In this document: positions 1 to 64,000 of the stretch, one piece after another
Numbering within the stretch: position 1 is the first letter of the stretch
How the letters are laid out: every line of letters starts with the position of its first letter
From: a candidate division WOR-3 bacterium
GTDB taxonomy: Bacteria; Hydrothermota; Tepidihabitantia; SM23-42; JAOAFX01
Direction of reading: 5' to 3'
NCBI GenBank assembly: GCA_039802205.1
Contig: JBDRWD010000004.1
Coordinates: 11,229-75,228, forward strand
DNA: 64,000 nucleotides
The notes under the pieces: generated by a model
The model's database searches: none
The model's input: the letters and a program-made list of their open reading frames with translations, nothing else
Told to the model about the DNA's origin: nothing
Made by a program: the position numbers and the translations under genes

Positions 1-152
1 CACTTCGTTCCATTGTGGAGAATTATATGCTTGATATAATGTTCAACCTTCCAAATTTATCTGGAATTGAAAAGTGTATCATTACCCGGGAGGTGATTGT
101 CAACAATGCACCCCCAGAATATGTGAAGACAACCAAACGGCGTGCGCAGTAA
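1..152 (+). CDS. clpX: ATP-dependent Clp protease ATP-binding subunit ClpX, 3' fragment. Only the C-terminus lies in the window.
   Basis: Frame-3 translation reads ...LRSIVENYMLDIMFNLPNLSGIEKCIITREVIVNN..., which matches the conserved ClpX C-terminal segment (GLRSIVE...LD.M..LP). The stop codon TAA is at 150-152. Confidence 0.75.
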   Translation, partial: LRSIVENYMLDIMFNLPNLSGIEKCIITREVIVNNAPPEYVKTTKRRAQ

Positions 153-170
153 GGCGCTTGATTTATTAAC

Positions 171-932
171 ATGGATTTAATACGGCAGCTATATCTAAAA
201 TTTCAAAAGAAAAAATTTAATAAGCCGTTTCATCCGGTGGGTGTTGCCCGGAAGGAAAGTTTTCTGATTGTGCCTTCGGAGAGAATAAAGGAATTTCTGG
301 GGTCGCTTTCATTTATTGCCGGGATGAGAAAGTTGGGTGAGGTGCTTTTGCTTTTGCCCGAAACTTTTGGTATTTACCTCGAGTCTTTCCGGGTTAACTT
401 CTTCCAGATTATTTATTACCGGCGAGCCCCCCAGATATTGACCAGGGAATTTAAAGAGCTAAAAAATCAACTTAGCAAAATATCCTGTCGGTGGCTCATT
501 GACCTTAACCCCGAGCCCAATCCTTCATTGCCGGTTTTGGTACCGGTAGAAAAAAGAGTAGCATTTTACAACCAAAAATCATTTCCCCTATACAATATCC
601 TCATCAAAGGTGGTTTGAAGGGAATGGTAGATTTTTTCCAAATACCTAATATTGATCCTGTTTCCCTTTTCCGGTTTCCTAAAACTGAATTACGGGCAGT
701 CGCCCGGGAATTGCCTGAAAAGAAACCTTTGTTATTTGCTAATCAAATCGAAAGCCTCAGTGAAGTATTAGACCATTTGTCTTGGCCCGGGAGCGTAGTA
801 GTAAGCAAAAAAAATAAAGATGAGATTACTCGCGACCTAAAGAAACTTTATCTATGTGATGCCTATTTCGGTCCTGATGACGAAATATGCGAATTTGCCC
901 GGATTTTTAAAAAAGAGATTTTTACCAAATGA
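171..932 (+). CDS. Hypothetical protein, first gene of the signalling operon.
   Basis: 253-aa ORF with no recognisable motif. Its stop overlaps the start of the downstream GGDEF gene (ATGA at 929-932), which indicates translational coupling. Confidence 0.5.
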   Translation: MDLIRQLYLKFQKKKFNKPFHPVGVARKESFLIVPSERIKEFLGSLSFIAGMRKLGEVLLLLPETFGIYLESFRVNFFQIIYYRRAPQILTREFKELKNQLSKISCRWLIDLNPEPNPSLPVLVPVEKRVAFYNQKSFPLYNILIKGGLKGMVDFFQIPNIDPVSLFRFPKTELRAVARELPEKKPLLFANQIESLSEVLDHLSWPGSVVVSKKNKDEITRDLKKLYLCDAYFGPDDEICEFARIFKKEIFTK

Positions 933-2767
933 CTGATATTGCCCGGCGGTTAGACAATCTCATATACAAATTGAGCACCATTCCGATGTATCAACTGGAT
1001 GTCATACAGCTTGCGGAGTTTTTGGCAACACATTTAGCAAGTAAAGGTTGTCTGCTGCTTGCAGGAAATCGGATATTATACCAGCATAACCTTACTCCTG
1101 AGGCAGTCTCAAAATTCCAAGAGAATTTGTTTGCTGAAGACCTGGAAGTGAATGGTGTAAGATACAGACTTTTTCTAAAATTTGAACCCCGGGAAAGATT
1201 GCCTATTTCCATTAGGCAAAAACTAAAAAATTTGTTGGCGCTTATCCAGCAGATTCTGGGGGTGAGTAATATTGCGCGGGAGAGAATCAGTGAATTCCAG
1301 ATTATTAACGAATTAAATCTGAATGTGATTACGACTCTGGAGTTGCATAAAGTGATATGGTTTGTAGAGATTGCCGCAAAAAAACTCCTTGAGACGGAAA
1401 AGGTTTATTTGTATTATGCAATTGAAGACCAATTGGTAGGAAGAGAAAAGCGTATCTCAGTGAAAGTGCTTCCTCCCGAGATATACCGACAACTTTCTCG
1501 GAGTCGACAAGTGATGAAGTTAGATAAAACTAAAAATGGTTTTCTAAAGTCCTTTTTGCCTACGCTGGCTTCGGGGATGGTTTTGCTGGTGCCTTTCACG
1601 ATTAAAAATCGGGGGCGTGGCTTCTTTTTACTCGATGAATTTGAGAAGATGCCAAACGAAATAAACACAATAATGCGCCTTAAATTTTTGGGTAATCAGG
1701 CGGCGATCGCACTAGAAAGGATTGAATTATTCCAGGCATTGAACAAGGCACTCCAGGAGAGCAGAGGTTTGCAGGAGATTGCTAAACTTCTCTTATCACC
1801 CTACGAGTTGAAACATTTCTTCACCGAAGTTCTGCGTCGCGCCCAACAGATTCTGGGGTTTAAGAAAATCATGTGTTCGATTTACAATCCCGAAACCGGG
1901 ACTTTTGAAAGGTTCCATGGAGTTGGCATATCATTGAAAAAATTCCGGGAGGCGAAAAAGGTTCATCCTCCATACCAAGTGATAAAAGGTATTATGCAGG
2001 ATCGCTTTCGGATTTCCAATTCATACTACATACCCAGCGAAGAGGTAATGGAAGAAATAAGGGAATACGAAGTATACAAATCCGCCCATCGGCAGCAAAG
2101 GGTTCATGACTTATGGGCACCGGGTGATATTTTGATTAGTCCGATTTATTCGCGGGCCGGCGAGATACTCGGTATCCTCTCGCTTGCCGAACCGGTAGAT
2201 AATCGGATTCCCGATCGCAACAAAATCCGGTTACTGGAGGCATTCGGTGATTTTTTAGGCTTGGCGATAGAGAATAACCAACTTTTTGAAAAAATTTTGA
2301 TTGTTTCTTATACCGATGAACTCACCGGGGTATATAACTACCGATTTTTGCGTGAGAAGTTGCAGGAATTGATTGCCCGATCCCCTAAATCAATTGCGTT
2401 AGCGATGATTGATCTTGATCGGTTTAAAGAATACAATGACCAACACGGACACCTCGCCGGCGATCAACTGCTCCGCAAGATTTCTCAGATATTGCGTGAT
2501 GTTATAAAGGATGGATATATTACTCGCTACGGGGGCGATGAGTTCATCATCATCTTACCCGCGGCCGGTGCCCGGGCTATGCGTTTTCGGATTGAACAGG
2601 TCCGGAAGATCATACAGGAGGGGAAATCTTTCAAACAATCCATCCGGTTCTCCTGTGGAATCGCCGTGTATCCGGAGGATGGCCAAGACTTTGGGACGCT
2701 GATTGATACGGCGGATAAGCGTCTTTATCTGGAAAAGAAGAAAAAATATGAGATGGCTGTTTCGTAA
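929..2767 (+). CDS. Diguanylate cyclase with GAF-like sensor domains (GAF-GGDEF).
   Basis: The C-terminal GGDEF domain has the intact active-site motif RYGGDEFIIIL. It is preceded by LTGVYNYRFL and DLDRFKEYNDQHGHLAGD, both typical of the GGDEF fold. The N-terminal ~400 aa are GAF-like. Confidence 0.9.
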   Translation: MTDIARRLDNLIYKLSTIPMYQLDVIQLAEFLATHLASKGCLLLAGNRILYQHNLTPEAVSKFQENLFAEDLEVNGVRYRLFLKFEPRERLPISIRQKLKNLLALIQQILGVSNIARERISEFQIINELNLNVITTLELHKVIWFVEIAAKKLLETEKVYLYYAIEDQLVGREKRISVKVLPPEIYRQLSRSRQVMKLDKTKNGFLKSFLPTLASGMVLLVPFTIKNRGRGFFLLDEFEKMPNEINTIMRLKFLGNQAAIALERIELFQALNKALQESRGLQEIAKLLLSPYELKHFFTEVLRRAQQILGFKKIMCSIYNPETGTFERFHGVGISLKKFREAKKVHPPYQVIKGIMQDRFRISNSYYIPSEEVMEEIREYEVYKSAHRQQRVHDLWAPGDILISPIYSRAGEILGILSLAEPVDNRIPDRNKIRLLEAFGDFLGLAIENNQLFEKILIVSYTDELTGVYNYRFLREKLQELIARSPKSIALAMIDLDRFKEYNDQHGHLAGDQLLRKISQILRDVIKDGYITRYGGDEFIIILPAAGARAMRFRIEQVRKIIQEGKSFKQSIRFSCGIAVYPEDGQDFGTLIDTADKRLYLEKKKKYEMAVS

Positions 2768-3926
2768 GAAAGAAAAAGTTAGTCTTTTACCGGAAACGAG
2801 TGGTTTTACTTCGCGTACCCTTGTTATCTACTTTTTAATCGGGATCGGTGTTATTGGTGTTGTCACTTATGCTTATTCCACATTTCTAATGGGACGTATT
2901 AAGAGGGAGACCGAGACGACATCCCGGATTTTTGCCAGTTATGCCTCAGGACCAGGTGCCAGCGAAGAGGAATTGCTGGCTTTACTTTTTCGGGAGGTGA
3001 TTGAAAAGATTGACTTTCCGGTCGTCTTAACCGATGCTCAGGGGCAACCGTATTCAGCAAAAAATGTACCTGAAAAAGATCTGGGTAAAATCGTTAAAAA
3101 ACTCGACCGGGAACATCGACCGATTCCGATAGTCATCCGGACAGGTTCGGATTCGACAATCGTCGGCTATGTTCATTATGGTTTATCACCGTTCACCCGC
3201 TCATTGAAGATCTTGCCTTTTTTAATGACCGCTTTTCTTTTGGCATTTCTTTTTCTGGGGTTCTGGGGGTATTTGATTTATCGGAAGAGCGAAGAGGAAA
3301 AGATATGGTATTCCCTTGCCAAGGAAACTGCCCATCAACTTGCCACCCCTCTTTCTTCTCTTACCGGCTGGCTGGAGACTTTAAAAAGAAATGTTACACC
3401 CGAAATCTTTGAGGGTATTGTTGAGGATACCCAGAGGATGAAAGAAGTGCTGGAAAAATTTTCCCGTATCGGTATGCCCCCGCGGCTGATTGAAAAGGAC
3501 CCGATACCGGTGATCCAGAAGGCGGTGAGTTATATCAAACGGCGTGCCCACACTCAAATTAAGTTCATTGAAAATTATCGGCCTCTGCCGCCTATTAAAT
3601 TTGATGACATTCTTCTCGGCTGGGCAATAGAAAACATCTTGAAGAATGGTCTTGATGCCATTGGTCCCAAGCCTGGGACCATTTCAATAAAAACCGAGGC
3701 TGATGACCATAATGCGATCATTGAAATTGCTGATACCGGACCGGGAATCAAACAGGCAAAGGATATCTTTAAACCTGGATATACCACCAAAAAATATGGC
3801 TGGGGATTGGGACTGGTTTTGACAAAACGGATTGTTGAAGAGTACCACAAGGGCAAACTCACTTTAAAAAAGACCGGTCCGGGAGGCACGACTTTTCAGA
3901 TTTATATCCCAGGGAGTGGAAAATGA
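2748..3926 (+). CDS. Sensor histidine kinase, PorY-like. Two transmembrane segments flank a periplasmic sensor.
   Basis: H-box AHQLATPLSSLTGW. The HATPase_c domain has the N box ENILKNGLDA, the G1 box IADTGPGI and the G2 box GWGLGLVL. Hydrophobic segments lie at roughly residues 25-45 and 185-205. The start was chosen at ATG 2748, which overlaps the GGDEF stop; the alternative start is ATG 2703. Confidence 0.85.
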   Translation: MRWLFRKKEKVSLLPETSGFTSRTLVIYFLIGIGVIGVVTYAYSTFLMGRIKRETETTSRIFASYASGPGASEEELLALLFREVIEKIDFPVVLTDAQGQPYSAKNVPEKDLGKIVKKLDREHRPIPIVIRTGSDSTIVGYVHYGLSPFTRSLKILPFLMTAFLLAFLFLGFWGYLIYRKSEEEKIWYSLAKETAHQLATPLSSLTGWLETLKRNVTPEIFEGIVEDTQRMKEVLEKFSRIGMPPRLIEKDPIPVIQKAVSYIKRRAHTQIKFIENYRPLPPIKFDDILLGWAIENILKNGLDAIGPKPGTISIKTEADDHNAIIEIADTGPGIKQAKDIFKPGYTTKKYGWGLGLVLTKRIVEEYHKGKLTLKKTGPGGTTFQIYIPGSGK

Positions 3927-5431
3927 AAATATTATGGATTGATGATGAGATTGAACTTTTAAAACCTTTTATCTATTTGCTCAATCAAGAGGGCTATGAG
4001 GTGAAGACCGCAACCAGCGGTGAGGATGGTATCCGATTAGCCAGTCGCGAGGTTTTTGATCTCATCTTTCTTGACGAAATAATGCCCGGGGTAGACGGTT
4101 TAGAGGTTCTGCGAAGAATAAAACTTGATAATCCCCAGCAACTGGTGGTGATGGTCACCAAAAGCGAAGAAGAGGCATTGATGAAACAGGCATACAGCGG
4201 CTGGGTTGATGATTACATAACCAAACCCTTCAGTTTTAATCAAATTCTTTCGGTGTTGAACCGGATCCTTAAAAGACGCCACTTGATTGAAGAAAAAATG
4301 GCGGAAGATTATGCGAGTCAATTTAATGTCCTTGCTGAGCCCGAAGATTATAATGGTTGGATTGAGTATTATCGCAATTTGGTATCCTGGGATTTGCGGT
4401 TTCTGGAATACGGGAGCAAGGAGTTGAAGGAGATTCATAATGAACGAAAGCGGAGCGCCAATGCGGGTTTTACCAAGTATATCGTCCACAACTATCCAGA
4501 TTTTATTAAAGGTCGCGGCCCGATTCTCTCTAACAGCCTGTTTAAGACCGTGGTTTTCCCCACACTCCAGGAAGGGAGCTTGTTTTTTGTGATATTTGAT
4601 TCCATGCGTCTTGATCAGTATTTAAAGCTCCAGCCTTACTTGCGTGATTTCTTTGAAATAAATACTCAATATTATTTTTCCATTCTCCCGTCTGCCACAC
4701 CCTATTCCCGCAATAGTATATTCGCCGGGCTTTTACCCCTGGAGATTTTACAAGGGTATCCCCAATACTGGTTGTTTGAAGAGAAAGGGCAGAACCGGTT
4801 CGAAAAAGAGTTGTTTACAGAATTGCTGAAACGAAATAGTCTGAAAATAAATTTCAACTTTTATAAATTGTCGACCATTGAAGAAATCGAGAGGAATGTT
4901 TCTAAAATCGCTCAGGACCGGAGTGATATTACCATCGTGATAATTAACTTTTTTGATCTTTTGCTCCATTCTATTCCAGGTCGGGGTGATATGAAAGGAT
5001 TGCTTGATGATGAACGGATCTTACTCAATCTTTTAAGTTACTGGTTTCCTGTTTCACCGCTTTTTGAACTATTCAAAGCCATTGCTACTAAAAAACGGCG
5101 GATCATTCTCACCAGCGACCACGGTTTTATTCATGTGCGCCGACCCACGGTGGTTTATGGAGGCCGGGAAATTTCTCCCAATCTACGTTATAAATACGGT
5201 CCCGCACTCCGGGTGGATGAAAAAACCGCTCTGGTTTTGAATAATCCCGGAGCATTTTATCTGCCCGCCGAAGATGCCTCGGTTCGGTTTATAATCGCCA
5301 AAGAAGATTACTATTTTATTTACCCTACCAAACCCACGGAATATGAGCGGGAATTCAAGTATACTTTTCAGCATGGAGGTATCTCACTGGAGGAGATGAT
5401 TCTGCCGATAGGCTTTTTGCTACCCCGATGA
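3923..5431 (+). CDS. Response regulator with a CheY-like receiver domain fused to a PglZ (alkaline-phosphatase superfamily) effector domain, PorX-like.
   Basis: The N-terminal REC domain has DDE...D54-like LIFLDEIMPG, T and K (VMVTKS...YITKPF). The C-terminal ~350 aa carry IFDSMR, a nucleophile-motif position typical of AP-superfamily and PglZ domains, and LTSDHGF, a metal-binding DHG motif. The 502-aa length matches PorX (about 518 aa). ATGA overlaps the kinase gene. Confidence 0.8.
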   Translation: MKILWIDDEIELLKPFIYLLNQEGYEVKTATSGEDGIRLASREVFDLIFLDEIMPGVDGLEVLRRIKLDNPQQLVVMVTKSEEEALMKQAYSGWVDDYITKPFSFNQILSVLNRILKRRHLIEEKMAEDYASQFNVLAEPEDYNGWIEYYRNLVSWDLRFLEYGSKELKEIHNERKRSANAGFTKYIVHNYPDFIKGRGPILSNSLFKTVVFPTLQEGSLFFVIFDSMRLDQYLKLQPYLRDFFEINTQYYFSILPSATPYSRNSIFAGLLPLEILQGYPQYWLFEEKGQNRFEKELFTELLKRNSLKINFNFYKLSTIEEIERNVSKIAQDRSDITIVIINFFDLLLHSIPGRGDMKGLLDDERILLNLLSYWFPVSPLFELFKAIATKKRRIILTSDHGFIHVRRPTVVYGGREISPNLRYKYGPALRVDEKTALVLNNPGAFYLPAEDASVRFIIAKEDYYFIYPTKPTEYEREFKYTFQHGGISLEEMILPIGFLLPR

Positions 5432-5439
5432 GAGAAAAC

Positions 5440-5467
5440 TTGACAGGGAAAAGTTTTGCATTATAAT
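5440..5467 (+). promoter_or_regulatory. Sigma70-like promoter for the Hsp20 gene.
   Basis: TTGACA (5440-5445), a 16-nt spacer, then TATAAT (5462-5467). The ATG at 5473 lies only 5 nt after the -10 element, so the transcript is probably leaderless. Confidence 0.45.
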
Positions 5468-5472
5468 TTATC

Positions 5473-5916
5473 ATGAAAAATACCCGAGCGCGCGGCATGG
5501 AAAAACTGGAGGTTGCTGAAATAAAAGTGGTATTGAGGTCATTGGATGAAAGCATCGAAGAATCTGAGAGTGTGGAGCTGATTAACTGGGAACCATCTTA
5601 CGACTTATATATAGTGGATGAAACAATTTTCATCAGCATTGAACTACCGGGTGTGGAATTAAAAGATATCACCATCAATGTCGGTCAGAATTACATGATC
5701 GTGTCGGGCGTCAAACGTCCTTTGATTGTAAGACAACCTGGATATCGGAATGTAGTTTTTCACAACCTGGAAATTTCCTACGGTCGGTTTTTCCGGCGGA
5801 TTGATTTTCCATTACCGGTGGAGGCAAAAGACGGGGATTATAAGTTAGAAAGAGGCGTTTTGACGATAAAATTTCCGGTGTTAAAAGAACATATCATACC
5901 TATTGAGGAGGCTTAA
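5473..5916 (+). CDS. Hsp20 / alpha-crystallin family small heat-shock protein.
   Basis: The alpha-crystallin domain is present: YDLYIVDETIFISIELPGV...GVLTIKFP. There is an I-x-I-like C-terminal IIPI. Confidence 0.85.
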   Translation: MKNTRARGMEKLEVAEIKVVLRSLDESIEESESVELINWEPSYDLYIVDETIFISIELPGVELKDITINVGQNYMIVSGVKRPLIVRQPGYRNVVFHNLEISYGRFFRRIDFPLPVEAKDGDYKLERGVLTIKFPVLKEHIIPIEEA

Positions 5917-5918
5917 CG

Positions 5919-8258
5919 ATGGAGGAAAAAGAGATAACAATTCCTGAGGAACTGGGTATTATTCCGATAAAAGGGGGCGTAATATTCCCGGATCAGATGG
6001 TCCCTTTAATCATCCAGACTCCCAAACTTGCAAAATTGATCGATGAAATACTCACCACCAATAAGCTGGCGGGTGCGATCACCCAGCGTAATCCCGATGT
6101 GGAGGAACCCAAGCCTGAAGAGATTTATCAGGTAGGTTGCGTCATTCAGATTACCAAGATGTTGCGATTCCCGGATGGGACGATTAGGCTTTTGGTGCGG
6201 GGATTGAAGCGTTTTCGTGTTTTAGAATTTACCCAAGTCGAACCCTACTTGAAGGCGAAGATTCAACTTTATCCTGACGGCTACAAGAAGACCATGTCGA
6301 TTGAGGCTCTGATGCGAAATGTCGTGACCATGTTTCAACAACTCGTTTCTTTGGCACCCTATCTACCAGATGAGCTGGGTGCAATCGTTTTGAATATCGA
6401 TGATCCGGACCGCCTGATAAATTTTGTCACCGGTTATACCAATCTGGAGGTTAGTGAAAAACAGGCAATACTGGAGATCGCTGACCCCAAAGATCGATTT
6501 TTGAAACTGATCCCCCTTTTACAAAAAGAAATAAGCATTCTCGAGTTAGGTGCCAAGATCCGTTCCCAGGTGAAGAGTGAGTTTGATAAAGGTCAGAAAG
6601 AGTTTTATCTTCGGGAACAGTTAAAAGCGATTCAACGGGAATTGGGCGAGACCGATGAACATACCCGAGAGATTGAAGAATTGAGGAAGAAGATTCAAGA
6701 AGCCAAGATGCCTGAGAATGTAGAGAAGGTGGCGTTAAAAGAACTCGACCGCCTCGCTAAGATGCCACCCCAGGCTGCCGAGTATACGGTTTCCCGTACC
6801 TACTTGGACTGGTTGATCTCCTTACCATGGTCGGTGGCTACCGAGGATAATCATGATCTGGCAAGGGCAAAGAGGATTTTGGATGAAGATCACTACAATT
6901 TAGAAAAAGTAAAAGAGCGTATTCTGGAATACCTGGCGGTGAAAAAATTAAAACCCGATTCTAAAGGAACGATTCTCTGTTTTATCGGTCCACCTGGAGT
7001 GGGCAAGACTTCCCTGGGCAGGTCCATTGCCCGGGCATTGGGCCGGAAGTTTGTGAGGATATCCCTGGGAGGTATCAGGGATGAGGCGGAGATCCGGGGA
7101 CACCGGAGGACATATATTGGTGCATTGCCGGGCCGGATCATCCAGTCCATTAAGACCTGTGGTTCTAAAAATCCGGTGTTTATGCTCGACGAGATTGATA
7201 AGATTGGTACGGATTTTCGGGGGGATCCATCTAGTGCCCTTTTAGAGGTTCTGGATCCAGAACAAAATTATGCCTTTTCCGACCATTATTTGGAGGTTCC
7301 ATTTGATTTATCAAATGTGATGTTCATAGCTACTGGCAATCTCATTGATCCGATCATACCGGCGCTTAAAGACCGGATGGAGATTATTGAACTGCCAGGC
7401 TATATCCTTGAAGAAAAAGTTGAGATTGCCAAAAAATACTTAATCCCGCGGCAGATTGCCGAATGCGGACTGAAACCAGAGAATATCCAATTTGAAGAAT
7501 CAGCAATAAAGATGATAATAAACAATTACACCAAAGAAGCCGGGGTACGAAACTTAGAACGGGAGATTGGTTCAATATGCCGTAAGGTGGCACGGCGGTT
7601 TGCGGAAGGTAAGAAAAAACCGGTCCGTATCGATGAAAAAAACCTCGTAGAATTCCTGGGTCCACCAAAGATATTCTCCGAAGTTGCAGCCCGGAAAGGA
7701 GAAGTAGGATTGGCAACCGGGCTTGCCTGGACACCAACCGGCGGAGAGATTATCTTCATTGAATCGTTGAAAGTCCGGGGTAAAAAAGGATTGATTCTTA
7801 CCGGGTTACTCGGGGATGTGATGAAAGAATCCTGTCAAGCCGCGGTTTCCTATCTGAAAACCAAATTTGAAAAATGGGGTATAAAAGAAAATTTAGATGA
7901 ATACGATTTGCATATTCACATTCCTTCCGGTGCTATTCCCAAGGATGGTCCTTCAGCTGGATTGGCGGTGATTGTGGCACTAAGTTCTCTTTTTAGAAAC
8001 CAGCCAGTGGATCCCAAGATTGCCTTCACCGGTGAGATCACCCTCACCGGCCGGGTGCTTCCGGTAGGCGGTATTAAAGAAAAGGTAATCGCAGCAAAGC
8101 GGGCAGGCATTGATACAATCTTCTTGCCCGAAGAAAATAAAAAAGATTTACTGGAAATACCCGCACATGTGAAAAAGGGATTGACCTTTAAATTTGTTAA
8201 AAAGATTGATCAGGCACTGAACGAAGTTTTTAAAGACCACCAAAAAATGAAATCCTGA
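5919..8258 (+). CDS. lon: ATP-dependent Lon protease (La).
   Basis: N-terminal LON domain, Walker A GPPGVGKTS, and the serine protease active site PKDGPSAGLA. Confidence 0.95.
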   Translation: MEEKEITIPEELGIIPIKGGVIFPDQMVPLIIQTPKLAKLIDEILTTNKLAGAITQRNPDVEEPKPEEIYQVGCVIQITKMLRFPDGTIRLLVRGLKRFRVLEFTQVEPYLKAKIQLYPDGYKKTMSIEALMRNVVTMFQQLVSLAPYLPDELGAIVLNIDDPDRLINFVTGYTNLEVSEKQAILEIADPKDRFLKLIPLLQKEISILELGAKIRSQVKSEFDKGQKEFYLREQLKAIQRELGETDEHTREIEELRKKIQEAKMPENVEKVALKELDRLAKMPPQAAEYTVSRTYLDWLISLPWSVATEDNHDLARAKRILDEDHYNLEKVKERILEYLAVKKLKPDSKGTILCFIGPPGVGKTSLGRSIARALGRKFVRISLGGIRDEAEIRGHRRTYIGALPGRIIQSIKTCGSKNPVFMLDEIDKIGTDFRGDPSSALLEVLDPEQNYAFSDHYLEVPFDLSNVMFIATGNLIDPIIPALKDRMEIIELPGYILEEKVEIAKKYLIPRQIAECGLKPENIQFEESAIKMIINNYTKEAGVRNLEREIGSICRKVARRFAEGKKKPVRIDEKNLVEFLGPPKIFSEVAARKGEVGLATGLAWTPTGGEIIFIESLKVRGKKGLILTGLLGDVMKESCQAAVSYLKTKFEKWGIKENLDEYDLHIHIPSGAIPKDGPSAGLAVIVALSSLFRNQPVDPKIAFTGEITLTGRVLPVGGIKEKVIAAKRAGIDTIFLPEENKKDLLEIPAHVKKGLTFKFVKKIDQALNEVFKDHQKMKS

Positions 8259-8259
8259 G

Positions 8260-9303
8260 ATGTTGCTGCTGTTATTGACGACCATAAAATGGCAAGCGGC
8301 TTATCTTCCTTTTGATGATTCTACTTACATCTTAAATCTTTGCTTAGAAATCCCACCCCAAATTTTACGATTTACCAATCTGGATTCGGTAGCGATGGCA
8401 ACCTATGAAATCCAACTTTTGGTATTCGATCGAAAGGGTAATCAGCTCACCGGGGAGTACTGGTATCGGGAAAAAGAAAGGACGACCGAAAATTTATATG
8501 ATTCGTTAAAAATCCGGATTCCCGCACGTTCAAAAAAGTTTCAGCTAAAGATTCTGGATTTGCAAGGATCCGAGTTATTGAATGTAAAAGAAAATATTAA
8601 CCTTTTAAGTTATATCGCGAATATCCGTTCCCGGCTGCTCGGGGATACACTTTGGGTAACTTTCACCATTCTCAATCAGCAAGGCAATGCTGAGTGGATG
8701 CTGGTTGAGTTTCATGGAATGAAGAAGACTGAATTGCTGGAAAAGGGAATTTATGATGATACAGTGGGATTTTATGTTGCACCACTATCCAATGGGAATT
8801 ATGAATTACACCTCCAGGTGAAAAAAGGGGAAGGTAATCTTGAAAATACGGTGATCCCGGTGGTGATCGATCGGCCGTTCTATCTGGATGATAAGACCTG
8901 GTATCTGAAAGTCGCTCAACTGGAGTATATCGCTACACCTGGAGAAATGGATCAGCTGAGAAAAGCCCGCATAGAGGAGCGTGATTCGCTGTGGCGGACT
9001 TTCTGGAAGCAGTACGACCCAACGCCGAATACCGAATATAATGAAAAAGAAGCCGAATATTTTGAACGCATTGCCTATGCCGAGGAACATTTTTCTTTTG
9101 GGGATAAGGGGTGGCGGAGCGACCGGGGTCGGATATATGTTAAATACGGTCCACCCGATGAGATTCAATCCCGTCCTTATGAACTTTCCACCAAGCCTTA
9201 TGAAATCTGGTTCTACTATCGATTGAATTTGAAGTTTATTTTCTATGACCGTCATGGATTCGGTGAGTATATTCTTATCAACCCCCATGGAGAAAGAATA
9301 TGA
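8260..9303 (+). CDS. GWxTD-domain protein, paralog 1.
   Basis: C-terminal GWRSDRGRIYVKYGPPDEI...YEIWFY, which matches the GWxTD-domain core (GWxTDRG...YGPPD). Confidence 0.6.
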   Translation: MLLLLLTTIKWQAAYLPFDDSTYILNLCLEIPPQILRFTNLDSVAMATYEIQLLVFDRKGNQLTGEYWYREKERTTENLYDSLKIRIPARSKKFQLKILDLQGSELLNVKENINLLSYIANIRSRLLGDTLWVTFTILNQQGNAEWMLVEFHGMKKTELLEKGIYDDTVGFYVAPLSNGNYELHLQVKKGEGNLENTVIPVVIDRPFYLDDKTWYLKVAQLEYIATPGEMDQLRKARIEERDSLWRTFWKQYDPTPNTEYNEKEAEYFERIAYAEEHFSFGDKGWRSDRGRIYVKYGPPDEIQSRPYELSTKPYEIWFYYRLNLKFIFYDRHGFGEYILINPHGERI

Positions 9304-10583
9304 ATTTGCTGGTGAGTCTATTCAGCACCATTAATTTTTTTGTCCAGCCGGTATTGTATCACACCCCATTGACGACGATGGATTCCTCAGGTGCTGAAAC
9401 CCGGATCGAAAATATATTTTATCTGGAGTTCAACTGTGCCATTCCTTATAATGAACTTTTTTATCGTGAAATTGGGGGCAAAATAATTGCTGATTGTGGA
9501 GTAAAATTGAAGATAGTTAACCGGAGACTGGCTGATTCGCTTTTGGACTCTTTAAGTTATCAATTCACCATTCCCTCTTTTTCCCAAGCGGCTAAGGAGC
9601 AGATGGTATTCTATCTCCAGTTTGGCCGGTATCTTACCCAGGGCGAATATGACTGGTCAGTCACCGTTAGTTGCCAGGATAAATACGGTAAGGTCCAAGG
9701 AAGGCGAGCGATTTCGGAATTGGATTATCTGATGAGCGATATCCTGTTAGCCCAATCGATTACTCAGGATACTACCGGCGGTTTTTTGACCAAGGGTAAT
9801 CTGCGCGTGGTACCTAATCCATCAGGAATTTTTGAGTCAAAAGCGAAAAATCTTTTTATTTACTACGAACTATACAATATTAAAATTGCTGGAGACAGTT
9901 TGCGGGTGACTTATCTTATCACCGACTCCCACAAAAAAACCGTAAGGAAAATAACCAGGTATGTCGCAAAAAAGTTTTCCCGACAGGCGTTGAATTTGGG
10001 GATAAATATTGAAGCGTTGAAGCCCGATTCTTATCAACTTACTGTCATGGTGGACGATTCCGTAAACTCCCGGCATCTTGCCAAACAAGTAGATTTTCAA
10101 ATCCAGGAGGCAAAAGTCCAACCGCTGGAGATAACTACCGAAGATTTGCCTTATTACGAGGCGATTGAGTATTTTGTCAGTCCGCAAGAATATAAGCACT
10201 TTCAGGGTTTGGATGGAGAGGGAAAGAAATTGTATCTGAAGAAATTCTGGCAGAAACATAACTATCAAGAGATAGCCCAAAGGTATGAATATGCGGACGC
10301 ACATTTTCAGGAGGGATATTTGGCTGGCTCCAAAACCGACCGCGGGCGAATTTACATAAAATACGGACCACCGGATGAGGTGGATAATAAACAATTTGAA
10401 GAAGCCAAGCCTTATGAATACTGGCAGTATTACAACGGCTTGGAGTTTATCTTTGTTGATGTCCGGGGAACGCAGGAGTATATTCTGGTCTGGACGAATG
10501 CCCCAGATGAAAAATCCAAACCCGGACTATATCGGTATTTGCCAGTTTTTAAAAGGCGGGAAATAGGTGAAGATAAGGAGTGA
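9300..10583 (+). CDS. GWxTD-domain protein, paralog 2.
   Basis: C-terminal GSKTDRGRIYIKYGPPDEV...YEYWQY. ATGA overlaps paralog 1. The shared motifs indicate a tandem duplication. Confidence 0.6.
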   Translation: MNLLVSLFSTINFFVQPVLYHTPLTTMDSSGAETRIENIFYLEFNCAIPYNELFYREIGGKIIADCGVKLKIVNRRLADSLLDSLSYQFTIPSFSQAAKEQMVFYLQFGRYLTQGEYDWSVTVSCQDKYGKVQGRRAISELDYLMSDILLAQSITQDTTGGFLTKGNLRVVPNPSGIFESKAKNLFIYYELYNIKIAGDSLRVTYLITDSHKKTVRKITRYVAKKFSRQALNLGINIEALKPDSYQLTVMVDDSVNSRHLAKQVDFQIQEAKVQPLEITTEDLPYYEAIEYFVSPQEYKHFQGLDGEGKKLYLKKFWQKHNYQEIAQRYEYADAHFQEGYLAGSKTDRGRIYIKYGPPDEVDNKQFEEAKPYEYWQYYNGLEFIFVDVRGTQEYILVWTNAPDEKSKPGLYRYLPVFKRREIGEDKE

Positions 10584-10586
10584 ACT

Positions 10587-11237
10587 ATGGAAACGAATGC
10601 CTTTAGAGAGGAAATAACCGAAATCTTAAATAAAAAATCGTCTGTATTATTTCAGCTCCTGGATGATATCAAATCTTTGCTCAACAAAAATATTGAATGG
10701 AGTATAAAACTTCACGATGAGGTCCGTTTGCTCCGCACCCTGTTGGCGTCTTCTACACTTACCAAGAAAGAAAACATCGCCATATTCGTTGATTCGCAGA
10801 ATCTCTACTATTCGGCTAAGATGAGTTACGGGGCAAAAGTCAATTATGAAAAATTATTGCGTCTTATCACCGGCGACCGCAATCTGGTTAAGGCGTACGC
10901 CTATATCGTCCAGCCCCCTGAAGGAGATGTAAAACCTTTTGCTACGAGCCTTGAACATATCGGATATATCGTAAAAATAAAAGATGTGCGAACCCGGGCG
11001 GATGGTTCGGCAAAGGCTAACTGGGATATGGGGATTGCACTTGATATTCTGGGAATGATCGATTACGTTGATACTATTGTACTTGCCTCAGGTGATGGTG
11101 ATTTTGTTCCACTTGTAGAATTTGTGAAAAACCGTCATAAACGAGTGGAGATATTTTCATTCCCGGAAAATACCGCTTATGATTTAAAAGAAAAAGCCGA
11201 TCGATTTGAACCCCTTGATGAGCGGGTGATATTGTAG
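10587..11237 (+). CDS. NYN-domain (LabA-like) protein, predicted RNase.
   Basis: IAIFVDSQNLYYSAK...LASGDGDFVPLVEFV, a NYN/PIN-like acidic-residue pattern. RBS AAGGAG lies 6 nt upstream. Confidence 0.7.
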   Translation: METNAFREEITEILNKKSSVLFQLLDDIKSLLNKNIEWSIKLHDEVRLLRTLLASSTLTKKENIAIFVDSQNLYYSAKMSYGAKVNYEKLLRLITGDRNLVKAYAYIVQPPEGDVKPFATSLEHIGYIVKIKDVRTRADGSAKANWDMGIALDILGMIDYVDTIVLASGDGDFVPLVEFVKNRHKRVEIFSFPENTAYDLKEKADRFEPLDERVIL

Positions 11238-11264
11238 TATCACTTAGTTAAAAGACGGGATTAC

Positions 11265-12104
11265 ATGATTGATTATCATATCCATAGCCAGCACTCAATT
11301 GATGCGGAAGGAACTCTACGCGAATATTGTGAATCTGCATTGAAACTGGGCTTGAAAGAGATTTGCTTTACCAATCACTGTGAACTGGATCCTTTAAGGG
11401 ATGATAATCTGGTAAGGATTAATGGAACAGTGCGACCGTTAAGCCGAGAGGCGTTCAGTCAATTGCAAGAAGAAATTTTTGAACTCAGTGAAGAATACAC
11501 AAAAAAGGGTCTCAATATCCGATTTGGAATGGAGGTTGGTTTCTTCAAAGGGATTGAAAAAAGGTTAAATGAGATACTTGATGGATTGGAACTCGATTAC
11601 CTCCTTGCCGGAGTCCATTGCCTTGAGCATATCTGTATTGATAGTTCTAAGGAATGTCATAATTATTTTCAAACCCATTCCGTGGAAAAACTCCTTGAAG
11701 ATTATTTTTCAACCATGGAATTGCTCGTCCGCACCCGCTTATTTGATGCGATTGCCCATTTTGATGTGTACAAAAAATATGGATGGAATTTCTATGGTGA
11801 TAAGATTAAAAATTTTGATCAGGACCGGGTTTATGGACTTTTTAAACTCATGGCAGAGTATGAGATCGGGTTGGAGATAAATACCGCGGGTCTGCGCCGG
11901 CATAATGAGTTCTATCCTGCACCCGAATTTGTTAAACTGGCTAAAGATGCGGGGATAGAGGTCATTACCATTGGTTCTGATGCTCACCGGACCGCAGATC
12001 TGGGAAAAGGGATAGCTGAGGCACTCCAATATGCCAAGACATGGGGATTTGACCGGGTTTATAAGTTTAAAGGACGGTGTCGATTACCCCTTGACATTCT
12101 TTGA
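11265..12104 (+). CDS. PHP-family phosphoesterase (histidinol-phosphatase HisJ-like).
   Basis: The N-terminal DYHIHSQHS..NH motif and later H/D metal-ligand motifs fit the PHP domain. Confidence 0.75.
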   Translation: MIDYHIHSQHSIDAEGTLREYCESALKLGLKEICFTNHCELDPLRDDNLVRINGTVRPLSREAFSQLQEEIFELSEEYTKKGLNIRFGMEVGFFKGIEKRLNEILDGLELDYLLAGVHCLEHICIDSSKECHNYFQTHSVEKLLEDYFSTMELLVRTRLFDAIAHFDVYKKYGWNFYGDKIKNFDQDRVYGLFKLMAEYEIGLEINTAGLRRHNEFYPAPEFVKLAKDAGIEVITIGSDAHRTADLGKGIAEALQYAKTWGFDRVYKFKGRCRLPLDIL

Positions 12105-12201
12105 AAGTTAGTTAAAATATATAATAGTAAGAGAATTGAATCCATTAACGCGCATGAATAATTATGTACAAAAGTTGGAAAAAAGAAAGGGGGTGAGATT
12201 T

Positions 12202-12232
12202 AAAAAGAAATAACGGTTGCGTATTTCTTTTT
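12202..12232 (+). other. AT-rich hairpin in the 5' region of the S8 protease gene (terminator or attenuator-like).
   Basis: AAAAGAAATA-acggttgcg-TATTTCTTTT inverted repeat followed by TTTTTAAT. It lies 20 nt upstream of the RBS and ATG of the 12254 gene. Confidence 0.3.
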
Positions 12233-12253
12233 AATCATGAGAAAGGAGGATAA

Positions 12254-15200
12254 ATGGGATTGCTTTTGGTTGCATTAATTGTCGTTAATGAATCCTGTCT
12301 GGTTGCCTACCAGAGTGGAACATACACACCGCCTTATCTTCCTGAATATGACTACATTGCTATCGCGGGTTACTATTTTAACCCACGGGAAAGATTACCG
12401 GAAATTCCGGTCGAGCTCACTGGCGAATCCGATTACTACTTGATCCACATAAAAGGACCGGTCTATGAAGATATGAAGAAAACAATTGAAGCTCAGGGAG
12501 TGAAGCTCATTCAGTATATTCCGTTCAATGCCTTTATTGCACGGATGGATAGGAGTAAAAAGGATTTGGTTGAAGGGCTCTCTTTTGTGAACTGGATAGG
12601 GAATTATGAGCCTGCTTACAAAATCAGCACCTTATTCAAAGAATTGCCCGATGAAGATGAATGGCTTGTATTTCCATTCCCGGATGAGAACATTTATCTT
12701 TTAAAGCGCAAACTCGAAAACCTTGGTTGTAAAATCTTGGAGATTTCTGATGATGATTATTGTCGGGTGATTAAAATCCAGTCCGAGCGGAATCATCTTA
12801 ATACGATTGCCCGGATGACAGAGGTGATGTATATTGAACCATATCTCCAACCCGTTGCCTATAATCAATCGGCTCAGTGGGTGACCCAGACCTGGAAGCA
12901 AGTAGATAGGAGAATCTGGCGCAAAAACCTGATGGGTCAAGGACAGGTGGTGAACACTGCGGATACAGGAATACTCACTTCCCATGATATGTTCCGGGAC
13001 CCTGCCGTTTCAATCACAACCTGGGGGAATTATCCCACCCACCGCAAGATCATTGCCTATCTCCAACCCACGGGTTCCTCGGCGGCATTTGGTGATAATG
13101 CAGGCGGTAGCTGGCATGGGACTCACACTGCCGGAACCATTTGTGGCGACGATTCCTATGTCAATGGGACAAATCCGAATGATGGAATGCCATTGAAGGC
13201 AAAGATGTTCTTTATGGATATTGGAACATCTACTGGTTCTCTTTCGGTTCCATCAAACCTTGCCAATCTCTACCTTCCACCTTACAATGGTAATGCCGGT
13301 GGTGCTGCACGAATTTCTTCACATTCCTGGGGTTCCACGAGTGGTGCGGGTTCTTATACTTCATATTGCGTTACCACTGACTCCTTTATGTGGCGGAACA
13401 GGGACTTCTTAATCTGTTATGCTGCAGGGAATAGTGGACCGGGGTCAAATACAGTTTACCCACCCGGAACATCCAAAAATATTCTTACCGTCGGTGCGAC
13501 CATGAATAGCACCGCGGCAATTTATATGGCAGATTTTTCAAGCCGTGGTCCCACTGCTGATAACCGGATAAAACCCACTGTCACAGCACCGGGATATTTC
13601 CTCTTTTCATCGGTAGGACCTAATAATAATTCCTATCTGGGAATGGCAGGAACAAGCATGGCAACACCATGTGCTGCAGGCAACGCCGCGATTGTCAGAC
13701 AATACTTTGCTAAGGGATTTTATCCTTCTGGTGATTCAAACCCAGCAAATGCTTGGAGTTTCATTCCTGCTTCTCTGGTGAAGGCAATCATCATAAACGG
13801 TGCTCATCCTTCAATCGCAGGTTCAACCATTCCGGATAATAACACCGGCTGGGGTAGGGTCTGTCTTGATGATGCACTCTTCTTCAGCGGTGATGTGCGT
13901 AAACTCTGGGTAACCTATGATAGCGTTGCTACGGGTCAGTTTGATGAATTTACCATCACGGTGAACAATCAATCTGAACCTTTAAAAATCACGCTGGTCT
14001 GGACTGATTATCCGGCTACAGCAGGAGCGAGTGTGACGTTGGTAAATAATCTTGATCTACGAGTTACCAGTCCCACCGGTACAGTCTATCTGGGAAATGT
14101 CTATAGCGGTGGTCAATCTGCACCGGGTGGTTCTGCTGATAACCGGAATGTTGAAGAATGTGTGCGTCGGAATGTCCCTGAGATTGGTAACTGGGTGATC
14201 AGGGTAACAGGAACGAATGTACCCCAGGGAACAAACCAGCCTTATGCCTTAGTTGTTTCGGGTGGTCTTGGTCCAACTACGAGTCCTGTCCTTCATATTG
14301 CGGGTCAGCGAATTTACGATCCTCCTCCTGGTGGAAATTTCAATGGTCGGTGTGATGCAGGAGAGACGGTATATCTCATTGATACACTCCGAAATCTCTC
14401 CAATGTGGGGGTGACCAATTGTGTGGGTGTTTTAAGAAAAACAAGTTCTTATATCACTTTAATCGACTCTGTAGGAAACTTTGGAGACATTGCTGTTGGT
14501 GGCACAGCCCATAATGGTGGTTCTCCATTCCGGTTTTCCATATCTTCAACGACACCCGCAGGAACCTTTGTGGACTTTATTCTGCATCTCACCGGTGGCG
14601 GTGGCTATGTGCAGGATATTGAATTCAGCCTTGAGGTCGGGATCAACGAAGTCCATGTAATCTGGGGTCCCAAGACCGTCCAGGTAGCACCGGGTGATAC
14701 CCACTTCCTTTATGGTTTAGGCTATAATCCACAAAACAACCGGCTTTATGTTTGCAACTTCTACCGCCGGACTACCGGGATTGTGATGTACACTTCGGAC
14801 AGCAATGTTACCTATCTGGGTACAATTCCTGCTCCGGATTCCTGCCCAACCGATATTAAATATTGTGCTTATGATAACACCTTCTGGGTGGCGGCTGATC
14901 CGAATCCTACCGCGCCGAGTAGGATAATTTATAAAATCAACACCAGTGGCACGGTTTTGAGACAATTTGCCAATCCCGCAAATGATTATCCAACAGGGCT
15001 TGCCTGGATGCCAACATCAAGGTGGTTATATGCGGCAGACCGCAGAACATCGGCTGGTGCGACACCAATAATTTATCGTTGCGATACCCTGGGTGGAAAT
15101 GTTTCATCAGTCAATCTGACAATCGGTGATAACTATGGACCCAGGGGACTGGCGATAGAGCCTTATGGCCCTGATACAACGCTGTTACTTGTGTATACAC

Positions 15201-15727
15201 ATTTCAGTAGTGATGCAACTCCAGTACTACTTAAGATTGTACTGTATGAGCTGCGTAGAAGTGATGGTGCAGTTTTAAACTCAGTTACCCTACCGGGCTG
15301 GAATGTCCGTGGTGTGGAGTATGACCCACGCGATGGTAATTACTGGTTGACGATTGCTCAAAACCCCAACCGGGCGATTGTTAAAATACTCGGCTTCCGT
15401 GGTATTCCAGGAGTGGGTATTGATGAAGAACTGCAACCAGGACCGCTTGAGAAGATAAGCCTTTCCCCTGGTATGCCGACGCCCTTCAAAAATACCGTGA
15501 AATTCAATTATTCGGTGCCGGTCAAGATGAGAGTGCGACTTGCGGTTTACGATATCACAGGAAGACATGTTAAGACATTTGTGAACGGTGAGGTGGAGCC
15601 GGGTACCCAGACAATAATTTGGAATGGAATGGACGAGAATAATAAACGGTGTGCGAGTGGTGTCTATCTCTGCTACATGGAGACAGAACATGGTTCCGTT
15701 GTCCGGAAGTTCGTGATGTCGAAATAA
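12254..15727 (+). CDS. S8 subtilisin-family serine peptidase with a T9SS C-terminal sorting domain (secreted cargo).
   Basis: The Asp/His/Ser triad is present: VVNTADTG, SWHGTHTAG, GTSMATPCAAG. The C-terminal roughly 80 aa are a Por_Secre_tail-like domain (PTPFKNT...LAVYDITGRHV...WNGMDENN...SGVYLCYM). RBS AAAGGAGGA. Confidence 0.9.
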   Translation: MGLLLVALIVVNESCLVAYQSGTYTPPYLPEYDYIAIAGYYFNPRERLPEIPVELTGESDYYLIHIKGPVYEDMKKTIEAQGVKLIQYIPFNAFIARMDRSKKDLVEGLSFVNWIGNYEPAYKISTLFKELPDEDEWLVFPFPDENIYLLKRKLENLGCKILEISDDDYCRVIKIQSERNHLNTIARMTEVMYIEPYLQPVAYNQSAQWVTQTWKQVDRRIWRKNLMGQGQVVNTADTGILTSHDMFRDPAVSITTWGNYPTHRKIIAYLQPTGSSAAFGDNAGGSWHGTHTAGTICGDDSYVNGTNPNDGMPLKAKMFFMDIGTSTGSLSVPSNLANLYLPPYNGNAGGAARISSHSWGSTSGAGSYTSYCVTTDSFMWRNRDFLICYAAGNSGPGSNTVYPPGTSKNILTVGATMNSTAAIYMADFSSRGPTADNRIKPTVTAPGYFLFSSVGPNNNSYLGMAGTSMATPCAAGNAAIVRQYFAKGFYPSGDSNPANAWSFIPASLVKAIIINGAHPSIAGSTIPDNNTGWGRVCLDDALFFSGDVRKLWVTYDSVATGQFDEFTITVNNQSEPLKITLVWTDYPATAGASVTLVNNLDLRVTSPTGTVYLGNVYSGGQSAPGGSADNRNVEECVRRNVPEIGNWVIRVTGTNVPQGTNQPYALVVSGGLGPTTSPVLHIAGQRIYDPPPGGNFNGRCDAGETVYLIDTLRNLSNVGVTNCVGVLRKTSSYITLIDSVGNFGDIAVGGTAHNGGSPFRFSISSTTPAGTFVDFILHLTGGGGYVQDIEFSLEVGINEVHVIWGPKTVQVAPGDTHFLYGLGYNPQNNRLYVCNFYRRTTGIVMYTSDSNVTYLGTIPAPDSCPTDIKYCAYDNTFWVAADPNPTAPSRIIYKINTSGTVLRQFANPANDYPTGLAWMPTSRWLYAADRRTSAGATPIIYRCDTLGGNVSSVNLTIGDNYGPRGLAIEPYGPDTTLLLVYTHFSSDATPVLLKIVLYELRRSDGAVLNSVTLPGWNVRGVEYDPRDGNYWLTIAQNPNRAIVKILGFRGIPGVGIDEELQPGPLEKISLSPGMPTPFKNTVKFNYSVPVKMRVRLAVYDITGRHVKTFVNGEVEPGTQTIIWNGMDENNKRCASGVYLCYMETEHGSVVRKFVMSK

Positions 15728-15735
15728 CCTAAAGA

Positions 15736-15765
15736 GCGGGGCTCGGATTTAAATCCGAGCCCCGC
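15736..15765. terminator. Perfect 30-nt palindromic hairpin between the S8 and C25 genes.
   Basis: GCGGGGCTCGGATTT|AAATCCGAGCCCCGC is a perfect inverted repeat. There is no strong U-tract, so the hairpin could function in either direction. Confidence 0.5.
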
Positions 15766-15781
15766 ACATAAAGGGGTAAAT

Positions 15782-18700
15782 ATGATTAAAATAAAAATCT
15801 TGGCACCATTGTTAATCCTACCGTCACTTATTTTTTCACTACACATAACTGTTCCGGTGGACCAACTCAATTATACAATTTCTGATTTTGAAGGATACAA
15901 AAAAATCTGTTTGGAAAATGGTGTAACAGTCGGAAATCCGGGGAGCCCGGAGATTCCTTCTTTTGTTTATACCCTATTTTTACCTACCAATCAAAAGATT
16001 AAAAATGTGAATATCGCTGCCGCCGAATGGGAAGAAATTGCTGGCGAGTATCTCTTATTTCCAGTACAGCCTCCAGCACTCCTCAATGGACCATTGAAAT
16101 TTTTTGGTCCGGATTCCGAGATTTACCAGTATCCCGGATTTTATCCAGAAAATCTGGTTATTGCTTTTCATTCCGGGAATCTTCGGGGGTATCACCTCGG
16201 GCAAATTTTAATTGCCCCTTTTAGATATGAGCCAATAACAAAAAAACTCTATGTTCTCAGGAAATTGGTTTTAGATATTGAGACCGAACCTTATGCTGGA
16301 GGGATAAAGCCATATCGGCAGACAAGGTTTTCCCAGAAGATATTTGAGAATATACTCCAAACTATGTCCCAATTTAAATTTTTGGGAGGGACTATCCATC
16401 ACCCAGAGGTATCGATTGAAGATAATACGGAAGATCTGTTACCTTCTGATTTACCATCTTTTTCAGGGACTCCATTAGACTTAATTATAGTCACGACTGA
16501 ACCCTTTGTTCCAGTTTACGAAGAATTTCTGCGTTATAAAAAACTATTCGGGTTTAATGGTGTAATCAAGACAATGGAATGGATCAGGAATCATTATTTG
16601 GGAGTGGATGATGCAGAGAAATTGCGCAATTTTATCAGAGATGCGGTAGAAAAATGGGGGGTGAGTTTTGTTTTACTGGGCAATGATGTGCCAGATATTC
16701 CTACCCGCTGGGTATGGGTGGATTATGTGATGGGATCGTATCCGGCTCATTTCACCACCGACCTTTATTATTCCGACCTTGATGGCAACTGGAATTTTGA
16801 TGGCGATGAACAGTTTGGAGAGGTCTCGGATTCCATTGATCTTTATCCTGATGTCTTTGTAGGAAGAATTCCTGCCCATGTTCCAGATGATGTGGAGCAT
16901 TATCTCAACAAGACCCTTTCCTATCTTTTTGCTCTCCAGACGCCTCCCAATTCTAACGAATCCTGGCAGCGTCAGGCATTATTTGTCACAAGTATGTTCT
17001 GGTCTCAGAATGACTCTTATTATATCGCCCGTAATCAATTGAGTCCCCTCTTACCTGGCAATTTTGGAAGAAATTTTTTTAACGAAAGCTCAAAACAACA
17101 GATCCTTCGGGGCATAAAAGAAGGTTACAATCTTATTACTTGGCTTGCCCATGGTGATGTTAACCTTTTGCGAGCAAGGACAACTCCTCGAGAATATGTC
17201 TCCAATTTTGATTTTGACTCTTTGGCTAATAACATCTATCCATTTATGGTGGTCATCTCTTGCTTTACCGGACCATTCCAGGAAGATTGCCTGGGCGAGC
17301 ACTGGGTGATGAATTCCCATGGTGGCGGTATTGGATACATTGGGCCAACTAGTTCCAGTGCAGCTTATAATCATATCGATTATATAAGGACTCTATTCCC
17401 CAATCTTTTTTCTGAACCCCTCAGTGTCTCCCTAGCTTTTAGCAAGATCCCGTGGATTCCCTATGCTCAGTTTGATAACTGGCATCGGGTATTTCAGTAT
17501 TCGCTTAATTTACTTGGAGACCCAACTTTGAAATTATGGTCGGTGGTGCCACATCGGATAGATTCGGTTTTGGTAGACCCGGACACCTTAAATGTAGGAT
17601 ATGATACCTTGACTTTACATATCTTCCCCATGATTGAAAGATTTGAGGTAGTATACTACAAGGAAAATGAAGTATTTTTAAAAGATTCAGGTTTTGTCGG
17701 TATTGCGGTAACCCCTCTGCGCACCCGTTCAACAGGTTTTTTGAAATACACGATAATTGCCGATGGCTGTGTGCCTTATATTGATTCTTTATATGTGCTG
17801 CCATTATCCGGTTACCTTGTCTACCAGGGGCAGCGGGTTGTGGATACTCTTGGGAATGGTGATGGTATTCCCAATCCAGGAGAGATTATTGATCTTTTCA
17901 TTGGTTTGCGTAATACAGGCACTCAGCCTTTGGATTCAGTTTTTTTGCGGATTGCTTCTTTGGATAGTTTTGTTACTATTCTGGTGGATACGGCGCGGTA
18001 TGGCGTTATCATGCCGGGTGGGGTGGAGGAGAATCTCACGCCTTTACGGATTGCGATAGGTCCTTGGACGCCGGATGGATATGAGGTTTATTTGGCTTTG
18101 GATATTGGTGGTTTTTATTCTGATTCCTGTAGTTTTACGGTTGAAGCACCGGTGTTAAGGCTCTTTACCCAGGATTATATTTTGGATGGCGGAGTTTATA
18201 AGGTTTTGCCGGTTGTTGAGAATTGCGGAAGTGGTGATGCGGATTCGGTTTATGCATTGGTCAGGAGTTATTCGGATACAGTGGTAGTTTTGGACAGTCT
18301 GGTTTATTTTGGAGGAGTGAGTTCGGGTCATGTTGTTTCTGCACGAGATACTTTTCGTTTAATGTTGAATTATCCGGGTCGGGTTGTTTATAGTTTTGCG
18401 CTTTACAGTCGGGGTTGGCAGGCTGAAGAACGGCAGGTGGTTTTGGGTAGGCCTATGCGGGTGGATTCGCTTTGGGCGTTTGGTACTCCTAATTCTGTTG
18501 TTTTGAATTGGGTTATGGTTTCTGGTGCGGTTGGCTATAGGATATATCGGGCGTTGGAACCGAATGGTGATTTTGAGTATATTGGGAATCCCCTTACGCG
18601 GGTGAGTTATTATGAGGATTTGGGAGTGGAGTTGGGGCGGGATTATTATTATTATGTGGTGGCCGTGGATTCTTCGTTGAATCAGGGATATGCTTCGGAT

Positions 18701-20320
18701 ACGATAAAGGCGCGGGTTAATCCTGCGGTGGCTTTGGGTTGGCCACGGATGGTTTTTGGTTACTTATTTTCTTCACCCAATTTTGGTGATTTGGATCCGG
18801 ATTATCCGGGATTGGAGGTGGTGGTTTCTTCGCGGAATGGGGATGTTTACATGTGGCATTGTGATGGCACGCCGGTGGGTATAGATCCATATGGGCGAAT
18901 ATTTTCTTGTAATTCCGAGATTTGGTCTTCGCCGGCGGTGGGCGATGTGGACAGGGATGGCAATTTAGAGATCTGTCTTGGGATAAGGCGGTGGGGAGAG
19001 AATCTTTATATTTTGCGGAGATCCGGAATTAGTTGGATTCCTATGGATAATTGGCCCAAGAGTCTTGATGGTTCGATAATTGGTTCACCAGTATTAGCGG
19101 ATATTGATAATGATGAAGATTTAGAGGTATTTGTTATAACAGAGGCTGGAAGGTTCTATGTATTTCATCATACAGGTGAAGGTGTTTATTCCCCAGATGG
19201 AATATTAAAAGTTTTATATGGGTGGCATGGAGGCTCGCCAGCGGTGGGTGATTTAAATAACGATGGGGATTTAGAGATAGTTGCATGTGGTGGTTCACAA
19301 TCAGACTCTTTATTTATTTGGGATCGTCATGGTAATTATTTTGGTGTCTTTCCTAAGCAGGTGGCGGCAAAGATGTGTTATTCGCCGGTTTTGGGTGATG
19401 TGATTGGGGATGGTTCGCTGGAGATTTGTTTTTATACGGATTCTACAGACATGGTCCATCTGTTAGATATGAATGGGAATTTGGTATGGCAGAGATATAT
19501 CCCGGCGTTGGGTGATGTTGAGGGGTACCCGGTGCTCGCGAATGTGGTTGGGGATGGGCGTCCAGAGGTGGTTGTGGGCAGCAATCGGGGTTCGATGTTT
19601 CTTTCGGTGTTAGATTCGTTGGGTAATATAGTTTCAGGTTTTCCGGTTTCGTTGGGTTGGGAGTTTAAGTTACCAGTGGTTGGAGATGTGGATGGTGATG
19701 GTATGATGGATTTGGTTTGTGGAGCTGGTGATTGGAATTTGTATGCGTTTCATAGTAATGGTGGGTTGGTTAGTGGTTATCCAATTCATTTTGGTATTCG
19801 GATTGAACAATCGCCGGCACTTTACGATATTGATCAGGATGGTAAGTTGGAGTTGATGATTGGCGCGAATGATTATCGATTTTGGGTTTTTGATTTAGAT
19901 GGGCAGTTTTTCGAATGGCCTAAGTTTCGTTATGATCCTTATAATTCGGGTTGTTATAAGTCGCTTTACTGGGCGAATGTTGGAGAAGTTATTACAAAGA
20001 GCGGTGGTGATAGATTTTATTTTGGGGTCTATCCCAATCCTTTTAAGGATCGTTGTGTGATCCGTTTAAAGATTCCGAGCAGCAAGTTGGTTGGTCAAAA
20101 CAGGGAGGCGGTTAAAGATTTTAGCCTTGTGGTTTATGATGTTTTGGGACGTCAGGTGAGGATGTTTAATCTGGATCCTGCAAGGCTGGATCAAATATCA
20201 GACATTATCTGGGATGGTTCGGATAATCTGGGCCGGAAATTACCATCGGGAATTTATTTTGTTCGTCTGAAAGTGGGTCAGTTGAATGTGATCAGGAAAG
20301 CAATTCTTTTGAATCATTGA
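15782..20320 (+). CDS. Peptidase C25 (gingipain-like) family protein with FG-GAP/VCBS repeats and a T9SS C-terminal domain.
   Basis: Features of the C25 catalytic domain are present: LLGNDVPDIPTRW, FTTDLYYSDLDGNWN, DVFVGRIP, the His candidate in TWLAHGD, and the Cys candidate in VVISCFTGP. At least 7 FG-GAP repeats of the pattern SP.LGD.D.DG.LE follow. The C-terminal domain ends NPFKDR...VVYDVLGRQV...SGIYFVRL. There is a signal peptide. Confidence 0.75.
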   Translation: MIKIKILAPLLILPSLIFSLHITVPVDQLNYTISDFEGYKKICLENGVTVGNPGSPEIPSFVYTLFLPTNQKIKNVNIAAAEWEEIAGEYLLFPVQPPALLNGPLKFFGPDSEIYQYPGFYPENLVIAFHSGNLRGYHLGQILIAPFRYEPITKKLYVLRKLVLDIETEPYAGGIKPYRQTRFSQKIFENILQTMSQFKFLGGTIHHPEVSIEDNTEDLLPSDLPSFSGTPLDLIIVTTEPFVPVYEEFLRYKKLFGFNGVIKTMEWIRNHYLGVDDAEKLRNFIRDAVEKWGVSFVLLGNDVPDIPTRWVWVDYVMGSYPAHFTTDLYYSDLDGNWNFDGDEQFGEVSDSIDLYPDVFVGRIPAHVPDDVEHYLNKTLSYLFALQTPPNSNESWQRQALFVTSMFWSQNDSYYIARNQLSPLLPGNFGRNFFNESSKQQILRGIKEGYNLITWLAHGDVNLLRARTTPREYVSNFDFDSLANNIYPFMVVISCFTGPFQEDCLGEHWVMNSHGGGIGYIGPTSSSAAYNHIDYIRTLFPNLFSEPLSVSLAFSKIPWIPYAQFDNWHRVFQYSLNLLGDPTLKLWSVVPHRIDSVLVDPDTLNVGYDTLTLHIFPMIERFEVVYYKENEVFLKDSGFVGIAVTPLRTRSTGFLKYTIIADGCVPYIDSLYVLPLSGYLVYQGQRVVDTLGNGDGIPNPGEIIDLFIGLRNTGTQPLDSVFLRIASLDSFVTILVDTARYGVIMPGGVEENLTPLRIAIGPWTPDGYEVYLALDIGGFYSDSCSFTVEAPVLRLFTQDYILDGGVYKVLPVVENCGSGDADSVYALVRSYSDTVVVLDSLVYFGGVSSGHVVSARDTFRLMLNYPGRVVYSFALYSRGWQAEERQVVLGRPMRVDSLWAFGTPNSVVLNWVMVSGAVGYRIYRALEPNGDFEYIGNPLTRVSYYEDLGVELGRDYYYYVVAVDSSLNQGYASDTIKARVNPAVALGWPRMVFGYLFSSPNFGDLDPDYPGLEVVVSSRNGDVYMWHCDGTPVGIDPYGRIFSCNSEIWSSPAVGDVDRDGNLEICLGIRRWGENLYILRRSGISWIPMDNWPKSLDGSIIGSPVLADIDNDEDLEVFVITEAGRFYVFHHTGEGVYSPDGILKVLYGWHGGSPAVGDLNNDGDLEIVACGGSQSDSLFIWDRHGNYFGVFPKQVAAKMCYSPVLGDVIGDGSLEICFYTDSTDMVHLLDMNGNLVWQRYIPALGDVEGYPVLANVVGDGRPEVVVGSNRGSMFLSVLDSLGNIVSGFPVSLGWEFKLPVVGDVDGDGMMDLVCGAGDWNLYAFHSNGGLVSGYPIHFGIRIEQSPALYDIDQDGKLELMIGANDYRFWVFDLDGQFFEWPKFRYDPYNSGCYKSLYWANVGEVITKSGGDRFYFGVYPNPFKDRCVIRLKIPSSKLVGQNREAVKDFSLVVYDVLGRQVRMFNLDPARLDQISDIIWDGSDNLGRKLPSGIYFVRLKVGQLNVIRKAILLNH

Positions 20321-20414
20321 CAGGATGAAGAAAAAAAATATAATTGGGAGATGAAAGGGGGTGAGAAAAATAAAAAACATGAGAGAAAATAATTATCAAA
20401 AGAAAGGAGTGGCT

Positions 20415-23400
20415 ATGAAAAAAATCGCGATTCTAATGGTAATAGCAACACTGGCACTGGGGGCAATAAAAACCCAGGTGCCCACGCCGGTTCAACCGGT
20501 TCAAAAAGAAGAACAAAAAAATGATTGGGAAAGTCCAGTAGACCGCACCGACATCATTCCAGTATTCTCAAGCGAGGTTAAATCTCAATTCATTCCTGTT
20601 ACCTATGGAGATGCAACGAAGATTGCTTTCTCCAACGGTATTTCATTTGATACCAAACTTCTGGGCAAAAATGGTGAACCGGATTTACCTGTGGATCTAA
20701 AGACACAATATCGGGATGATGAAACTGGCTACTATATCGTTCAATTTTCAGGACCGATCTATGGACCTGAGAAAGACTGGCTTGAAGCACAGGGTGCGAA
20801 GATTCATTTCTACATTCCCAACTATGGATTTGTCATCTCTCTAAAGAATCAAGCACAGAAAAATGCCATTTTGGCTAATCCAGCAGTTAACTGGTTGGGT
20901 ATTTATCAGCCGGCTTATAAGATTTCCCGGCTTTTTGATGCGGTTGATGGTGAACATGTGGTGACGATTCTGCTTTTCAATGATGCTGATATGACCGTGG
21001 CTCTGGAAAAAATCAAGGCAGTATCCTTAGCCCGGGATATTATCACTTCCGACAATGGTATCAACAAAATGGTCTGGTGCACGGTTAATAAGGCGGACTT
21101 GAATAAACTGGCGAATATCAAAGAGATTTACTGGATTGAACCCTATATCCAGCCTCATGCCTATAATGTCAATGTTCAGTGGGTAGTGATGACTGGCTAT
21201 CGTTCAACAGCCCCACCTAACAATGATGATACAGCCCGCCGGATGTGGGGGATGGGGATTTACGGTGATGGTGAAATCATCAACCATTGTGATTCAGGAA
21301 TCAATACCCAGCACTATCTGCATCGTGCCGGTAGTGCCCAGATTACGACCTGGGGTGTATATCCGACGCATAATAAAATCGTTGCCTATGATTCTGGTGC
21401 ACCGGCTCAAATAGTATTTGGTGATGGTTCTGGTGCTTCTTATCATGGCACCCATACCGGTTGTACTGCAGCAGGGAATGATACGACTTTAGGGACGAGT
21501 TATTATGATGGTGTGGCCAAACGTGCCCGGATATACCACAATGATTGTGGTGATAATACGAGTTCTTCGATCTATACCTTTGGGGATTTGAATGATCTCT
21601 ATATCCGGCCTTATAACAAATACTATGCGAGCCATGGAATAAGGGCGTATTTGAGCACCAACTCTTGGGGTGCAGATGTGGGGGGTGCATATACAGGCAT
21701 GAGCCTCAATGTCGATCAGTTCATGTGGGCTCATAAGGATTTTCTGTTATTCTATTCTAATGGAAATTCTGGTCCGTCAGCGAATACAGTAGGTTCTCCA
21801 GCGACAGCTAAAAACTGTGTTTCGGTTGGAGCCACTGGTAATGGCACATCTTCCAATTCCCTTGCTTCTTATTCCAGCCGTGGTCCAACCGATGATAACC
21901 GTATCAAACCAACTATCTGCACGCCAGGTTCAAGTGTTATTTCTGCCACCACCGGAACCACAGGAACTGGAACGATGTCTGGAACGAGTATGGCTTCGCC
22001 TGGAGCATGTGGTGCAGGTGCACTGGTTAGACAATACTTAAGAGAGGGTTGGTATCCTACGGGTAAAAAGGTCGCCGGAAATGCCTGGTCTTATATCAGT
22101 GCGGCAATGATAAAGGCGATATTGATAAACTGCGCGGACCCAAATGTTTCAGGTGGAACTGTTCCGGATAACAATATCGGCTGGGGTCGGGTTGACCTTG
22201 ATTCCACACTATATTTTGCCGGTGATACCCGTAAGACGCTCCTCGTCGATGATACCATCGGTATTTTGACCGGTGAGCGAAAGGATTACCATTTCAGTGT
22301 TCCTTCAGGTGCCGCGAATTTAAAGATCACCCTTGTCTGGACCGATTATCCAGGCAACCCAGCAGTCAATAAACAGATTGTAAATGACCTTGATCTGTAT
22401 GTTCAGGTGGGAAACACCTATTATCGTGGTAACCAATACTCTGGGGGTCAATCAGTGGCAAATCCACCTGGTCGGGATTCCCTTAATGTTGAGGAATGTG
22501 TAAGGGTAAATTCACCGACCGCCGGCGACTGGCTGGTGAGGATTGAAGGCCGAAATGTACCCTATGGACCACAGCCCTTTGCTTTGGTGATTACCTATAC
22601 TGCCGCGACCGTTGCTGGAGTTGTTACAACTGATAAGGCAGTTTATCGTGCCAATGATTTCATTATTGACACCGTGCGGGTAAGAGTTGAGGACCCAAAC
22701 TATGGGGTGGTTGGAATTAGGGATACAGTCCGTGTTGTGCTAACTGGGAAATACATTGAGACTCAACCCGAAACTCTGAGATGCGTGGAGCTTGCGGAGA
22801 GTGCATATGTCTTCAAAGGTGAGATACCGTTGCTCTTCCGTGGTGCAGTCCATGGTGATGGAAGACTCTCTGTCTGCCAGGGTGATACGATTTATGTCTC
22901 CTATACCGATAATAATCCTTCTTATGTTTCTACCACTTGGGCAGCGGTTGATGCCTGGTATTTTAACATCTACAATGTCCATTGTGAGAACATCGATGCT
23001 ACATCAGTAGATATCTGCTGGAATACGAATGAAGGTGCAAATTCCAAGGTTTATTATGGCACGAATCCAAACAATCTCAACCTTGTAGCGCAAGTTGATA
23101 CTCCTTACTGCATGCCGCATCGAGTAAAACTAACAGGATTAACGCCCAACACCATCTACTATTATGATGTGGAATCAAAAGATTTCCGCGGCAACGCAGT
23201 GCGCGACAACAATGGTGGTCTCCATTATACCTTCAAGACAAAACCTCAGGCTGGAATAGATGTTCTGGTTGTGGTATTGAACAACAATCTCCAGGGCACT
23301 GAATTTGCTCATCCAGACTTCATGAAGAATGCGCTCATTGCTGGTGGCTGGACTTATAACTGGTGGTCAACCAAGGATCAGGGACAGTATAGACGGAACG

Positions 23401-24992
23401 ACTTAAAGTGGTATAAAGCCGTATATTTCCAGGTCGGACAGGAAAACTATCCAGTCTGGACGGTTGCCCAGAAAGAGACGATAAAGACCTATCATGATGG
23501 TGGTGCCCGTTTTGCCATGACCGGTCATGATATTGGTTGGGATACGTGGCAATACAGCCGGGTGGATACGATCTTCGCCAAGGACTATCTCCATTTCCGT
23601 TATATTGGTGATATCACCGCTACCACCTGGACTTCCTTGCGAGGTATTGCGGGTGATCCGATCTCTGGAAATTATACAGCGGGTGTGACTTATCAACCAT
23701 TCCGGCAGGGCGCAGCAGGTGATTCTATTAGGCTTTCCGGGACTGGTGCAGCAGGAACTGGAACTTATGTCTGGCATGGTAATGCGGCGAATGATTCTTG
23801 CGGTATCAAATGGGAATCGACGAATAATATGGGAACACCAGGTGATGGTGTCTGGGGTGGCCAGCGGACAAGGGTGGTAACCAACGCGTTTGAGATCACT
23901 CAGATTGATACTACAAATCCCAATAGTACCACCCGGACCGATATTCTCAATAACATGTTCATCTGGCTGATTGGCCATGACCATCCGGATGTGACAATCT
24001 CTTCGCCGGTGGCAGGTCAGACCTATACCTCAAGCCCAATCACCATCTCCTGGACTGCAACCGCCTATGGTGGCGCCCAGATTGATACTACCTGGATTGA
24101 ATACTCACCTGATGGTGGTTCAACCTGGTATCTGATTGCTTCTGGGACCAATCTTACTTCGCCTTATTCGTGGAATGTGAGTACCCTTCAGAATAGCAAC
24201 AGATATCGGGTGCGGGTGACGGTCAATGATAAGAATGTCTATCCATCGATGAGGGGCTTTGCCGAGACCGGCAATTTCCGGATTAACATTGCGGGCAATG
24301 ATGACCTTGGTCCAAAGGTGATACCGAATTCAATCATCGTGGCGAATAACCCGAAATTTGTAACTTCGACTGACACCGTTTTGACCTTTACGGCTGTAGT
24401 GAGTGATTCTGAAACTGGTTTGAGCACAATCGGTGCAGCAAGTTACATTGCCAAGAGTCCGAATGCCTCAAGTGGCGAAGTACCGATGACGGTCGTGGAC
24501 GGTGCATGGGATGAGATTGTTGAAGATGTTGCCGGTTCTATCCGATTAGTTTACACGCCGAATGTGGTTAATATCTGCACACTCTTTGTCCGGGGCCGCG
24601 ACAATGCATCATATCGTGCACAGAACTGGGGTGCCTGGTATTATAGGACTTTCACTTTGATCAATGGCGATATCCGTCCAGTAGGCATTAGCGAAGGTAG
24701 TAATATTATCCCTGTGGCATACAATCTTTCAGCGCCTATGCCCAATCCTGCAAAGGGAGTGGTCAGAATACACTATGCAATTCCTCATCCTACCAAGGTG
24801 ACGCTGAAGATCTACAACTGTCTCGGTCAGGTAGTGCGGACACTGGTGGACGCCGAACAGAAACCAGGAGTTTACACCATTTACTGGGATGGCAGGGACG
24901 AGAATGGGCGACGGCTTGCTGCGGGAATTTATTTCTACCAGATGGTTTCTGACGAGTTCACTGATACAAAGAAGACGATCTTGCTGAAATAA
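20415..24992 (+). CDS. S8 subtilisin-family peptidase (paralog of the 12254 gene) with an FN3-like middle region and a T9SS C-terminal domain.
   Basis: Catalytic motifs INHCDSG, SYHGTHTG and GTSMASPGA. The C-terminal domain ends NPAKGV...LKIYNCLGQV...AGIYFYQM. The start was chosen at ATG 20415, which is preceded by AAAGGAG; the alternative upstream starts are GTG 20361 and ATG 20379. N-terminal and core motifs are shared with the 12254 gene. Confidence 0.9.
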   Translation: MKKIAILMVIATLALGAIKTQVPTPVQPVQKEEQKNDWESPVDRTDIIPVFSSEVKSQFIPVTYGDATKIAFSNGISFDTKLLGKNGEPDLPVDLKTQYRDDETGYYIVQFSGPIYGPEKDWLEAQGAKIHFYIPNYGFVISLKNQAQKNAILANPAVNWLGIYQPAYKISRLFDAVDGEHVVTILLFNDADMTVALEKIKAVSLARDIITSDNGINKMVWCTVNKADLNKLANIKEIYWIEPYIQPHAYNVNVQWVVMTGYRSTAPPNNDDTARRMWGMGIYGDGEIINHCDSGINTQHYLHRAGSAQITTWGVYPTHNKIVAYDSGAPAQIVFGDGSGASYHGTHTGCTAAGNDTTLGTSYYDGVAKRARIYHNDCGDNTSSSIYTFGDLNDLYIRPYNKYYASHGIRAYLSTNSWGADVGGAYTGMSLNVDQFMWAHKDFLLFYSNGNSGPSANTVGSPATAKNCVSVGATGNGTSSNSLASYSSRGPTDDNRIKPTICTPGSSVISATTGTTGTGTMSGTSMASPGACGAGALVRQYLREGWYPTGKKVAGNAWSYISAAMIKAILINCADPNVSGGTVPDNNIGWGRVDLDSTLYFAGDTRKTLLVDDTIGILTGERKDYHFSVPSGAANLKITLVWTDYPGNPAVNKQIVNDLDLYVQVGNTYYRGNQYSGGQSVANPPGRDSLNVEECVRVNSPTAGDWLVRIEGRNVPYGPQPFALVITYTAATVAGVVTTDKAVYRANDFIIDTVRVRVEDPNYGVVGIRDTVRVVLTGKYIETQPETLRCVELAESAYVFKGEIPLLFRGAVHGDGRLSVCQGDTIYVSYTDNNPSYVSTTWAAVDAWYFNIYNVHCENIDATSVDICWNTNEGANSKVYYGTNPNNLNLVAQVDTPYCMPHRVKLTGLTPNTIYYYDVESKDFRGNAVRDNNGGLHYTFKTKPQAGIDVLVVVLNNNLQGTEFAHPDFMKNALIAGGWTYNWWSTKDQGQYRRNDLKWYKAVYFQVGQENYPVWTVAQKETIKTYHDGGARFAMTGHDIGWDTWQYSRVDTIFAKDYLHFRYIGDITATTWTSLRGIAGDPISGNYTAGVTYQPFRQGAAGDSIRLSGTGAAGTGTYVWHGNAANDSCGIKWESTNNMGTPGDGVWGGQRTRVVTNAFEITQIDTTNPNSTTRTDILNNMFIWLIGHDHPDVTISSPVAGQTYTSSPITISWTATAYGGAQIDTTWIEYSPDGGSTWYLIASGTNLTSPYSWNVSTLQNSNRYRVRVTVNDKNVYPSMRGFAETGNFRINIAGNDDLGPKVIPNSIIVANNPKFVTSTDTVLTFTAVVSDSETGLSTIGAASYIAKSPNASSGEVPMTVVDGAWDEIVEDVAGSIRLVYTPNVVNICTLFVRGRDNASYRAQNWGAWYYRTFTLINGDIRPVGISEGSNIIPVAYNLSAPMPNPAKGVVRIHYAIPHPTKVTLKIYNCLGQVVRTLVDAEQKPGVYTIYWDGRDENGRRLAAGIYFYQMVSDEFTDTKKTILLK

Positions 24993-24996
24993 AGGC

Positions 24997-25033
24997 AAAT
25001 GGGGCAGGGTTTCACCCTGCCCCATTTTGTTTT
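24997..25033 (+). terminator. Rho-independent terminator after the S8 paralog.
   Basis: AATGGGGCAGGG-tttca-CCCTGCCCCATT stem followed by TTGTTTT. Confidence 0.7.
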
Positions 25034-25052
25034 CCAAACCGGAGGTGTTGAA

Positions 25053-27656
25053 ATGGTTAAGGTTATGAGTTTTTTGGCTATTTTTATTTTTTCCTTTGCT
25101 CAATCTAACCTGGTAAGAATTGAACTCGAGGCGGACCGGCTGGAGCCACTTTTTGCCCGGGATCTAAAAATCATAAAGGAGCTGGATAATTGTGCATTGG
25201 TCCTGGCAGATGATGATGAAATTGCAGAATTAAAAGATTTTAAATTAGAAATATTGGAGAAAAATCCGAAAGAAGGGAAATATTATCTGATTTACACCTT
25301 TGGTAACTCGTTTGAACCTGGGATGTTTGGCAGGGTTCTTACTGTGGACAATAATGTCTATTTGATAGAACTAAGAGAAGATAGACTCATGCCCTTGACA
25401 CAGGAACGCGTGGAAATCGTCCGTCTATCTTTCAAACCTATCATAAAATCCGGGTCAATAAATTTACCGGAAGTGCGTTATCACCCGATTATTCAGGAGA
25501 TTGTGAATCGGGTCAATCCCGATACGGTGTTGAGTTTTGTCCGGCGTTTGCAAAATTTTAGGACCCGATATTCAACCCATGATTCCTGTTTTGCTGCGGC
25601 AAACTGGATAAGAAACAAATTTATTGAATACGGCTGTGATTCGGTATATTTTCAATACCACACTTCTGGTTATGCACCGAATGTGATAGGAATAAAAAGA
25701 GGAGTTTTATATCCCAATATTTATGCAATCATTGATGGTCATTTTGATGCGACATCAAATCAAGCACCGAATATTGCTCCAGGAGCGGATGATAATGCCA
25801 GCGGCACTGCTGCAGCGCTTGAGGCGGCAAGGGTCTTAAGAGATTATCAATTTGAGTATTCTGCCCGGTTTATTGCCTTCAGCGGCGAAGAACAGGGTTT
25901 ATACGGCAGTACCTATTATGCTAATAACGCTCGGCAGAATGGCGATAGTATCCTTGGGGTTTTAAACGGAGATATGATTGGCTATGTGGATATCTCGCCA
26001 GAAAATTGCAATGTTTTGACCAACAGCGCCAATGTTCCTTTTGCCGATTTCTTTGTTGCCTGTGCCGATACCTATACCAACTTGCTCACTGTGAAGCAAA
26101 CACTTTCTTCTATTCCTTCTGACATCCAACCATTCTACGACAATGGTTATCACGGATTATGTAATATTGAAGATTACTGGCCCACCAATCCCCACTATCA
26201 CCGCACGAGTGATACAATTGGTGCGGGGTATAATAATAATCCCTTTGCTACCGAAGTAATAAAGGCAGAAATTGCTGCACTCTGTGTTTTAATAAAACCT
26301 TATGAATCCAACCGTCCCAATGTGTTGCTAAATCGCACTGCGGTGGTGGAGGATAATAATAACAATGGCCGGCTCGACCCAGGTGAGAATGCCGGAATTG
26401 TTTGCTATGTTCGGAATGCTGGGGGGATGGCAGCAACCAATACCACGGCAAAATTGCGGTTAAACGATATTTACATTACACTGCTTGATTCTACCACCAC
26501 CTATGGAACGATTCCAGCTGGTGATTCTGCACACAATAGTTTGGATCCATTCCGGGTTTCTGTCTCTCCTGCCTGTTCCATCGGGCATACCGTCAATTTT
26601 CAGCTTTATATTGTTTGTGCGGAAACTTCCTGGACGAGAAATTTCAGTTTAACCGTCGGCCGGCCGATGCCCACTGATACTGGATATTATTATGTCTACT
26701 GGTCGGGTTGTCCATATCAACAGGCACCGGTTTATAGTTGGTTTGCAATAGATACGACCCAGACCCAGAATCCCGGAATATCTTTGAATCTCAGTGACGA
26801 TCAGGTTAGGCGTGTGGGATTGCCCTTTACCTTCAAATACTATGGTTTGAATTACAATCGTATTTCAATATCATCAAATGGATTCGTAACTTTGGATTCA
26901 GCAACATCCAGTTATCCATCGAATTATGGTTTGCCAAACGCAAGTGCACCACGAACTTGTGTTGCAGGTTTATGGGATGATTTGGACCCTGGGGTTAGTG
27001 GGGCTCCTGGTGATGTTTATTATTACAATGATGCGGCAAATCATCGTTTTGTAGTGGAATGGTTTAGGGTTCCCCATTATGGTGCAAATACGACTTTGGA
27101 GACATTTGAGATAATTTTGTATGACCCCGCTTATTATCCGACGCCAACAGGGGATGGTGAGATAATAGTTCAGTATATGAATTCAATGCAGCAGAGTGAT
27201 AATACCATTGGTATACAGAATTACGCACGGGATGTTGGTATTCAGTATTACTATGACGGCACATATCATCAGTGGGCGGCTCCCATTACTTCTCAGTTTG
27301 CTTTAAAGTTTACAACCTGGCCGCCAACGGTTGGAATTGAGGAAAAAAGAGATTTGACCATTACAGATAGACCAAATTTGATCTTGGTTCCGAATCCCTT
27401 TAAATGCCGACTGAATATCATATATTCTCTGCCAAACGATTATGATGAAAAATCGAATCTCAGCCTCGCGATTTACGATGTTTTAGGAAGACTTGTAAAA
27501 TCTTTTACTCCTGAGACTTTAACTCGGGATTCAGGTGCAAGTATTGTCTGGTTAGGAGATGATGACTTAGGTCGAAAGGTACCCGATGGTGTGTATTTTG
27601 TGCGAATGATTGCCGGTGAGTATCAGGAGACAAAGAAAGTCGTGGTTCTTAGGTAG
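25053..27656 (+). CDS. M28-family zinc aminopeptidase with a T9SS C-terminal domain.
   Basis: HFDATS...GADDNASGTAAALEAARVL...FSGEEQGLYGS...NGDMIG, the classic di-zinc M28 ligand set. The C-terminal domain ends NPFKCR...LAIYDVLGRLV...GVYFVRM. RBS GGAGG precedes ATG 25053 and a signal peptide. Confidence 0.85.
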   Translation: MVKVMSFLAIFIFSFAQSNLVRIELEADRLEPLFARDLKIIKELDNCALVLADDDEIAELKDFKLEILEKNPKEGKYYLIYTFGNSFEPGMFGRVLTVDNNVYLIELREDRLMPLTQERVEIVRLSFKPIIKSGSINLPEVRYHPIIQEIVNRVNPDTVLSFVRRLQNFRTRYSTHDSCFAAANWIRNKFIEYGCDSVYFQYHTSGYAPNVIGIKRGVLYPNIYAIIDGHFDATSNQAPNIAPGADDNASGTAAALEAARVLRDYQFEYSARFIAFSGEEQGLYGSTYYANNARQNGDSILGVLNGDMIGYVDISPENCNVLTNSANVPFADFFVACADTYTNLLTVKQTLSSIPSDIQPFYDNGYHGLCNIEDYWPTNPHYHRTSDTIGAGYNNNPFATEVIKAEIAALCVLIKPYESNRPNVLLNRTAVVEDNNNNGRLDPGENAGIVCYVRNAGGMAATNTTAKLRLNDIYITLLDSTTTYGTIPAGDSAHNSLDPFRVSVSPACSIGHTVNFQLYIVCAETSWTRNFSLTVGRPMPTDTGYYYVYWSGCPYQQAPVYSWFAIDTTQTQNPGISLNLSDDQVRRVGLPFTFKYYGLNYNRISISSNGFVTLDSATSSYPSNYGLPNASAPRTCVAGLWDDLDPGVSGAPGDVYYYNDAANHRFVVEWFRVPHYGANTTLETFEIILYDPAYYPTPTGDGEIIVQYMNSMQQSDNTIGIQNYARDVGIQYYYDGTYHQWAAPITSQFALKFTTWPPTVGIEEKRDLTITDRPNLILVPNPFKCRLNIIYSLPNDYDEKSNLSLAIYDVLGRLVKSFTPETLTRDSGASIVWLGDDDLGRKVPDGVYFVRMIAGEYQETKKVVVLR

Positions 27657-27658
27657 CT

Positions 27659-29578
27659 TTATTTAATAATTACCACCTTTTTGACTTCTTGATGATCATT
27701 AATCCTTGAAGAGATAAAATAAACCCCATTGGGAAGCTCAGGCAAAGTTAGTGCATATTCGCCAGGCGGATAAGATTTTCTCAGGTTCCATATTCTCCGT
27801 CCCAGAGTATTATAAACTGAAATTTCCACCGCGCTAGTTTGGCAAAGTCTAAGATTGATTCTAAGCATCCGGGCTACGGTTTGGGTGGTGATATTGTTTG
27901 TCTTGATGGTTGCTTTAGCCAGTTCTTCGAGAGAAACCGTAGATGGCAACACCGGTAAAAGTAGATGAGAGGGAAGCGCGGGTGTCCGGTAGACTTTCTG
28001 GGTAGCCACCAGAAAATTGGGGTCATCCCTTCTAAAAGGAGCGCCGGTATTGGGATTTTTTTCAAATCTTGGATAATTAGAGGAAGAAATAATTACCCTT
28101 AAGCGATGTCCGGTATTAAATACCTGGGCAGTGCTCCATAAGTCAATATTGAATGTGTCAGGTACATTAGGAATTAACGAATCCTCTCTATCGAATCCAT
28201 GTCTGTGCCGTGCCATTAGAATATTGTCGGTTACCAAAATTGACCTGCCATCAGGATAGACATCAGTAACTCTTATCGCCCAGTCAGTATCATAGCGGTC
28301 AGAAGCCGCATAGAGAACGAATTTTAATTTACCGATCACGGTCAAAGGCGAGGTTAGTGGCGGTGTTGAGAATATTAGAACATCCGACCGGTTCTCAATT
28401 GGTCTCTGGTCGATCGGACCGTAACCATGAGTGAGTCCGATGAACTCTCTACCACCATAGGTTGTACAGGGATTTGCCGGGTCATAGATAAAGGTATCAA
28501 TCGCAAATGTAGTTGGGGGTAGGGTATCAAGCAGGTGGTTATCCCGGAGATAATACTTTTTATACACAACCTGGGGCAGGGGCCAGGTGTCAGCCTCAAT
28601 CCAGCGGTTCCAGTTTGTCGTATCCTGGGTATCACAATCTCCCATTAGGTAGAATTTGACTTTAGGCGGCGGAATCGGACCACCTCCTTCTTTCATCCAG
28701 TAATCATACCAGTCCAATAACATCTGAATAAAACTCAGTTCATCCATTTCGGCATTCGGTGGATAGACCAAGTCTCCCTGTTCCCTTGTTCCCCAGGCAT
28801 CACCATGCCCCCAGGGTCCGATAAACAATTTTTGGTTATGAAATCTTTTCTGCAATTCGCTGAACGCCTCAAGCACACCGTCTGTATACATATCATACCA
28901 GCCCTCAACATGGAACATTGGATAATTCGCGACATTGTATTTTTGAGAAAGATCGACGATTGACCAGCGGTTACAATAATTTGGATAATTACAAACCGTA
29001 TCAATAAGCCAGGGTGTATCAACACCGTGTAGCCAGGTTTCAACAAGTGCCTTCCTGAATTCGCCACCGGTGAATGCACAATCACGATAAAGATTCGGTG
29101 CCGCAACCATCGGTGCACAGCAAACAAGATGGGGAGGCAGTGCGCCTGCTGCATAATATTGGGTCATTCCATGGGCAGAGGCGCCGATCATTCCAACCTT
29201 TCCATTACACCAGTTTCTATTTGCCACCCATTCCACCGCATCATAGCCGTCCTGTAGATCCCCCCAGCCATCAGTCCAGAAGACCATCGGTTCACCTTCG
29301 GAATCACCATAACCCCGTAGGTTTTGAACCACAAGGGCATAACCCATTATATCACAGATCAAAGTGATATAAGTATCATCCCAGCCCCTTCCATAAGGGG
29401 TTCTCTGTAATAATGCCGGTGCCTTCAGTATCGGGTTGTTCCAGAAAGGACGATAGATATCAGTCCCCAATCTCACGCCGTCTCTCATCGGTACACCAAC
29501 GCTATCGGTCTGATAGCCAAACGCCGATACGCTGAAAAGCAAAAACAGACATAAAAAGATTATGTTTTTATTTTTCAT
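27659..29578 (-). CDS. CocE/NonD-family (S15 X-Pro dipeptidyl-peptidase-like) hydrolase with a T9SS C-terminal domain.
   Basis: RTPYGRG...GYALVVQNLRGYGDSEG..GMIGASAHG, a GxSYxG-like nucleophile elbow. The C-terminal domain ends ISVYNTLGRRI...GVYFISSR. RBS AAGGAGG precedes ATG 29578. The stop lies 2 nt from the stop of the convergent M28 gene. Confidence 0.8.
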   Translation of the reverse strand: MKNKNIIFLCLFLLFSVSAFGYQTDSVGVPMRDGVRLGTDIYRPFWNNPILKAPALLQRTPYGRGWDDTYITLICDIMGYALVVQNLRGYGDSEGEPMVFWTDGWGDLQDGYDAVEWVANRNWCNGKVGMIGASAHGMTQYYAAGALPPHLVCCAPMVAAPNLYRDCAFTGGEFRKALVETWLHGVDTPWLIDTVCNYPNYCNRWSIVDLSQKYNVANYPMFHVEGWYDMYTDGVLEAFSELQKRFHNQKLFIGPWGHGDAWGTREQGDLVYPPNAEMDELSFIQMLLDWYDYWMKEGGGPIPPPKVKFYLMGDCDTQDTTNWNRWIEADTWPLPQVVYKKYYLRDNHLLDTLPPTTFAIDTFIYDPANPCTTYGGREFIGLTHGYGPIDQRPIENRSDVLIFSTPPLTSPLTVIGKLKFVLYAASDRYDTDWAIRVTDVYPDGRSILVTDNILMARHRHGFDREDSLIPNVPDTFNIDLWSTAQVFNTGHRLRVIISSSNYPRFEKNPNTGAPFRRDDPNFLVATQKVYRTPALPSHLLLPVLPSTVSLEELAKATIKTNNITTQTVARMLRINLRLCQTSAVEISVYNTLGRRIWNLRKSYPPGEYALTLPELPNGVYFISSRINDHQEVKKVVIIK

Positions 29579-29617
29579 AATGACCTCCTTATTCTTAACC
29601 TGGTTTATAATCATCGT

Positions 29618-32044
29618 CTATTCAATCTTTATTATTTTTTTCTTAATTTCTCCTATTTTACTTCCTTTTAATACAAAAAAGTAAATGCCAGATGGCAGAA
29701 GATTGCCATCCTGGTCTAATCCATCCCAGTTTAGGGTTGTATTTTTCTCTCTCAATGGACCAGAAAATAACCGCCGAACAGATTGCCCTAATGCATTTCT
29801 AATTTCACATTCAATGTCTGTCTTAAATTGAAGACTTATGTCAATTTGAATTCGGTCGCGAAATGGATTTGGTCCTAATGATATCTGGATATTCTTTTTA
29901 TTTTCGGTATTTTTTTCTTCTACAAAATACCCAATCGTATCAACCTGTAATTCCACATAATTGGAATAAAGCGAATGATGACAAGCCGATTTACTTTGAC
30001 GATAAGCAAGCACATGTGCAATCCACTGTGAATCAGCTGGCAATAACGGTACTTTTTCAAGATTCTTATGTGGCAAATCAGTATACCATTCAGGATAATA
30101 TTCATTTATCTTTCTTTTATTCCATTCTTTCAGATAAGCAACATGGATTGAATCATCAGGATAATGTCTTTTTACATCCCCTTTTATGAAAGCCAGAACA
30201 ATATCCCAGATTTCTTTAAAAGACAACGGGAAATCCCATTTAGACTTTGCTACAATCCGCGCAATGATAGCCCCAATCAAACCCGGTATTTTATCATAAG
30301 GATACCAGCACATACCATTGCCCACAAGCACACCTGCCATCCCTTTAAAAGGCAAGGGCTCTATTGAATAGGCATAAGCCCGACCAGGTAATGCTTCTTT
30401 ATAGTAACCATAAACATAAATAATATAATCCCTTGTCCAGCCAGGTTTTAAGGAAGGCAATGAACTGGCATCAAAACCTAAATCAATCTCATCCCCATGA
30501 TGCATAATTACAAAACAATCATCAACTCCTTTTAATAACGGCTGGACATCACCATATTTTGTTGCATTTCCAAAAACCGCAGGGAAATCATTATCAACAA
30601 GTTGATGATAATGATACTCACCAGGATATTTACCATCTTTAGAATAGTAGGCACCATAACCATAGTAATGCAAGTCTGCATATTTTAATGGCACCTCAAA
30701 TATTGCATAATCAGTGTGGGTATTTTCTTCTATCCAGACCTTATCCACATAGACGACCTCATCAAATGTAATCCGCAAACGATGGTCATCAGTCAGAAAG
30801 ATTGACCTCCCTTTTTTATCATAGAGTGGAAAGACCATCGTCTTACTCGTCCCTGCAGGATAACCACAATACCCGATTTTTTTCCAGCGTCCATCCTTGC
30901 CAATCACCTCAACCTTAGGGAATTTGATAGTCCTCCCTCTTTGTTTCAAGCGGTAACGCAAACTCACATAGTCATAGACATCATCGTCAGAAAACCGTGT
31001 GGAACCATTGAGGAATAAGACTGCCTTTGCTGGATTCATTAACTCACCAAGGTCAAACTCAATTATTAAAGGATCATTGAAAGAAAAAGGCACATAGTTT
31101 CGGTCAGTTTCTTTTATATAATTTAACACATCCTTTCCATCAACCGTGCGCGCGGCAATCGGCAATTTCTTCTCAATGGTTGCAAAAATTTTGAATGGAG
31201 GTGGTGGAAAGATTGCAGCTTCATTAGGATAAATAGCCACCCCTTCAGGATGGTCAACCGCCAGGAGTTTGACCTGGTCAATATATGAAACCTCAGGTTT
31301 CATCTCATTCAGTTTAATAGAAATAATTCCATTATCTTTCGTCTTGATCTGATGGGAAGGAATCTTAAGATATTCATCAGGGTCGATGGGCATATAAATA
31401 TTAAACCCGGCTATTCTATCTACCCATAATCCCAGATTGGCACTGGCGATCACATCACCAACAAATTCATATTCCTTACCATTCCAGGAAAAGAGCAAAG
31501 GACATGAACCTTTATAAGCCTCAGCTGCCAAGAAGGTATAGGAACTATCATTTATAATCCAGTCAATGGTATCACTCGCAGTACAAACCCAGGATAACAA
31601 TGTGTCAGTATCTCCACTGATCGCCGGGCTATAGAACCAGTGAGAACTATCTCCCCTTGTATCATAAATAAATAATTGAGCAACAGGATGGTATGTACCA
31701 GCCCTATGGCCATACCATCTGAAGGTCATCCGGGCAATTTTATTAATAGGTTCATTTATTCTAAAACGATACAATTGGGTCACAAATCTTGTGGTATCTG
31801 GATTATATGTAATCCACCACAATGTATCAAAAAAAGCGATTGCATTTTTTTCTTCTGGAGTTGCAGGTTGATAACCAGGGTTCCCAGGTTTTAGTTGAGG
31901 CGGTGCCCGGCTGTCTGAGGGATTCTTCCATGCCTCACTTCCAGGGCTCTGGATTGTATAGATAATCTGACTCCAGACTGGGGAGGTAAAAAATAACACA
32001 ATCATTACCACCCCTACAAGGATAACAAGATATTTTTTGGCCAT
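29618..32044 (-). CDS. Secreted protein of unknown function with a T9SS C-terminal domain.
   Basis: A signal peptide is predicted to be cleaved at VWS|Q. No recognisable catalytic motif was found. A clear C-terminal domain is present: NPFRDR...IRNALGQSV...SGIYFFVL. Start at ATG 32044. Confidence 0.6.
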   Translation of the reverse strand: MAKKYLVILVGVVMIVLFFTSPVWSQIIYTIQSPGSEAWKNPSDSRAPPQLKPGNPGYQPATPEEKNAIAFFDTLWWITYNPDTTRFVTQLYRFRINEPINKIARMTFRWYGHRAGTYHPVAQLFIYDTRGDSSHWFYSPAISGDTDTLLSWVCTASDTIDWIINDSSYTFLAAEAYKGSCPLLFSWNGKEYEFVGDVIASANLGLWVDRIAGFNIYMPIDPDEYLKIPSHQIKTKDNGIISIKLNEMKPEVSYIDQVKLLAVDHPEGVAIYPNEAAIFPPPPFKIFATIEKKLPIAARTVDGKDVLNYIKETDRNYVPFSFNDPLIIEFDLGELMNPAKAVLFLNGSTRFSDDDVYDYVSLRYRLKQRGRTIKFPKVEVIGKDGRWKKIGYCGYPAGTSKTMVFPLYDKKGRSIFLTDDHRLRITFDEVVYVDKVWIEENTHTDYAIFEVPLKYADLHYYGYGAYYSKDGKYPGEYHYHQLVDNDFPAVFGNATKYGDVQPLLKGVDDCFVIMHHGDEIDLGFDASSLPSLKPGWTRDYIIYVYGYYKEALPGRAYAYSIEPLPFKGMAGVLVGNGMCWYPYDKIPGLIGAIIARIVAKSKWDFPLSFKEIWDIVLAFIKGDVKRHYPDDSIHVAYLKEWNKRKINEYYPEWYTDLPHKNLEKVPLLPADSQWIAHVLAYRQSKSACHHSLYSNYVELQVDTIGYFVEEKNTENKKNIQISLGPNPFRDRIQIDISLQFKTDIECEIRNALGQSVRRLFSGPLREKNTTLNWDGLDQDGNLLPSGIYFFVLKGSKIGEIKKKIIKIE

Positions 32045-32074
32045 ATTACACCCCTTTTTATTTTTGTCCATTTT

Positions 32075-33745
32075 TTATTTCAACTTGATAACCTTTCCTA
32101 TCTTTATGCATCCCCCATACTCAAACTTAACAAAATAAACGCCCGCAGGTAATTTGCGATCCGAATCATCAGAACCGTCCCACACAACCGTTGACTGTTC
32201 ACCGTTTACCGTTAACCGAGAAAGATCTTTAACCATTCTACCGCTTACATCGTATATCGCAAGGCTGAAGCCTTGCCCGACATTTCCGTTTGGATTTTGG
32301 GATTTGGTGCTTGGGATTTGAAATTTAATAACACAGTGATTCTGGAATGGATTCGGTAATACGTTGAGCGAGATTATCATATTTTTCGTCTTGCTTTGTT
32401 CATGGATACCGGTCGTTGCCTGTAATGCCTTCCAGACATTCAACCTTCCCCAACCATAATTATTATTCGGATATGGTGCACCAGGAGCAGGTCTATCTGC
32501 ATTATTGAGCAGAATATTATAAATCTCAGTAACTGAAAGATTTGGATTCTTCTCAAAAAGTATTGCTACAGCACCGGTGGCATGGACACAGGATAATGAA
32601 GTTCCATGGATTGTTGTGTATTGCTGATTGAGCCAGGCAGTTCTTATACTATAACCAGGTGCGCACAAATCCGGTTTGGTCAAATTCCAGTCATTCCGAT
32701 ACCAGTATGTAGTATCATTCCAAGGGACACTATCAGGTGCTGGACCACGCGAAGAAAACGATACGATTGTATCATTGACATTCGTTGCCCCGATGCCCAG
32801 CACCGTTGGATAGTTGCCTGGAGTATTTGTAGTCATTGAACCAGGACCGGCATTTCCAATTGAAAAGACTGGCAAAATTTCAAGTGATTTCAGGGTATTA
32901 CAGATATCCCACCAAGTGAGGTCAAATTGATTTGAACTCCCCCAGGCATTGTTAATTGCCCTAATATCAAAACCGGAATCCACTTTTAAAGTAGCGAACC
33001 ACTGTAATGCAACAATTGGGCTAACATTACCTCCGATCATTGCAACACATAATTTTACATCTGGGGCTACACCGATATCATCGGTAAACGGACCCAATCC
33101 ATCACCACCACATATAATACCAGCACAGGCTGTGCCATGACCATTGTCATCGTATGGATATGGGATACCATGCCAAAAATCCCGCCATTTTATCAACTTA
33201 CCGCCCCGCAATGCGGGATGGGTTGTATCTAGTCCAGTATCAAGCATACCGACTATTATACTATCGCCAGTATATCCATAATACCAGCAGGAATCCGCCA
33301 TTATTCGCTGAATGTTCCATTCAGGAGTGCGCGATGTTGTTCCTGATTCTTCTATGATGGGAATTGGTTTGACTTCAGGGATATGGGATATCAATCTTAC
33401 CGACGGATGACGGGCAAGTTCTTTTATAACTCGCACACTCGCCCTTAAATATATCCCATTCACAATCCAGAATTGCAAAACAGAATCTATTTCCCCGGGA
33501 AATCTTTTCAAAAACTCCATAATTGGCTTCTGGCTATCTCTGGCGATTGACTTGAATACTTCTGCCTTTTGTTTTATGGTCAGGTCTCCAAGTGTATTGT
33601 CAGGATAAGGTTGATTGATAATAACTAAAACCTCAATTCTTGTATCGTTGCTAATCTTTATTAGTTGTTCTTGTAGTTGTGGTGAAATGTTTTCCTGTCT
33701 TGCTTCCAATCCAAATCCAACAAGTATTAATAGAACTAACCACAT
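32075..33745 (-). CDS. S8 subtilisin-family peptidase with a T9SS C-terminal domain.
   Basis: GMLDTGLDTTHPAL (Asp), GHGTACAG (His), GTSLSCVHATG (Ser). The C-terminal domain ends NPFQNH...LAIYDVSGRMV...GVYFVKF. A signal peptide is present and the RBS is GGAGGA. Confidence 0.85.
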   Translation of the reverse strand: MWLVLLILVGFGLEARQENISPQLQEQLIKISNDTRIEVLVIINQPYPDNTLGDLTIKQKAEVFKSIARDSQKPIMEFLKRFPGEIDSVLQFWIVNGIYLRASVRVIKELARHPSVRLISHIPEVKPIPIIEESGTTSRTPEWNIQRIMADSCWYYGYTGDSIIVGMLDTGLDTTHPALRGGKLIKWRDFWHGIPYPYDDNGHGTACAGIICGGDGLGPFTDDIGVAPDVKLCVAMIGGNVSPIVALQWFATLKVDSGFDIRAINNAWGSSNQFDLTWWDICNTLKSLEILPVFSIGNAGPGSMTTNTPGNYPTVLGIGATNVNDTIVSFSSRGPAPDSVPWNDTTYWYRNDWNLTKPDLCAPGYSIRTAWLNQQYTTIHGTSLSCVHATGAVAILFEKNPNLSVTEIYNILLNNADRPAPGAPYPNNNYGWGRLNVWKALQATTGIHEQSKTKNMIISLNVLPNPFQNHCVIKFQIPSTKSQNPNGNVGQGFSLAIYDVSGRMVKDLSRLTVNGEQSTVVWDGSDDSDRKLPAGVYFVKFEYGGCIKIGKVIKLK

Positions 33746-33762
33746 AGCAATCCTCCAGCAAA

Positions 33763-33791
33763 ATCATATACCACAATAAATCCTTTGTCAA
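33763..33791 (-). promoter_or_regulatory. Sigma70-like promoter for the 32075-33745 S8 gene.
   Basis: On the minus strand: TTGACA (33786-33791), a 17-nt spacer, then TATGAT (33763-33768). The RBS GGAGGA follows. Confidence 0.45.
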
Positions 33792-33843
33792 GACCCCATA
33801 CTATCATTAACTTCCATTCAGCGCTGTCTGGTATTTCTCAATA

Positions 33844-35190
33844 TTAAAATACTACAAATTTTTTCGTAAAGCTTTCTCTTCTATCAGGATAAAATTTAAT
33901 AAAATAGCATCCTTTCACTAATTTGGGAAGTTCTATGACCGAAGAGCAAATATCACTTTTCTCAAAGACTTTTCTACCGAGGGCATCAAAGATTTCAATT
34001 TTATTATATCTCTCTCTGTTTCCAAGGTTAAATTGGATTCTTTTGCCTGACGGGAAGATAGTAGGTGAACTCTGATTATTCAATGCAATATCTCGCTTTT
34101 CCTCAACCGCTACATTCAACGGCGTATATCTGAATGCGGATAATCTTGTGCCACCTGCATAACCCCATCTTGAATTGAACATATCCATTCCCAATGGTGA
34201 ACAACCCCAGGGACTGTTATCAAATATCACAGTATCCACAAGCCATTGATTTCCACTGTTGGTCGTTTTTAAGAAGATACTAAAATGGCTTCCCTCCCAG
34301 CCGGCACGATTACCACCGCCAACGGCAAATCCATTCTGATTATCAACAAATTCAATCGCATATAAGCCATATTTACCAATGGATACCGATGGTCCCATTA
34401 CTTCAACCCAATTGTTTCCGCCATCGGTTGTTCTGAAGAAAATTCCGGGTGATGCAGAATCCCTTAATCCGCAGACCCAGCCATTGAGGTTATCAATAAA
34501 ATGGACACCATAAAATTGATACATCGCATTTGAAACTTGTGCGGTCCAGCTGGTCCCACCATTTGTTGTATGGAGAATCAATCCATTTATTCCCTGATGA
34601 TTTATTGTGTCATAATCACCACCCACAATCCAGCCCTCATTGGGATTGATAAAATAGATGCTTTTTAAAGAACCGGAGACTGGTGCACTCTGGGTAGTCC
34701 AGGAAGAACCACCGTTGGTTGTTTTTCTAATATCGCTGTTTGCACCGGCAATCCAGCCGGTATTCGCATCAAGGAAGAATACATCATCCCACATCTTACC
34801 GATGAATTCAAAAGTCAAACCATAGATATTCGTCCAGGAATTACCGCCATCAGTAGTTTTGTAAACAACTGCTGCGGGAAAGAGATTAGCTATTATTCCC
34901 ATTGCTGTAAGATAGCCGATACTGGTATTGACAAAATCCATCCCGAAGACAAACATGCACTGGTTGATGGTCCAGGGACGTATCTCCTGCCAGGTATTAC
35001 CGCCATCCGTCGTTTTATAAATAATCCCTCCCACCTGGTCTCTCACACCACAAAGAATACCTATCATGGAATCAGGCGCTGCGGCATCCAGAAATCCATT
35101 ATCTGTTGGCTCATAATGGCGTGTTTCCCATCTTGATATGCCAAAGAGCCCCCATGTGAGAGTAACGTACATTATAAAAAATTTTTTCAT
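33844..35190 (-). CDS. BNR/Asp-box beta-propeller protein (Ycf48/sortilin-like) with a T9SS C-terminal domain.
   Basis: Six repeats of the pattern YKTTDGGNTW / TTNGGSSW / TTNGGTSW / TTDGGNNW, plus a signal peptide. The C-terminal domain ends IEIFDALGRKV...GCYFIKF. RBS AAGGAGGAATT. Confidence 0.7.
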   Translation of the reverse strand: MKKFFIMYVTLTWGLFGISRWETRHYEPTDNGFLDAAAPDSMIGILCGVRDQVGGIIYKTTDGGNTWQEIRPWTINQCMFVFGMDFVNTSIGYLTAMGIIANLFPAAVVYKTTDGGNSWTNIYGLTFEFIGKMWDDVFFLDANTGWIAGANSDIRKTTNGGSSWTTQSAPVSGSLKSIYFINPNEGWIVGGDYDTINHQGINGLILHTTNGGTSWTAQVSNAMYQFYGVHFIDNLNGWVCGLRDSASPGIFFRTTDGGNNWVEVMGPSVSIGKYGLYAIEFVDNQNGFAVGGGNRAGWEGSHFSIFLKTTNSGNQWLVDTVIFDNSPWGCSPLGMDMFNSRWGYAGGTRLSAFRYTPLNVAVEEKRDIALNNQSSPTIFPSGKRIQFNLGNRERYNKIEIFDALGRKVFEKSDICSSVIELPKLVKGCYFIKFYPDRRESFTKKFVVF

Positions 35191-35364
35191 AATTCCTCCT
35201 TGTTTTTCAGATTTTTAAAGCCATTGTTTTCTGTTTATAGTTAATTTTAATTAAAACTATGCACTCGTCAACTACTATTTTATCGCCCAGTGTGTCATTT
35301 TTTTAGCAATTCAAGGGCTGAAAAGAGTGAAATTACCAATACATTAAGCGTGAATTAATAATTA

Positions 35365-35392
35365 TTGACCGATTTAAAAAAATTACTATAAT
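35365..35392 (+). promoter_or_regulatory. Sigma70-like promoter for the regulator gene.
   Basis: TTGACC (35365-35370), a 16-nt spacer, then TATAAT (35387-35392). The ATG at 35403 lies 10 nt downstream with no Shine-Dalgarno sequence, so the transcript is near-leaderless. Confidence 0.4.
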
Positions 35393-35402
35393 ATTCCCGC
35401 AT

Positions 35403-37643
35403 ATGGCTAACAGTGATATTGAATTTAAAAAATTGGTCGTCGAGGAGTATTTAAAAAACGGTTCTTTAAGAAGGACCGCAAAAAACTTCGGGATTCATTA
35501 TTTAACGCTTTATCGATGGGTAAAAGTTTATAAAGTATTAAAAGACCGCTTTTTCGTATCCGCTTATAAAATTCCCTGGAATAAGACAAAAGAAACATTG
35601 GAAAAAGAGATTGTATTTTTGAAAGAAAAGAACCCCAATATTACTATAAAAAATACCCAGGAGGTTTTGAGAAAAAGAGGGATTAAGGTCTCTTGCCATG
35701 CAATCTGGTCAATATGGAACCGCTATGGCTATGCGGGAGCCACGAAAAAGACATCCGAGATCAATGACAACCATCCAGGTATCAGTGCCAATGAGATACA
35801 ACAAAAATTGGCATTAGCATCAAAACTATTCAATGACGGAAAGATCAGAGAAGCAGCAGAGATTTTAAATAGTGTACCTCTTCTACCTAAAAACCAATTA
35901 TTGACTAAAATCCCGGACCAATTTTTGAGTCTGCCGCGGCGCCTGGAAAAAAATCTTGCGCTATTTGGAAAGATTCCGATTGAAGAAAATTTAAAAAGGA
36001 TGGATAGTTTATATAACGAGGCGAAGAAAAAAAGTTTATTCTATTTAGCAATTCGGGCTGGTTTGGCAGAACTTGCTTTGCTCTCCTGGAAGGGCGATCT
36101 GGTAAACCAGCAAAAGATTTTAAAAGAATTAAAGAGTTTTTTTAAAATTAAGAAGAGAAAGAGAATTGCTGCTATGGAATTTAATCTTTTCTTCACCATT
36201 CTCATCGCCGAAGCCAATCTTTATATCGATCTTTTTAAAATTGACAAGGCATATTATCTCGCCCGAAACTGTCATTTAAGACTTAGACGGCGGAAAAACC
36301 AGGATTCTAATCTCATATTACACCTTGCCCGGCTCTATGTCCGTCTGGGTGAAATAAAAAAAGCGGAATACTGGTATCAACAGGCATTGGTTGGGATGTC
36401 GGATGAGCAAAAACGAGAGTTAAATGCACAATTAGCCCTGAATATTCATTTTATGAAGGGTGAATACAAACAGGCACTGGAGTTATGTAAGGATCCTAAC
36501 CTCCCGGAATGGATCCGCATGGCTCTTCCTTTAAGGTTTAAAAGTCTTTACTATTTAATCAAAGGAAATCCCAATCTTGCGATAGAAACTGCAACCAAGA
36601 GTTTGAATCTTTCAAAAGAGCAGGAATTGCCCCGTGATATATTTAATTCATATTTGACGATTGCTGCAGCGTTTAATGCTATGAACGAAAAAGATCGAGC
36701 AATGATGATTTTAAAGAATTTGAAAAGGTACATAGAAAAATTTAAGTTAACAGTCCAGAAAAAAATGTTACAAATAATTCTCAAAGAAAATTTAGGATTG
36801 TCCGATGGTTTTAATCTTCCGATTTTGAAAATTGGTTTACTTTTGCAAAAAAATAAATATAAGCAGGCATTACTTCTGGCAAGAAAGAAAGGGTTGATTA
36901 CAATCTTTTATCGTTATATATTCTTTATCTCCCAACCAATAACAGATCTATTGGCTAAAGGCAAAAGTACTGGATTGCCAAAATCAATATTAAAACTGCC
37001 GATATTCAACCAGGAGACAATCACCTTTTATGTAAAATTTATTGGACATCTTACCATAACAAGAAATCAAAAATCTATTAAAGTTAAATTAAAACCCAAA
37101 GATGCGGCGTTGTTGATACATCTAAGTCTTAAATTGAATACCCCGGATAGTTGTATCTATCTGGACGATTTATGCAGAAATTTCTGGCAAAATCAAAAGA
37201 CTGCACACCGAAATTTGTCTCATTCGTTGAATAGAATAAAAAAACAGTTAAATATCCCTGGTCATTATCTTGAAATGGGTTGCGAGGCAGGTGTTTTTGG
37301 TCTGATAAATCGAAATTTATTCTTTCTTACCGACTATCAAGATATGTTACGGGCGTTATCACAGGCAAAAGCCTTAGCACGAGCCGGTGCGTGGGAACTT
37401 GCAAGAACTGAATACCTAAAGGCATTCGCACTATTCCGCGGCGAACCATTAAAAAAGAACTTCGACCAATGGTCGGTGGACTTAAGGTATAGAATTTTAA
37501 CCACGTTAGAGATTGAAGGCATTAATTTTGTCCGTGAATGCCTTGTACGGGGTGATAGAAATTCGGCTTTGAAAATATTAAAAAGAATTCTGAAGATGGT
37601 TCCGGATTCATTAGAGGCAAGAAAAATCCTCGCGAACCTGTGA
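35403..37643 (+). CDS. Multidomain transcriptional regulator: an N-terminal IS3-OrfA-like HTH, TPR-like repeats, and a C-terminal SARP-type winged helix with a BTAD domain.
   Basis: The N-terminus KKLVVEEYLKNGSLRRTAKNFGIHYLTLYRWVKVYK resembles the IS3 OrfA/HTH_28 helix-turn-helix. The C-terminus F.VKFIGHLTI...KLKPKDAALLIHLSL...NLSHSLNRIKKQL then FLTDYQDML..EYLKAFALFRGEPL...ILKRILKMVPDSLEA matches the OmpR-like plus BTAD architecture of AfsR/DnrI (SARP) regulators. Confidence 0.6.
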   Translation: MANSDIEFKKLVVEEYLKNGSLRRTAKNFGIHYLTLYRWVKVYKVLKDRFFVSAYKIPWNKTKETLEKEIVFLKEKNPNITIKNTQEVLRKRGIKVSCHAIWSIWNRYGYAGATKKTSEINDNHPGISANEIQQKLALASKLFNDGKIREAAEILNSVPLLPKNQLLTKIPDQFLSLPRRLEKNLALFGKIPIEENLKRMDSLYNEAKKKSLFYLAIRAGLAELALLSWKGDLVNQQKILKELKSFFKIKKRKRIAAMEFNLFFTILIAEANLYIDLFKIDKAYYLARNCHLRLRRRKNQDSNLILHLARLYVRLGEIKKAEYWYQQALVGMSDEQKRELNAQLALNIHFMKGEYKQALELCKDPNLPEWIRMALPLRFKSLYYLIKGNPNLAIETATKSLNLSKEQELPRDIFNSYLTIAAAFNAMNEKDRAMMILKNLKRYIEKFKLTVQKKMLQIILKENLGLSDGFNLPILKIGLLLQKNKYKQALLLARKKGLITIFYRYIFFISQPITDLLAKGKSTGLPKSILKLPIFNQETITFYVKFIGHLTITRNQKSIKVKLKPKDAALLIHLSLKLNTPDSCIYLDDLCRNFWQNQKTAHRNLSHSLNRIKKQLNIPGHYLEMGCEAGVFGLINRNLFFLTDYQDMLRALSQAKALARAGAWELARTEYLKAFALFRGEPLKKNFDQWSVDLRYRILTTLEIEGINFVRECLVRGDRNSALKILKRILKMVPDSLEARKILANL

Positions 37644-37991
37644 TTTCTCTGGGTCCACTCCACTTTTTGTCAAATCATTTTTATGCGCTGGATTATTAGA
37701 TGTAGCCGCACCCTTCAGGGTGCGAGATACCTTGGGATTTAAAAAAATTATCCGCAGTCTAAAGCCTGCGCCTACCATTTACCGGTTACCACCCAAGAAT
37801 TTCAAATTTATGCAAGGCAAAAGCCTTGCCCTACAAAAGTACCCAGCGCTAAATCATTGATTACCCTTACAAATTTTATCCATGAGTTTCATCGCTCCTT
37901 CATGAGATATAAAAAAATATGGATAGGGCTTAGATGATTTCTTCCTTGACAAATCGCTATTTTTATTTAAAATTATATAACTATTCCATTT

Positions 37992-38855
37992 ATGGACATT
38001 AATCAATATCTTACCGAGAAGAAACAGTTGGTGGATGCGGCGCTGAAAAAATACTTCAGTGATCGTAACCAATTTTTTGAAGTTATGTATTACTCACTTG
38101 ACCGGGGTAAGAGGATAAGACCCATCTTAACTATTGCCAGTTATGAGGCAAATGGAGGCACCAATGTTGAGGAGATAATGTCTATTGCCTGTGGTCTGGA
38201 ATTGATTCATACCTACTCGCTTATCCATGATGACCTTCCCGCAATGGATAATGATGATTACCGCCGGGGTAAGGAATCTGCCCATAAAAAATTCGGTGAA
38301 GCAATGGCTGTGCTTTCTGGGGATGGATTATTTGCCTATGCTTTTGAATTGTTCACCGAGTCAGAAGACCATCTTAAAGAGCGCTATCGGGTGATAAAAG
38401 AAGTAAGCCTGGCGGTTGGGCCTAAGGGGGTAGTTTATGGCCAGGTGCTGGATATCCAATCCCATCCTGAAATCAATCCAAAGATGTTGCGTCAGATTCA
38501 TCTTAATAAAACCGCTAAATTCATTGCGTTGGCGATAAAAGCTGGCGCAATTATGGCCCAAGCTCCTGAAGCACGCATAAGAATTCTGGAAAAAGGAGGA
38601 GTATATCTAGGGATATTATTTCAATATACCGACGATATTCTTGATGTAACCGGCAAAAAAGAAAAATTGGGCAAAACGCCCCAAAAGGATATTCTCCAAG
38701 AAAAACTCACTGCCCCAAGAGTTTATGGACTCTCTGGTGCTCGATTCCGTGCGCAAAGATATGCCTGCCTGGCAAAGAATACTTTTAACCAATTGGGCAA
38801 GAATTTTGAGATATTCAGTGCGCTCACGGATTTTGTCCTGAATCGGTCGTTTTAA
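37992..38855 (+). CDS. Polyprenyl diphosphate synthase (FPP/GGPP synthase family).
   Basis: First Asp-rich motif LIHDDLPAMDNDDYRRG and second Asp-rich motif QYTDDILD. Confidence 0.9.
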   Translation: MDINQYLTEKKQLVDAALKKYFSDRNQFFEVMYYSLDRGKRIRPILTIASYEANGGTNVEEIMSIACGLELIHTYSLIHDDLPAMDNDDYRRGKESAHKKFGEAMAVLSGDGLFAYAFELFTESEDHLKERYRVIKEVSLAVGPKGVVYGQVLDIQSHPEINPKMLRQIHLNKTAKFIALAIKAGAIMAQAPEARIRILEKGGVYLGILFQYTDDILDVTGKKEKLGKTPQKDILQEKLTAPRVYGLSGARFRAQRYACLAKNTFNQLGKNFEIFSALTDFVLNRSF

Positions 38856-38916
38856 CATGCAAAACAGGCCATTTCCTTACTATAAATTGAACGTATAATT
38901 TTTATCAAATTCCACA

Positions 38917-40776
38917 ATGGCCCTCCTTGAAAAGATAAACGGACCTGCAGATTTAAAGAAATATCCGGTTGAGCAACTCCAGGTGCTTGCCCGGGAGATA
39001 AGAGAGGAAATCATAAAAACCGTATCTCAAAATGGAGGGCATCTGGCACCTTCACTCGGGGTTGTGGAATTGACGCTGGCAATTTATCGGGTTTTTGATG
39101 CCGAAAGAGATAAAATAATCTGGGATGTGGGACACCAGACCTATGCCCAGAAGTTGATCACGGGAAGAAGAGATAAATTCCACACCTTGCGCACATATAA
39201 TGGGATTAGCGGATTTCCCAAACGCGAAGAGTCAAAATATGATCATTTCAATACCGGTCATTCTTCTACTTCGCTGTCGGCCGCTGCTGGTTTTGCCATT
39301 GCCCGGGATTTAAAAGGGGAAGATTATCATATCATCAGTGTTATCGGTGATGGTTCTCTGGGTGCAGGCATGGCATTTGAGGCTTTAAATCACATCGGAC
39401 AATTGAAAAAGGATGTTATCGTTGTTTTAAATGACAACGAGCGTTCGATCGGGGAGACGGTGGGAGCATTATCTCAGTATCTGACGAAGATTATAACAAC
39501 CCGCACTTATAACCGGTTCCGTGACGACCTTTGGGTTTTCTTAGGTAGATTTCCACCTTACATCCGTGATCGGGCTCGAAATCTTGCCAAAAGAATTCAG
39601 GAGGGTATGAAAGGTTTATATTCTCCATCGGTGATCTTTGAGGAACTTGGTTTTCGTTATATAGGACCTTTAAATGGTCATCAGTTGGGCGAATTGATTG
39701 ATACATTGTCACGGGTTAAAGAGATGCACGGACCCAGGTTGGTCCATGTGGTGACCAAGAAGGGGAAGGGATATAAGATTGCCGAAGAAGCACCCGAAAA
39801 ATTTCATGGCATTGGTCCATTTGATATTGCCACGGGCGAAGAAAAACAGAAACTCAATTCGTATACTAAAGTCTTTGGCGATGCCTTGGTGAAATTTGCG
39901 GAAAAGAACAAAAAAATTGTGGCGATTACCGCGGGGATGTGTTTGGGCACTGGTTTAAAAGAATTTTCATTAAAATTTCCGGAGCGGTTTTTTGATGTAG
40001 GTATCTGTGAACAACATGCGGTAACGATGGCTGCGGCACTGGCGCTTGAGGGCTATATTCCCGTTTGTGCAATATATTCGACTTTTCTCCAGCGGGCCTA
40101 TGACCAGGTTATACATGATGTTTGCCTTCAAAAGGCGCCTGTGATATTTGCGATTGATCGGGCCGGACTGGTCGGTGAAGATGGTCCTACTCATCACGGT
40201 CCGTTTGACCTTTCTTTTCTAAGTTGTATACCCCATATGGTAATAAGTGCACCGAAAGATGGGGCAGAACTGGTCGCCCTGTTGAAGACCGCGATTGAGT
40301 ATCGTGAAGGTCCTTTTGCCATTCGCTATCCCCGCACTTCGTGTTCCTTACCGGAGAGTTCAGATATCCAGACTGTGGAAATTGGAAAATGGGAAATTCT
40401 CCATCCGGGACAGGAATATGCCATTATTGCCTGCGGGACGATGGTCAAAACAGGTCTGGAGACAATAAAATTATTAAAGAAAAATAGAATAAATCCTTAT
40501 CTCATCAATGCTCGTTTCGTTAAACCCCTTGATTTTGAAATGCTTGATACACTGATTGCAAAATTAAAGTCAGTTTTTGTTCTTGAAGAAAATTCTTTCA
40601 TAGGTGGTTTAGGAAGTGCTGTGGCGAATTATCTGGTAAATAACAAATTGCCGGTTAAAGTCCACACCATTGCCCTGCCAGATCGTTTTATACCTCACGG
40701 ATCAAGGGAAGTTTTACTCAAGGTGGTTGGGCTTGACAGTGAGACTATAGCAGATAAAATTATGAAATCGTTATGA
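38917..40776 (+). CDS. dxs: 1-deoxy-D-xylulose-5-phosphate synthase.
   Basis: The TPP-binding region GHSSTSLSAAAGFAIARDL...GDGSLGAGMAFEALN is present, with a transketolase-like C-terminus. The length of 619 aa fits. Confidence 0.95.
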   Translation: MALLEKINGPADLKKYPVEQLQVLAREIREEIIKTVSQNGGHLAPSLGVVELTLAIYRVFDAERDKIIWDVGHQTYAQKLITGRRDKFHTLRTYNGISGFPKREESKYDHFNTGHSSTSLSAAAGFAIARDLKGEDYHIISVIGDGSLGAGMAFEALNHIGQLKKDVIVVLNDNERSIGETVGALSQYLTKIITTRTYNRFRDDLWVFLGRFPPYIRDRARNLAKRIQEGMKGLYSPSVIFEELGFRYIGPLNGHQLGELIDTLSRVKEMHGPRLVHVVTKKGKGYKIAEEAPEKFHGIGPFDIATGEEKQKLNSYTKVFGDALVKFAEKNKKIVAITAGMCLGTGLKEFSLKFPERFFDVGICEQHAVTMAAALALEGYIPVCAIYSTFLQRAYDQVIHDVCLQKAPVIFAIDRAGLVGEDGPTHHGPFDLSFLSCIPHMVISAPKDGAELVALLKTAIEYREGPFAIRYPRTSCSLPESSDIQTVEIGKWEILHPGQEYAIIACGTMVKTGLETIKLLKKNRINPYLINARFVKPLDFEMLDTLIAKLKSVFVLEENSFIGGLGSAVANYLVNNKLPVKVHTIALPDRFIPHGSREVLLKVVGLDSETIADKIMKSL

Positions 40777-43700
40777 TATTTTTTGTCATCTTTGTTTTCA
40801 ACCAATTCACTATGCCCTACGAAACAAAAGCCTTTATTACTTCTGATGGCGAATACATAGTATATCTCCGCTATTATCAAGGGGAATTTATTGGGATTGA
40901 CAGTATTATTCCCGTAAATGACTACTTTGCTATCGGTTTGAAAAAGAAAAATCAAAAAATGATGCTCAAAGAATTACAAAGTGATTTGATGAAGAAAGGG
41001 GGTTACGCAAATAAAGGATTGTTTGGAACCATCGAGATACCTTTGCCCAAGGGCGGTTTTAGCGACTTTATGGGTGAAACCGGAAAACTTGATGTGGGTG
41101 GTTACATTAAAATCACACTGGGGGGCACGGAAACCTTTTATTCTAATCTGCCAGCGGAACAACAGCGACCTTCACTTCTGCCGGAATTAAAAATGGAACA
41201 GGAAATGGCGGTAAATCTTGATGGCGAAGTTGGTGACCGTATGCGGGTTTTCATTGACCACAATTCTACAAGAGTTGACGAAACTCAAAATAAGATTCGT
41301 GTTACCTATAAAGGAAAAGAAGACGAAATACTTCAGGAACTCGAAGGAGGTGATACTCAACTATCAATTCCCGGCACAAGTTACACAGGTGATATTCCAG
41401 CACACCAGGGATTGTTTGGTTTAAAATCCACCGCCAAGTTGGGACCGGTGGATATCGTGGCAATTGCATCCCGGGAGCAAACCCAGTACAGTGAACAGGA
41501 GATCACCGGGGGCATTGAAAGTATGTATGATACAATCTGGTCTAAAGATTATGCTAAGCGACAATTCTTCTGGCTGGGGACAACTGACTCCATTATTGAA
41601 CTGAGGGTTTATATCGATGATGGAAATAACGCGAACAATAATAATGGGATTACGCGCTATGCCCGGGTGTATCTTGACCTGAACGATGATAATGTCCCCG
41701 ATGATACTCTGGAAAAAGAAGAAGGTTTTTTCACCTTGAAATACGAAGGTTTAGAACAGGATTATCAGTTTTTTGGGCGCCGGGTCAATATCATTGAGTT
41801 AAAAAATGGACTTTATAATAATCTGGAGGCATTGGGAGTTTACTACCGTAAGATCAACAGTCTGGGGCAGGAAGATACGGTGGGTTTCATTGGCGCGGAC
41901 ACATTGTGCTTGAAACTGATCTGTCCACGAACCTCACGGGTGACTTCACTAGCCTGGCGCAATTATGAGTTAAAAAACTATTATCCCGTTGCCAGTCCAG
42001 GGGAGAAGGTTGACACCCTAATGATTTATCACGATGTTGGGAGTGGTATTGATGAATACATCTATCAAGGGCGCACCCTGTTGTCGATACTCGGACTGGA
42101 TAAGGACAACAACAACGAGGTAGATCCCTATGGAGGATTTGGCAGTGGAGGATACGATTTAAACCGCGGGCTGCTTATTTTTCCAGAACCAATGCCGTTT
42201 GTGAATAGCGGACTGCCTGAGCCTGATTCCGAGGTTTACACTAATCCGTTTTATTCTATCCATCGCGGTAAGTACTACATCTACACTAAAACCTTTCAGG
42301 TAAAGAAAACTTTCCCTATCCCATTCAACACCAAACATGTGCGAGTTTATGTCAATGATGTAGAACTTGATCCTGCGGAATACATCGTGGACTACGATAT
42401 GGGAAAAGTTGAAATTATGAGGCCCATCTCGCGTACCGACCGCGTCCGGATACAGGCAGAATACAGCGCGCCTTTTTCCGCGACACAAAAAAGCCTAATC
42501 GGTATGCGGGCAAATTCGAAAATCTTCGGGGAAGGAAGCATTGGTTCTTCTTTTTTCTACCGGACCGAGTCCTATCAAATGGCACCATACGAGCATATCC
42601 GCTTTAACGAGGAGCCTTCCAATCGGATGGTCTGGGAGATGGATTTTGCCGTTCCAGGTAAAATCCCTTATTTAACGGAATTTATTGATAATCTGCCTTT
42701 GGTACAAACCGAAGCCGAATCAAAATTCAATATCAATTTTGAAGGGGCATATTCATTCTCTAATATCAACTCCCGGAATGCTGTATATCTTGATGATTTT
42801 GAGGCTACCTCCATTAATTATTCAGCGGTTTTATCAAAGAGTTATTGGTATCCCTGTTCTAAACCGGTGAATTGCGATACAAGCAATTTTGCCCGGAGAC
42901 GTCTGATCTGGTTTACACCTACCGGTGGTAATGTTTTTAAAATGGAAGATATTTATAATAATCCTACCGATCCCCAAGCGATTGCCGAGGTTTTACAAAT
43001 TCAGTTCACTCCGGATAACAGACAATCGTTTGCCGGCTTAACCCAATACCTAACAAGTGTGAATCTCGACGAATGTGAGAATATTGAATTGATCATAAAT
43101 GGCAGTGGAGGGAAGGTCCACATCGATGTTGCTGAGGAAATCAGCGAAGATCAGTTACGGCGCAACAAAAAAGGTGAAATTGTTGGATTGGGCACCTTTG
43201 AAGATGAAGATAACAATCCACGCAATTTTTCTTGGGATGCGAATAATGAAGATCGGGGATTGGATAATGTTTTTGGTAATGATGCTGATAATGTCCCCGG
43301 AGATGATGGTAATGATGATTATATTGAAAATGACTATTATCACGGCGGCATAAATGGGACAGAAAAGAACAGGATCTGGGATACCGAAGATATTGATCGG
43401 AATGGCATTTTTAATCTCAGCACAAATATTTACTACAGTTTTTCAGTACACCTGGATTCGAGCCGATATCTGGTAGAAGGGGGATTGAAAAACAACTGGA
43501 AGATGTTTCGGATACCATTGAAAGATTCCCTGGCCCGCGATACCGTCTTTGGTCTTCCTAACTGGCAGAATATTAAATTTGTCCGTATCTGGTTTGATGA
43601 TTTTACTGCGCCCCAGACCATTTATCTTCATAAACTTAATTTTACGGGCAGTCGCTGGAAGAATTATGGTGTAGTATCTGAAGATTCGCTCAATCCGGTG

Positions 43701-46214
43701 GATACCACGGAAAAATTTATCATTACCCCGGTGAATACCGAAACTCACACCTATTATAAACCGCCCTATCCCTTACCTATTGATCCTTTTACAGGGAAAA
43801 CGATTAATGAAGGGGGATTAGAATTAACCCTTCATGAGGTGAAAAAAGGTCATACCTGTATTGCCTACCGGCGTATTGAAACTCCGGAGGATTACCGCGG
43901 ATACGACACTTTGATTTTTTATTTTCGTACTCTTCATTCCAACCCGCAAATCGCCTTGCGTTTCGGTTCGGATTCAATGAATTATTATGAATACCGGACC
44001 GATTACGATGCTGGAGCAGTGGAATATAATAACTGGCGCAAATACCAGGTTGTTATAGCTCATTTCCCGGAACTGAAAAAGAAGACAGGCGGCATGGGCA
44101 TACTCACCGAAGGGAATTATACAGTCTCCGGCAACCCCTCACTGCAAAGTAATAGATTTTTTGAAATAAGGATTACCAATAATTTTACCACTTCCCTTTC
44201 TGATACAATGTGGTTCAATGATATAAAACTTTCTTCGCCGAAGAATGAAGTGGGTCGAATAATGAGATCCAGTGGTTTTTTGAATATTGCCGACCTTTCC
44301 AACATTACTTTTTCCTATTCAGAATCTAATGGGCGATTCAGACGACTCTCCGAAGCAAGGGGAATTTCGGAGTCCGGCCCGGGCAAAAACTTTGCACTCA
44401 ACACCGGTCTGACATTAAATAAGTTTCTGCCGCAAGATTGGAATTTCAGCATTCCGATTAACTTTGGTTTTAATAGAAGTATTCAGGAACCGCGATATTC
44501 TTCATTTATTGCCAAGGATGTAGAACTGGATGATTCAGCACGAATGATGGAACGCGCAACCAGCACCATCGCGGGCTATAACCTGAGTTTTTCCAAATCC
44601 GGTTCAAAGAATTGGTTATTGAAATATACCCTGGATAATCTGAGGTTATCCCACGATCGGACGGTTTCCACCTCAAATACTGCGCCGCAAATTGATACCA
44701 CCGATTTTAGAAATTACCATGGTGAATACAGCCTCAGCCCTAAATTGTCACTCAAACTGCTAAGACAAAAAATCGAACTTCTGCCGCAGACAATGTCCTT
44801 TACTTCTTCTTATACCGATAATCGAGCAAAAAGGTATGTTCGGGATAGTCTTAATCAACCCTACGAAATCAGCCCTGGTTATCCTCAACGTCGGAGAACA
44901 TTGAGCCCTGGTTTCTCAGTAAGTTATTCTCCACACCAGATTATTTCAACTTCTTATTCCTTTTCTCAAATTCGTGACTCAGTATCCCAGAAATGGCGGT
45001 TCGGTGATGAAGTCAGCCGAAATCAGACATTCAATAGTCGCATTGCCAAAGAACTGTTAATAGTCAATCCCTCACTCCAGTTCAGTTCCAGTTATAATGA
45101 GGACCATCGTTTTGAATGGCGCCATCCTTATGACCGTCGGGGCGTGAATAACAGCTCCAATATCAGTCTTTCTACCACCGCTGATATTAAAAAGGTTATC
45201 AAATTCTTTACCCATCTTCGGGATGAAACAAAAGATAGCCTCCAGCTGCCTGGTTCTCCTTTGTGGATTGTAAAACAGATAGAAACATTTGTCGATTTCA
45301 TTCAGAATCCAAGTTTTGGTTTTTCGCGGAGCCGTGCCTCTGGTTATTCCACGCTCGTCCGACCAGATTTTAGGTACCAATGGGGATTAGTCGATACAAT
45401 CCCGGTAGCACAACAGGATTCTAATAGTTATGGCACCCGGAACATTTCGGATAATTTTAATGTAAACTCTGGAATAAACTACGCAATTTTGAGTTTGACC
45501 GGGAGTTATACCAAACAGTTGACCCGCAGTTTCACCTATAGCGGTATGGAGAATAAAAATGTGAGTGAATCATATCCCAACGCCAGTTTACGGATCTCCC
45601 GGGTGGAGAGAATCCCTTTCTTAAAAGAGTATGCCTACACTTCCTCCGTGAACTTAGGTTTTAACCAAAATCTGATACGTCTTTATCAGAGAACGGCTGA
45701 TACCCTGGAACGGTTGATCTCGGATAGTCGAGTTCTTTCATTTAATCCACTGCTGGGCTGGCAAACGAACTGGAAACGCGGAATTACCAGCAATGCCAGC
45801 ATCAGTTATTCTGAAACGATGGGGCATCAATATTCAGACCTTTTTATTAATCCCTCCAAATCAATCAATTGGAGCGGTTCTCTTTCTTTAGCCTATACCT
45901 TTAGTGCCCCCAAAGGGTTGGCGATCCCGCTCCTCCAAGGTATCAGGTTTGCTTCAAATCTAACTACCAATCTCACCTATAGTTATAATCGAAACATCTC
46001 TTATGCCGCTTCGGTGGAAAATCCCAATTATTTGGATACCAGGACCCCAGTGGTTGATAATACCACCAGCAACATTGATATTTCTTTAAGTTATAATTTT
46101 TCGACGAGCGTCACCGGTGGTGCTAATCTCAATTATTCGCGGAATCAGGACCGAATTTATAATAACAGTTATCGGCGGATAGGTGTAAACATATGGGCAA
46201 ATATCAATTTTTAA
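40773..46214 (+). CDS. Giant (1813-aa) outer-membrane beta-barrel protein, candidate SprA/Sov-like T9SS translocon.
   Basis: It has a hydrophobic N-terminus. The last roughly 900 aa are rich in S/T/N/Y with alternating amphipathic beta-strand patterns and end in a classic OMP beta-signal, ...RIGVNIWANINF (terminal Phe). There is an acidic D/N-rich segment at about 43200-43340. The size class and the context (T9SS cargo, PorX/PorY-like genes, a glutaminyl-cyclase-like gene next door) fit SprA. Assignment by homology is not verifiable here. Confidence 0.5.
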   Translation: MIFFVIFVFNQFTMPYETKAFITSDGEYIVYLRYYQGEFIGIDSIIPVNDYFAIGLKKKNQKMMLKELQSDLMKKGGYANKGLFGTIEIPLPKGGFSDFMGETGKLDVGGYIKITLGGTETFYSNLPAEQQRPSLLPELKMEQEMAVNLDGEVGDRMRVFIDHNSTRVDETQNKIRVTYKGKEDEILQELEGGDTQLSIPGTSYTGDIPAHQGLFGLKSTAKLGPVDIVAIASREQTQYSEQEITGGIESMYDTIWSKDYAKRQFFWLGTTDSIIELRVYIDDGNNANNNNGITRYARVYLDLNDDNVPDDTLEKEEGFFTLKYEGLEQDYQFFGRRVNIIELKNGLYNNLEALGVYYRKINSLGQEDTVGFIGADTLCLKLICPRTSRVTSLAWRNYELKNYYPVASPGEKVDTLMIYHDVGSGIDEYIYQGRTLLSILGLDKDNNNEVDPYGGFGSGGYDLNRGLLIFPEPMPFVNSGLPEPDSEVYTNPFYSIHRGKYYIYTKTFQVKKTFPIPFNTKHVRVYVNDVELDPAEYIVDYDMGKVEIMRPISRTDRVRIQAEYSAPFSATQKSLIGMRANSKIFGEGSIGSSFFYRTESYQMAPYEHIRFNEEPSNRMVWEMDFAVPGKIPYLTEFIDNLPLVQTEAESKFNINFEGAYSFSNINSRNAVYLDDFEATSINYSAVLSKSYWYPCSKPVNCDTSNFARRRLIWFTPTGGNVFKMEDIYNNPTDPQAIAEVLQIQFTPDNRQSFAGLTQYLTSVNLDECENIELIINGSGGKVHIDVAEEISEDQLRRNKKGEIVGLGTFEDEDNNPRNFSWDANNEDRGLDNVFGNDADNVPGDDGNDDYIENDYYHGGINGTEKNRIWDTEDIDRNGIFNLSTNIYYSFSVHLDSSRYLVEGGLKNNWKMFRIPLKDSLARDTVFGLPNWQNIKFVRIWFDDFTAPQTIYLHKLNFTGSRWKNYGVVSEDSLNPVDTTEKFIITPVNTETHTYYKPPYPLPIDPFTGKTINEGGLELTLHEVKKGHTCIAYRRIETPEDYRGYDTLIFYFRTLHSNPQIALRFGSDSMNYYEYRTDYDAGAVEYNNWRKYQVVIAHFPELKKKTGGMGILTEGNYTVSGNPSLQSNRFFEIRITNNFTTSLSDTMWFNDIKLSSPKNEVGRIMRSSGFLNIADLSNITFSYSESNGRFRRLSEARGISESGPGKNFALNTGLTLNKFLPQDWNFSIPINFGFNRSIQEPRYSSFIAKDVELDDSARMMERATSTIAGYNLSFSKSGSKNWLLKYTLDNLRLSHDRTVSTSNTAPQIDTTDFRNYHGEYSLSPKLSLKLLRQKIELLPQTMSFTSSYTDNRAKRYVRDSLNQPYEISPGYPQRRRTLSPGFSVSYSPHQIISTSYSFSQIRDSVSQKWRFGDEVSRNQTFNSRIAKELLIVNPSLQFSSSYNEDHRFEWRHPYDRRGVNNSSNISLSTTADIKKVIKFFTHLRDETKDSLQLPGSPLWIVKQIETFVDFIQNPSFGFSRSRASGYSTLVRPDFRYQWGLVDTIPVAQQDSNSYGTRNISDNFNVNSGINYAILSLTGSYTKQLTRSFTYSGMENKNVSESYPNASLRISRVERIPFLKEYAYTSSVNLGFNQNLIRLYQRTADTLERLISDSRVLSFNPLLGWQTNWKRGITSNASISYSETMGHQYSDLFINPSKSINWSGSLSLAYTFSAPKGLAIPLLQGIRFASNLTTNLTYSYNRNISYAASVENPNYLDTRTPVVDNTTSNIDISLSYNFSTSVTGGANLNYSRNQDRIYNNSYRRIGVNIWANINF

Positions 46215-46984
46215 AATTGTCATTTATTTATGGGATAATAGCGGTGATACTTTGGGCAAAAGAACCTTATGATTATTTAATTGAATATTGTAAATTTGGG
46301 AGCCGGGCCATCGGTACGGAAGGGCATAGGAATGCCTTGAATTACATCGTCAAAAACCTCAAAAATCCGGAAATAGACTCTTTTATCGTGGATGGTGTGT
46401 GGCTATATAATCTCCAACAAAAATTTCCGGCGGGTGAACCTCTTATCGGCATTGCTGCGCACTGGGATTCTGATCGCAACTGTCCTGGAGCTAACGATGG
46501 TGGTTCGGGTGTGGCATTACTTCTGAAACTTGCCGATACCCTCTCCAAAAATCCTCCGGAACTGAGTGTCCATCTGCTGTTTTTTGATGGCGAAGATGTG
46601 GAAAAGGCCGAGCTCTACGGTTCAACCCATTTTGCCAATAAATGTCTGGATCAGTATTCTTTTGTGATAATAATTGATATGGTTGGCGATAAAGATTTAC
46701 AGATTTATAAAGAAGGACATTCTACAAAATTCTTCCCCGACTTAGTTGATTCGCTCTGGCAAATCGCCCGGGAAGCAGCGCCGGAGATTTTTCTTTCTAA
46801 TGTAAAATACTACATCATTGATGACCACATGCCACTGATAAAATACGGAATAAGGGCGGTGCTTATTATTGATTTTGATTATCCTTACTGGGATACGCCC
46901 TTCGATACAGTGGATAAATGTAGTAAGGAAAGTTTAGAGAAAGTTTATCAATTCCTTTTGAAGATAGTTTATCGCAATTATTAA
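46193..46984 (+). CDS. M28-fold mono-zinc enzyme resembling animal-type glutaminyl-peptide cyclotransferase (QC).
   Basis: AAHWDSD...GANDGGSGVALLLKLADTL has a single Asp, as in the QC motif GATDSAVPCAMMLELARAL rather than the aminopeptidase motif GADDxxSG. FFDGEDVE compares with QC FFDGEEAF, and IIDDHMPLIKYGIRAVLIID compares with QC DDHIPFLRRGVPVLHLI. The ORF overlaps the 3' end of the SprA-like gene. Confidence 0.6.
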   Translation: MGKYQFLKLSFIYGIIAVILWAKEPYDYLIEYCKFGSRAIGTEGHRNALNYIVKNLKNPEIDSFIVDGVWLYNLQQKFPAGEPLIGIAAHWDSDRNCPGANDGGSGVALLLKLADTLSKNPPELSVHLLFFDGEDVEKAELYGSTHFANKCLDQYSFVIIIDMVGDKDLQIYKEGHSTKFFPDLVDSLWQIAREAAPEIFLSNVKYYIIDDHMPLIKYGIRAVLIIDFDYPYWDTPFDTVDKCSKESLEKVYQFLLKIVYRNY

Positions 46985-46995
46985 TAATAAAATCG

Positions 46996-47313
46996 ATGAA
47001 CAAAAAAGAGATAGTAATTCTGGCCATTATCAGCGTAGTCTATTTGGCAATAAATATCTGGAATTACTTCCGATACCACTCCCTGAAGCAGAGTTATCAA
47101 TTGATTATCACTGAAGAACTAAAACAAATTTCAATCAACACCGCCAGTCAACATGAACTGGAAAGCATTCCGGGCATTGGTCCGGCTTTAGCCCGGCGCA
47201 TCATTGAGTATCGGGAAAAGAACGGAGGCTTTCGGACCGTAGAAGATCTCAAAAAAGTAAAAGGGATTGGAGAGAGGTTGTTTGAAAAACTCAAACCCTA
47301 CATAACCTTGTAA
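46996..47313 (+). CDS. comEA: ComEA-like helix-hairpin-helix DNA-binding protein.
   Basis: N-terminal TM helix and tandem HhH motifs: INTASQHELESIPGIGPALARRIIEYREKNGGFRTVEDLKKVKGIGERLFEKL. Confidence 0.75.
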   Translation: MNKKEIVILAIISVVYLAINIWNYFRYHSLKQSYQLIITEELKQISINTASQHELESIPGIGPALARRIIEYREKNGGFRTVEDLKKVKGIGERLFEKLKPYITL

Positions 47314-47363
47314 AAGATATCCGGATACTAACTGAGGATTGGCAATTGACAAGATGCTGAATT

Positions 47364-48311
47364 ATGATATTATTATCCGTGAAGAAGAAAATTGAGACTG
47401 CCGGTTATCTTTTTCTCTTGCCAGCCCTGTTGATCATTTTGATTTTCCGTTTTTATCCGATAATTCAGGCAATCCGGATGAGCCTTTATCAGTGGTCAAT
47501 CGCCGGACCTTTAAGATTCATCGGTTTTAAAAATTATTATCGCCTCTTCATCGATGTCAAATTTTATCAATCGCTCCTTAACACCATCTGGTATTTGCTG
47601 TGTGTGGTGCCAATAACGGTGGCTTTGTCTATTGTTATTGCTTATCTTTTAAATCAGAAAATCAAAGGCCAGGGCGTCTACCGCACCCTTTATTATCTTC
47701 CGGTTGTCACATCAATTGTTGCCATCAGTGTCGTCTGGCGGTGGATATTTAATCCGGATCGCGGCTTATTCAATGCCTTCTTTCAATTTGTGGGAATGCC
47801 TGGAGTGAAATGGTTGAACGACCCGCGGGGTATTTTTGAATTGATTTTCCACACCAAACTTTCAGGAGTTCTCGCTGGACCATCCATCGCTCTCATCTGT
47901 CTGATGATAATGGCGATCTGGCATAACCTGGGTTACTGCATTATCATCTGTTTGGCGGGTCTGCAGAATATTCCTGGGCAGTTTTATGAAGCCGCAAGGA
48001 TTGATGGTGCTCGAGGCATCCAACTCTTTTGGAATATCACCTTGCCCCTCCTTTCCCCGACGATATTTTATCTTCTGATTACCCAATCCATCATTGCTTT
48101 TAATACCTTTACCCCGGTTTATGTGATGACCCAACCCCCAGGAGGTCCTCTGGGCACGACAAGTCTTGTGGTGTATTATCTTTATGAGCAAGGGTTCAGA
48201 TTATGGAATCTGGGTTATGCCAATGCTTTAGCCTTTGTCGTCTTTGCCATCATCTTTATTCTCACCAAAATTCAGCAACGTTTTCTGGAAAAACGAGTAT
48301 ATTATGAATAA
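47364..48311 (+). CDS. Carbohydrate ABC transporter permease (MalF/UgpA-like).
   Basis: Six TM segments and the EAA loop YEAARIDGARGIQLFWNITLPLLSP. Confidence 0.85.
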   Translation: MILLSVKKKIETAGYLFLLPALLIILIFRFYPIIQAIRMSLYQWSIAGPLRFIGFKNYYRLFIDVKFYQSLLNTIWYLLCVVPITVALSIVIAYLLNQKIKGQGVYRTLYYLPVVTSIVAISVVWRWIFNPDRGLFNAFFQFVGMPGVKWLNDPRGIFELIFHTKLSGVLAGPSIALICLMIMAIWHNLGYCIIICLAGLQNIPGQFYEAARIDGARGIQLFWNITLPLLSPTIFYLLITQSIIAFNTFTPVYVMTQPPGGPLGTTSLVVYYLYEQGFRLWNLGYANALAFVVFAIIFILTKIQQRFLEKRVYYE

Positions 48312-49113
48312 AAAGGTAGTCCATATATTGTTGATTGTTGGTGTCATTTTCATGGTCTTCCCTTTCGGCTGGATGCTTCTCACTTCATTGAAGACCCAGG
48401 ACGAAGCCTTGAAATTTCCTCCCACTCTGATTCCGGAAAAAATCATCTTGAGCAATTTTATTGAGGCCTTTCGTGAGGTAAATTTTACCCGTTATTTTAT
48501 CAATACCTTGATAATGACCACTGGTTCGGTGATTCTTGTTTACCTCACATCGGTTCTCGCCGCCTACGCCTTTGCCCGGTTAAAATTTCCCGGGCGCGAG
48601 ATAATTTTTACATTATTTTTAGCGCTGATGATGATCCCCATGCCGGTTTATCTGGCACCATCTTATGTAATTCTGAGTAAATTTCGGTTTATTGATACTT
48701 TCTGGGCATTAATCATTCCTTGGGGTGTTAATATCTTTGCTATTTTTCTTTTACGTCAACACTTTAAATCTCTGCCCCAGGAGTTGTTTGATGCTGCAAA
48801 AATCGATGGATTGAACCATTGGCAGATCATTCGGTATATCGTGCTTCCCCTTTCCCGACCGGTCCTTGTGACGATCGGCGTTTTTGAAGTTATCACCAAC
48901 TGGAATTCATTCCTCTGGCCCCTGATTGTCACCCATTCTGATACCATGCGCACGATTCAAACCGGCCTTGCCTATTTTGCACAGGCAGAGGCGACGAATT
49001 ATCCCCTTTTATGTGCTGCCGCAACCTTTACCACCATGCCGCTTGTCATTCTTTATTTTTTTGTTCAGCGTCAGATAGCGGAATCTTATGCCCGCAGTGG
49101 TTTGAAGGAGTAA
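48304..49113 (+). CDS. Carbohydrate ABC transporter permease (MalG/UgpE-like).
   Basis: EAA loop LFDAAKIDGLNHWQIIRYIVLPLSRP. The start ATG 48304 overlaps the upstream stop. Confidence 0.85.
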   Translation: MNKKVVHILLIVGVIFMVFPFGWMLLTSLKTQDEALKFPPTLIPEKIILSNFIEAFREVNFTRYFINTLIMTTGSVILVYLTSVLAAYAFARLKFPGREIIFTLFLALMMIPMPVYLAPSYVILSKFRFIDTFWALIIPWGVNIFAIFLLRQHFKSLPQELFDAAKIDGLNHWQIIRYIVLPLSRPVLVTIGVFEVITNWNSFLWPLIVTHSDTMRTIQTGLAYFAQAEATNYPLLCAAATFTTMPLVILYFFVQRQIAESYARSGLKE

Positions 49114-49120
49114 TATTATT

Positions 49121-49340
49121 GAAGGAGACGATGATGAGAGTAATTGAAGAAAAGGACGTGGAATGGTATGCGGGGAGTGATGCTCAAACCTATCCACGCC
49201 GAGTAAAGGTCGACGGTAACTGGCGGGAAGTATTTACTTTTGTGAAGCAGATCCGTGAAGAATATTTCACTCGCAAGAGGCATACAATATTTCTATGCCA
49301 TATCGGTGATAATGAGGTGGTGAAGGTAAGACTACCCTGA
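49121..49340 (+). CDS. Small hypothetical protein (73 aa).
   Basis: A GGAGA RBS precedes ATG 49121. No recognisable domain. May be spurious. Confidence 0.25.
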
Positions 49341-49345
49341 AAATA

Positions 49346-49373
49346 TTGACTTTTGACAGATTTTGGTTATAAT
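49346..49373 (+). promoter_or_regulatory. Sigma70-like promoter for tRNA-Val.
   Basis: TTGACT (49346-49351), a 16-nt spacer, then TATAAT (49368-49373). The tRNA starts about 20 nt downstream. Confidence 0.45.
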
Positions 49374-49392
49374 AGAAACAATGTTGCGAAAT

Positions 49393-49468
49393 GGGCGGTT
49401 AGCTCAGTTCTGGTTAGAGCGTCTGCTTGACATGCAGGAGGTCACCCGTTCAAGTCGGGTACCGCCCA
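49393..49468 (+). tRNA. tRNA-Val (anticodon GAC).
   Basis: Manual fold: acceptor stem GGGCGGT/ACCGCCC is 7/7 paired, D stem GCTC/GAGC, anticodon stem TCTGC/GCAGG, anticodon loop TTGACAT, T arm ACCCG-TTCAAGT-CGGGT, discriminator A. CCA is not encoded. Confidence 0.9.
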
Positions 49469-49607
49469 CTCTGGCAATTCATTCAATTTCCCGCAGGTCC
49501 GATTTTCTGCAATTCCCGAAGGGCGGAGTAGTTGAAAGAAGGAGTGGTTTCTTCGGCGCCCAGTGGGGGAGGCTCAATCCGGTAAAGGAATGGAAAGGTT
49601 AGGTTAA

Positions 49608-50312
49608 ATGGAAGAGGTCCTGCAAAGATTGGCAAAGATCAGGGACCTTTCGGAAACGATAAAAAAGAATGATATGTTATTAAAAAACATTCCGGAGACG
49701 ATCGTCAAATTAAAAAACGAGATTGAACAAAAAAATAAACAATTAAATCAGGTCAAAAATCGATTGACGGAGATAAAAAAGTTGTATAAACTAAAAGAAG
49801 GTGATATCGCGGATAATGAGAACAAAATCAACAAGTTAAATCAACAAATTCATTCAGTTAAGACCAATGAAGAATATCGGGCGATCCTCAAGGAAATTGA
49901 GTTTTTAAAAAATTCACGCCTGGCGATAGAGGAGGAGATGATAAACCTTCTTGAGGAAGAGGAGAAACTTAAAAATTCATTGAGTAGTCTGGAAAAAGAA
50001 ACCAAGGAATTTATTGAGCAGAAAAACCGAGAGATTCAACAGTTGGAAGAACAGAGAGCACAAGTTATGGCGGAACAAGAAAAAAACAGAAGTGTCTTTG
50101 CTGACGAGATAAAGAAATTACCGGTAGAGGTGAGAAGCATATATGAGCGGATTACGAATGCCCGGGATAAGGCGATCTGCGTCGTCACCGACGAGGGCAT
50201 ATGCACTGGATGTTATACCAATATTACTCCCCAGACACTCAATGAATTAAGAAAGAAGGATAAGTTGGTGCTTTGCGATTCCTGCGGGCGCATCCTCATT
50301 TATGGCTTATGA
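49608..50312 (+). CDS. Coiled-coil protein with a C-terminal C4 zinc ribbon (COG1579-like).
   Basis: Long heptad-rich region and a C-terminal CTGC...CDSC motif. Directly upstream of rnhA and overlapping it. Confidence 0.6.
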   Translation: MEEVLQRLAKIRDLSETIKKNDMLLKNIPETIVKLKNEIEQKNKQLNQVKNRLTEIKKLYKLKEGDIADNENKINKLNQQIHSVKTNEEYRAILKEIEFLKNSRLAIEEEMINLLEEEEKLKNSLSSLEKETKEFIEQKNREIQQLEEQRAQVMAEQEKNRSVFADEIKKLPVEVRSIYERITNARDKAICVVTDEGICTGCYTNITPQTLNELRKKDKLVLCDSCGRILIYGL

Positions 50313-50736
50313 ATCAGTCGTAGTTTATACCGATGGTGCTTCCGGAGGCAATCCTGGACCCGCGGGCATCGGTTTTGTGGTTTATGATGAACATAATCCG
50401 CAGGAGCCAATTTTCAGTTTTGCCCATTATATCGGTATCACCACCGGTAATGTTGCTGAATACGAAGCACTCATATCTGCATTGAAATGGCTTCTGAAAA
50501 ATAACATCCAAAAGGCAGTAATATACACCGACTCCGAATTGGTCTATAAACAACTAACCGGTGCTTATCGGGTGAAGTCTGCGCATATAAGAAACCTTGT
50601 TTCTCATGCCCGCCAGTTGCTCAATAAATTTAAAGAAATCGATTTGAAAACCATCCCTCGGGAAGAAAATCGCGCAGCCAATAAACTTGCCCAGCGGATT
50701 GTTAAAAATATAAAAAAGCAGAAAAAACCTTCATAG
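50302..50736 (+). CDS. rnhA: Ribonuclease HI.
   Basis: YTDGASGGNPGPAGIG...EYEALISAL...IYTDSELV, the RNase H type 1 DEDD pattern. Confidence 0.85.
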   Translation: MAYESVVVYTDGASGGNPGPAGIGFVVYDEHNPQEPIFSFAHYIGITTGNVAEYEALISALKWLLKNNIQKAVIYTDSELVYKQLTGAYRVKSAHIRNLVSHARQLLNKFKEIDLKTIPREENRAANKLAQRIVKNIKKQKKPS

Positions 50737-50738
50737 TT

Positions 50739-52088
50739 ATGAATAGAAAAAAAGAGATAAATCCGGCGCGCATGCTTATCTTTGGCTATATCGCTTTGAT
50801 TCTCTCCGGAACCTTTTTGCTTTCTTTGCCCTTTGCTACCCCGCGCGGTATTAATTTTATTGATGCCCTATTTACTTCCACATCTGCCCTTTGTGTTACG
50901 GGTTTGATCGTGCGTGATACCGCGACCGGTTTTACTGTCTGGGGTAAATTGATAATTCTATTTTTAATCCAGATAGGCGGATTAGGTTATATGACCTTGT
51001 CCACTACTTTTTTCTTTTTTCTGGGCAAAAAGATATCCTTACGTGACCGGATGCTTTTTAAAGAATCCGTAAATGTTCTAAGCTATGAAAATCTGATGCG
51101 CTTTGCCTGGCGTATTTTTCGCATCACCGTGATTGTAGAGTTGATTGGTGCCCTGTTATTCTATCTCTGTTTCCGTTCGCGTTTCCCACCGCTCGTCGCC
51201 GCCGGGCACGCTCTTTTTCATGCCGTCTCGGCATTCTGCAATGCCGGTTTTTCTACTTTCTCAGAAAATCTTTCTTTGTTCCATAACCTCTGGGCGGTAC
51301 CCCTGATCTGCGCGATTCTAATAATCAGCGGGGGTATTGGATTTGTGGTGATTTCGGATCTTTATTATCTCTTAATCAAAAATTCGAGAAGAGGCATTTC
51401 GTTACATACCAAACTGGCACTAAGGACGACTTTAATCTTGATAATTGTCGGAATGGTTTTCATTTTGGTTTATGAGGGTAATAGAAGCCTTGCTGCATAT
51501 CCTTTGCATTTAAAAGTAATCCATGCATTTTTCCAGGCAGTAACACCTCGAACCGCCGGTTTTAACACTGTAAATATCGCTAACTTTGCCCCCTTTACGC
51601 TCTTTTTGCTCATGTTATTTATGTTCATCGGGGCTTCACCGGGCGGAACCGGTGGAGGGGTAAAGACTACCACTTTTGCTGTGGTTCTGATTTGGGTTAA
51701 AGAACTGCTTTTGGGAAGATACAAAAATGGCATTTTGATTATGAAGAAAAAAATTCCCCAGGAGCAGGTACTCCGGGCTTTTCTGTTGATCGCACTTTCT
51801 TCCATCGTGATTTTATTTATTTTCTGGATATTGCTATTGACCAATTTCGGATCACCTTTTAAATTATTATTTGAAATCATTTCGGCTTTTGGCACTGTGG
51901 GTTTATCACTCGGTTCCGAGCTTAATTCAGTTTGTAGTTATGCACATGACTTTTCGGTATGCGGGAAGTTGTTGATAATCATTTTGATGTTAACCGGCCG
52001 GGTGGGCACCCTGACGATTGGTAGTGCCTTAGTACGCACCCATACGGTTGATTTTTCATATCCCGAAGAACACATCGTGATTGGTTAA
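50739..52088 (+). CDS. ktrB: Ktr/Trk-family potassium transporter membrane subunit.
   Basis: Multiple TM segments with selectivity-filter-like glycine motifs GLGYMTLS and ASPGGTGGGVKTTT. Confidence 0.9.
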   Translation: MNRKKEINPARMLIFGYIALILSGTFLLSLPFATPRGINFIDALFTSTSALCVTGLIVRDTATGFTVWGKLIILFLIQIGGLGYMTLSTTFFFFLGKKISLRDRMLFKESVNVLSYENLMRFAWRIFRITVIVELIGALLFYLCFRSRFPPLVAAGHALFHAVSAFCNAGFSTFSENLSLFHNLWAVPLICAILIISGGIGFVVISDLYYLLIKNSRRGISLHTKLALRTTLILIIVGMVFILVYEGNRSLAAYPLHLKVIHAFFQAVTPRTAGFNTVNIANFAPFTLFLLMLFMFIGASPGGTGGGVKTTTFAVVLIWVKELLLGRYKNGILIMKKKIPQEQVLRAFLLIALSSIVILFIFWILLLTNFGSPFKLLFEIISAFGTVGLSLGSELNSVCSYAHDFSVCGKLLIIILMLTGRVGTLTIGSALVRTHTVDFSYPEEHIVIG

Positions 52089-52096
52089 GTGGAGTG

Positions 52097-52142
52097 ACGA
52101 ATTAGAAATTTTAATTGACAATTCGTCAAAAATGAATATAAT
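52097..52142 (+). promoter_or_regulatory. Promoter with an overlapping palindromic operator upstream of ktrA.
   Basis: TTGACA (52115-52120), a 16-nt spacer, then TATAAT (52137-52142). The inverted repeat TGACGAATT-N16-AATTCGTCA (52096-52129) overlaps the -35 element. About 100 nt of leader separate it from ATG 52242. Confidence 0.45.
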
Positions 52143-52241
52143 TATTTTATGAATTTCACCAATGCTGCTTTACACCGGGGTTTATTTTTTATTGACCCCA
52201 GCCTGTTATTTGCTCTTTTATATTCCGCATAGTGGAAAATT

Positions 52242-52928
52242 ATGAAACAGTTCGTCGTCATCGGCTTGGGGAGATTTGGTTCCAGTATCGCCCGTGCCCT
52301 CACCGAGAAAAACTTTGAGGTGCTGGCGATCGACCGGAATGAAGAAAGGGTTAAAGAAATAGAGGGATTTGTCGCCCAGGCAGTGGTCGTGGACGCCACC
52401 GATGAAAAAGCACTTAAGGAACTTGGAATAAAAGATTTTGATACTGCAATTGTTAGCATTGGCGAAAACATTGAAGATAGCATCATGGTGACACTCCTCT
52501 TAAAAGAACTGGGGGTCCGGCAGGTAATCGTTAAAGCCCATAATGAGCTCCACGCCAAAATTTTAAACAAAGTAGGTGCAGACCGGATTGTCTTTCCGGA
52601 AAAAGAAATGGGGGAGAAACTGGCTGAGAGTTTAGCCAGCCCTAAAATATTTGATTATATAGAATTATCTACCGAATACGGTATTTTAGAGATTGTGGCA
52701 CCTAAAAAGTTCTGTGATAAAACGCTGGGCGAATTGAAATTACGCGAAAAATTTGGGGTCAGTGTGATGGCGATAAAAAGAAAAATACCTTATACCCGCC
52801 CTGACGGCTCCCCAGATTTTAAGGAAGAAATAATTATCGGTCCAGGTGGTGCGGATGAAATATTACCTGGTGATATTCTCGTTCTTTTGGGGAGATATAA
52901 AGACCTGAATCGCATTGAAAAACTATGA
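52242..52928 (+). CDS. ktrA: Potassium uptake regulatory subunit KtrA/TrkA (RCK_N plus RCK_C).
   Basis: VVIGLGRFGSSIARAL Rossmann GxGxxG motif. The 228-aa single-RCK architecture indicates KtrA. Confidence 0.85.
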   Translation: MKQFVVIGLGRFGSSIARALTEKNFEVLAIDRNEERVKEIEGFVAQAVVVDATDEKALKELGIKDFDTAIVSIGENIEDSIMVTLLLKELGVRQVIVKAHNELHAKILNKVGADRIVFPEKEMGEKLAESLASPKIFDYIELSTEYGILEIVAPKKFCDKTLGELKLREKFGVSVMAIKRKIPYTRPDGSPDFKEEIIIGPGGADEILPGDILVLLGRYKDLNRIEKL

Positions 52929-53182
52929 ACGATGATTATTCCGATTTAATAGAGATTGCCGAGTTTTACATCCTGAGCCAGAAGTACGAAGAGGCGATAA
53001 AAATCTTGCAAAAAGCCAAAAAAATAAATGATCGTGACCCGCGGCTTTATTATAACCTGGGGATTGCCCAAGAGGCACTTAACAATCGGGATGAGGCAAT
53101 AAAATTTTTCCGCCAGGCACTCTCCCTGGATCCCAATTTTACTTCGGCCCAAGAACATCTGGACAAACTGATCAAGGGATGA
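52925..53182 (+). CDS. Small TPR-repeat protein.
   Basis: Two TPR-like units, including YYNLGIAQEALNNRDEAIKFFRQALSLDPN. Confidence 0.5.
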   Translation: MNDDYSDLIEIAEFYILSQKYEEAIKILQKAKKINDRDPRLYYNLGIAQEALNNRDEAIKFFRQALSLDPNFTSAQEHLDKLIKG

Positions 53183-54688
53183 ATGTGTTTCGTTTTTTTG
53201 AAAAATTGTAATTTAATTGATTGTATAAGAGAAGAAAGTCGAAACTGCACTATTTTCATCAAGCAGCCCTTTATTGATAAGATAATTTTTAAGCCGGATT
53301 TAGCGGTCAAATTGGCGAATTATCTCAAGAAAAATCTGGGAGAAGTTACGGAGTATGACCTTAAGGGTGGTTATATCCTCCCAGGCTTCACCGATTCCCA
53401 CACACACCTTCTCGCCCGAGGCATAGAATTACAGCGAGTGGATTTAAGCACCTGTCGTTCCCCTCAAGAATGCCTGGAAAAATTGCGCTCAGCACGGCAC
53501 GAAAAAATTATCTTCGGGGTAAACTGGGATGATGCTGGATGGACCAAAGGTAAAATTGCAGATTTAAATCGTCAGGTTTTAGATAAAATCTCAAAAAATA
53601 AACCGGTGATAATGCGGCGGATCTGTGGACATTTTGCGATCTGTAATACCCGGGTCCTTAAGTTCATTCCTGCTGAATGGAGAATTGTCGATCGGTCACA
53701 GGGTTATCTTTATGAGGATGCCGCACTTTATATCAACAAAATTTTTCCACCCGATTTTGCGATGTATGAGAAAGGATTGAAAGAAGCGATGGCAGAAGCA
53801 CTGGCGCTGGGCATTACTTCCATCCATGAAATCACCGACCAGCGGGGCTTCAGGATATACCAAAATCTAAAGAAAGAACTGAGGCTGCGTGTTGCTTTAT
53901 ACCTCACCGATGAACTCGGAATCCTTGCTAAGGCCGGCCTCCAGTCTAACTTTGGCGATGATTATTTGAAATTTTCGGGGAAAAAGATATTCTTGGATGG
54001 TTCCATTGGTGCTCGGACCGCAGCAGTGCGAAAACCTTATATCCGGTCACAAAATTATGGAAAACTGCTGATGACCGAGCAAGAGTTAACTGAACTCATA
54101 AAAACCGCCGAGAATTATTCAATTCAGTTGATGATTCATTCAATCGGTGACCGGGCTACGGAGGTTATTTTGAACGCCTTTAAAAGGGCAAAGGTTAAAT
54201 CAAATCGACTCCGGCACCGCTTAGAACATCTGGAAATACTTGATAAGCGGTTAATCCAGAAGATAGCCCGGGTTGATTTAATTGCTTCCATGCAGCCTAA
54301 TTTTCTCCGCTGGCAAACACCGGGAGGGCTGTATGAGAGAAACCTTGGAATAAGATACCAAAAGATGAATTGTTTTAGCGAGGTTAAAAAGGCAGGCGTA
54401 AAATTAATTTTCGGTTCGGATTGTATGCCCCTGGGCCCATTTTATGGCATCAATCTTGCGGTCAATCATCCTGTTGAAGATTTCTGCCTTTCACCCGCGG
54501 AGGCGATTGCATTATACACCCAAACGCCTGCCTGGGCAACATTTGATGAAGATAAAAAAGGGAAACTGGAAGAAAATAAATTTGCGGACTTGCTGGTGCT
54601 TGATAAAGACCCATTAAAAAAAGAGAATCTTGCCCAGATCAAAATAGTTAAGGTATTCGTCGGAGGAAGTCTCGTATATCAACAATAG
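53183..54688 (+). CDS. Amidohydrolase-family metal-dependent hydrolase.
   Basis: YILPGFTDSHTHL, an HxH metal-binding motif at the N-terminus of the TIM barrel, with amidohydrolase_3-like length and a C-terminal FGSDCMP. Confidence 0.8.
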   Translation: MCFVFLKNCNLIDCIREESRNCTIFIKQPFIDKIIFKPDLAVKLANYLKKNLGEVTEYDLKGGYILPGFTDSHTHLLARGIELQRVDLSTCRSPQECLEKLRSARHEKIIFGVNWDDAGWTKGKIADLNRQVLDKISKNKPVIMRRICGHFAICNTRVLKFIPAEWRIVDRSQGYLYEDAALYINKIFPPDFAMYEKGLKEAMAEALALGITSIHEITDQRGFRIYQNLKKELRLRVALYLTDELGILAKAGLQSNFGDDYLKFSGKKIFLDGSIGARTAAVRKPYIRSQNYGKLLMTEQELTELIKTAENYSIQLMIHSIGDRATEVILNAFKRAKVKSNRLRHRLEHLEILDKRLIQKIARVDLIASMQPNFLRWQTPGGLYERNLGIRYQKMNCFSEVKKAGVKLIFGSDCMPLGPFYGINLAVNHPVEDFCLSPAEAIALYTQTPAWATFDEDKKGKLEENKFADLLVLDKDPLKKENLAQIKIVKVFVGGSLVYQQ

Positions 54689-54706
54689 TGCCAACTGCTT
54701 TATTAG

Positions 54707-55516
54707 ATGAGTAATTTTTTCTGGCTTTTGAAGAAGGCATACACCAAATTCAATACCGACCGCGGACCACTTTTGGCTTCGGCATTAGTCAACGCTGCAA
54801 TATTCAGTCTTTTCCCTCTTCTCCTTGGGTTGGTATCGTTTTCTTTCTTTATTCTCGGTTCATCCCAGGGCATCATGGAAAAGATTATTCCTGTTTTAAA
54901 ACAGATAATTCCCATCGGTCTCGATGAAATCGTTAAGAATATTAAGATGATTCGGCAGACATCTATCATCGTCGCCGTCATCGGAATGCTCGGCTTTTTA
55001 TGGGGTTCGGCGAGCATCTTCGGGGCGATTGAATCAAGTTTGAATGTGATCTGGAAAGCAAAAAAGGACCGGCCGTTTATCAAAAAGAGCCTTATCGGAA
55101 TGGCATGGGCTTTTGTGGCTTGGATTACTTTGATTGCAACCGTGGGTGTTACAATCTGGGCGAGTGCCTTAGGATTGAAAGGAGTCACCCGGTATTTGCC
55201 GCTCCTCAACATGGCGATAAGCACCGGGATTTTCGGACTTATTTACTGGTTTTTCCCCAATCGTAAGGTGCGATTTAAAGAGGCATATGTGGGAGCAATA
55301 TTTACCGGCACAGCATGGGAACTTACCAAATTTCTTTTCACCCTATATGTGACGCGCGTGGTGGATTATTCCAAAATATTCGGATCTCTTTCCGCAGTAA
55401 TCCTTCTCTTATTATGGTTGTATTACTCTGCCTGCGTTTTTCTTTACGGTGCGGAGTTGAGTTATGTTTATGCCCGAAGGAAGATTTTAAGAGAAAAAAG
55501 GCGTATACCTCAGTGA
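54707..55516 (+). CDS. YihY/BrkB-family membrane protein.
   Basis: Six predicted TM helices and an N-terminal LLKKAYTKFNTDRGPLLASALVNAAIFSLFP typical of the family. Confidence 0.7.
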   Translation: MSNFFWLLKKAYTKFNTDRGPLLASALVNAAIFSLFPLLLGLVSFSFFILGSSQGIMEKIIPVLKQIIPIGLDEIVKNIKMIRQTSIIVAVIGMLGFLWGSASIFGAIESSLNVIWKAKKDRPFIKKSLIGMAWAFVAWITLIATVGVTIWASALGLKGVTRYLPLLNMAISTGIFGLIYWFFPNRKVRFKEAYVGAIFTGTAWELTKFLFTLYVTRVVDYSKIFGSLSAVILLLLWLYYSACVFLYGAELSYVYARRKILREKRRIPQ

Positions 55517-55531
55517 GTTTATTCTAAAGAC

Positions 55532-56071
55532 CTATTTATTTTTACCGCAACACTTTTTGTACTTCTTTCCACTCCCGCAGGGGCAGGGGTCATTACGGCC
55601 AATTTTTAGTTCACTGGCCACTACGGCTTCTTGAGGATTTGTGAGTTTCTTAGAAGACACTTTACCCGAGGGAAGCATTTTGATAAATTCTTTGGTATTA
55701 TCCTGGACCACTTTTTTGAGCTGGCGACTGTTTTTAATATGTCCTTCTCCTTCCAGGAAATCCAGAAAAAGGATAATTATTTCCGGAATGTCTTTGCTCG
55801 CTTCTTTACTCAACGCTAACTTTTGGGGTGCATATTCCAGTAAGAAATTACGGATGTGTTCTTCGTGTAGTTCACCAATCTCTTTATGGTGATGAAAAAA
55901 CACATAATCAAGGAGACTTTTGGTGATATATTCCGCCTTAGTTTGTGTCGACTTTGTTTTCAATTTTGATGCTTCTATGAATTGCCGAACTGTGGCATTG
56001 ATAAAATGGACAAGCCTTTTTTCTCGTTTTCTTTCTTCGGCTTTTTTTTCTTCAATATCGGTTAGAGCCAT
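55532..56071 (-). CDS. SEC-C motif domain protein.
   Basis: The C-terminal [17 protein letters not shown] metal-binding motif is present. Confidence 0.55.
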
Positions 56072-56132
56072 ATAAAATTATACTCAGATTTCTTTTTATG
56101 TCAATGAACCTACAAACATCCGATCGCGTTAT

Positions 56133-56618
56133 TTACCAGTTCGTCAGAATTACCGTCACGAGTCTTTCGGCGGTCCTTTTCATTGCCTCTCTTATTCCTT
56201 TTTCTTCTTCTGTAGTATAGGTAGCCCAATCAGCAACATCGCCCTGCCAGAAGATCGTATTTCTTACCCGGTCATAGACAGTTACCGAGAGCTTGATGGT
56301 AATTTTATATTGCGAAACTGATAAGGCACCGGCATAAACATAAGGCTCTTTGGCAAAGCCGGTTACTTTACCGATAAGGACGATATCAGCCTGTTCTTCA
56401 CTTACGAGTTGGAGGCCGGAATTATTTCGAAAGGCTTCGAGTGTCGTTTGGGTGGCCAGTTCGTCAAGTCCGGTCTTGTAGGTTTGATTTTCAAAAATTT
56501 TTATGTGCACACTCCGTATGTAACTGGGCAGTAGCGAGCGAGTGGAATAGCCGCAGCATCTTAAAGCACAAAGAGGGATTGTAAGAAATAGCATAAAAGA
56601 TACTCTCCAATATTTCAC
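56133..56618 (-). CDS. Lipoprotein, LptE-like candidate.
   Basis: Signal peptide with a Cys-containing lipobox-like LRCCGY. The ~160-aa size and the pattern CGY..R...LP...V.I resemble LptE. Weak. Confidence 0.4.
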   Translation of the reverse strand: MKYWRVSFMLFLTIPLCALRCCGYSTRSLLPSYIRSVHIKIFENQTYKTGLDELATQTTLEAFRNNSGLQLVSEEQADIVLIGKVTGFAKEPYVYAGALSVSQYKITIKLSVTVYDRVRNTIFWQGDVADWATYTTEEEKGIREAMKRTAERLVTVILTNW

Positions 56619-58852
56619 GGCAGCTTCTCCAGGCGGTTTTGGGCTTCAATACTCCAGAGATTATTCGTCCCCATTTCTTTGATTATTCGCTTGTAAATTA
56701 GTTTTGCTTCTTTAATCTCATCCATCATTTCCAGTACCAGAGCTGTCTTGAAGAGAGCCGTGGGATACCATAGATCATCTTTTTTGGAATCATTAACGAT
56801 TTTTTGATAATAATACAGAGCCGAAAGAAAATCGCCTTTCCCAAGGTAGGCTTCGGCAAGCCAAAAATAACTGTTTACTTCAGGTTTTAATTTGCTTGCC
56901 TTTTTGAGATGATCAATGGCGGTATTGATTATGCCCTTTTTTAAATTCGCATAACCGATCTCAAAATATACCTCAGCTTTCAGGGAGTCCGGGCAGAAAT
57001 TAATAAATTCATTGCCGGCTTTGATCACTTCATCCCACTTTTCTGCTTTTTTTAGGGCAAGGATCCGATTCTGTGCTGCTTCCAGCCGGAGGGTGGAATC
57101 TTTAAGGGCAAGACCGTAGTAAAATGCTGCTGAATCAAAATCCTGTTTTAAATATTTCAATGTTCCCATTTTAAATAATGCCGGTGGATAATAGAGGGTG
57201 TTTTTGAATCTTTTAATGAATGCAGCAAAGGATGATTCTGCCTTTAGGTAGTCACCGCGGCGAAAAAGAACAAGCCCGGCGTGGTAAAATAGCCAGTCTT
57301 CATTGGAATATTCCGGCATCCGGACGAGTGAATCGATTAATTTCTCTGCCTCAGACAAATGGTTTTCTCCTACAAGCCGTATGACCAATGCCTGATAAAA
57401 TTCCTGGTCTAATCGACCAAAGGTTTTTAGGTACAAAGATTCTGCAAGCTGTTTCTTTCCGGTATGGAGCAGACTGAGCAGGTAGTACCTTGCCCTTATT
57501 GTGTCCTGGCTAAACAGTTCAAATTTTTGGCCAGCGATAGCTGAATAAGCCTTCTGGCGAAAAAGATGATCAATGTACCGGATAAGACTTTTTCGTCGGA
57601 GGAGAGAATCAGTGGAGACTTTTGAGAGTTCCCAATAAATCGTCTCCGATGGTAGTTGGTGATATTCCATACACTCTGCCTGGATGAACTTCAGATAAGG
57701 TTGATCAAAAGAGGCCAAAATCAAATCTTTTAATGCCCCACGATAGTTTTTTTCACTATAGGCTTTCTGTGCCCGAATTAAGCGCACAAAATTTTTTGTT
57801 TCGGAATAGGGTAGATAATCTTTGATTTGGGCATACGCCTCTTGGTATCTTGATTTTTTTAAAAACGCTTCGCAGATGAGGGAATCAAGATAAAAATTCT
57901 TACCGACCCGGGTGGAGAAATTTAAAAGTTTGTGCTCAAAATCGCTGGTATCCTGAAAAATTGTATCAATCCCTGCGGGTTTTAACCACCGGTCTTTTGG
58001 GAGGTGTCTTATATTCAAAAATTTACATACTACTTCTGGTTCAGGCGAAGTGCAAAGAAGATTGCTGTCTATTGAACAGGAGTCACAAAAAAATCTCAGA
58101 AGCTTCTGTTCCGTATGCCAGTGTTCGACTTTTTCCATGCGTTTAAGAAGCACTGGTAAGTCATTTATGCGTAAGTCGACACTGAAAAGGGCCCAGCGAT
58201 ATAACTGCTCATCGGGTATTTCATCCAAACGGGTGTTGATATATTCCCACCAAGCATTGATGGTATCACCCATTGCCAGGTAAGTGGCGATCAGATAAAT
58301 CTTTCTTTTTATGCTTTTTAATTCCTTAAAAACTTTGATTTTTTCTTCCCAGTTTTTTAAACCAACCGCCTTCAAAATTTTAAGCGATTCATTTTCGGGC
58401 GCAAAGGAGAGGAGTTCCTCAATATTCCATCCTTGAGCCCCCAAATTCACCAGGATGGTATTGACAACACTGGTCTCGGGTTCCAGGTATTCGTATCTTT
58501 TTAAGTATTCCCATGCCAGGGGGAAAAGATTTTTTCGGATAAGATGCTGGAGCAGAAGATTACAGACTTCGTATCTTTTATGATGGAAGGGGAAGAAACT
58601 TAAATAGCTATTTACCGTCGTAAGAAGATTGATTAAATCCTGTTGCTGGTCATAGATTTTAATTAGATAATAAGTGGCTTCGGGAACAAGGGTATCGGTT
58701 GGATTTTCCCGGAGAAAATTATCCAACAAAATTTGCGCAAGTCGATAATTCCCGGATTGATAGTTTTTCAATCCGGTCTCAAAATCGGATGCTCGGAGTA
58801 GATTGAGTGTTAAAATCAATATGAGGGATATACCGGATGGGCGGATGACCAT
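56615..58852 (-). CDS. Large TPR-repeat protein with a signal peptide.
   Basis: 745 aa. Multiple TPR-like helical repeats (W/Y-LA-Y-A-P patterns) and an N-terminal signal sequence. Confidence 0.6.
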   Translation of the reverse strand: MVIRPSGISLILILTLNLLRASDFETGLKNYQSGNYRLAQILLDNFLRENPTDTLVPEATYYLIKIYDQQQDLINLLTTVNSYLSFFPFHHKRYEVCNLLLQHLIRKNLFPLAWEYLKRYEYLEPETSVVNTILVNLGAQGWNIEELLSFAPENESLKILKAVGLKNWEEKIKVFKELKSIKRKIYLIATYLAMGDTINAWWEYINTRLDEIPDEQLYRWALFSVDLRINDLPVLLKRMEKVEHWHTEQKLLRFFCDSCSIDSNLLCTSPEPEVVCKFLNIRHLPKDRWLKPAGIDTIFQDTSDFEHKLLNFSTRVGKNFYLDSLICEAFLKKSRYQEAYAQIKDYLPYSETKNFVRLIRAQKAYSEKNYRGALKDLILASFDQPYLKFIQAECMEYHQLPSETIYWELSKVSTDSLLRRKSLIRYIDHLFRQKAYSAIAGQKFELFSQDTIRARYYLLSLLHTGKKQLAESLYLKTFGRLDQEFYQALVIRLVGENHLSEAEKLIDSLVRMPEYSNEDWLFYHAGLVLFRRGDYLKAESSFAAFIKRFKNTLYYPPALFKMGTLKYLKQDFDSAAFYYGLALKDSTLRLEAAQNRILALKKAEKWDEVIKAGNEFINFCPDSLKAEVYFEIGYANLKKGIINTAIDHLKKASKLKPEVNSYFWLAEAYLGKGDFLSALYYYQKIVNDSKKDDLWYPTALFKTALVLEMMDEIKEAKLIYKRIIKEMGTNNLWSIEAQNRLEKLP

Positions 58853-59938
58853 TTACCTAATTCCGTTTAATATAATCTGTTCCATCAGAGTGGCGGAACG
58901 GTCCCATGAGAAATTCATTGCCCAATCACGGGCGGCACGGGAAAATGCAGTCCAACGCTCATCGTTGATGAGTAGTTCTTTAATCCGCGCTGCTAATTCC
59001 GGGATATTGCCGTATTCATAAAGATAACCCGTCTTTCCATCAATGATTGTTTCCTTTAAGCCCGGAGCCCGGGCACAGATGACAGGTGTTCCGCAAGCCT
59101 GGGCTTCCAACACCGTCAGACCCCAACCTTCTTTTATAGAGGGTTGAACGACAACCCGTGCCTTCTGATACATCTCATATTTTTCTTTTTCACTCACGAA
59201 GCCCTTGAATTCTACATTTAACTTTAAATTTTTTGCCAGTTTCTTTAAGTCCTCAAGGGCATCCCCGGTTCCGACGAGCGCGAGTTGGACGGGGTGTTCA
59301 TTTTTTACCAAATGGATTGCATACAGCAGATGGTCAATCGATTTATACCGTTTGATTCTGCCCACATACAGAACGAGGTTCTGTTCCCGTTTAATACGAT
59401 TATCAATTAGAACTTCTGGAATGCCGCTGTAAACTATGGAGATATTTTGTTTGATTCCCATTTTCCTTAAATCTTCAGCGGTGCTCTGAGAGATAGCAAT
59501 AAACTGCGAACGAGCGTAGAAAATAGGAATTAAACTTTCCGTTAAATAAACGTAACTGGCAAACAAGGGGTTTGTTTCCCGAAAGATAGTTTTGCGGAAA
59601 AGATGCATGATCATGATTAAATTTTTCTTCCGGGTGAAAAAAGGTGAGTAAAAGGGTATTTTGTTCTGGTCGTCAATTATCACATCAATTTTTCGATGCC
59701 TCAAAAGTGCGCGCAGGGCCCATGGTACATAAAAATTGAAGTTAAAACGCCGCCCAATCCGGAAGATCTCAAAACCATCAAGGATTTCATAACGCTTCTG
59801 TTTCAAACCGCGACTGCAGAGAAGCAAAACTTTATGCCCCCTTTTGATGAGTCGGGAAAATATTTCGTAAAGGTATACTTCCGCTCCTCCGGCATAGGGG
59901 TTCTTCCAGTCCTGCCAGTTGACGATTAGAATATTCAT
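58853..59938 (-). CDS. Glycosyltransferase family 4 (GT-B, group 1).
   Basis: C-terminal glycosyltransferase-1 domain with E..EGWGLTVLEAQACGTPVI. Confidence 0.8.
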   Translation of the reverse strand: MNILIVNWQDWKNPYAGGAEVYLYEIFSRLIKRGHKVLLLCSRGLKQKRYEILDGFEIFRIGRRFNFNFYVPWALRALLRHRKIDVIIDDQNKIPFYSPFFTRKKNLIMIMHLFRKTIFRETNPLFASYVYLTESLIPIFYARSQFIAISQSTAEDLRKMGIKQNISIVYSGIPEVLIDNRIKREQNLVLYVGRIKRYKSIDHLLYAIHLVKNEHPVQLALVGTGDALEDLKKLAKNLKLNVEFKGFVSEKEKYEMYQKARVVVQPSIKEGWGLTVLEAQACGTPVICARAPGLKETIIDGKTGYLYEYGNIPELAARIKELLINDERWTAFSRAARDWAMNFSWDRSATLMEQIILNGIR

Positions 59939-59947
59939 TTATGGCAT

Positions 59948-60874
59948 TTATGAGGTTTTGATTTTTGCCCGCCAGTAATTCAACAGGTCTTCAACGGTTT
60001 TTTCCAGTGGAATTTTGGGTGACCAACCGGTTAATTTTGCAAACTTTTCGCCATTGCCTTCCAGGACCATGATATCAGTTTTTCGTATACGTGTTGGATC
60101 AACTTTGACTTCAAAATCCACTCGGGCAAATTTTTTGAACAGTTCGATCACGGTCCCCAATGCATACGACCGGCCGGAGGAGATGTTGAATACTTCGTTG
60201 GGGACAAATTTTTCTATAGCAAGTTTATAAGCTCCAACCACATCAAGCACATTCATAAATTCTCTTTTTACTTCAATATTGCCCACTTCAATCAATGGTA
60301 TTTTCTTACCGCGTTCGATTTCGGCGATCTGCCGGGCGATCGAAGGTAATACAAAGTCCGGTGTCTGCCCTGGCCCGGTGTGGTTGAAAGGCCTTAGAAT
60401 CATCACTTCTATATTATTCCCGGAGTATTCCCGGCATATCAGTTCTCCAGCATATTTGCTTACTGCATAAGGATTTTTCAGCATAATAGGAGAATCTTCC
60501 TTTAGATTCTCCCCCCCACCGTAGACTTCACAAGTGGAGACAAAGATGAATTTGATTTTTTTATTCAAGGCAAGGGCGCTTTCCAGGAGATTCACGGTTC
60601 CCATTATGTTGGTATTGTAGGTAGCCGGTCGGTCGATGAAAGATTTGGCGACAGAGCTGATAGCTGCCAGGTGAAAAATGATATCGGGATTATGAATTTT
60701 TAATGTTTCGCGCACCATCTCAAAGTTTAATATATCCATTTCTACATATTTACCGGTCTTGGGTCGGAGAGGAGGATAACATGTGGGGATGAGCATGGCG
60801 AGTGTTTCTTTTAAAACCTTAACCAGATGGGAGCCAACAAAACCCTCGGCACCCGTGATGAGAATACGGTTCAT
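59948..60874 (-). CDS. NAD-dependent epimerase/dehydratase, likely GDP-4-dehydro-6-deoxy-D-mannose reductase (Rmd-like).
   Basis: N-terminal ILITGAEGFVGSHL Rossmann motif and the SDR YxxxK motif (YAVSKYAGE). Adjacent to gmd and overlapping it. Confidence 0.6.
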   Translation of the reverse strand: MNRILITGAEGFVGSHLVKVLKETLAMLIPTCYPPLRPKTGKYVEMDILNFEMVRETLKIHNPDIIFHLAAISSVAKSFIDRPATYNTNIMGTVNLLESALALNKKIKFIFVSTCEVYGGGENLKEDSPIMLKNPYAVSKYAGELICREYSGNNIEVMILRPFNHTGPGQTPDFVLPSIARQIAEIERGKKIPLIEVGNIEVKREFMNVLDVVGAYKLAIEKFVPNEVFNISSGRSYALGTVIELFKKFARVDFEVKVDPTRIRKTDIMVLEGNGEKFAKLTGWSPKIPLEKTVEDLLNYWRAKIKTS

Positions 60875-61824
60875 AGGATACGGGAGCGCCAGTAATCTAA
60901 AAGGTCTTTCAAGGTTTGTTCCAACGGGATGGAGGGTTCCCAGCCGGTGGCGACATGGAACTTTTCATACGAGCCGATGAGAAGTTCTACATCCGAGGGT
61001 CTCATCCGGGCTGGATCTGGTACTATTTCCAGGTCCAGATTTACCAATGCAATCATTTTATCAAGCAGTTCCTTTATCTTGATGCCTTTCCCGGAGGCGA
61101 TATTGTAGACTTCGCCGGGTGTGCCTTTTTTTAATGCTAAATAATAACCCCGAACCACATCCCGGACATCCGAAAAATCCCGGACTGCTTCCAGATTACC
61201 GACATATATAATCGGTTTGCGTTTCTTTTTTTCAATTTCAATTAGCTGTCGGGCAAAATTGGATGAGACAAAAACCTCACCCCGACGCGGACCGGTGTGA
61301 TTGAATGCCCGGGTACGGACAATTTTTAGACCATAACTTTTGTAGTATTGAAAACCAAGCAAGTCCTGGGCGACTTTACTTACTGCATAGGGGCTTAAAG
61401 GTCGCAGTGGATTTGTTTCTTTTATGGGCACTTCCTGGGGATGAACAAGTCCGTATTCTTCACTGGATCCCGCAATATGGATAAAAGGATCAATCTTTAA
61501 TTCACGCACCCCTTCAAAGATATTCAATTCCCCGAGGACATTGGTTGTCAAAGTCTCCGCAGGGGCGCGCCAGGAAAACGGAACATAGCTTTGAGCCGCA
61601 AGGTGGAAGATATAATCAGGCCGAGTTTCACTCAAGACATATTTCACGGCCGTGGCGTCCCGAATATCACACTCAAACAATTTTATCTTATCAAGAATGT
61701 GTTCAATATTTTCGAGTCGGGAACGCCATTTGATTGTTCCAACTACTTCAATATTTTGAGATAAAAGATATTCAGCAAGATGACTACCGGCGAATCCCGA
61801 GATGCCGGTGATGAGTGCTTTCAT
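60871..61824 (-). CDS. gmd: GDP-mannose 4,6-dehydratase.
   Basis: ALITGISGFAGSHLAEYLL...VVGTIKWRS, and the YAVSKVAQD YxxxK motif, as in Gmd. Confidence 0.75.
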   Translation of the reverse strand: MKALITGISGFAGSHLAEYLLSQNIEVVGTIKWRSRLENIEHILDKIKLFECDIRDATAVKYVLSETRPDYIFHLAAQSYVPFSWRAPAETLTTNVLGELNIFEGVRELKIDPFIHIAGSSEEYGLVHPQEVPIKETNPLRPLSPYAVSKVAQDLLGFQYYKSYGLKIVRTRAFNHTGPRRGEVFVSSNFARQLIEIEKKKRKPIIYVGNLEAVRDFSDVRDVVRGYYLALKKGTPGEVYNIASGKGIKIKELLDKMIALVNLDLEIVPDPARMRPSDVELLIGSYEKFHVATGWEPSIPLEQTLKDLLDYWRSRIL

Positions 61825-62585
61825 AGGCCTCCCTTCTTTTCCAGACCCGCAGGCAGGTATGCCGTAGGATCAACGGCTTGTCCTTTGAAGATTATCTCAT
61901 AATGGAGATGGGGAGAGGTGGATTTGCCCGTGGAACCCACCGTTCCAATAATCTTTCCACCAGTGACCATATCTCCATGTTTTACCAAAATAGAATGGAG
62001 ATGCCCGTAAAATGTTTTGTAATTTGTACTGTGTTCAATTACGATATAATTTCCATAAAAGGTATCTACCCCAACTGCAATTACCTTGCCTGGTCCGGCA
62101 GCGACAACCGGTGAATAAAACGGCGCAGCAATATCAATGCCTTTATGGCTTTCGTTAAATTTTCTTGAGATCGTGCCAATTGCCGGTAACAAATAAGGAA
62201 GATTTTCTTCCTCAGGACTGACTTTTTTCTCAGCGCTTAAAATTAAGGTGCTGTCAACAACTGGGATCACCGGCGTCGGAGTTTTATCTATTCCTAACAT
62301 TTTTTTGATTCGTTGATTTTCAATCTCACTTAATTCCAATTTCTTTTTCAATTCCTCGAGCCTACTGAATTCTTTCTCCACAGCATTAAGGCGGCGCTTC
62401 AATAATGCAGATTCAACCATCCGGTAGGAAAAGGCTCCGTAGGTTACGAATCCGAAGACAAACAGAATGGCGATTAGTAAAAGAAGGACAAGGAAGATGA
62501 AAAAAAATCTCCGTGGAATGAAGATATGACGGGAAGAGGCAGAATCGGTTGAGACAATGATAATTGAAAAACCTTTTTTCATCAA
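61821..62585 (-). CDS. M23-family metallopeptidase (LytM domain), membrane-anchored with a coiled coil.
   Basis: HKGIDIA...GNYIVIEHSTNYKTFYGHLHSILVKHGDMV...GSTGKSTSPHLHYEI, the HxxxD and HxH M23 motifs. Confidence 0.85.
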   Translation of the reverse strand: MMKKGFSIIIVSTDSASSRHIFIPRRFFFIFLVLLLLIAILFVFGFVTYGAFSYRMVESALLKRRLNAVEKEFSRLEELKKKLELSEIENQRIKKMLGIDKTPTPVIPVVDSTLILSAEKKVSPEEENLPYLLPAIGTISRKFNESHKGIDIAAPFYSPVVAAGPGKVIAVGVDTFYGNYIVIEHSTNYKTFYGHLHSILVKHGDMVTGGKIIGTVGSTGKSTSPHLHYEIIFKGQAVDPTAYLPAGLEKKGGL

Positions 62586-63584
62586 TTATGCAAATCCCTG
62601 TTCCGCACAATTAGTTAGTAATCGGATCGCACCCTCCACATCCTTTAGGTCACAGAGTTCGTTAGGCGAATGGATATAACGGGTGGGTATGGAAACCACC
62701 CCACTTATAACCCCTTCTCTGGTCATCTGAATGACCGCGGCATCGGTTGTTCCGCGTTCCAGTATTTCAATCTGGTAAGGAATTTTTAGACGCTGGGCGT
62801 AAGCAATAAGTTTTTCTTTTATGAAGGGATGAGCGATGAAGGCACTATCCATCATTTTTATGGCTACTCCTTTACCAACGCTCACTGCCATTCGAGGTGA
62901 TTCCGGTGTATCACCGGTACCAGTGACATCAACCGCGACCGCATAATCGGGGTTGATGCCGAAAGCACTCGTTCTCGCCCCCCGTAAGCCGACTTCCTCT
63001 TGGGTGGAAAAGACAAAATAGAGGTCGTCTTTGTTATTTTTAATGCGTTTTATTACCTCAATCAAACAATAACAGCCAATCCGGTCATCCAAAGCCTTGG
63101 CAATTAACTTGTTATTTACTGTCTCAGTCGACTGATAGAAAGAAGCAGTATCACCAACACGTACCCATTTCTCCGCAGCTTTTTTACCGTTCGCACCAAT
63201 ATCAATATAATAATTATCCAGTTGGGGTGGTTTGGGAGTTTCGGGTTTGGTTTCAACCCCGATGACCCCTATAACTCCATTAGCAAAGATCACCCGGTGG
63301 TGCAAGATTTTCTCCGGAAAGATACCTCCGACCGGGGCAAAACGCAGAAATCCCTGGTTATCAATGTGTTTTACAATTAAACCAATTTCGTCCATATGGG
63401 CACAGAACAACAGTTTTTTACCATTCTTTTTATTTCTGGTGGGAAGATAAGCGATTAGGTTGCCCAAAGTATCAACTTTTATGTTTTTACAAACTTTTTG
63501 AATCTCAGATTTTATCAGCGAACGAACTTTTTCTTCGTGTCCAGATGGCCCATAAATTTCAGTCAGTTTTTTTATCAATTCCAT
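62586..63584 (-). CDS. M42-family aminopeptidase (FrvX/TET-like).
   Basis: CAHMDEIGLIV...ALDDRIGC...STQEEVGLRGA, typical of M42. Confidence 0.8.
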   Translation of the reverse strand: MELIKKLTEIYGPSGHEEKVRSLIKSEIQKVCKNIKVDTLGNLIAYLPTRNKKNGKKLLFCAHMDEIGLIVKHIDNQGFLRFAPVGGIFPEKILHHRVIFANGVIGVIGVETKPETPKPPQLDNYYIDIGANGKKAAEKWVRVGDTASFYQSTETVNNKLIAKALDDRIGCYCLIEVIKRIKNNKDDLYFVFSTQEEVGLRGARTSAFGINPDYAVAVDVTGTGDTPESPRMAVSVGKGVAIKMMDSAFIAHPFIKEKLIAYAQRLKIPYQIEILERGTTDAAVIQMTREGVISGVVSIPTRYIHSPNELCDLKDVEGAIRLLTNCAEQGFA

Positions 63585-64000
63585 TTTGCTCCTTTTAGAA
63601 TTTTTTCCAAAGTTAAGGACAATAACCTTATGCCGTTGGTGATATCCCGCATAGAGGCGATGGCGATTGGAGAATGGATATAACGAGCTGGTGTGGAAAT
63701 GACCATCGCTGGAACACCAGCCCGGGCAAGGTGCATCACTCCCGCATCTGTTCCACCAATCATTGGTTGTTTGAATTGATAGGGTATGTGGTTTTGCTGG
63801 GCAGTATTTTCAAATAACTCGAGGAGCTTTTTATCGCAAAGGATTGTAGCATCCGCAACAGTCAACACTGGACCCCGTCCCAGGACCGGATAATCTGGAA
63901 CATCCTTTTGCTCCGGAAATTCGGCGGTGCCGGTGGTATCAACGGCTAAGGCTAGGTCCGGATTTATTCTGAAGCTTACTAGTCGGGCACCGCGCAAACC
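63575..64000 (-). CDS. Second M42-family aminopeptidase paralog, partial. Its N-terminus lies beyond the window edge.
   Basis: C-terminal M42-like ...DTTGTAEF...GGTDAGVMHLARAGVPAMVIS.PARYIHSP. Overlaps the downstream paralog by 10 nt. Confidence 0.7.
   Translation of the reverse strand, partial: GLRGARLVSFRINPDLALAVDTTGTAEFPEQKDVPDYPVLGRGPVLTVADATILCDKKLLELFENTAQQNHIPYQFKQPMIGGTDAGVMHLARAGVPAMVISTPARYIHSPIAIASMRDITNGIRLLSLTLEKILKGAKWN

Follow-up and report, generated by a model that had tools for sequence, protein, structure and literature searches.

The nearest described counterparts of the locus reported here are the PorX and PorY proteins of Porphyromonas gingivalis, encoded by the unlinked ("orphan") genes PGN_1019 and PGN_2001, and the PorX protein of Flavobacterium johnsoniae (Fjoh_2906). 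P. gingivalis PorX (PgPorX) cleaves cyclic oligoadenylates and the linear dinucleotides pApA, pApG, and pGpG, and binds pGpG in crystals, but c-di-GMP is not cleaved (PMC9757075); a first-pass annotation of the DNA studied here had cited this biochemistry, including pGpG hydrolysis, accurately. P. gingivalis has a cyclase, and EAL and HD-GYP enzymes are absent (PMC9757075). Crystals of F. johnsoniae PorX (FjPorX) show no pGpG binding (PMC11320123). P. gingivalis PorY (PgPorY) is a 395-aa kinase with the same layout as the kinase described below (PMC4800418).

Gene layout and protein identities

The DNA analyzed is a stretch of 64,000 nucleotides (the window) from a member of candidate division WOR-3, not of the Bacteroidota. 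The features discussed are as follows:

3..152, + strand, 3′ end of clpX (last 49 codons and stop, from translation), truncated by the window edge
171..932, + strand, ORF1, a clade-restricted 253-aa protein
929..2767, + strand, sensor diguanylate cyclase with GAF-like modules and a GGDEF domain
2748..3926, + strand, PorY-like sensor histidine kinase of 392 aa with HisKA and HATPase_c domains
[quoted passage not shown]
5440..5467, + strand, predicted sigma-70 consensus promoter (TTGACA, 16 nt, TATAAT; 12/12 consensus matches)
5473-5916, + strand, hsp20 (Pfam and synteny)
5919-8258, + strand, lon (Pfam and synteny)
12254..35190, eight predicted T9SS cargo genes with C-terminal sorting domains (Por_Secre_tail and/or FlgD_ig)
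40773..46214, + strand, SprA/Sov-like T9SS translocon candidate of 1813 aa (SprA_N, 72.6 bits, match limited to the model's C-terminal part)

ORF1, the cyclase, the kinase, and PorX are all present on the plus strand where they were first annotated, and their reading frames overlap by 4, 20, and 4 nt, in agreement with the translational coupling proposed for them. As read from the sequence, ORF1 and the cyclase share their stop and start codons in a common ATGA (929-932), as do the kinase and PorX (3923-3926), and the kinase ATG at 2748 precedes the cyclase stop at 2767. The kinase start was set at this ATG on ortholog support, the longest mechanical ORF beginning at TTG 2703. The four genes do not form a self-contained operon as originally envisaged; the array extends upstream into tig-clpP-clpX, and ORF1 begins after a gap of 18 nt past clpX. 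In relatives, the clpX position holds a 405-aa ClpX (zf-C4_ClpX, AAA_2), with ClpP and trigger factor encoded ahead of it, giving the order tig-clpP-clpX-ORF1-(DGC)-HK-PorX; clpX and ORF1 often overlap, and in one subclade clpX is missing upstream of the block. The predicted sigma-70 promoter lies directly 3′ of the PorX stop and appears to mark where the operon ends and hsp20-lon begins; conservation of hsp20-lon downstream of PorX is limited to the window's own subclade. We infer that ORF1, the cyclase, the kinase, and PorX are co-transcribed, and the cyclase would thus be made along with PorY and PorX.

The regulator is a genuine ortholog of PorX, scoring 529.9 bits against the NCBIfam PorX equivalog NF052313 (cutoff, 300) and aligning over its full length to the solved structures of FjPorX (8TED; E=1.7e-105) and PgPorX (7PV7; E about 1e-105). 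Pfam matches to Response_reg (83 bits) and PglZ (47 bits) bear out the domains first proposed for ORF 3923-5431, and the phospho-acceptor, catalytic, and metal-binding residues (D51, D226, T259, R263, N342, D345, H349, D399, H400, and H484) are invariant among 74 WOR-3 PorX proteins, with the exception of N342 (Ser in two). PglZ domains are also a hallmark of BREX, and weak matches to NCBIfam BREX_PglZ_3 (67.8 bits; cutoff, 250) and PADLOC PglZ (47 bits) could be taken to place the protein in anti-phage defence rather than in secretion control. This reading is effectively refuted by the equivalog score (530 bits) and by a REC-bundle-PglZ layout matching that of the solved PorX structures, and a search of the operon and its conserved neighbours turned up neither BrxC nor PglX nor any other defence gene; we give it virtually no credence.

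The residues through which PgPorX contacts guanine are not conserved, with E302 falling in a deletion, and K305, L307, and Y332 replaced by Gln, Arg, and Ser, respectively; the base-contact loop, E..GKNL in P. gingivalis, is G-Q-N-R in WOR-3 and two residues shorter. The substrate preference of PgPorX is therefore not simply transferable to the WOR-3 protein. The G-Q-N-R loop is invariant, and PorX proteins from cyclase-free genomes and clades carry it unchanged, so that it is no cyclase-specific adaptation; similarly, no alignment column separates cyclase-linked from cyclase-free proteins among the 74 WOR-3 PorX sequences.

The kinase matches PorY in size (392 versus 395 aa) and architecture, a likeness by layout only, which upholds its description as PorY-like. 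Hydropathy places its transmembrane segments at residues 20-48 (TM1) and 151-178 (TM2), separated by an extracytoplasmic loop of ∼100 aa and followed by HisKA (His196) and HATPase_c, and it is the likely sensor kinase of PorX. A domain search of the kinase found no HAMP, PAS, or GAF, and TM2 runs directly into the DHp helix. This simplicity, together with the 20-nt overlap of the cyclase stop and kinase start, would suit an arrangement in which the GAF sensor supplies a cytoplasmic signal to a kinase that itself lacks any cytoplasmic sensor domain, with c-di-GMP or the cyclase protein binding the kinase or PorX to modulate phosphotransfer. Control of histidine kinases by c-di-GMP is established elsewhere, as for CckA and ShkA. 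However, neither the kinase nor PorX was found to contain a c-di-GMP-binding motif, and conservation of the kinase is high whether or not the cyclase is present; we consider such upstream input highly improbable.

The GAF and GGDEF assignments for ORF 929-2767 also stand. The GGDEF match is strong (124 bits by profile search, with RYGGDEF at residues 533-539), and the GAF matches are slightly under the Pfam cutoffs here and strong in the orthologs. The protein is cytoplasmic, with three GAF-like modules linked by long helices preceding the GGDEF domain; an AF2 model (pLDDT 82.6) has its closest Foldseek matches among phytochrome-type tandem-sensor cyclases (5LLX; E=1e-20). The active-site residues of motifs DELTG (463), DLDRFKEYND (495), GHLAGD (507), RYGGDEF (533), and ADKRLY (595) are invariant among 34 orthologs, and from these motifs the GGDEF domain looks active. 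Motif inspection found no RxxD I-site, the position being occupied by IKDG.

The surroundings are in keeping with the type IX secretion context initially reported, with a SprA_N protein and eight cargo proteins in the window. Seven of the latter carry Por_Secre_tail and one a FlgD_ig-type C-terminal domain only, and they include S8, C25, M28, and S15 peptidases. No EAL, HD-GYP, or PilZ domains are present among window ORFs of at least 150 aa.

Conservation of the locus across WOR-3

Of 75 informative WOR-3 loci, 69 have a kinase gene immediately 5′ of PorX; throughout WOR-3, it is this pair that is conserved as the core. Of the 35 informative species in the upper clade, to which the cyclase is confined, 24 carry it in its slot, the deepest branch among them, and 11 (31%) lack it; it is likewise absent from every one of the 39 informative loci of the second WOR-3 clade. 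At least one species has lost the cyclase by deletion, an internally deleted remnant still being visible in its locus (L017), which speaks for loss rather than gain. Judging from gene content, the cyclase is dispensable, since some species have lost it, and because the cyclase-free species and clade keep PorX, PorX works without it.

Where it is present, the position of the cyclase is fixed. All orthologs found occupy the slot between ORF1 and the kinase, with none elsewhere, and ORF1 always directly precedes the cyclase, or the kinase where the cyclase is missing. Among metagenome loci anchored on the cyclase sensor region, the kinase is next in 18/18 with a downstream flank (PorX is reached in 16), and ORF1 is present in 18/18 with an upstream flank. 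Divergence of PorX correlates with that of the cyclase, kinase, and ORF1 (Spearman rho of 0.91, 0.83, and 0.94, respectively; 34 loci), and the sequence comparisons show the four genes to have been inherited together vertically. Across 1.21 Mb of related loci, only three GGDEF genes were counted beyond those in the slot, two of them being second GAF-GGDEF genes immediately downstream of PorX (L007 and L008). Given the rarity of GGDEF genes in these loci and the inheritance of the arrangement by dozens of species, the linkage is not a matter of chance. The neighbourhood survey recovers the GGDEF-kinase-PorX association in related genomes. Nonetheless, overlapping genes resist rearrangement, such that conserved synteny alone overstates functional linkage.

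It is conceivable, then, that the cyclase entered once, in the ancestor of the clade, between ORF1 and the kinase and was kept by tight overlapping packing, sharing a transcript with PorXY and having no specific tie to PorXY or type IX secretion. Such a passenger could be lost from 11 of 35 species with no co-adaptation in PorX, could evolve much faster than PorX, as the cyclase does (40-72% versus 72-90% identity), and would be at home in a block joined to the housekeeping operon tig-clpP-clpX, where unrelated genes can be strung together. Yet the cyclase-kinase-PorX order is kept down to ∼40% cyclase identity while both flanks are reshuffled, no cyclase ortholog has relocated, the active-site residues stay invariant, and extra GGDEF genes lie beside PorX in L007 and L008 despite the rarity of such genes. 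On this evidence we rate a pure passenger as unlikely.

In sum, the gene identities, translational coupling, and T9SS vicinity of the first-pass annotation hold, but the self-contained operon does not, and "hard-wired" is too strong a term for a cyclase missing from 11/35 species of its own clade and 39/39 loci of the other.

A possible role for the cyclase

On balance, we modestly favor the reading that this locus is the PorY-PorX system of WOR-3, to which the cyclase is an accessory, non-obligatory input in one clade; functional coupling of the cyclase to PorXY is plausible from its genomic setting. The cyclase would convert a cytoplasmic cue to c-di-GMP, the kinase would convert an envelope cue to PorX phosphorylation, and the two signals together would govern type IX secretion as well as surface behaviour. 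The likeliest point of contact would be hydrolysis by phosphorylated, dimeric PorX of linear pGpG, the product of c-di-GMP linearisation, a reaction that would carry c-di-GMP turnover to its end and keep pGpG from accumulating. c-di-GMP itself is probably not a PorX substrate. The PglZ-c-di-GMP connection originally suggested thus retains its pGpG precedent, but since PgPorX does not cleave c-di-GMP, any link would be via pGpG and need an unlinked EAL or HD-GYP enzyme.

A closed loop goes further, with the cyclase making c-di-GMP, kinase-activated PorX acting as a dedicated phosphodiesterase on pGpG or directly on c-di-GMP, and the nucleotide level directly gating the T9SS motor or T9SS gene expression. 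Confinement of the cyclase family to the ORF1-kinase slot, a cyclase that has no I-site and therefore needs an external sink for its product, binding and cleavage of pGpG by PgPorX, a distinct invariant G-Q-N-R loop that leaves room for another specificity, and the second GAF-GGDEF gene adjoining PorX in L007 and L008 all fit this scheme. It is nonetheless doubtful, as PgPorX leaves c-di-GMP intact, the loop is the same in cyclase-free genomes and clades, the cyclase is repeatedly lost with PorX retained, and no linked c-di-GMP effector or EAL/HD-GYP gene was found. Under the accessory-input reading that we favor, the co-operonic cyclase is a testable genomic clue to the substrate of the puzzling enzyme domain of PorX.

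Comparison with known systems

WOR-3 PorX shares with PgPorX (7PV7, 7PVA, 7PVK) its three-part architecture, phospho-acceptor Asp, Thr nucleophile, and zinc ligands, and the kinase resembles PgPorY in its size, two transmembrane segments, outside loop, HisKA, and HATPase; both genomes likewise encode T9SS cargo proteins and translocon components. P. gingivalis belongs to another phylum, however, and whereas PorX and PorY genes are unlinked in the Bacteroidota, the WOR-3 kinase and PorX genes lie side by side with overlapping ends as a translationally coupled pair and are co-operonic with the cyclase and ORF1. FjPorX (8TED, 8P6F) is the top-scoring solved homolog and has a conserved catalytic site, and by homology the phosphorylated WOR-3 receiver domain would be expected to bind the GldL/PorL motor protein; adjacency to a kinase or cyclase gene is not reported for F. 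johnsoniae, unlike in WOR-3.

If WOR-3 PorX degrades pGpG in vivo, it would fill the second-step role of Orn (Pseudomonas aeruginosa), NrnA, NrnB, and NrnC, in which pGpG removal takes away an inhibitor of the c-di-GMP linearising enzymes. PorX is a phosphorylation-switched, zinc-dependent member of the alkaline-phosphatase superfamily, whereas the Orn and Nrn types are DEDD or DHH exonucleases. Encoding phosphorelay and c-di-GMP synthesis together, as in the REC-GGDEF fusions PleD and WspR and in SiaABCD, coordinates envelope or surface signals with second-messenger levels. The WOR-3 locus has this in common with them, but its cyclase lacks a receiver domain and senses through a GAF-type module of its own, and its response regulator output is a phosphodiesterase of another superfamily.

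Escherichia coli has a tig-clpP-clpX-lon proteostasis cluster. In the window's subclade, the block is bordered by genes in this same order, clpX and lon being separated by the insertion of ORF1, the cyclase, the kinase, PorX, and hsp20. What is new is a PorXY variant whose kinase and PorX genes lie in one packed operon with a dedicated but dispensable cyclase.

Organization and setting of the PorX locus

We found all four plus-strand ORFs that the first-pass annotation had joined in one operon, and the junctions between them were read directly from the sequence. ORF1 and the cyclase gene have a common ATGA at 929-932 that provides the stop codon of one and the start codon of the other, and the kinase and PorX genes do the same at 3923-3926; the kinase gene opens with the ATG at 2748, 20 nt ahead of the cyclase stop at 2767. 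The longest kinase ORF would start with TTG at 2703, but ortholog alignments instead begin near 2748. These genes and the other features considered here are:

3-152: C-terminus of ClpX, from translation; the window opens inside the gene, which ends 18 nt before ORF1
171-932, plus strand: ORF1
929-2767, plus strand: sensor cyclase
2748-3926, plus strand: PorY-like kinase
3923-5431, plus strand: PorX
4787-4798: substrate-contact loop G-Q-N-R of PorX (residues 289-292), placed by alignment
5440-5467: predicted sigma-70 consensus promoter, 12/12 (TTGACA, 16 nt, TATAAT), between the PorX stop and hsp20-lon
Between 12254 and 35190: eight T9SS cargo proteins, mostly peptidases, with T9SS-type C-terminal domains
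40773-46214: SprA-like protein, 1813 aa, with an SprA_N match to model positions 370-509 only (C-terminal part)

The perfect promoter consensus and the hsp20 start codon are 5 nt apart, which suggests that hsp20-lon is driven by a strong promoter of its own, immediately behind PorX; this element probably forms the natural 3' boundary of the operon. Within the last part of clpX, at 13-40 and ~130 nt ahead of ORF1, TTGTGG and TATAAT spaced by 16 nt resemble a weak promoter; this element was read by eye and scores under the scan threshold.

The gene order tig-clpP-clpX-lon is known from E. coli. In the window and in related loci L001-L006, L031, L038, and L081-L084, the ORF1-cyclase-kinase-PorX-hsp20 block is situated between clpX and lon, and therefore inside this order. 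The downstream lon is a feature of the window's subclade only, and other subclades have unrelated opposite-strand genes at that place. Two adjoining genes for GWxTD-domain proteins, overlapping each other by 4 nt, follow lon (8260-10583), and the pair is kept together with lon in the window's subclade.

The type IX secretion (T9SS) context proposed earlier is also borne out by the SprA_N protein and the eight proteins with T9SS-type C-terminal domains. Compared with Bacteroidota SprA/Sov, the SprA-like protein is possibly a diverged or truncated translocon. One of the cargo genes (15782-20320), coding for a 1512-aa C25 (gingipain-family) peptidase, contains a composition anomaly at 18001-20000 (GC skew of 0.44 and AT skew of -0.28 over 2 kb); a DNA tandem repeat was rejected as its explanation, the cause being FG-GAP-type repeats in a run rich in G, D, and V. 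All 80 related genome loci, and the database proteins nearest to those of the window (97-100% identical), derive from metagenome-assembled genomes (MAGs) of candidate division WOR-3, Stahlbacteria, or TA06; the host is not a member of Bacteroidota. In the literature that we searched, T9SS regulation is treated as a Bacteroidota topic, and we found no description there of a porY-porX operon, a porX-GGDEF operon, or T9SS in WOR-3.

PorX, its putative kinase, and the sensor cyclase

A PorX protein would be expected to have Zn-dependent phosphodiesterase activity and to bind PorL/GldL and SigP. The window regulator matches the NCBIfam PorX equivalog NF052313 at 529.9 bits (cutoff, 300), with residues 2-500 spanning profile positions 2-511 of 513, and aligns end to end with the F. 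johnsoniae (8TED) and P. gingivalis (7PV7) proteins (E ~1e-105); by every sequence test available it is a PorX ortholog, consistent with its initial description as a PorX-like receiver-PglZ protein. The receiver residue D51 corresponds to P. gingivalis (Pg) D58 (F. johnsoniae D54), and D8, T79, and K101 are present. In P. gingivalis numbering, T272 is the Thr nucleophile of the PglZ domain, and together with D239, D361, H365, D415, and H416 constitutes the nucleophile/di-zinc ligand set. With the alignment register fixed by the T272A mutant chain 7PVK, the window protein has D226, T259, R263, N342, D345, H349, D399, and H400 at Pg D239, T272, R276, N358, D361, H365, D415, and H416, respectively. 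These catalytic and receiver residues are invariant in 74 WOR-3 PorX proteins, except for N342, which is Ser in two members of the second clade described below. A role for the PglZ protein in BREX phage defense is excluded, as its NCBIfam BREX score is far below cutoff (67.8 bits versus 250), its PADLOC score is low (47 bits), and there are no BREX genes (BrxC, PglX, and others) among its neighbors.

The phosphodiesterase activity of P. gingivalis PorX depends on zinc and is switched on by receiver phosphorylation and dimerization; the enzyme cleaves cA3, cA4, and cA6, as well as linear pApA, pApG, and pGpG, but not c-di-GMP or other cyclic dinucleotides (PMC9757075). The authors had considered c-di-GMP first, P. 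gingivalis having a cyclase without an EAL or HD-GYP enzyme, and left the physiological substrate open (PMC9757075); cyclic oligoadenylates were judged unlikely to be the cellular substrate, and pGpG and nanoRNAs were offered as speculation only. Bound pGpG was seen in a T272A crystal, with the guanine contacted by E302, K305, N306, L307, and Y332 (PMC9757075), but crystals of F. johnsoniae PorX showed no pGpG binding (PMC11320123). The phosphorylated F. johnsoniae protein binds the motor protein GldL (PMC10951265).

Of the five Pg guanine contacts, the window PorX retains N306 alone (as N291), a loss that concerns the substrate pocket and is not family-defining: E302 falls in a 2-residue deletion, and K305, L307, and Y332 are replaced by Q290, R292, and S317, respectively. 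In WOR-3 the contact loop has the sequence G-Q-N-R and lacks two residues relative to the G-K-N-L loop of Bacteroidota, and the variant is invariant or nearly so in the 74 WOR-3 proteins of both clades, which suggests a phylum-specific substrate pocket. Because the catalytic machinery is conserved but the contact loop differs, the P. gingivalis substrate preference is not simply transferable. No alignment column among the same 74 proteins separates cyclase-linked from cyclase-free PorX, and PorX does not look adapted to the cyclase with which it shares the array; a closed loop, in which PorX would be a phosphodiesterase dedicated to what this cyclase makes, we consider unlikely.

In the kinase (392 aa), hydrophobic segments at 20-48 and 151-178 enclose a ~100-residue loop, and the HisKA (His196) and HATPase_c domains come directly after the second segment. 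P. gingivalis PorY is similar in size and layout, being described as a 395-aa protein whose kinase core starts near residue 179 (PMC4800418). No PorY-specific curated model matches the kinase, for which the best NCBIfam matches are generic kinases (AtoS, 97 bits), nor does any model match the sensor region by itself. In P. gingivalis, porX and porY are unlinked and deletion of porY does not phenocopy deletion of porX; this weak overlap of phenotypes has cast doubt on PorY as the physiological kinase. Among the related loci, the kinase gene stands directly before PorX in 69/75 that are informative, and this adjacency and overlap point to a putative phosphotransfer from kinase to PorX.

The cyclase (612 aa) contains a GGDEF domain (PF00990; 124 bits) with the motifs DELTG (463), DLDRFKEYND (495), GHLAGD (507), RYGGDEF (533-539), and ADKRLY (595). 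The catalytic motifs, including D495, N503, D504, D512, and K603, are invariant in 34 orthologs, in accord with the intact GGDEF motif reported in the first pass. Inhibitory RxxD sites are located five residues before GGDEF in those members that have one; here this position reads IKDG (family consensus, x-K-x-G) and does not match, and canonical product inhibition is therefore predicted to be absent. As to the GAF assignment made at the same time, GAF matches in the window protein (19.6-25 bits) are just under the cutoffs of 22.4-28.6, but the ortholog in locus L033 scores 117 bits, and an AlphaFold (AF2) model of the window cyclase (pLDDT 82.6) has three alpha/beta sensor modules that long helices connect to the GGDEF domain, its best Foldseek matches being phytochrome-type PAS-GAF-PHY tandem-sensor cyclases (5LLX, E=1e-20). 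A split cyclase in L038 was rejected as a pseudogene, as the split coincides with a 10-N gap.

ORF1 (253 aa) has no match in Pfam, NCBIfam, or PADLOC, and neither 15 members of its family nor distant profile hits carry any annotation from these databases. Structure comparison gives a weak GT-B-like fold resemblance, for which a GT-B/GT9 glycosyltransferase, a type defined by two Rossmann-like domains and nucleotide-sugar-binding motifs, was considered. The family is tiny, with 28 representatives at E <= 1e-3 among 1.84 billion proteins, about 21 of which have a common architecture of 245-270 aa.

Conservation of the array across WOR-3

We mapped the window proteins onto 80 species-representative loci around PorX homologs (44-90% identity), which fall into two PorX clades: that of the window (39 loci, with PorX at least 62% identical) and a second one (44-52% identical). 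The window's clade has the order tig-clpP-(clpX)-ORF1-(cyclase)-kinase-PorX on one strand, with trigger factor, ClpP, and ClpX confirmed by Pfam, and a 4-nt overlap of clpX with ORF1 is frequent; the entire block follows on from tig-clpP-clpX. Of the 35 species that are informative, 24 have the cyclase in the slot between ORF1 and the kinase, among them the deepest branch (L033 and L035, with an 834-aa version), so that the linkage of GGDEF, kinase, and regulator genes, whose loss in related genomes would have spoken against the original proposal, is kept in most informative species of this clade. In the remaining 11 species ORF1 adjoins the kinase, and these absences occur in more than one lineage of the PorX tree. 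One of these lineages may be losing the gene at present: L017, sister to the cyclase-containing L011, has a 129-aa ORF between ORF1 and the kinase (L017:8496-8885). This ORF aligns with the cyclase profile (E=1.2e-5) over its first 90 and last 25 positions and is an internally deleted cyclase remnant. The scattered absences and this remnant therefore argue for ancestral presence of the cyclase and repeated loss.

In the other clade, kinase and PorX form a stand-alone pair in 33/39 informative loci; its neighbors, encoded on the other strand, are unrelated genes for an AddAB-like nuclease and DUF6754, and near the pair there are no ORF1, cyclase, clp, T9SS, or linked signaling genes. The six loci of one subclade here (L070, L075, L077, L078, L079, and L080) lack an adjacent kinase, such that their PorX is an "orphan" as in Bacteroidota. 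Taken together, the loci show a PorX ortholog and a PorY-like kinase as a pair conserved across the phylum and predicted to be translationally coupled, to which one clade adds ORF1 and an apparently dedicated, active-looking, and dispensable sensor cyclase.

The linkage of the cyclase was also examined reciprocally, with a metagenome scan anchored solely on its sensor region. The kinase is the next gene in all 18 loci with downstream flank, 16 of which reach PorX, and ORF1 is upstream in 18/18 loci with upstream flank; the scan returned no cyclase ortholog in any other gene context. GGDEF genes are otherwise sparse, with three outside the slot in 1.21 Mb of loci. Two of these three are a second GAF-GGDEF gene, convergent and right after PorX, in the related species represented by L007 (11939-13888, minus strand) and L008 (10685-12637, minus strand). 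Across 34 loci, identity of PorX to the window protein correlates with that of the cyclase (Spearman rho, 0.91), kinase (0.83), and ORF1 (0.94), with conservation declining in the order PorX, kinase, cyclase, ORF1. Since the flanks have changed (one subclade lacks clpX, and only that of the window has hsp20-lon downstream) while the core order is kept, the cyclase-kinase-PorX core is more stable than its surroundings, an argument tempered by the intrinsic difficulty of separating overlapping genes. We think it improbable, at about the same level as the closed loop, that the cyclase is a pure passenger gene.

No informative locus of the window's clade lacks ORF1, whether or not it has the cyclase, and ORF1 therefore accompanies kinase-PorX, or clpX, more faithfully than the cyclase does. 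In one subclade (L015, L019, L020, L025, L027, L028, L029, L032, L034, L093, and L094), clpX is missing and ORF1 directly follows clpP; clpX has apparently relocated elsewhere, leaving ORF1 in place. A seeming inversion in L012 that splits tig-clpP-clpX-ORF1 from kinase-PorX was rejected as natural, because the segment is bounded by two N runs: at positions 1-8515 of L012, which comes from a "complete chromosome" MAG (CP070834.1), there is a mis-oriented contig, with the halves of ORF1 abutting N gaps. An assignment of ORF1 to the clp unit drawn from that scaffolding artifact was accordingly withdrawn.

PorX, c-di-GMP, and comparison with known systems

The reading that we favor, with modest confidence, is co-regulation, in which cyclase output and PorX phosphorylation are coordinated for T9SS and surface behavior. 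The ORF1, cyclase, kinase, and PorX genes would be co-transcribed, and c-di-GMP output and the PorX phosphorylation state would together govern type IX secretion and surface behavior. The most plausible point of contact would be removal by PorX of the linear pGpG that c-di-GMP breakdown yields, a step that would need a linearizing enzyme encoded away from the operon; we note that there are no EAL, HD-GYP, or PilZ proteins among window ORFs of at least 150 aa. That c-di-GMP acts as an input on the kinase or on PorX is conceivable but very unlikely. Also unlikely is a private c-di-GMP circuit fed by the operon's own cyclase, which lacks an I-site, in which PorX would be the kinase-switched terminal or sole phosphodiesterase and the resulting nucleotide level would gate the T9SS motor directly. 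If true, this would give the enigmatic PglZ domain of PorX a physiological substrate and add a class of c-di-GMP-degrading enzymes outside EAL and HD-GYP.

The locus bears on two questions about PorX, namely whether PorY is its kinase and what its PglZ domain acts on in cells. The overlap of a PorY-like kinase gene with PorX, seen in almost all of the WOR-3 genomes examined, is a classic cognate-pair signature, and a slot-restricted cyclase family joined to kinase-PorX in one clade offers independent genomic support for a connection of PorX to c-di-GMP or pGpG. The basis of the lead is gene order in genomes of uncultured organisms, and the cyclase is absent from about one-third of the clade; nonetheless, the set of three or four proteins is compact and could be expressed and tested jointly in vitro without a cultured host. 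PorX, PorY, and GGDEF cyclases are already known, and cyclase genes beside two-component systems are common in bacteria, such that the locus is a useful lead on the kinase and the substrate of PorX and not a surprise in itself. What is new relative to these systems is the phylum, the operonic kinase-PorX pair, and a cyclase family dedicated to that operon.

What the first reader, a model, noticed from the sequence alone, without database searches (positions are those of the whole stretch)
3923..5431. REC-PglZ effector shows AP-superfamily catalytic signatures
Beyond the receiver domain, the protein has IFDSMR (a Ser/Thr nucleophile position) and TSDHGF (a DHG metal ligand), both characteristic of alkaline-phosphatase-fold phosphodiesterases. 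This suggests the effector output is enzymatic rather than DNA binding, as proposed for PorX.
Basis: partly seen in the sequence, partly recalled or inferred. Interest (0 to 1): 0.55.

Follow-up and report, generated by a model that had tools for sequence, protein, structure and literature searches.

The report
PorX-type secretion regulator with intact enzyme site

Summary
[quoted passage not shown] It matches the crystal structures of P. gingivalis and F. johnsoniae PorX at E about 1e-105. It scores 530 bits against NCBI's PorX equivalog model (cut-off 300). NCBI already annotates the identical protein in a candidate division WOR-3 MAG.

All seven PorX metal or nucleophile residues are present: D226, T259, D345, H349, D399, H400 and H484. 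They are invariant in 87 family members from about ten FCB lineages, and they align with E. coli BREX-1 PglZ.

Its Asp (D226) is a zinc ligand, while Ser227 is a variable position (N/C/S). The true nucleophile is T259, in LPSATPY.

An enzymatic phosphodiesterase output is well supported by homology, though activity was not assayed here.

Modestly new: porX is not an orphan here. A histidine kinase gene overlaps its start, as in 14 of 80 genome loci, none of them Bacteroidota. In this WOR-3 clade a GAF-GGDEF cyclase sits just upstream.

The parts
3923..5431 (+). porX orthologue, 502 aa: receiver domain, three-helix bundle and PglZ/alkaline-phosphatase-superfamily phosphodiesterase domain
   Evidence: ORF. 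Pfam REC + PglZ. PDB PorX hits at E about 1e-105 over residues 2-501. NCBIfam NF052313 T9SS_RR_PorX, 529.9 bits against a cut-off of 300. 100% identical to an NCBI WOR-3 MAG protein.
3929..4258 (+). Receiver (CheY-like) domain, residues 3-112. Phospho-acceptor D51 (nt 4073-4075), acidic pocket D7/D8, T79, Y98, K101
   Evidence: Pfam. The residues align with PorX_Pg D14/D15/D58/T86/Y105/K108. They are invariant in 87 sequences, except that Y98 is Y or F.
4235..4504 (+). Central three-helix bundle, residues about 105-194
   Evidence: AF2 model helices 105-134, 143-163 and 166-194. This matches the helical bundle domain described for PorX (PMC9757075, PMC10951265).
4520..5428 (+). PglZ / alkaline-phosphatase-superfamily catalytic domain, residues about 200-502
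   Evidence: Pfam PglZ. Foldseek hits to PorX, Acinetobacter BREX PglZ 9zn5_B and phosphonoacetate hydrolase 1ei6.
4598..4600 (+).
   Evidence: Aligns with PorX_Pg D239 / PorX_Fj D237. Invariant 87/87. Aligns with D482 of E. coli BREX-1 PglZ.
4697..4699 (+). T259, catalytic nucleophile and zinc ligand, in LPSATPY
   Evidence: Aligns with PorX_Pg T272 / PorX_Fj T271; the T272A and T271V mutants are inactive. Invariant 87/87. Aligns with BREX-1 T517, equivalent to E. fergusonii T538.
4955..4969 (+). D345 and H349, zinc ligands (Zn1), in NFFDLLLHS. N342 (nt 4946-4948) and R263 (nt 4709-4711) take the place of the third-metal site of true alkaline phosphatases
   Evidence: Align with PorX_Pg D361/H365, N358 and R276. 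All invariant 87/87.
5117..5122 (+).
   Evidence: Align with PorX_Pg D415/H416. Invariant. Align with BREX-1 D640/H641 in TADHGF.
5372..5374 (+). H484, zinc ligand (Zn1), in FQHGG
   Evidence: Aligns with PorX_Pg H500 / PorX_Fj H499. Invariant. Aligns with BREX-1 H720, equivalent to E. fergusonii H741.
2748..3926 (+). Sensor histidine kinase, presumed cognate kinase. 392 aa from the ATG at 2748 (the ORF opens at a TTG at 2703). Two TM segments (about 20-48 and 151-178), H-box His196, HisKA + HATPase_c. Its stop overlaps the porX start (ATGA)
   Evidence: Pfam. Hydropathy scan, H-box and junction sequences. Orthologous kinases sit immediately upstream of porX in WOR-3, Eisenbacteria, Latescibacterota, Zixibacteria and some Ignavibacteriota.
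929..2767 (+). GAF-GGDEF protein (612 aa), a probable diguanylate cyclase with an intact RYGGDEF motif and no RxxD I-site. It overlaps its neighbours on both sides
   Evidence: Pfam GGDEF E 5.5e-36. Motif. Same position in WOR-3 loci L004/L005, L006, L088 and L090; absent in L001, L007, L089 and L091.
171..932 (+). WOR-3-specific ORF of 253 aa and unknown function, possibly the first gene of the unit. Its stop overlaps the GGDEF start (ATGA)
   Evidence: No Pfam or NCBIfam hit. Only 15 homologues. Conserved between clpX and the GGDEF or kinase gene. Weak GT-B-like fold.
5440..5467 (+). Perfect sigma-70 consensus promoter (TTGACA-16-TATAAT), 9 nt after the porX stop. It marks the start of a separate hsp20-lon unit
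   Evidence: 12/12 match. Hsp20. The Lon assignment rests on the translation; no family search was run on it.
40773..46214 (+). SprA/Sov, the T9SS outer-membrane translocon. It shows that the organism has the secretion system PorX is associated with
   Evidence: TIGR04189, 322.7 bits against a cut-off of 200. Pfam SprA_N.
12254..35190 (.). Cluster of eight large secreted proteins. Seven carry a Por_Secre_tail T9SS C-terminal sorting domain (the first, at 12254-15727, has only an FlgD_ig hit at its C-terminus). They include S8, C25 gingipain-like, M28 and S15 peptidases
   Evidence: Pfam Por_Secre_tail hits.

Best explanation
The gene encodes the PorX orthologue of a candidate division WOR-3 bacterium that has a type IX secretion system.

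Shown here by sequence:
- An intact CheY-like receiver (D7, D8, D51, T79, Y98, K101).
- A three-helix bundle.
- A PglZ domain of the alkaline-phosphatase superfamily with the complete PorX two-zinc site. D345/H349/H484 form one site and D226/D399/H400 plus the nucleophile T259 form the other.
- R263 and N342 where true alkaline phosphatases bind a third metal.

Inferred from the characterised P. gingivalis and F. johnsoniae proteins:
- The membrane histidine kinase encoded immediately upstream, with a 4-nt overlap, phosphorylates D51.
- Phosphorylation, and zinc, drive formation of an intertwined dimer.
- The dimer switches on a zinc-dependent phosphodiesterase (not monoesterase) activity that cuts linear di- and oligonucleotides (pGpG, pApA, pApG) and cyclic oligoadenylates to NMPs through a phospho-threonine intermediate.
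- The phosphorylated receiver also contacts the T9SS motor protein (PorL/GldL) and/or a sigma factor, tuning secretion of the many CTD-tagged proteases encoded nearby.
For: - Full-length phmmer hits to all five PorX PDB sequences, E 1.7e-105 to 4.5e-104, covering residues 2-501.
- NCBIfam equivalog NF052313 T9SS_RR_PorX: 529.9 bits against a cut-off of 300, profile positions 2-511 of 513.
- The AF2 model (pLDDT 80.4) has PorX structures as its 17 best PDB matches (E about 1e-46, TM 0.66-0.69). Further down are Acinetobacter BREX PglZ (rank 23) and phosphonoacetate hydrolase (rank 29).
- Residue numbering of the rebuilt PorX sequences was checked against the published residue lists.
- All 7 catalytic residues, R263/N342 and the receiver residues are invariant in the 18-sequence alignment and in 87 non-identical family members.
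- T9SS is present in the window: SprA and seven Por_Secre_tail cargo proteins.
- The kinase gene overlaps the porX start, and this pairing recurs in 14 of 80 genome loci.
- Published biochemistry for the family: PMC9757075, PMC10951265, PMC11320123.
Against: - No activity, metal content, phosphotransfer or dimerisation was measured for this protein. Everything about mechanism is transferred from orthologues that are 37-39% identical.
- Base-contacting residues of the PorX_Pg-pGpG complex are not conserved (K305->Q290, L307->R292, Y332->S317), and the loop carrying them is 2 residues shorter, so substrate preference may differ.
- The PglZ dimer-interface serines S385/S389 are N369/Y373 here. 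In PorX_Pg, bulky substitutions (S385E/S389E) abolished dimerisation, so the interface may pack differently.
- PorL/GldL and SigP homologues were not looked for, and none was seen in the window.
- Orthology of the upstream kinase to PorY could not be tested.
Confidence: 0.92

Rival explanations
1. The phosphodiesterase belongs to a c-di-GMP pathway. The co-transcribed GAF-GGDEF cyclase makes c-di-GMP and PorX clears its linear breakdown product pGpG. The operon (unknown ORF, GGDEF, kinase, PorX) would then couple dinucleotide turnover to secretion. This refines the main explanation rather than replacing it.
For: The GAF-GGDEF gene overlaps both neighbours and has an intact GGDEF motif. The same gene order is found in WOR-3 relatives whose PorX is 81%, 78%, 76% and 66% identical. 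PorX_Pg binds pGpG in its active site and cleaves it to GMP (PMC9757075).
Against: The GGDEF gene is missing from the same position in four other WOR-3 loci at 72-74% identity, from the loci at about 50% identity, and from all other phyla sampled. PorX_Pg does not cleave c-di-GMP itself, so another enzyme would have to linearise it. No EAL or HD-GYP gene was seen in the window. GGDEF genes are abundant, and one also lies downstream on the other strand in L004, so adjacency alone is weak evidence. The guanine-contacting residues of PorX_Pg are not conserved here.
Confidence: 0.25
2. The PglZ domain is a phage-defence (BREX-type) component, not a secretion regulator.
For: The domain is homologous to BREX PglZ: NCBIfam BREX_PglZ_3 E 5.8e-19 over residues 139-496; PADLOC PglZ models E 2.9e-13; hhalign to E. 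coli BREX-1 PglZ at 90-91% probability; Foldseek hit to Acinetobacter BREX PglZ.
Against: The BREX model scores 67.8 bits against a cut-off of 250, whereas the PorX model passes. The N-terminus is a receiver domain, not the BREX N-terminal region. No brxC, pglX, brxL or brxA/B domain appears among the ORFs scanned across the 64-kb window. The neighbours are a histidine kinase and housekeeping genes, and this holds across phyla.
Confidence: 0.02
3. The catalytic domain is physiologically irrelevant. The protein signals only through protein-protein contacts of its phosphorylated receiver, and the enzyme site is a conserved relic or a zinc sensor.
For: [quoted passage not shown] PorX has also been proposed as a cellular zinc sensor (PMC11320123).
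Against: The nucleophile and two phosphate-binding residues are invariant in 87/87 sequences across about ten phylum-level lineages, not just the metal ligands. That pattern points to selection on catalysis, not only on metal binding.
Confidence: 0.1
4. It is a classical alkaline phosphatase (phosphomonoesterase) fused to a receiver, as the NCBI product name suggests.
For: NCBI names it 'bifunctional response regulator/alkaline phosphatase family protein'. The fold and two-metal site belong to the AP superfamily.
Against: PorX_Pg has phosphodiesterase but not monophosphatase activity (PMC9757075, section heading). The third-metal site of true APs is replaced by R276/N358 in PorX_Pg, which correspond to invariant R263/N342 here. 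[quoted passage not shown]
Confidence: 0.04

Closest known systems
PorX of Porphyromonas gingivalis (PGN_1019; PDB 7PV7, 7PVA, 7PVK) and PorXFj of Flavobacterium johnsoniae (Fjoh_2906; PDB 8P6F, 8TED and others)
   Same: Same three-domain architecture and nearly the same length (502 against about 518 aa). Identity is 37-39% over the full length. All receiver active-site residues are identical, as are all seven zinc or nucleophile residues and the R/N pair that binds the second phosphate. It is also encoded in a T9SS-bearing FCB-group genome.
   Different: The host is candidate division WOR-3, not Bacteroidota. The gene is not an orphan: a histidine kinase gene overlaps its start, with a GAF-GGDEF gene upstream. 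Nucleobase-contacting residues differ (Q290, R292, S317 in place of K305, L307, Y332), and their loop is 2 residues shorter. The PglZ dimer-interface serines are replaced by N369/Y373. The residue after the first Asp ligand is Ser rather than Asn.
BREX PglZ (E. coli HS BREX-1 PglZ type A; E. fergusonii PglZ; Acinetobacter PglZ, PDB 9zn5_B)
   Same: The helical bundle plus PglZ domain is homologous. The aligned catalytic positions are D482, T517, D596, D640, H641 and H720 in E. coli HS. T517 and H720 correspond to E. fergusonii T538 and H741, which are required for metal-dependent nuclease or phosphodiesterase activity.
   Different: There is no receiver domain in BREX PglZ and no BREX neighbours here. 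The sequence scores far below the BREX model cut-offs. H349 aligns with an Asp (D600) in BREX-1 type A, in a low-confidence part of the alignment. BREX PglZ also has N- and C-terminal extensions.
Nucleotide pyrophosphatase/phosphodiesterases (ENPP family) and phosphonoacetate hydrolase PhnA of the alkaline-phosphatase superfamily
   Same: They share the alpha/beta/alpha core, a two-zinc site built from Asp/His ligands, and a Thr nucleophile. PhnA (1ei6) is a structural hit to the model (E 3.4e-8).
   Different: Sequence identity is only 12-13%. These enzymes are not regulated by a fused receiver, and their cap subdomain and substrate cleft differ.

Membership tests
PorX (T9SS response regulator, NCBIfam NF052313) | Full-length match to the curated equivalog model above its cut-off | tested here: met
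   529.9 bits against a cut-off of 300; residues 2-500 match profile positions 2-511 of 513.
PorX (T9SS response regulator, NCBIfam NF052313) | N-terminal CheY-like receiver with phospho-acceptor Asp, acidic pocket, switch Thr and Tyr/Phe, and conserved Lys | tested here: met
   D7, D8, D51, T79, Y98 and K101 align with PorX_Pg D14, D15, D58, T86, Y105 and K108.
PorX (T9SS response regulator, NCBIfam NF052313) | Central three-helix bundle between the receiver and the PglZ domain | tested here: met
   AF2 model helices 105-134, 143-163 and 166-194. The alignment to the PorX structures is continuous through this region.
PorX (T9SS response regulator, NCBIfam NF052313) | PglZ domain with seven metal or nucleophile residues (Pg D239, T272, D361, H365, D415, H416, H500) | tested here: met
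   D226, T259, D345, H349, D399, H400 and H484. Invariant in 87/87 sequences.
PorX (T9SS response regulator, NCBIfam NF052313) | Occurs in an organism with a type IX secretion system | tested here: met
   SprA/Sov matches TIGR04189 at 322.7 bits against a cut-off of 200. Seven proteins carry Por_Secre_tail domains.
PorX (T9SS response regulator, NCBIfam NF052313) | Zinc-dependent phosphodiesterase activity on bis-pNPP and on linear or cyclic oligonucleotides | not testable with these tools
   This needs purified protein. It is inferred only from the conserved residues.
PorX (T9SS response regulator, NCBIfam NF052313) | Phosphorylation- or zinc-induced dimerisation, and binding to PorL/GldL and SigP | not testable with these tools
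   The receiver dimer-interface residues M87, D97 and I122 are conserved, but the PglZ interface residues differ (N369, Y373).
BREX PglZ | Score above the cut-off of a BREX PglZ model | tested here: not met
   The best is BREX_PglZ_3 at 67.8 bits against a cut-off of 250.
BREX PglZ | Encoded in a BREX cluster (brxC, pglX and others) | tested here: not met
   No such domains appear in the ORFs scanned across the window or in related loci.
Alkaline-phosphatase superfamily (fold level) | Alpha/beta/alpha core with a bimetal Asp/His site and a Ser/Thr nucleophile | tested here: met
   Homology to the PorX crystal structures. Foldseek hits to PhnA and BREX PglZ. Residue mapping.
Classical alkaline phosphatase (monoesterase) | Third (Mg) metal site and a Ser nucleophile in a D-S motif | tested here: not met
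   The nucleophile is Thr259. The position of the third-metal site is occupied by R263/N342, as in PorX_Pg (R276/N358). The DS dipeptide in IFDSMR lies at the first-ligand position, and its Ser is variable.

The most novel reading that the evidence does not exclude
In non-Bacteroidota FCB phyla (WOR-3, Zixibacteria, Latescibacterota, Eisenbacteria, some Ignavibacteriota), porX keeps an ancestral operon with its cognate sensor kinase. In one WOR-3 clade the operon also holds a GAF-GGDEF diguanylate cyclase. If this linkage is functional, it identifies the true partner kinase family of PorX, whose pairing with PorY is still questioned in P. gingivalis. It also points to pGpG or other c-di-GMP-derived nucleotides as the long-sought in vivo substrate, linking dinucleotide signalling to type IX secretion.
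Probability: 0.25. Interest if true: 0.5.

Novelty: new member of a known kind. Interest (0 to 1): 0.2.

Why it matters
PorX's alkaline-phosphatase-type active site, its phosphodiesterase activity and its kinship with BREX PglZ have been published with crystal structures (2022-2024), and this very protein is already annotated in NCBI.

The useful outcomes are these:
- A corrected residue assignment: nucleophile T259 and first ligand D226.
- Evidence that the complete catalytic and phospho-acceptor machinery is invariant across about ten FCB lineages.
- The observation that outside Bacteroidota porX is frequently co-operonic with a specific histidine kinase, and in this WOR-3 clade with a GGDEF cyclase.

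The last point offers a genomic handle on two open questions in the PorX field: which kinase activates PorX, and what the enzyme domain acts on in vivo.

Tried and rejected
- BREX/phage-defence membership was rejected. The sequence scores below the model cut-offs and has no BREX neighbours.
- The Ser227-as-nucleophile assignment was rejected by alignment to two crystallised PorX proteins and by its N/C/S variability.
- Orthology of the upstream kinase to PorY could not be tested, because no PorY sequence was available. A PDB search with the kinase gave only generic hits (ZraS, KinB, NtrB), and NCBIfam gave only generic sub-threshold hits.
It was redone with A2.
- The first E. coli HS fetch failed because the range was one base too long.
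- The default hhalign run aligned only the N-terminal half of the PglZ domain to BREX-1 PglZ. A greedier run (mact 0.01) extended it through the DHG and HGG motifs, but the D345/H349 region is aligned at low confidence.
- Literature searches for T9SS or PorX in WOR-3 and other candidate phyla found nothing relevant.
- The GC-skew spike at 18-20 kb is only G/V/D-rich FG-GAP repeats.
- The 253-aa upstream ORF gave only a weak GT-B-like fold match: pLDDT 69.9, TM at most 0.38.
Full report
**Observation**

The ORF at 3923..5431 on the + strand is real and encodes 502 aa. Pfam finds a receiver domain at residues 3-112 (E 1.7e-23) and a PglZ domain at 221-408 (E 3e-12). Short motifs like these mean little alone. 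What excludes chance is full-length homology.

**Identity**

- A phmmer search of all PDB chains returns the five distinct PorX sequences as top hits. F. johnsoniae PorX (8TED, 8P6F, 8THP) scores E 1.7e-105 to 9e-105. P. gingivalis PorX (7PV7, 7PVK) scores E 9.5e-105 and 4.5e-104. The matches cover residues 2-501, and every other hit matches the receiver only.
- NCBI's curated equivalog model NF052313, 'T9SS response regulator signal transducer PorX', scores 529.9 bits against a cut-off of 300 over the whole protein.
- The identical sequence is already in NCBI as 'MAG: bifunctional response regulator/alkaline phosphatase family protein [candidate division WOR-3 bacterium]'. There are dozens of WOR-3 relatives at 60-90% identity, and a 49% relative is named PorX.
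- An AlphaFold2 model built on 20 homologues has mean pLDDT 80.4. It shows a receiver, three long helices (105-134, 143-163, 166-194) and an alpha/beta catalytic domain.
- The 17 best PDB matches to that model are PorX chains (E about 1e-46, TM 0.66-0.69). Further down are Acinetobacter BREX PglZ (9zn5_B, rank 23, E 2.2e-8) and phosphonoacetate hydrolase (1ei6, rank 29), an alkaline-phosphatase-superfamily enzyme.

**Catalytic residues**

The published metal and nucleophile residues are as follows. For PorX_Pg they are D239, T272, D361, H365, D415, H416 and H500 (PMC9757075). For PorX_Fj they are D237, T271, D360, H364, D414, H415 and H499 (PMC10951265; PMC11320123).

I rebuilt both PorX sequences from the HMMER alignments. 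I then checked that the published numbers land on the stated residue types. In an 18-sequence MAFFT alignment the query equivalents are D226, T259, D345, H349, D399, H400 and H484, all in invariant columns. The same is true of R263 and N342, which correspond to Pg R276 and N358. Those two hold the second phosphate where true alkaline phosphatases bind a third metal.

I extended this to 87 non-identical family members taken from genome loci of WOR-3, Eisenbacteria, Zixibacteria, Latescibacterota, Ignavibacteriota, Cloacimonadota, Balneolales, KSB1 and Bacteroidota. All nine positions, and the receiver residues D7, D8, D51, T79 and K101, are invariant in 87/87.

TSDHGF does contain two zinc ligands, D399 and H400. 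In IFDSMR, however, the functional residue is the Asp (D226, a zinc ligand). Ser227 aligns with Asn in both crystallised PorX proteins and is N (40), C (39) or S (8) across the family. It cannot be the conserved nucleophile.

The nucleophile is T259 in LPSATPY. It aligns with T272/T271, whose Ala and Val mutants are the published inactive forms. The substitution is visible directly in the 8THP and 7PVK sequences, and 8THP is titled a 'phosphatase null mutant (T271V)'. From my own knowledge, the 'DS' probably recalled the D101-S102 nucleophile motif of E. coli alkaline phosphatase. Here the dipeptide sits at the position equivalent to AP D51.

I fetched the BREX-1 PglZ of E. coli HS (865 aa) and aligned it with the PorX profile using hhalign.

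- The default run (91% probability) aligned the helical bundle, the first Asp and the nucleophile.
- A greedier run extended the alignment to the end of the domain.
- The equivalents are D482, T517, D596, D600 (opposite H349, at low confidence), D640/H641 in TADHGF, and H720 in FVHGG.
- T517 and H720 are offset by exactly 21 from E. fergusonii T538 and H741. Those are the residues that paper superposes on PorX T272 and H500, and it shows they are needed for metal-dependent nuclease and phosphodiesterase activity (PMC12205998).

The protein is nevertheless not a BREX component. The best BREX model scores 67.8 bits against a cut-off of 250. No BREX partner genes occur in the window or in related loci.

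**Context**

The window belongs to a T9SS organism. It encodes SprA/Sov (40773..46214; TIGR04189 at 322.7 bits against a cut-off of 200). It also holds a run of large secreted peptidases, seven of which carry Por_Secre_tail sorting domains: S8, C25 gingipain-like, M28 and S15 (12254..35190).

Immediately upstream of porX lies a sensor histidine kinase:
- It runs from 2748 to 3926 and is 392 aa from the ATG.
- It has two TM segments, H-box His196, and HisKA plus HATPase_c domains.
- Its stop overlaps the porX start codon (ATGA).

Upstream of the kinase is a GAF-GGDEF protein with an intact GGDEF motif (929..2767). Upstream of that is a 253-aa WOR-3-specific ORF (171..932). Each overlaps the next gene. 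A perfect TTGACA-16-TATAAT promoter at 5440-5467 follows the porX stop. It precedes an Hsp20-family gene and then an ORF that looks like Lon from its translation, so porX ends its transcription unit.

**Conservation of the context**

In P. gingivalis, porX and porY are described as orphans (PMC4800418; PMC11320123). Among 80 genome loci holding a PorX relative, a kinase orthologous to the one here lies just upstream on the same strand in 14. Its catalytic core matches at E 1e-40 to 1e-101, whereas unrelated kinases in the same loci score 1e-8 to 1e-17. The breakdown is below.

| Lineage | Loci with the upstream kinase |
|---|---|
| Zixibacteria | 3 of 3 |
| Latescibacterota | 3 of 3 |
| Eisenbacteria | 3 of 3 with enough upstream sequence |
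| WOR-3 | 2 of 3 |
| Ignavibacteriota | 2 of 8 |
| A contig labelled Limnocylindria | 1 of 1 |
| Bacteroidota | 0 of 35 |
| Cloacimonadota | 0 of 3 |
| Balneolales | 0 of 3 |

The additional WOR-3 contigs fetched by exact protein look-up all have the kinase. The order tig-clpP-clpX, 250-aa ORF, GAF-GGDEF, kinase, porX is shared by WOR-3 relatives whose PorX is 81, 78, 76 and 66% identical. Four others, at 72-74% identity, have the same order without the GGDEF gene. Relatives at about 50% identity keep only the kinase-porX pair.

**Mechanism**

What is shown here is an intact receiver, an intact two-zinc phosphodiesterase site with a Thr nucleophile, translational coupling to a membrane kinase, and a T9SS host.

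What is inferred from the characterised orthologues is the following:
- The kinase phosphorylates D51.
- Phosphorylation and zinc promote an intertwined dimer.
- The dimer activates a diesterase, not a monoesterase. It cleaves pGpG, pApA, pApG and cyclic oligoadenylates, but not c-di-GMP (PMC9757075).
- The phospho-receiver binds GldL/PorL (PMC10951265).

**Differences that may matter**

- The nucleobase contacts seen in the PorX_Pg-pGpG complex are not conserved (K305->Q290, L307->R292, Y332->S317).
- The loop carrying them is two residues shorter and is modelled with low confidence.
- The PglZ dimer-interface serines are N369 and Y373 here.

**Verdict**

This is a new, uncharacterised member of a well-characterised family, and the sequence is already annotated in public databases. 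The only mildly novel points are the non-orphan kinase-porX operon outside Bacteroidota and the clade-specific GGDEF linkage. The GGDEF linkage gives a testable but weakly supported hint that PorX's in vivo substrate is related to c-di-GMP turnover.

Noticed in passing
window 2748-3926 (+), and loci L001-L008, L010, L017, L019, L028, L029, L037, L044, L061, L062, L068, L075, L083: porX is not an orphan here. An orthologous sensor kinase lies immediately upstream, often overlapping, in WOR-3, Zixibacteria, Latescibacterota, Eisenbacteria and some Ignavibacteriota. It is upstream in 0 of 35 Bacteroidota loci. The literature treats PorX and PorY as orphans.
   Followed up: partly
window 929-2767 (+); L004/L005 4983-6860; L006 5012-6868; L088 3172-4863; L090 2359-4863: A GAF-GGDEF diguanylate-cyclase gene is wedged between a conserved unknown ORF and the kinase-porX pair in part of the WOR-3 clade, with overlapping gene ends. 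PorX_Pg is known to bind and cleave pGpG.
   Followed up: partly
window 171-932 (+): A 253-aa ORF has no Pfam or NCBIfam hit and only 15 homologues; every one that carries a taxon name is WOR-3 or unclassified 'bacterium'. It always lies between clpX and the GGDEF or kinase gene. The AF2 model (pLDDT 69.9) weakly resembles GT-B glycosyltransferases such as GT9 heptosyltransferase (TM at most 0.38), so its function is unresolved.
   Followed up: partly
window 5440-5467 (+): A perfect 12/12 sigma-70 consensus promoter (TTGACA-16-TATAAT) lies 9 nt after the porX stop and 5 nt before the first ATG of the hsp20 ORF. Either the transcript is nearly leaderless or the real start is the Met at 5497.
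   Followed up: no
window 12254-35190 and 40773-46214: A dense cluster of very large secreted peptidases (S8, C25 gingipain-like with FG-GAP repeats, M28, S15), most with T9SS sorting domains, lies near the SprA translocon gene in a WOR-3 genome. The literature search found no paper that mentions both WOR-3 and type IX secretion.
   Followed up: no
window 8260-9303 and 9300-10583 (+): Two adjacent, overlapping genes encode GWxTD-domain proteins downstream of lon. Their function is unknown.
   Followed up: no
window 3923-5431, residues 369 and 373: The PglZ dimer-interface positions that are Ser in PorX_Pg are Asn and Tyr in this WOR-3 clade; in PorX_Pg, S385E/S389E abolishes dimerisation. Across 87 sequences position 373 is S in 56, T in 13, A in 8 and Y in only 4. 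The dimer interface may therefore differ.
   Followed up: no
window 18001-20000: A strong GC-skew and AT-skew spike turned out to be the G/V/D-rich FG-GAP repeat region of the C25 peptidase ORF. No tandem DNA repeat was found.
   Followed up: yes

Follow-up and report, generated by a model that had tools for sequence, protein, structure and literature searches.

Type-A cargo proteases and the WOR-3 locus

The closest described systems are the T9SS type-A cargo proteases of Bacteroidota, such as the gingipains RgpB and Kgp of Porphyromonas gingivalis and the KLIKK proteases of Tannerella forsythia (e.g. mirolase), which combine a signal peptide, a catalytic domain and Ig-like spacers with a C-terminal sorting domain (CTD) of ~80-90 residues that passes the TIGR04183 model, in organisms that also encode a PorX-type regulator and SprA/Sov. 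Fibrobacter is a precedent for the T9SS outside Bacteroidota, and both Fibrobacter succinogenes and environmental Bacteroidota, which are free-living, rely on batteries of T9SS-exported hydrolases with CTDs for nutrient acquisition. These sets consist mainly of glycoside hydrolases and their cargo genes are mostly dispersed. Extracellular peptidases were already noted as abundant in WOR-3 bins (PMC4411801), and T9SS genes have been suggested for several non-Bacteroidota phyla of the FCB group (PMC11285876); among the papers that could be searched, none paired WOR-3 with the T9SS or with any secretion system.

The stretch of DNA analysed here (the window, 64 kb) belongs to a candidate division WOR-3 bacterium whose habitat is probably a hot spring, judging from the isolate names of several related MAGs. 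It carries eight genes (P1 to P8, Table 1) whose products share the CTD and, with predicted signal peptides, the general layout of the Bacteroidota cargo proteases, and PorX and SprA are encoded by the same organism. Unlike the Bacteroidota systems, the host is a WOR-3 bacterium, SprA is short, and the cargo genes form an uninterrupted run of eight at most ~30 kb from porX and sprA; in contrast to the environmental Bacteroidota and Fibrobacter sets, the cluster is dominated by proteases. We consider it likely that the eight genes encode T9SS cargo which jointly forms an extracellular or cell-surface proteolytic toolkit, and the view that this is a fairly ordinary protein-foraging toolkit, and not a new kind of system, is well supported.

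Table 1. Position and nature of the cargo genes, the T9SS-related genes and the candidate regulators in the 64-kb window
Feature	Coordinates	Strand	Description
Histidine kinase	2748-3926	+	candidate PorY; generic HK matches only; start taken from the public gene call
PorX	3923-5431	+	full-length response regulator (NF052313); overlaps the adjacent histidine kinase
P1	12254..15727	+	S8 subtilase, 1157 aa; weak PPC domain; T9SS type-A CTD at aa ~1064-1157
P2	15782..20320	+	zymogen of a gingipain-family C25 cysteine peptidase, 1512 aa
P3	20361..24992	+	S8 subtilase, 1543 aa; fn3/Big_7-type Ig domains; CTD
P4	24999..27656	+	M28 metallo-aminopeptidase-type protein; CTD
P5	27659..29614	-	hydrolase of the S15 / CocE-NonD family, 651 aa (639 in the public gene call); short-variant CTD
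P6	29618..32071	-	non-catalytic cargo protein of 817 aa (808 in the public gene call); CTD
P7	32075..33745	-	compact S8 subtilase, 556 aa; CTD
P8	33844..35190	-	Ycf48-like BNR beta-propeller protein, 448 aa; short-variant CTD
Divergent candidate regulator	35403..37643	+	N-terminal HTH_28, central TPR, C-terminal BTAD-like segment
SprA/Sov	40773..46214	+	homologue of the T9SS outer-membrane translocon, 1813 aa
Small M28-fold protein	46193..46984	+	glutaminyl-cyclase-like; overlaps the end of sprA

Enzymes and probable binding proteins of the cluster

The cluster (12254-35190) consists of eight consecutive ORFs, four on the plus strand converging on four on the minus strand, exactly as coordinates and strands had been given in the first-pass annotation. 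The intergenic gaps from P1 to P8 are 54, 40, 6, 2, 3, 3 and 98 nt, and the probability that eight of the 40 genes of the window would all be adjacent by chance is ~4e-7. The tail-to-tail junction of P4 and P5 was found in two independent public assemblies, which excludes a mis-assembly; both GCA_039802165.1 and Logan SRR27730032 contain the exact P4 product. The family assignments proposed earlier were borne out by Pfam and NCBIfam, and the description of the set as predominantly proteases holds, since six of the eight products are peptidases, namely three of family S8, a gingipain-like C25 enzyme with its pro-domain, one M28 and one S15/CocE-NonD, and all six retain their catalytic residues. 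On the other hand, "eight hydrolases" applies to these six recognisable enzymes and is an overstatement for the whole cluster, as no catalytic domain is seen in P6 or P8.

The three subtilases P1, P3 and P7 match Peptidase_S8 with 131, 106 and 146 bits respectively, and in all of them the Asp-His-Ser triad and the oxyanion Asn occur in subtilisin order: D237/H288/N393/S468 of P1 align to subtilisin D32/H64/N155/S221, and the corresponding residues are D311/H362/N469/S543 in P3 and D169/H203/N298/S383 in P7 (the four reference positions of the subtilisin ruler sequence checked out). P3 additionally matches Pur_ac_phosph_N and Big_7, and its translation probably begins at one of two internal ATG codons (20379 or 20415). 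Orthologues of P1 with 78-85% identity occur in three loci (L001, L002 and L005), those of P3 in six WOR-3 loci (67-82% identity), and the P7 orthologue of locus L012 is 89% identical.

P2 is laid out as a pro-domain, a C25 catalytic domain, an fn3-like segment, an FG-GAP beta-propeller and the CTD. It matches Peptidase_C25 with 178 bits over the full profile (cutoff 23), Propeptide_C25 with 35 bits (cutoff 22) and FG-GAP_3 with 89 bits; its N-terminus matches the pro-domain of RgpB (4ief_A, E 6e-6), and the dyad formed by H457 and C494, 37 residues apart, is invariant across five orthologues. With catalytic domain, His/Cys dyad and pro-domain all present, P2 belongs to the gingipain-like C25 peptidases. 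Unlike the gingipains, it has the FG-GAP propeller in place of haemagglutinin/adhesin domains, and its sequence has diverged so far that it gives no match to the solved gingipain catalytic domains. P4, for which the public gene call gives a start at 25053 and 867 aa, matches Peptidase_M28 with 99 bits and has the motifs HFD248 and EE297, while P5 scores 374.5 bits against TIGR00976 CocE_NonD (cutoff 66.3), 162 against Peptidase_S15 and 142 against PepX_C, and contains the nucleophile motif GASAHG.

P6 has a poorly modelled N-terminal part and a conserved all-beta core (aa ~190-580) that is predicted to resemble discoidin/CBM32-like sandwiches, i.e. binding modules; searches of Pfam and of PDB sequences gave no match for its body. 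The nearest relatives of the core are bacterial FG-GAP/ASPIC proteins of the CRTAC1 family, with whose C-terminal region residues 179-580 share 36% identity, the common region opening with the consensus GSCPxLFxWNGxxYEF, and neither a Pfam model nor an assigned function was found for it. P6 differs from the CRTAC1-family proteins in having no FG-GAP propeller, UnbV_ASPIC or TPR, and in carrying a T9SS CTD together with a predicted signal peptide. The P6-type module occurs alone, behind FG-GAP/ASPIC proteins or, elsewhere in WOR-3, fused to S8 peptidases, and this last arrangement ties P6 functionally to proteolysis. P8 matches PSII_BNR (62.7 bits) and the Ycf48 structure 8am5_S (E 4e-12); in Pfam and PDB its matches are limited to propellers of the Ycf48, BNR and Sortilin types.

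Together, the four endopeptidases (three subtilases and the gingipain-like zymogen) would fragment environmental protein, the two exo-acting enzymes (the M28 aminopeptidase type and the S15/CocE-NonD hydrolase) would trim the fragments, and P6 and P8 would probably act as non-catalytic binders of polymeric substrate. The locus had initially been described as protein-foraging or virulence-style. A virulence or predation secretome, in which the proteases attack host or competitor cells and not detrital protein, could account for a gingipain-family zymogen with a pro-domain and for the adhesin-like beta-propeller or beta-sandwich modules of P2, P6 and P8, and in P. gingivalis PorX/PorY governs the secretion of virulence factors. 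However, the genome and all its close relatives are uncultured WOR-3 MAGs with no indication of host association, several of them with hot-spring-type sample names, and Pfam detected no gingipain-type toxin, haemagglutinin or adhesin domains in the cluster proteins; the mixture of endo- and exopeptidases, with cytoplasmic M42 aminopeptidases encoded near the cluster, also fits nutrition. Of the two styles, foraging is favoured because the host is a WOR-3 MAG and the isolate names of related MAGs read as hot-spring sites, and a role in virulence appears unlikely. As a point against the foraging reading, no peptide or oligopeptide importer was found in the 64-kb window, where the ABC permeases are of the sugar type.

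Sorting domains, translocon and regulators

Export through the T9SS is indicated by the C-termini. TIGR04183, the curated model of the T9SS type-A sorting domain (Por_Secre_tail; cutoff 23 bits), is passed by all eight proteins, with 24.0, 25.9, 32.0, 31.4, 27.1, 25.3, 30.7 and 25.8 bits for P1 to P8, i.e. a margin of only 1-9 bits, and the domain is located at the extreme C-terminus in each of them. PF18962, whose gathering score (27 bits) is stricter, is passed by five (P2 27.9, P3 27.7, P4 32.3, P5 28.3, P6 28.5); P1 (19.1), P7 (24.5) and P8 (26.6) score below it. The proposal that these tails are T9SS CTDs is supported by these scores, and the motif attributed to them, PNPF...YDxxGRxV...WxGxDxxG.....GxYF, is complete in six, P5 and P8 showing a shorter variant without the WxGxD loop. 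In the six-frame translation of the window, a profile HMM of the eight CTDs matched only those eight ORFs. The tails also match positions ~1000-1079 of the PorU model NF033707, which correspond to its CTD region, and the P8 tail matches a solved T9SS CTD (8glk_D, E 9e-6).

Signal peptides had been claimed for all eight proteins. By a Kyte-Doolittle heuristic, seven have a hydrophobic core (mean of at least 2.5 over 11 residues) comparable to that of the membrane and exported proteins of the window, and in P8 the core is weaker (1.55). P1 and P7 have no K/R (positive n-region) ahead of the core.

The SprA homologue scores 322.7 bits against TIGR04189 (cutoff 200) and 72.6 bits against SprA_N; it is shorter than the model (1813 aa vs 2319 model positions), and an identical 1813-aa product is called in GCA_039802165.1. 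PorX scores 529.9 bits against NF052313 (cutoff 300), covering profile positions 2-511 of 513, and contains Response_reg and PglZ. T9SS genes therefore exist in the host, both being encoded in the window itself. The small M28-fold protein gave no NCBIfam match; its best PDB matches are glutamine cyclotransferases (6qro and 4fuu/7d1d, E 6e-21 to 6e-20), and it has WDT aligned where the cyclases have WHT. SprA, the PorX/kinase pair and this protein form a context that was absent from the first-pass annotation. Within ~80 kb (the window plus flanks of ~5 kb on its upstream and ~10 kb on its downstream side, taken from public MAG contigs) none of the PorK/L/M/N motor/ring, the PorV shuttle or the PorU sortase was detected.

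The tails might instead be generic FlgD-like Ig-fold sandwiches that serve a different purpose (retention at the surface, or another export route), the peptidases being Sec-exported and periplasmic or outer-membrane-associated. PF13860 FlgD_ig indeed scores above PF18962 for P1, P3, P6 and P7, the NCBI label of a P6 orthologue is "FlgD immunoglobulin-like domain containing protein", the TIGR04183 passes are marginal and the core motor genes were not seen in the ~80 kb. Even so, a curated T9SS model is passed by every protein with a strictly C-terminal domain, the PNPF, YDxxGRxV and GxYF motifs are present, the tails resemble the PorU CTD and, in P8, that of 8glk_D, and the window contains SprA and PorX and no flagellar genes, so that this alternative seems quite improbable. 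That P2 is machinery, namely the PorU-type sortase of the lineage removing the CTDs of its neighbours, is very improbable: PorU itself belongs to family C25 and has a CTD, P2 partially matches NF033707 (55.4 bits) and NF052324 (PorU2; 45.1 bits) and the ~80 kb hold no other PorU candidate, but both scores are far under the cutoffs (420 and 450), the pro-domain is of the gingipain type and matches that of RgpB, an FG-GAP propeller is not typical of PorU, and every detectable relative of the catalytic domain is labelled simply "C25 family cysteine peptidase" (with Propeptide_C25 and Peptidase_C25), none of them PorU.

In the favoured reading of the eight proteins as T9SS cargo, each would cross the inner membrane by Sec via its N-terminal signal peptide and fold in the periplasm; the type-A CTD of ~90 residues would then be recognised and the protein passed through the SprA translocon, encoded 5.6 kb downstream of the cluster, after which the CTD would be removed and the protein released or attached to the surface. 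Plausible controllers of expression are the nearby PorX/kinase pair and the divergent HTH-TPR-BTAD-like protein. The latter had been called SARP-like (Streptomyces antibiotic regulatory protein), of which a weak resemblance is left: its last ~200 residues look like a winged helix with a helical domain of the BTAD type behind it, and a scan restricted to the last 207 aa gives a sub-threshold BTAD match (19.4 bits, cutoff 22.1, E 1.4e-3). Trans_reg_C was not detected in this isolated segment even at E<=10, and the protein thus does not show the succession of Trans_reg_C and BTAD, both above cutoff, that defines SARP membership. Unlike canonical SARPs, its scoring DNA-binding candidate is the N-terminal HTH_28 (27 bits) and it has a long central TPR region; a PDB search gave no sequence relative. 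It is kept in divergent orientation beside the P8 orthologue in L012.

Conservation and significance of the locus

The first-pass annotation had also termed the cluster an island, which does not hold in the mobile-element sense. GC is 0.39-0.47 inside the cluster vs 0.36-0.46 outside, without a compositional break; no flanking repeats, integrase or flanking tRNA were found in the cluster and window, the sole tRNA of the window being located at 49393. The two halves are instead conserved chromosomal blocks in WOR-3 relatives: synteny of P1-P4 extends to at least five WOR-3 MAGs and that of the HTH-P8-P7-P6-P5 block to a close relative, and a distant WOR-3 genome harbors a convergent two-gene pair (M28-CTD/C25-CTD).

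With cargo, translocon and PorX on one contig, use of the T9SS is extended by concrete evidence to an uncultured phylum of the FCB group, which gives a mechanistic basis to the earlier remark on peptidase-rich WOR-3 genomes (PMC4411801). The locus also offers candidate enzymes for testing, probably of hot-spring origin (three subtilases, a gingipain-like peptidase, an M28 and an S15 protein), plus an uncharacterised binding module. We tentatively put forward, as a possibility that is less probable than its alternatives, that WOR-3 run a functional streamlined T9SS, comprising the 1813-aa SprA, PorX and its kinase, the glutaminyl-cyclase-like enzyme and the conserved eight-gene protease cargo set within ~45 kb, and that the P6-type module is a new substrate-binding accessory domain of secreted peptidases.

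Two minor observations concern the DNA of the cluster. A sigma-70 consensus (12/12) is located at 20317-20344, near the start of P3, and a GC-skew spike at 18-20 kb arises because the P2 propeller is rich in G, V and D.

Organisation of the array

Eight long adjacent open reading frames (P1-P8) occupy 12254-35190, four on the plus strand converging with four on the minus strand, exactly as the first-pass annotation had placed them, and its family calls for all eight are upheld by Pfam and NCBIfam; the intergenic gaps measure, in order, 54, 40, 6, 2, 3, 3 and 98 nt. The best-supported reading, which we hold to be probable, is that of a T9SS-exported set of proteins degrading environmental protein; a role in virulence or predation appears unlikely.

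Features of the array and of the genes around it (positions within the window)
Feature	Position	Strand	Basis
P1, S8 subtilase	12254-15727	+	Pfam/NCBIfam
P2, Peptidase_C25 (178 bits) + Propeptide_C25 + FG-GAP propeller	15782-20320	+	Pfam/NCBIfam
P3, S8 subtilase	20361-24992	+	Pfam/NCBIfam
P4, M28	24999-27656	+	Pfam/NCBIfam
P5, S15/CocE-NonD	27659-29614	-	TIGR00976, 374.5 bits
P6, body without domain match	29618-32071	-	Pfam/NCBIfam
P7, S8 subtilase	32075-33745	-	Pfam/NCBIfam
P8, BNR/Ycf48-like propeller	33844-35190	-	Pfam/NCBIfam
Candidate regulator, divergent from P8	35403-37643	+	Pfam
SprA/Sov T9SS translocon	40773-46214	+	TIGR04189, 322.7 bits (cutoff 200)
Small M28-fold gene, overlapping the 3' end of sprA	46193-46984	+	Best solved relatives: glutamine cyclotransferase 6qro, 4fuu
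PorX response regulator, full-length (receiver + PglZ)	3923-5431	+	NF052313, 529.9 bits (cutoff 300)
Histidine kinase, candidate PorY, overlapping PorX by 4 nt	2748-5431 (kinase + PorX pair)	+	Generic kinase matches only
GAF-GGDEF diguanylate cyclase	929-2767		
GWxTD-domain proteins, two in tandem	8260-10583	+	TIGR04514, 110 and 61 bits

The T9SS type-A sorting domain (CTD) claimed for the C-terminus of all eight proteins is borne out by TIGR04183, for which every one of them scores above the curated cutoff of 23 bits (24.0, 25.9, 32.0, 31.4, 27.1, 25.3, 30.7 and 25.8 from P1 to P8), each pass being marginal when taken singly. PF18962 (Por_Secre_tail), which had been proposed as a check and has a stricter cutoff, is cleared by P2-P6 only, with P1, P7 and P8 falling below it. 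The tails also align with the part of the PorU model that covers its CTD, that of P8 matches a solved T9SS CTD (8glk_D, E 9e-6), and all eight are mutually alignable at 15-43% protein identity; additionally, the chance probability of eight adjacent CTD carriers among the ~40 genes of the window is ~4e-7. These several independent observations converge on the tails being probable T9SS sorting domains, and it is very unlikely that they are FlgD-like Ig domains unrelated to T9SS, even though FlgD_ig competes with PF18962 in several of the proteins. When the 64-kb window was translated in all six frames and scanned with an HMM built from the eight tails, no ninth copy came up. Recent duplication of CTD-coding DNA was rejected, the top DNA similarity being 76% over 59 nt (P2 versus P7) and the tails having no more than the 15-43% protein identity given above. 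The full CTD motif, described earlier for the whole set, is present in six proteins; in P5 and P8 the WxGxD loop is missing and the motif is shorter. Signal peptides had likewise been assigned to all eight: a hydrophobic N-terminal core typical of exported proteins is found in seven, that of P8 being weaker, and the public gene calls for P4, P5 and P6 begin at an internal Met that opens a signal-peptide-like segment.

The sigma-70 consensus TTGACA-16-TATAAT is matched at all 12 positions immediately before P3 (20317-20344) and at 11 of 12 upstream of P1 (12091-12118), and the motif GAAAGGGGGTGAGA is common to the upstream regions of both genes (12185-12209; 20353-20377), which suggests that each of the two may be served by expression signals of its own, alike in construction. 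A strong GC-rich hairpin in the P1/P2 gap (15736-15765) and a second one past the stop of P3 and ahead of the probable start of P4 (24997-25027), with stems of 13 and 14 bp respectively, could be terminators or attenuators subdividing the plus-strand block. The GC-skew spike at 18-20 kb reflects the stretch of P2 that encodes its G/V/D-rich FG-GAP propeller. The tandem GWxTD genes lie between lon and the cargo cluster.

Catalytic residues and the P6 module

The array had been described as eight hydrolases, a description that holds for the six proteins with catalytic residues and does not extend to P6 and P8, which are not demonstrable hydrolases. Alignment to subtilisin showed that P1, P3 and P7 retain Asp/His/Asn/Ser; the HxD and EE motifs known from M28 enzymes are found in P4 and the GxSxxG nucleophile motif in P5, and His457 and Cys494 of P2 are invariant across five orthologues. 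P1-P5 and P7 thus look like active hydrolases. The N-terminus of P2 matches the RgpB pro-domain (4ief_A, E 6e-6) and therefore indicates a gingipain-type zymogen layout. That P2 is instead a PorU-type sortase is scarcely credible, as it stays far below the cutoffs of the PorU models (55 bits where NF033707 requires 420), has a gingipain pro-domain and has relatives labelled plain C25; P2 belongs to family C25.

The only matches of P8 are to seven-bladed propellers of the Ycf48 type. The body of P6 has no Pfam match and no PDB sequence match, and a Foldseek comparison of its structure model with the PDB gave nothing significant. Its core (aa 179-580) is a conserved all-beta region of ~400 residues that opens with GSCPxLFxWNGxxYEF and has no Pfam model; at 36% identity it is related to 'CRTAC1-family' FG-GAP/ASPIC proteins, in a C-terminal part of these for which no model exists. 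A reading of P6 as a propeller of the FG-GAP/CRTAC1 kind was rejected, since pairwise alignments place the homology in that C-terminal part and not in the propeller. A search for relatives retrieved 305 proteins at E <= 0.001, long FG-GAP/ASPIC/TPR proteins making up most of the 120 matches listed, and the core is a candidate new domain family. Almost the entire P6 body recurs in a protein of another WOR-3 MAG, where an S8 peptidase precedes it in a fusion; with this fusion and no recognisable catalytic domain, P6 is read as a predicted accessory cargo protein of binding type.

T9SS machinery and candidate regulators

The first-pass annotation had made its case depend on the core genes porK, porL, porM, porN and porV; SprA and PorX in the window show that T9SS genes are present in the organism, and none of the five was recognised in the regions searched. 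Domain-model searches recognised no T9SS component in the window besides those named here, nor any further one in the flanks taken from public contigs (~5 kb upstream and ~10 kb downstream). The TPR protein at 56615-58852 was considered as PorW/SprE and found to be YbgF/CpoB-like, and the ABC permeases at 47364-49113, considered as peptide importers, are UgpA/UgpE-type sugar permeases. PorX and its candidate kinase partner are adjacent, unlike porX and porY of P. gingivalis, which we take to be unlinked; the diguanylate cyclase gene lies directly upstream of the kinase and overlaps its start. The SprA/Sov homologue has only 1813 aa compared to 2319 model positions, and its start overlaps the dxs stop by 4 nt. 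A word-indexed sequence search with its conserved part returned a single relative, a result uninformative on distribution, and the SprA of this lineage is therefore very divergent.

The product of the small M28-fold gene has WDT where cyclases have WHT, the His of which is presumably a metal ligand in glutaminyl cyclases; it is possibly glutaminyl-cyclase-like. By eye, the residue that probably follows the signal peptide (+1) is Gln in P4 and P6, and P1, P5 and P7 have Gln at +2; a tie to the 'Q-rule' (PMC5837995) is speculative.

The candidate regulator has an N-terminal HTH_28 and central TPRs, and its last ~200 residues resemble by eye a winged helix plus BTAD. The earlier label of SARP-like fairly describes this resemblance but does not amount to family membership: scanned alone, the C-terminal segment gives 19.4 bits for BTAD against a cutoff of 22.1 (E 1.4e-3) and yields no Trans_reg_C match.

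Under the T9SS-export reading, P1-P8 would be exported by Sec, after which the CTD would be recognised, the protein passed through SprA and the CTD removed. Four endopeptidases and two exo-acting enzymes would then degrade environmental protein in a complementary manner, aided by two binding-type proteins, with PorX and its kinase, plus the divergent HTH-TPR protein, as candidate regulators. Such a set would function in the same way as the sets of CTD-bearing cargo proteases in Bacteroidota. Several FCB phyla outside Bacteroidota have been proposed to carry T9SS genes, a list that does not include WOR-3 (PMC11285876), and WOR-3 bins were noted earlier as peptidase-rich (PMC4411801); in the library searched, no paper links WOR-3 to T9SS or to any secretion system. 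The more notable aspects are the phylum, the nearby PorX and SprA genes and the uncharacterised P6 module.

Conservation in WOR-3 relatives

The closest relatives of P4 are from candidate division WOR-3 MAGs, several with isolate names that read as hot-spring sites. Exact copies of window gene products occur in MAG GCA_039802165.1 (contigs JBDRWC010000037, 87 and 16) and in the Logan assembly of SRR27730032, and both contain the tail-to-tail join of P4 and P5. Synteny of the P1-P2-P3-P4 block extends to at least five WOR-3 MAGs (57-85% identity) and that of the HTH-P8-P7-P6-P5 block to one close relative (89-95% identity); in two related loci (L005 and L006) the former is not followed by P5-P8, and L005 has housekeeping genes downstream. 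The eight-gene array is therefore the place where two cargo blocks meet, each of them conserved and separable from the other. Base composition does not change abruptly at the cluster, and neither a flanking tRNA nor repeats nor an integrase was found; it is therefore not an "island", the earlier term, in the sense of a mobile element. Cargo genes also occur outside the cluster, since a further CTD protein (CBM_4_9; TIGR04183 24.7 bits) is encoded ~8 kb past the 3' end of the window, on the continuation of the public contig (L016:594-2141), where it adjoins an IS110 transposase fragment. Two M42-family aminopeptidase genes, presumably cytoplasmic, stand in tandem at the window 3' end (62586-63997, minus strand; L016:9000-10999), a pair consistent with a peptide-based diet. 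In a distant WOR-3 genome, whose P4 homologue is 37% identical, an M28-CTD gene converges with a 1312-aa C25-CTD gene with Propeptide_C25 (L007:8669-16136) among the housekeeping genes ligA, recG and a chromate transporter; this pair mirrors the convergent layout of the array with two genes.
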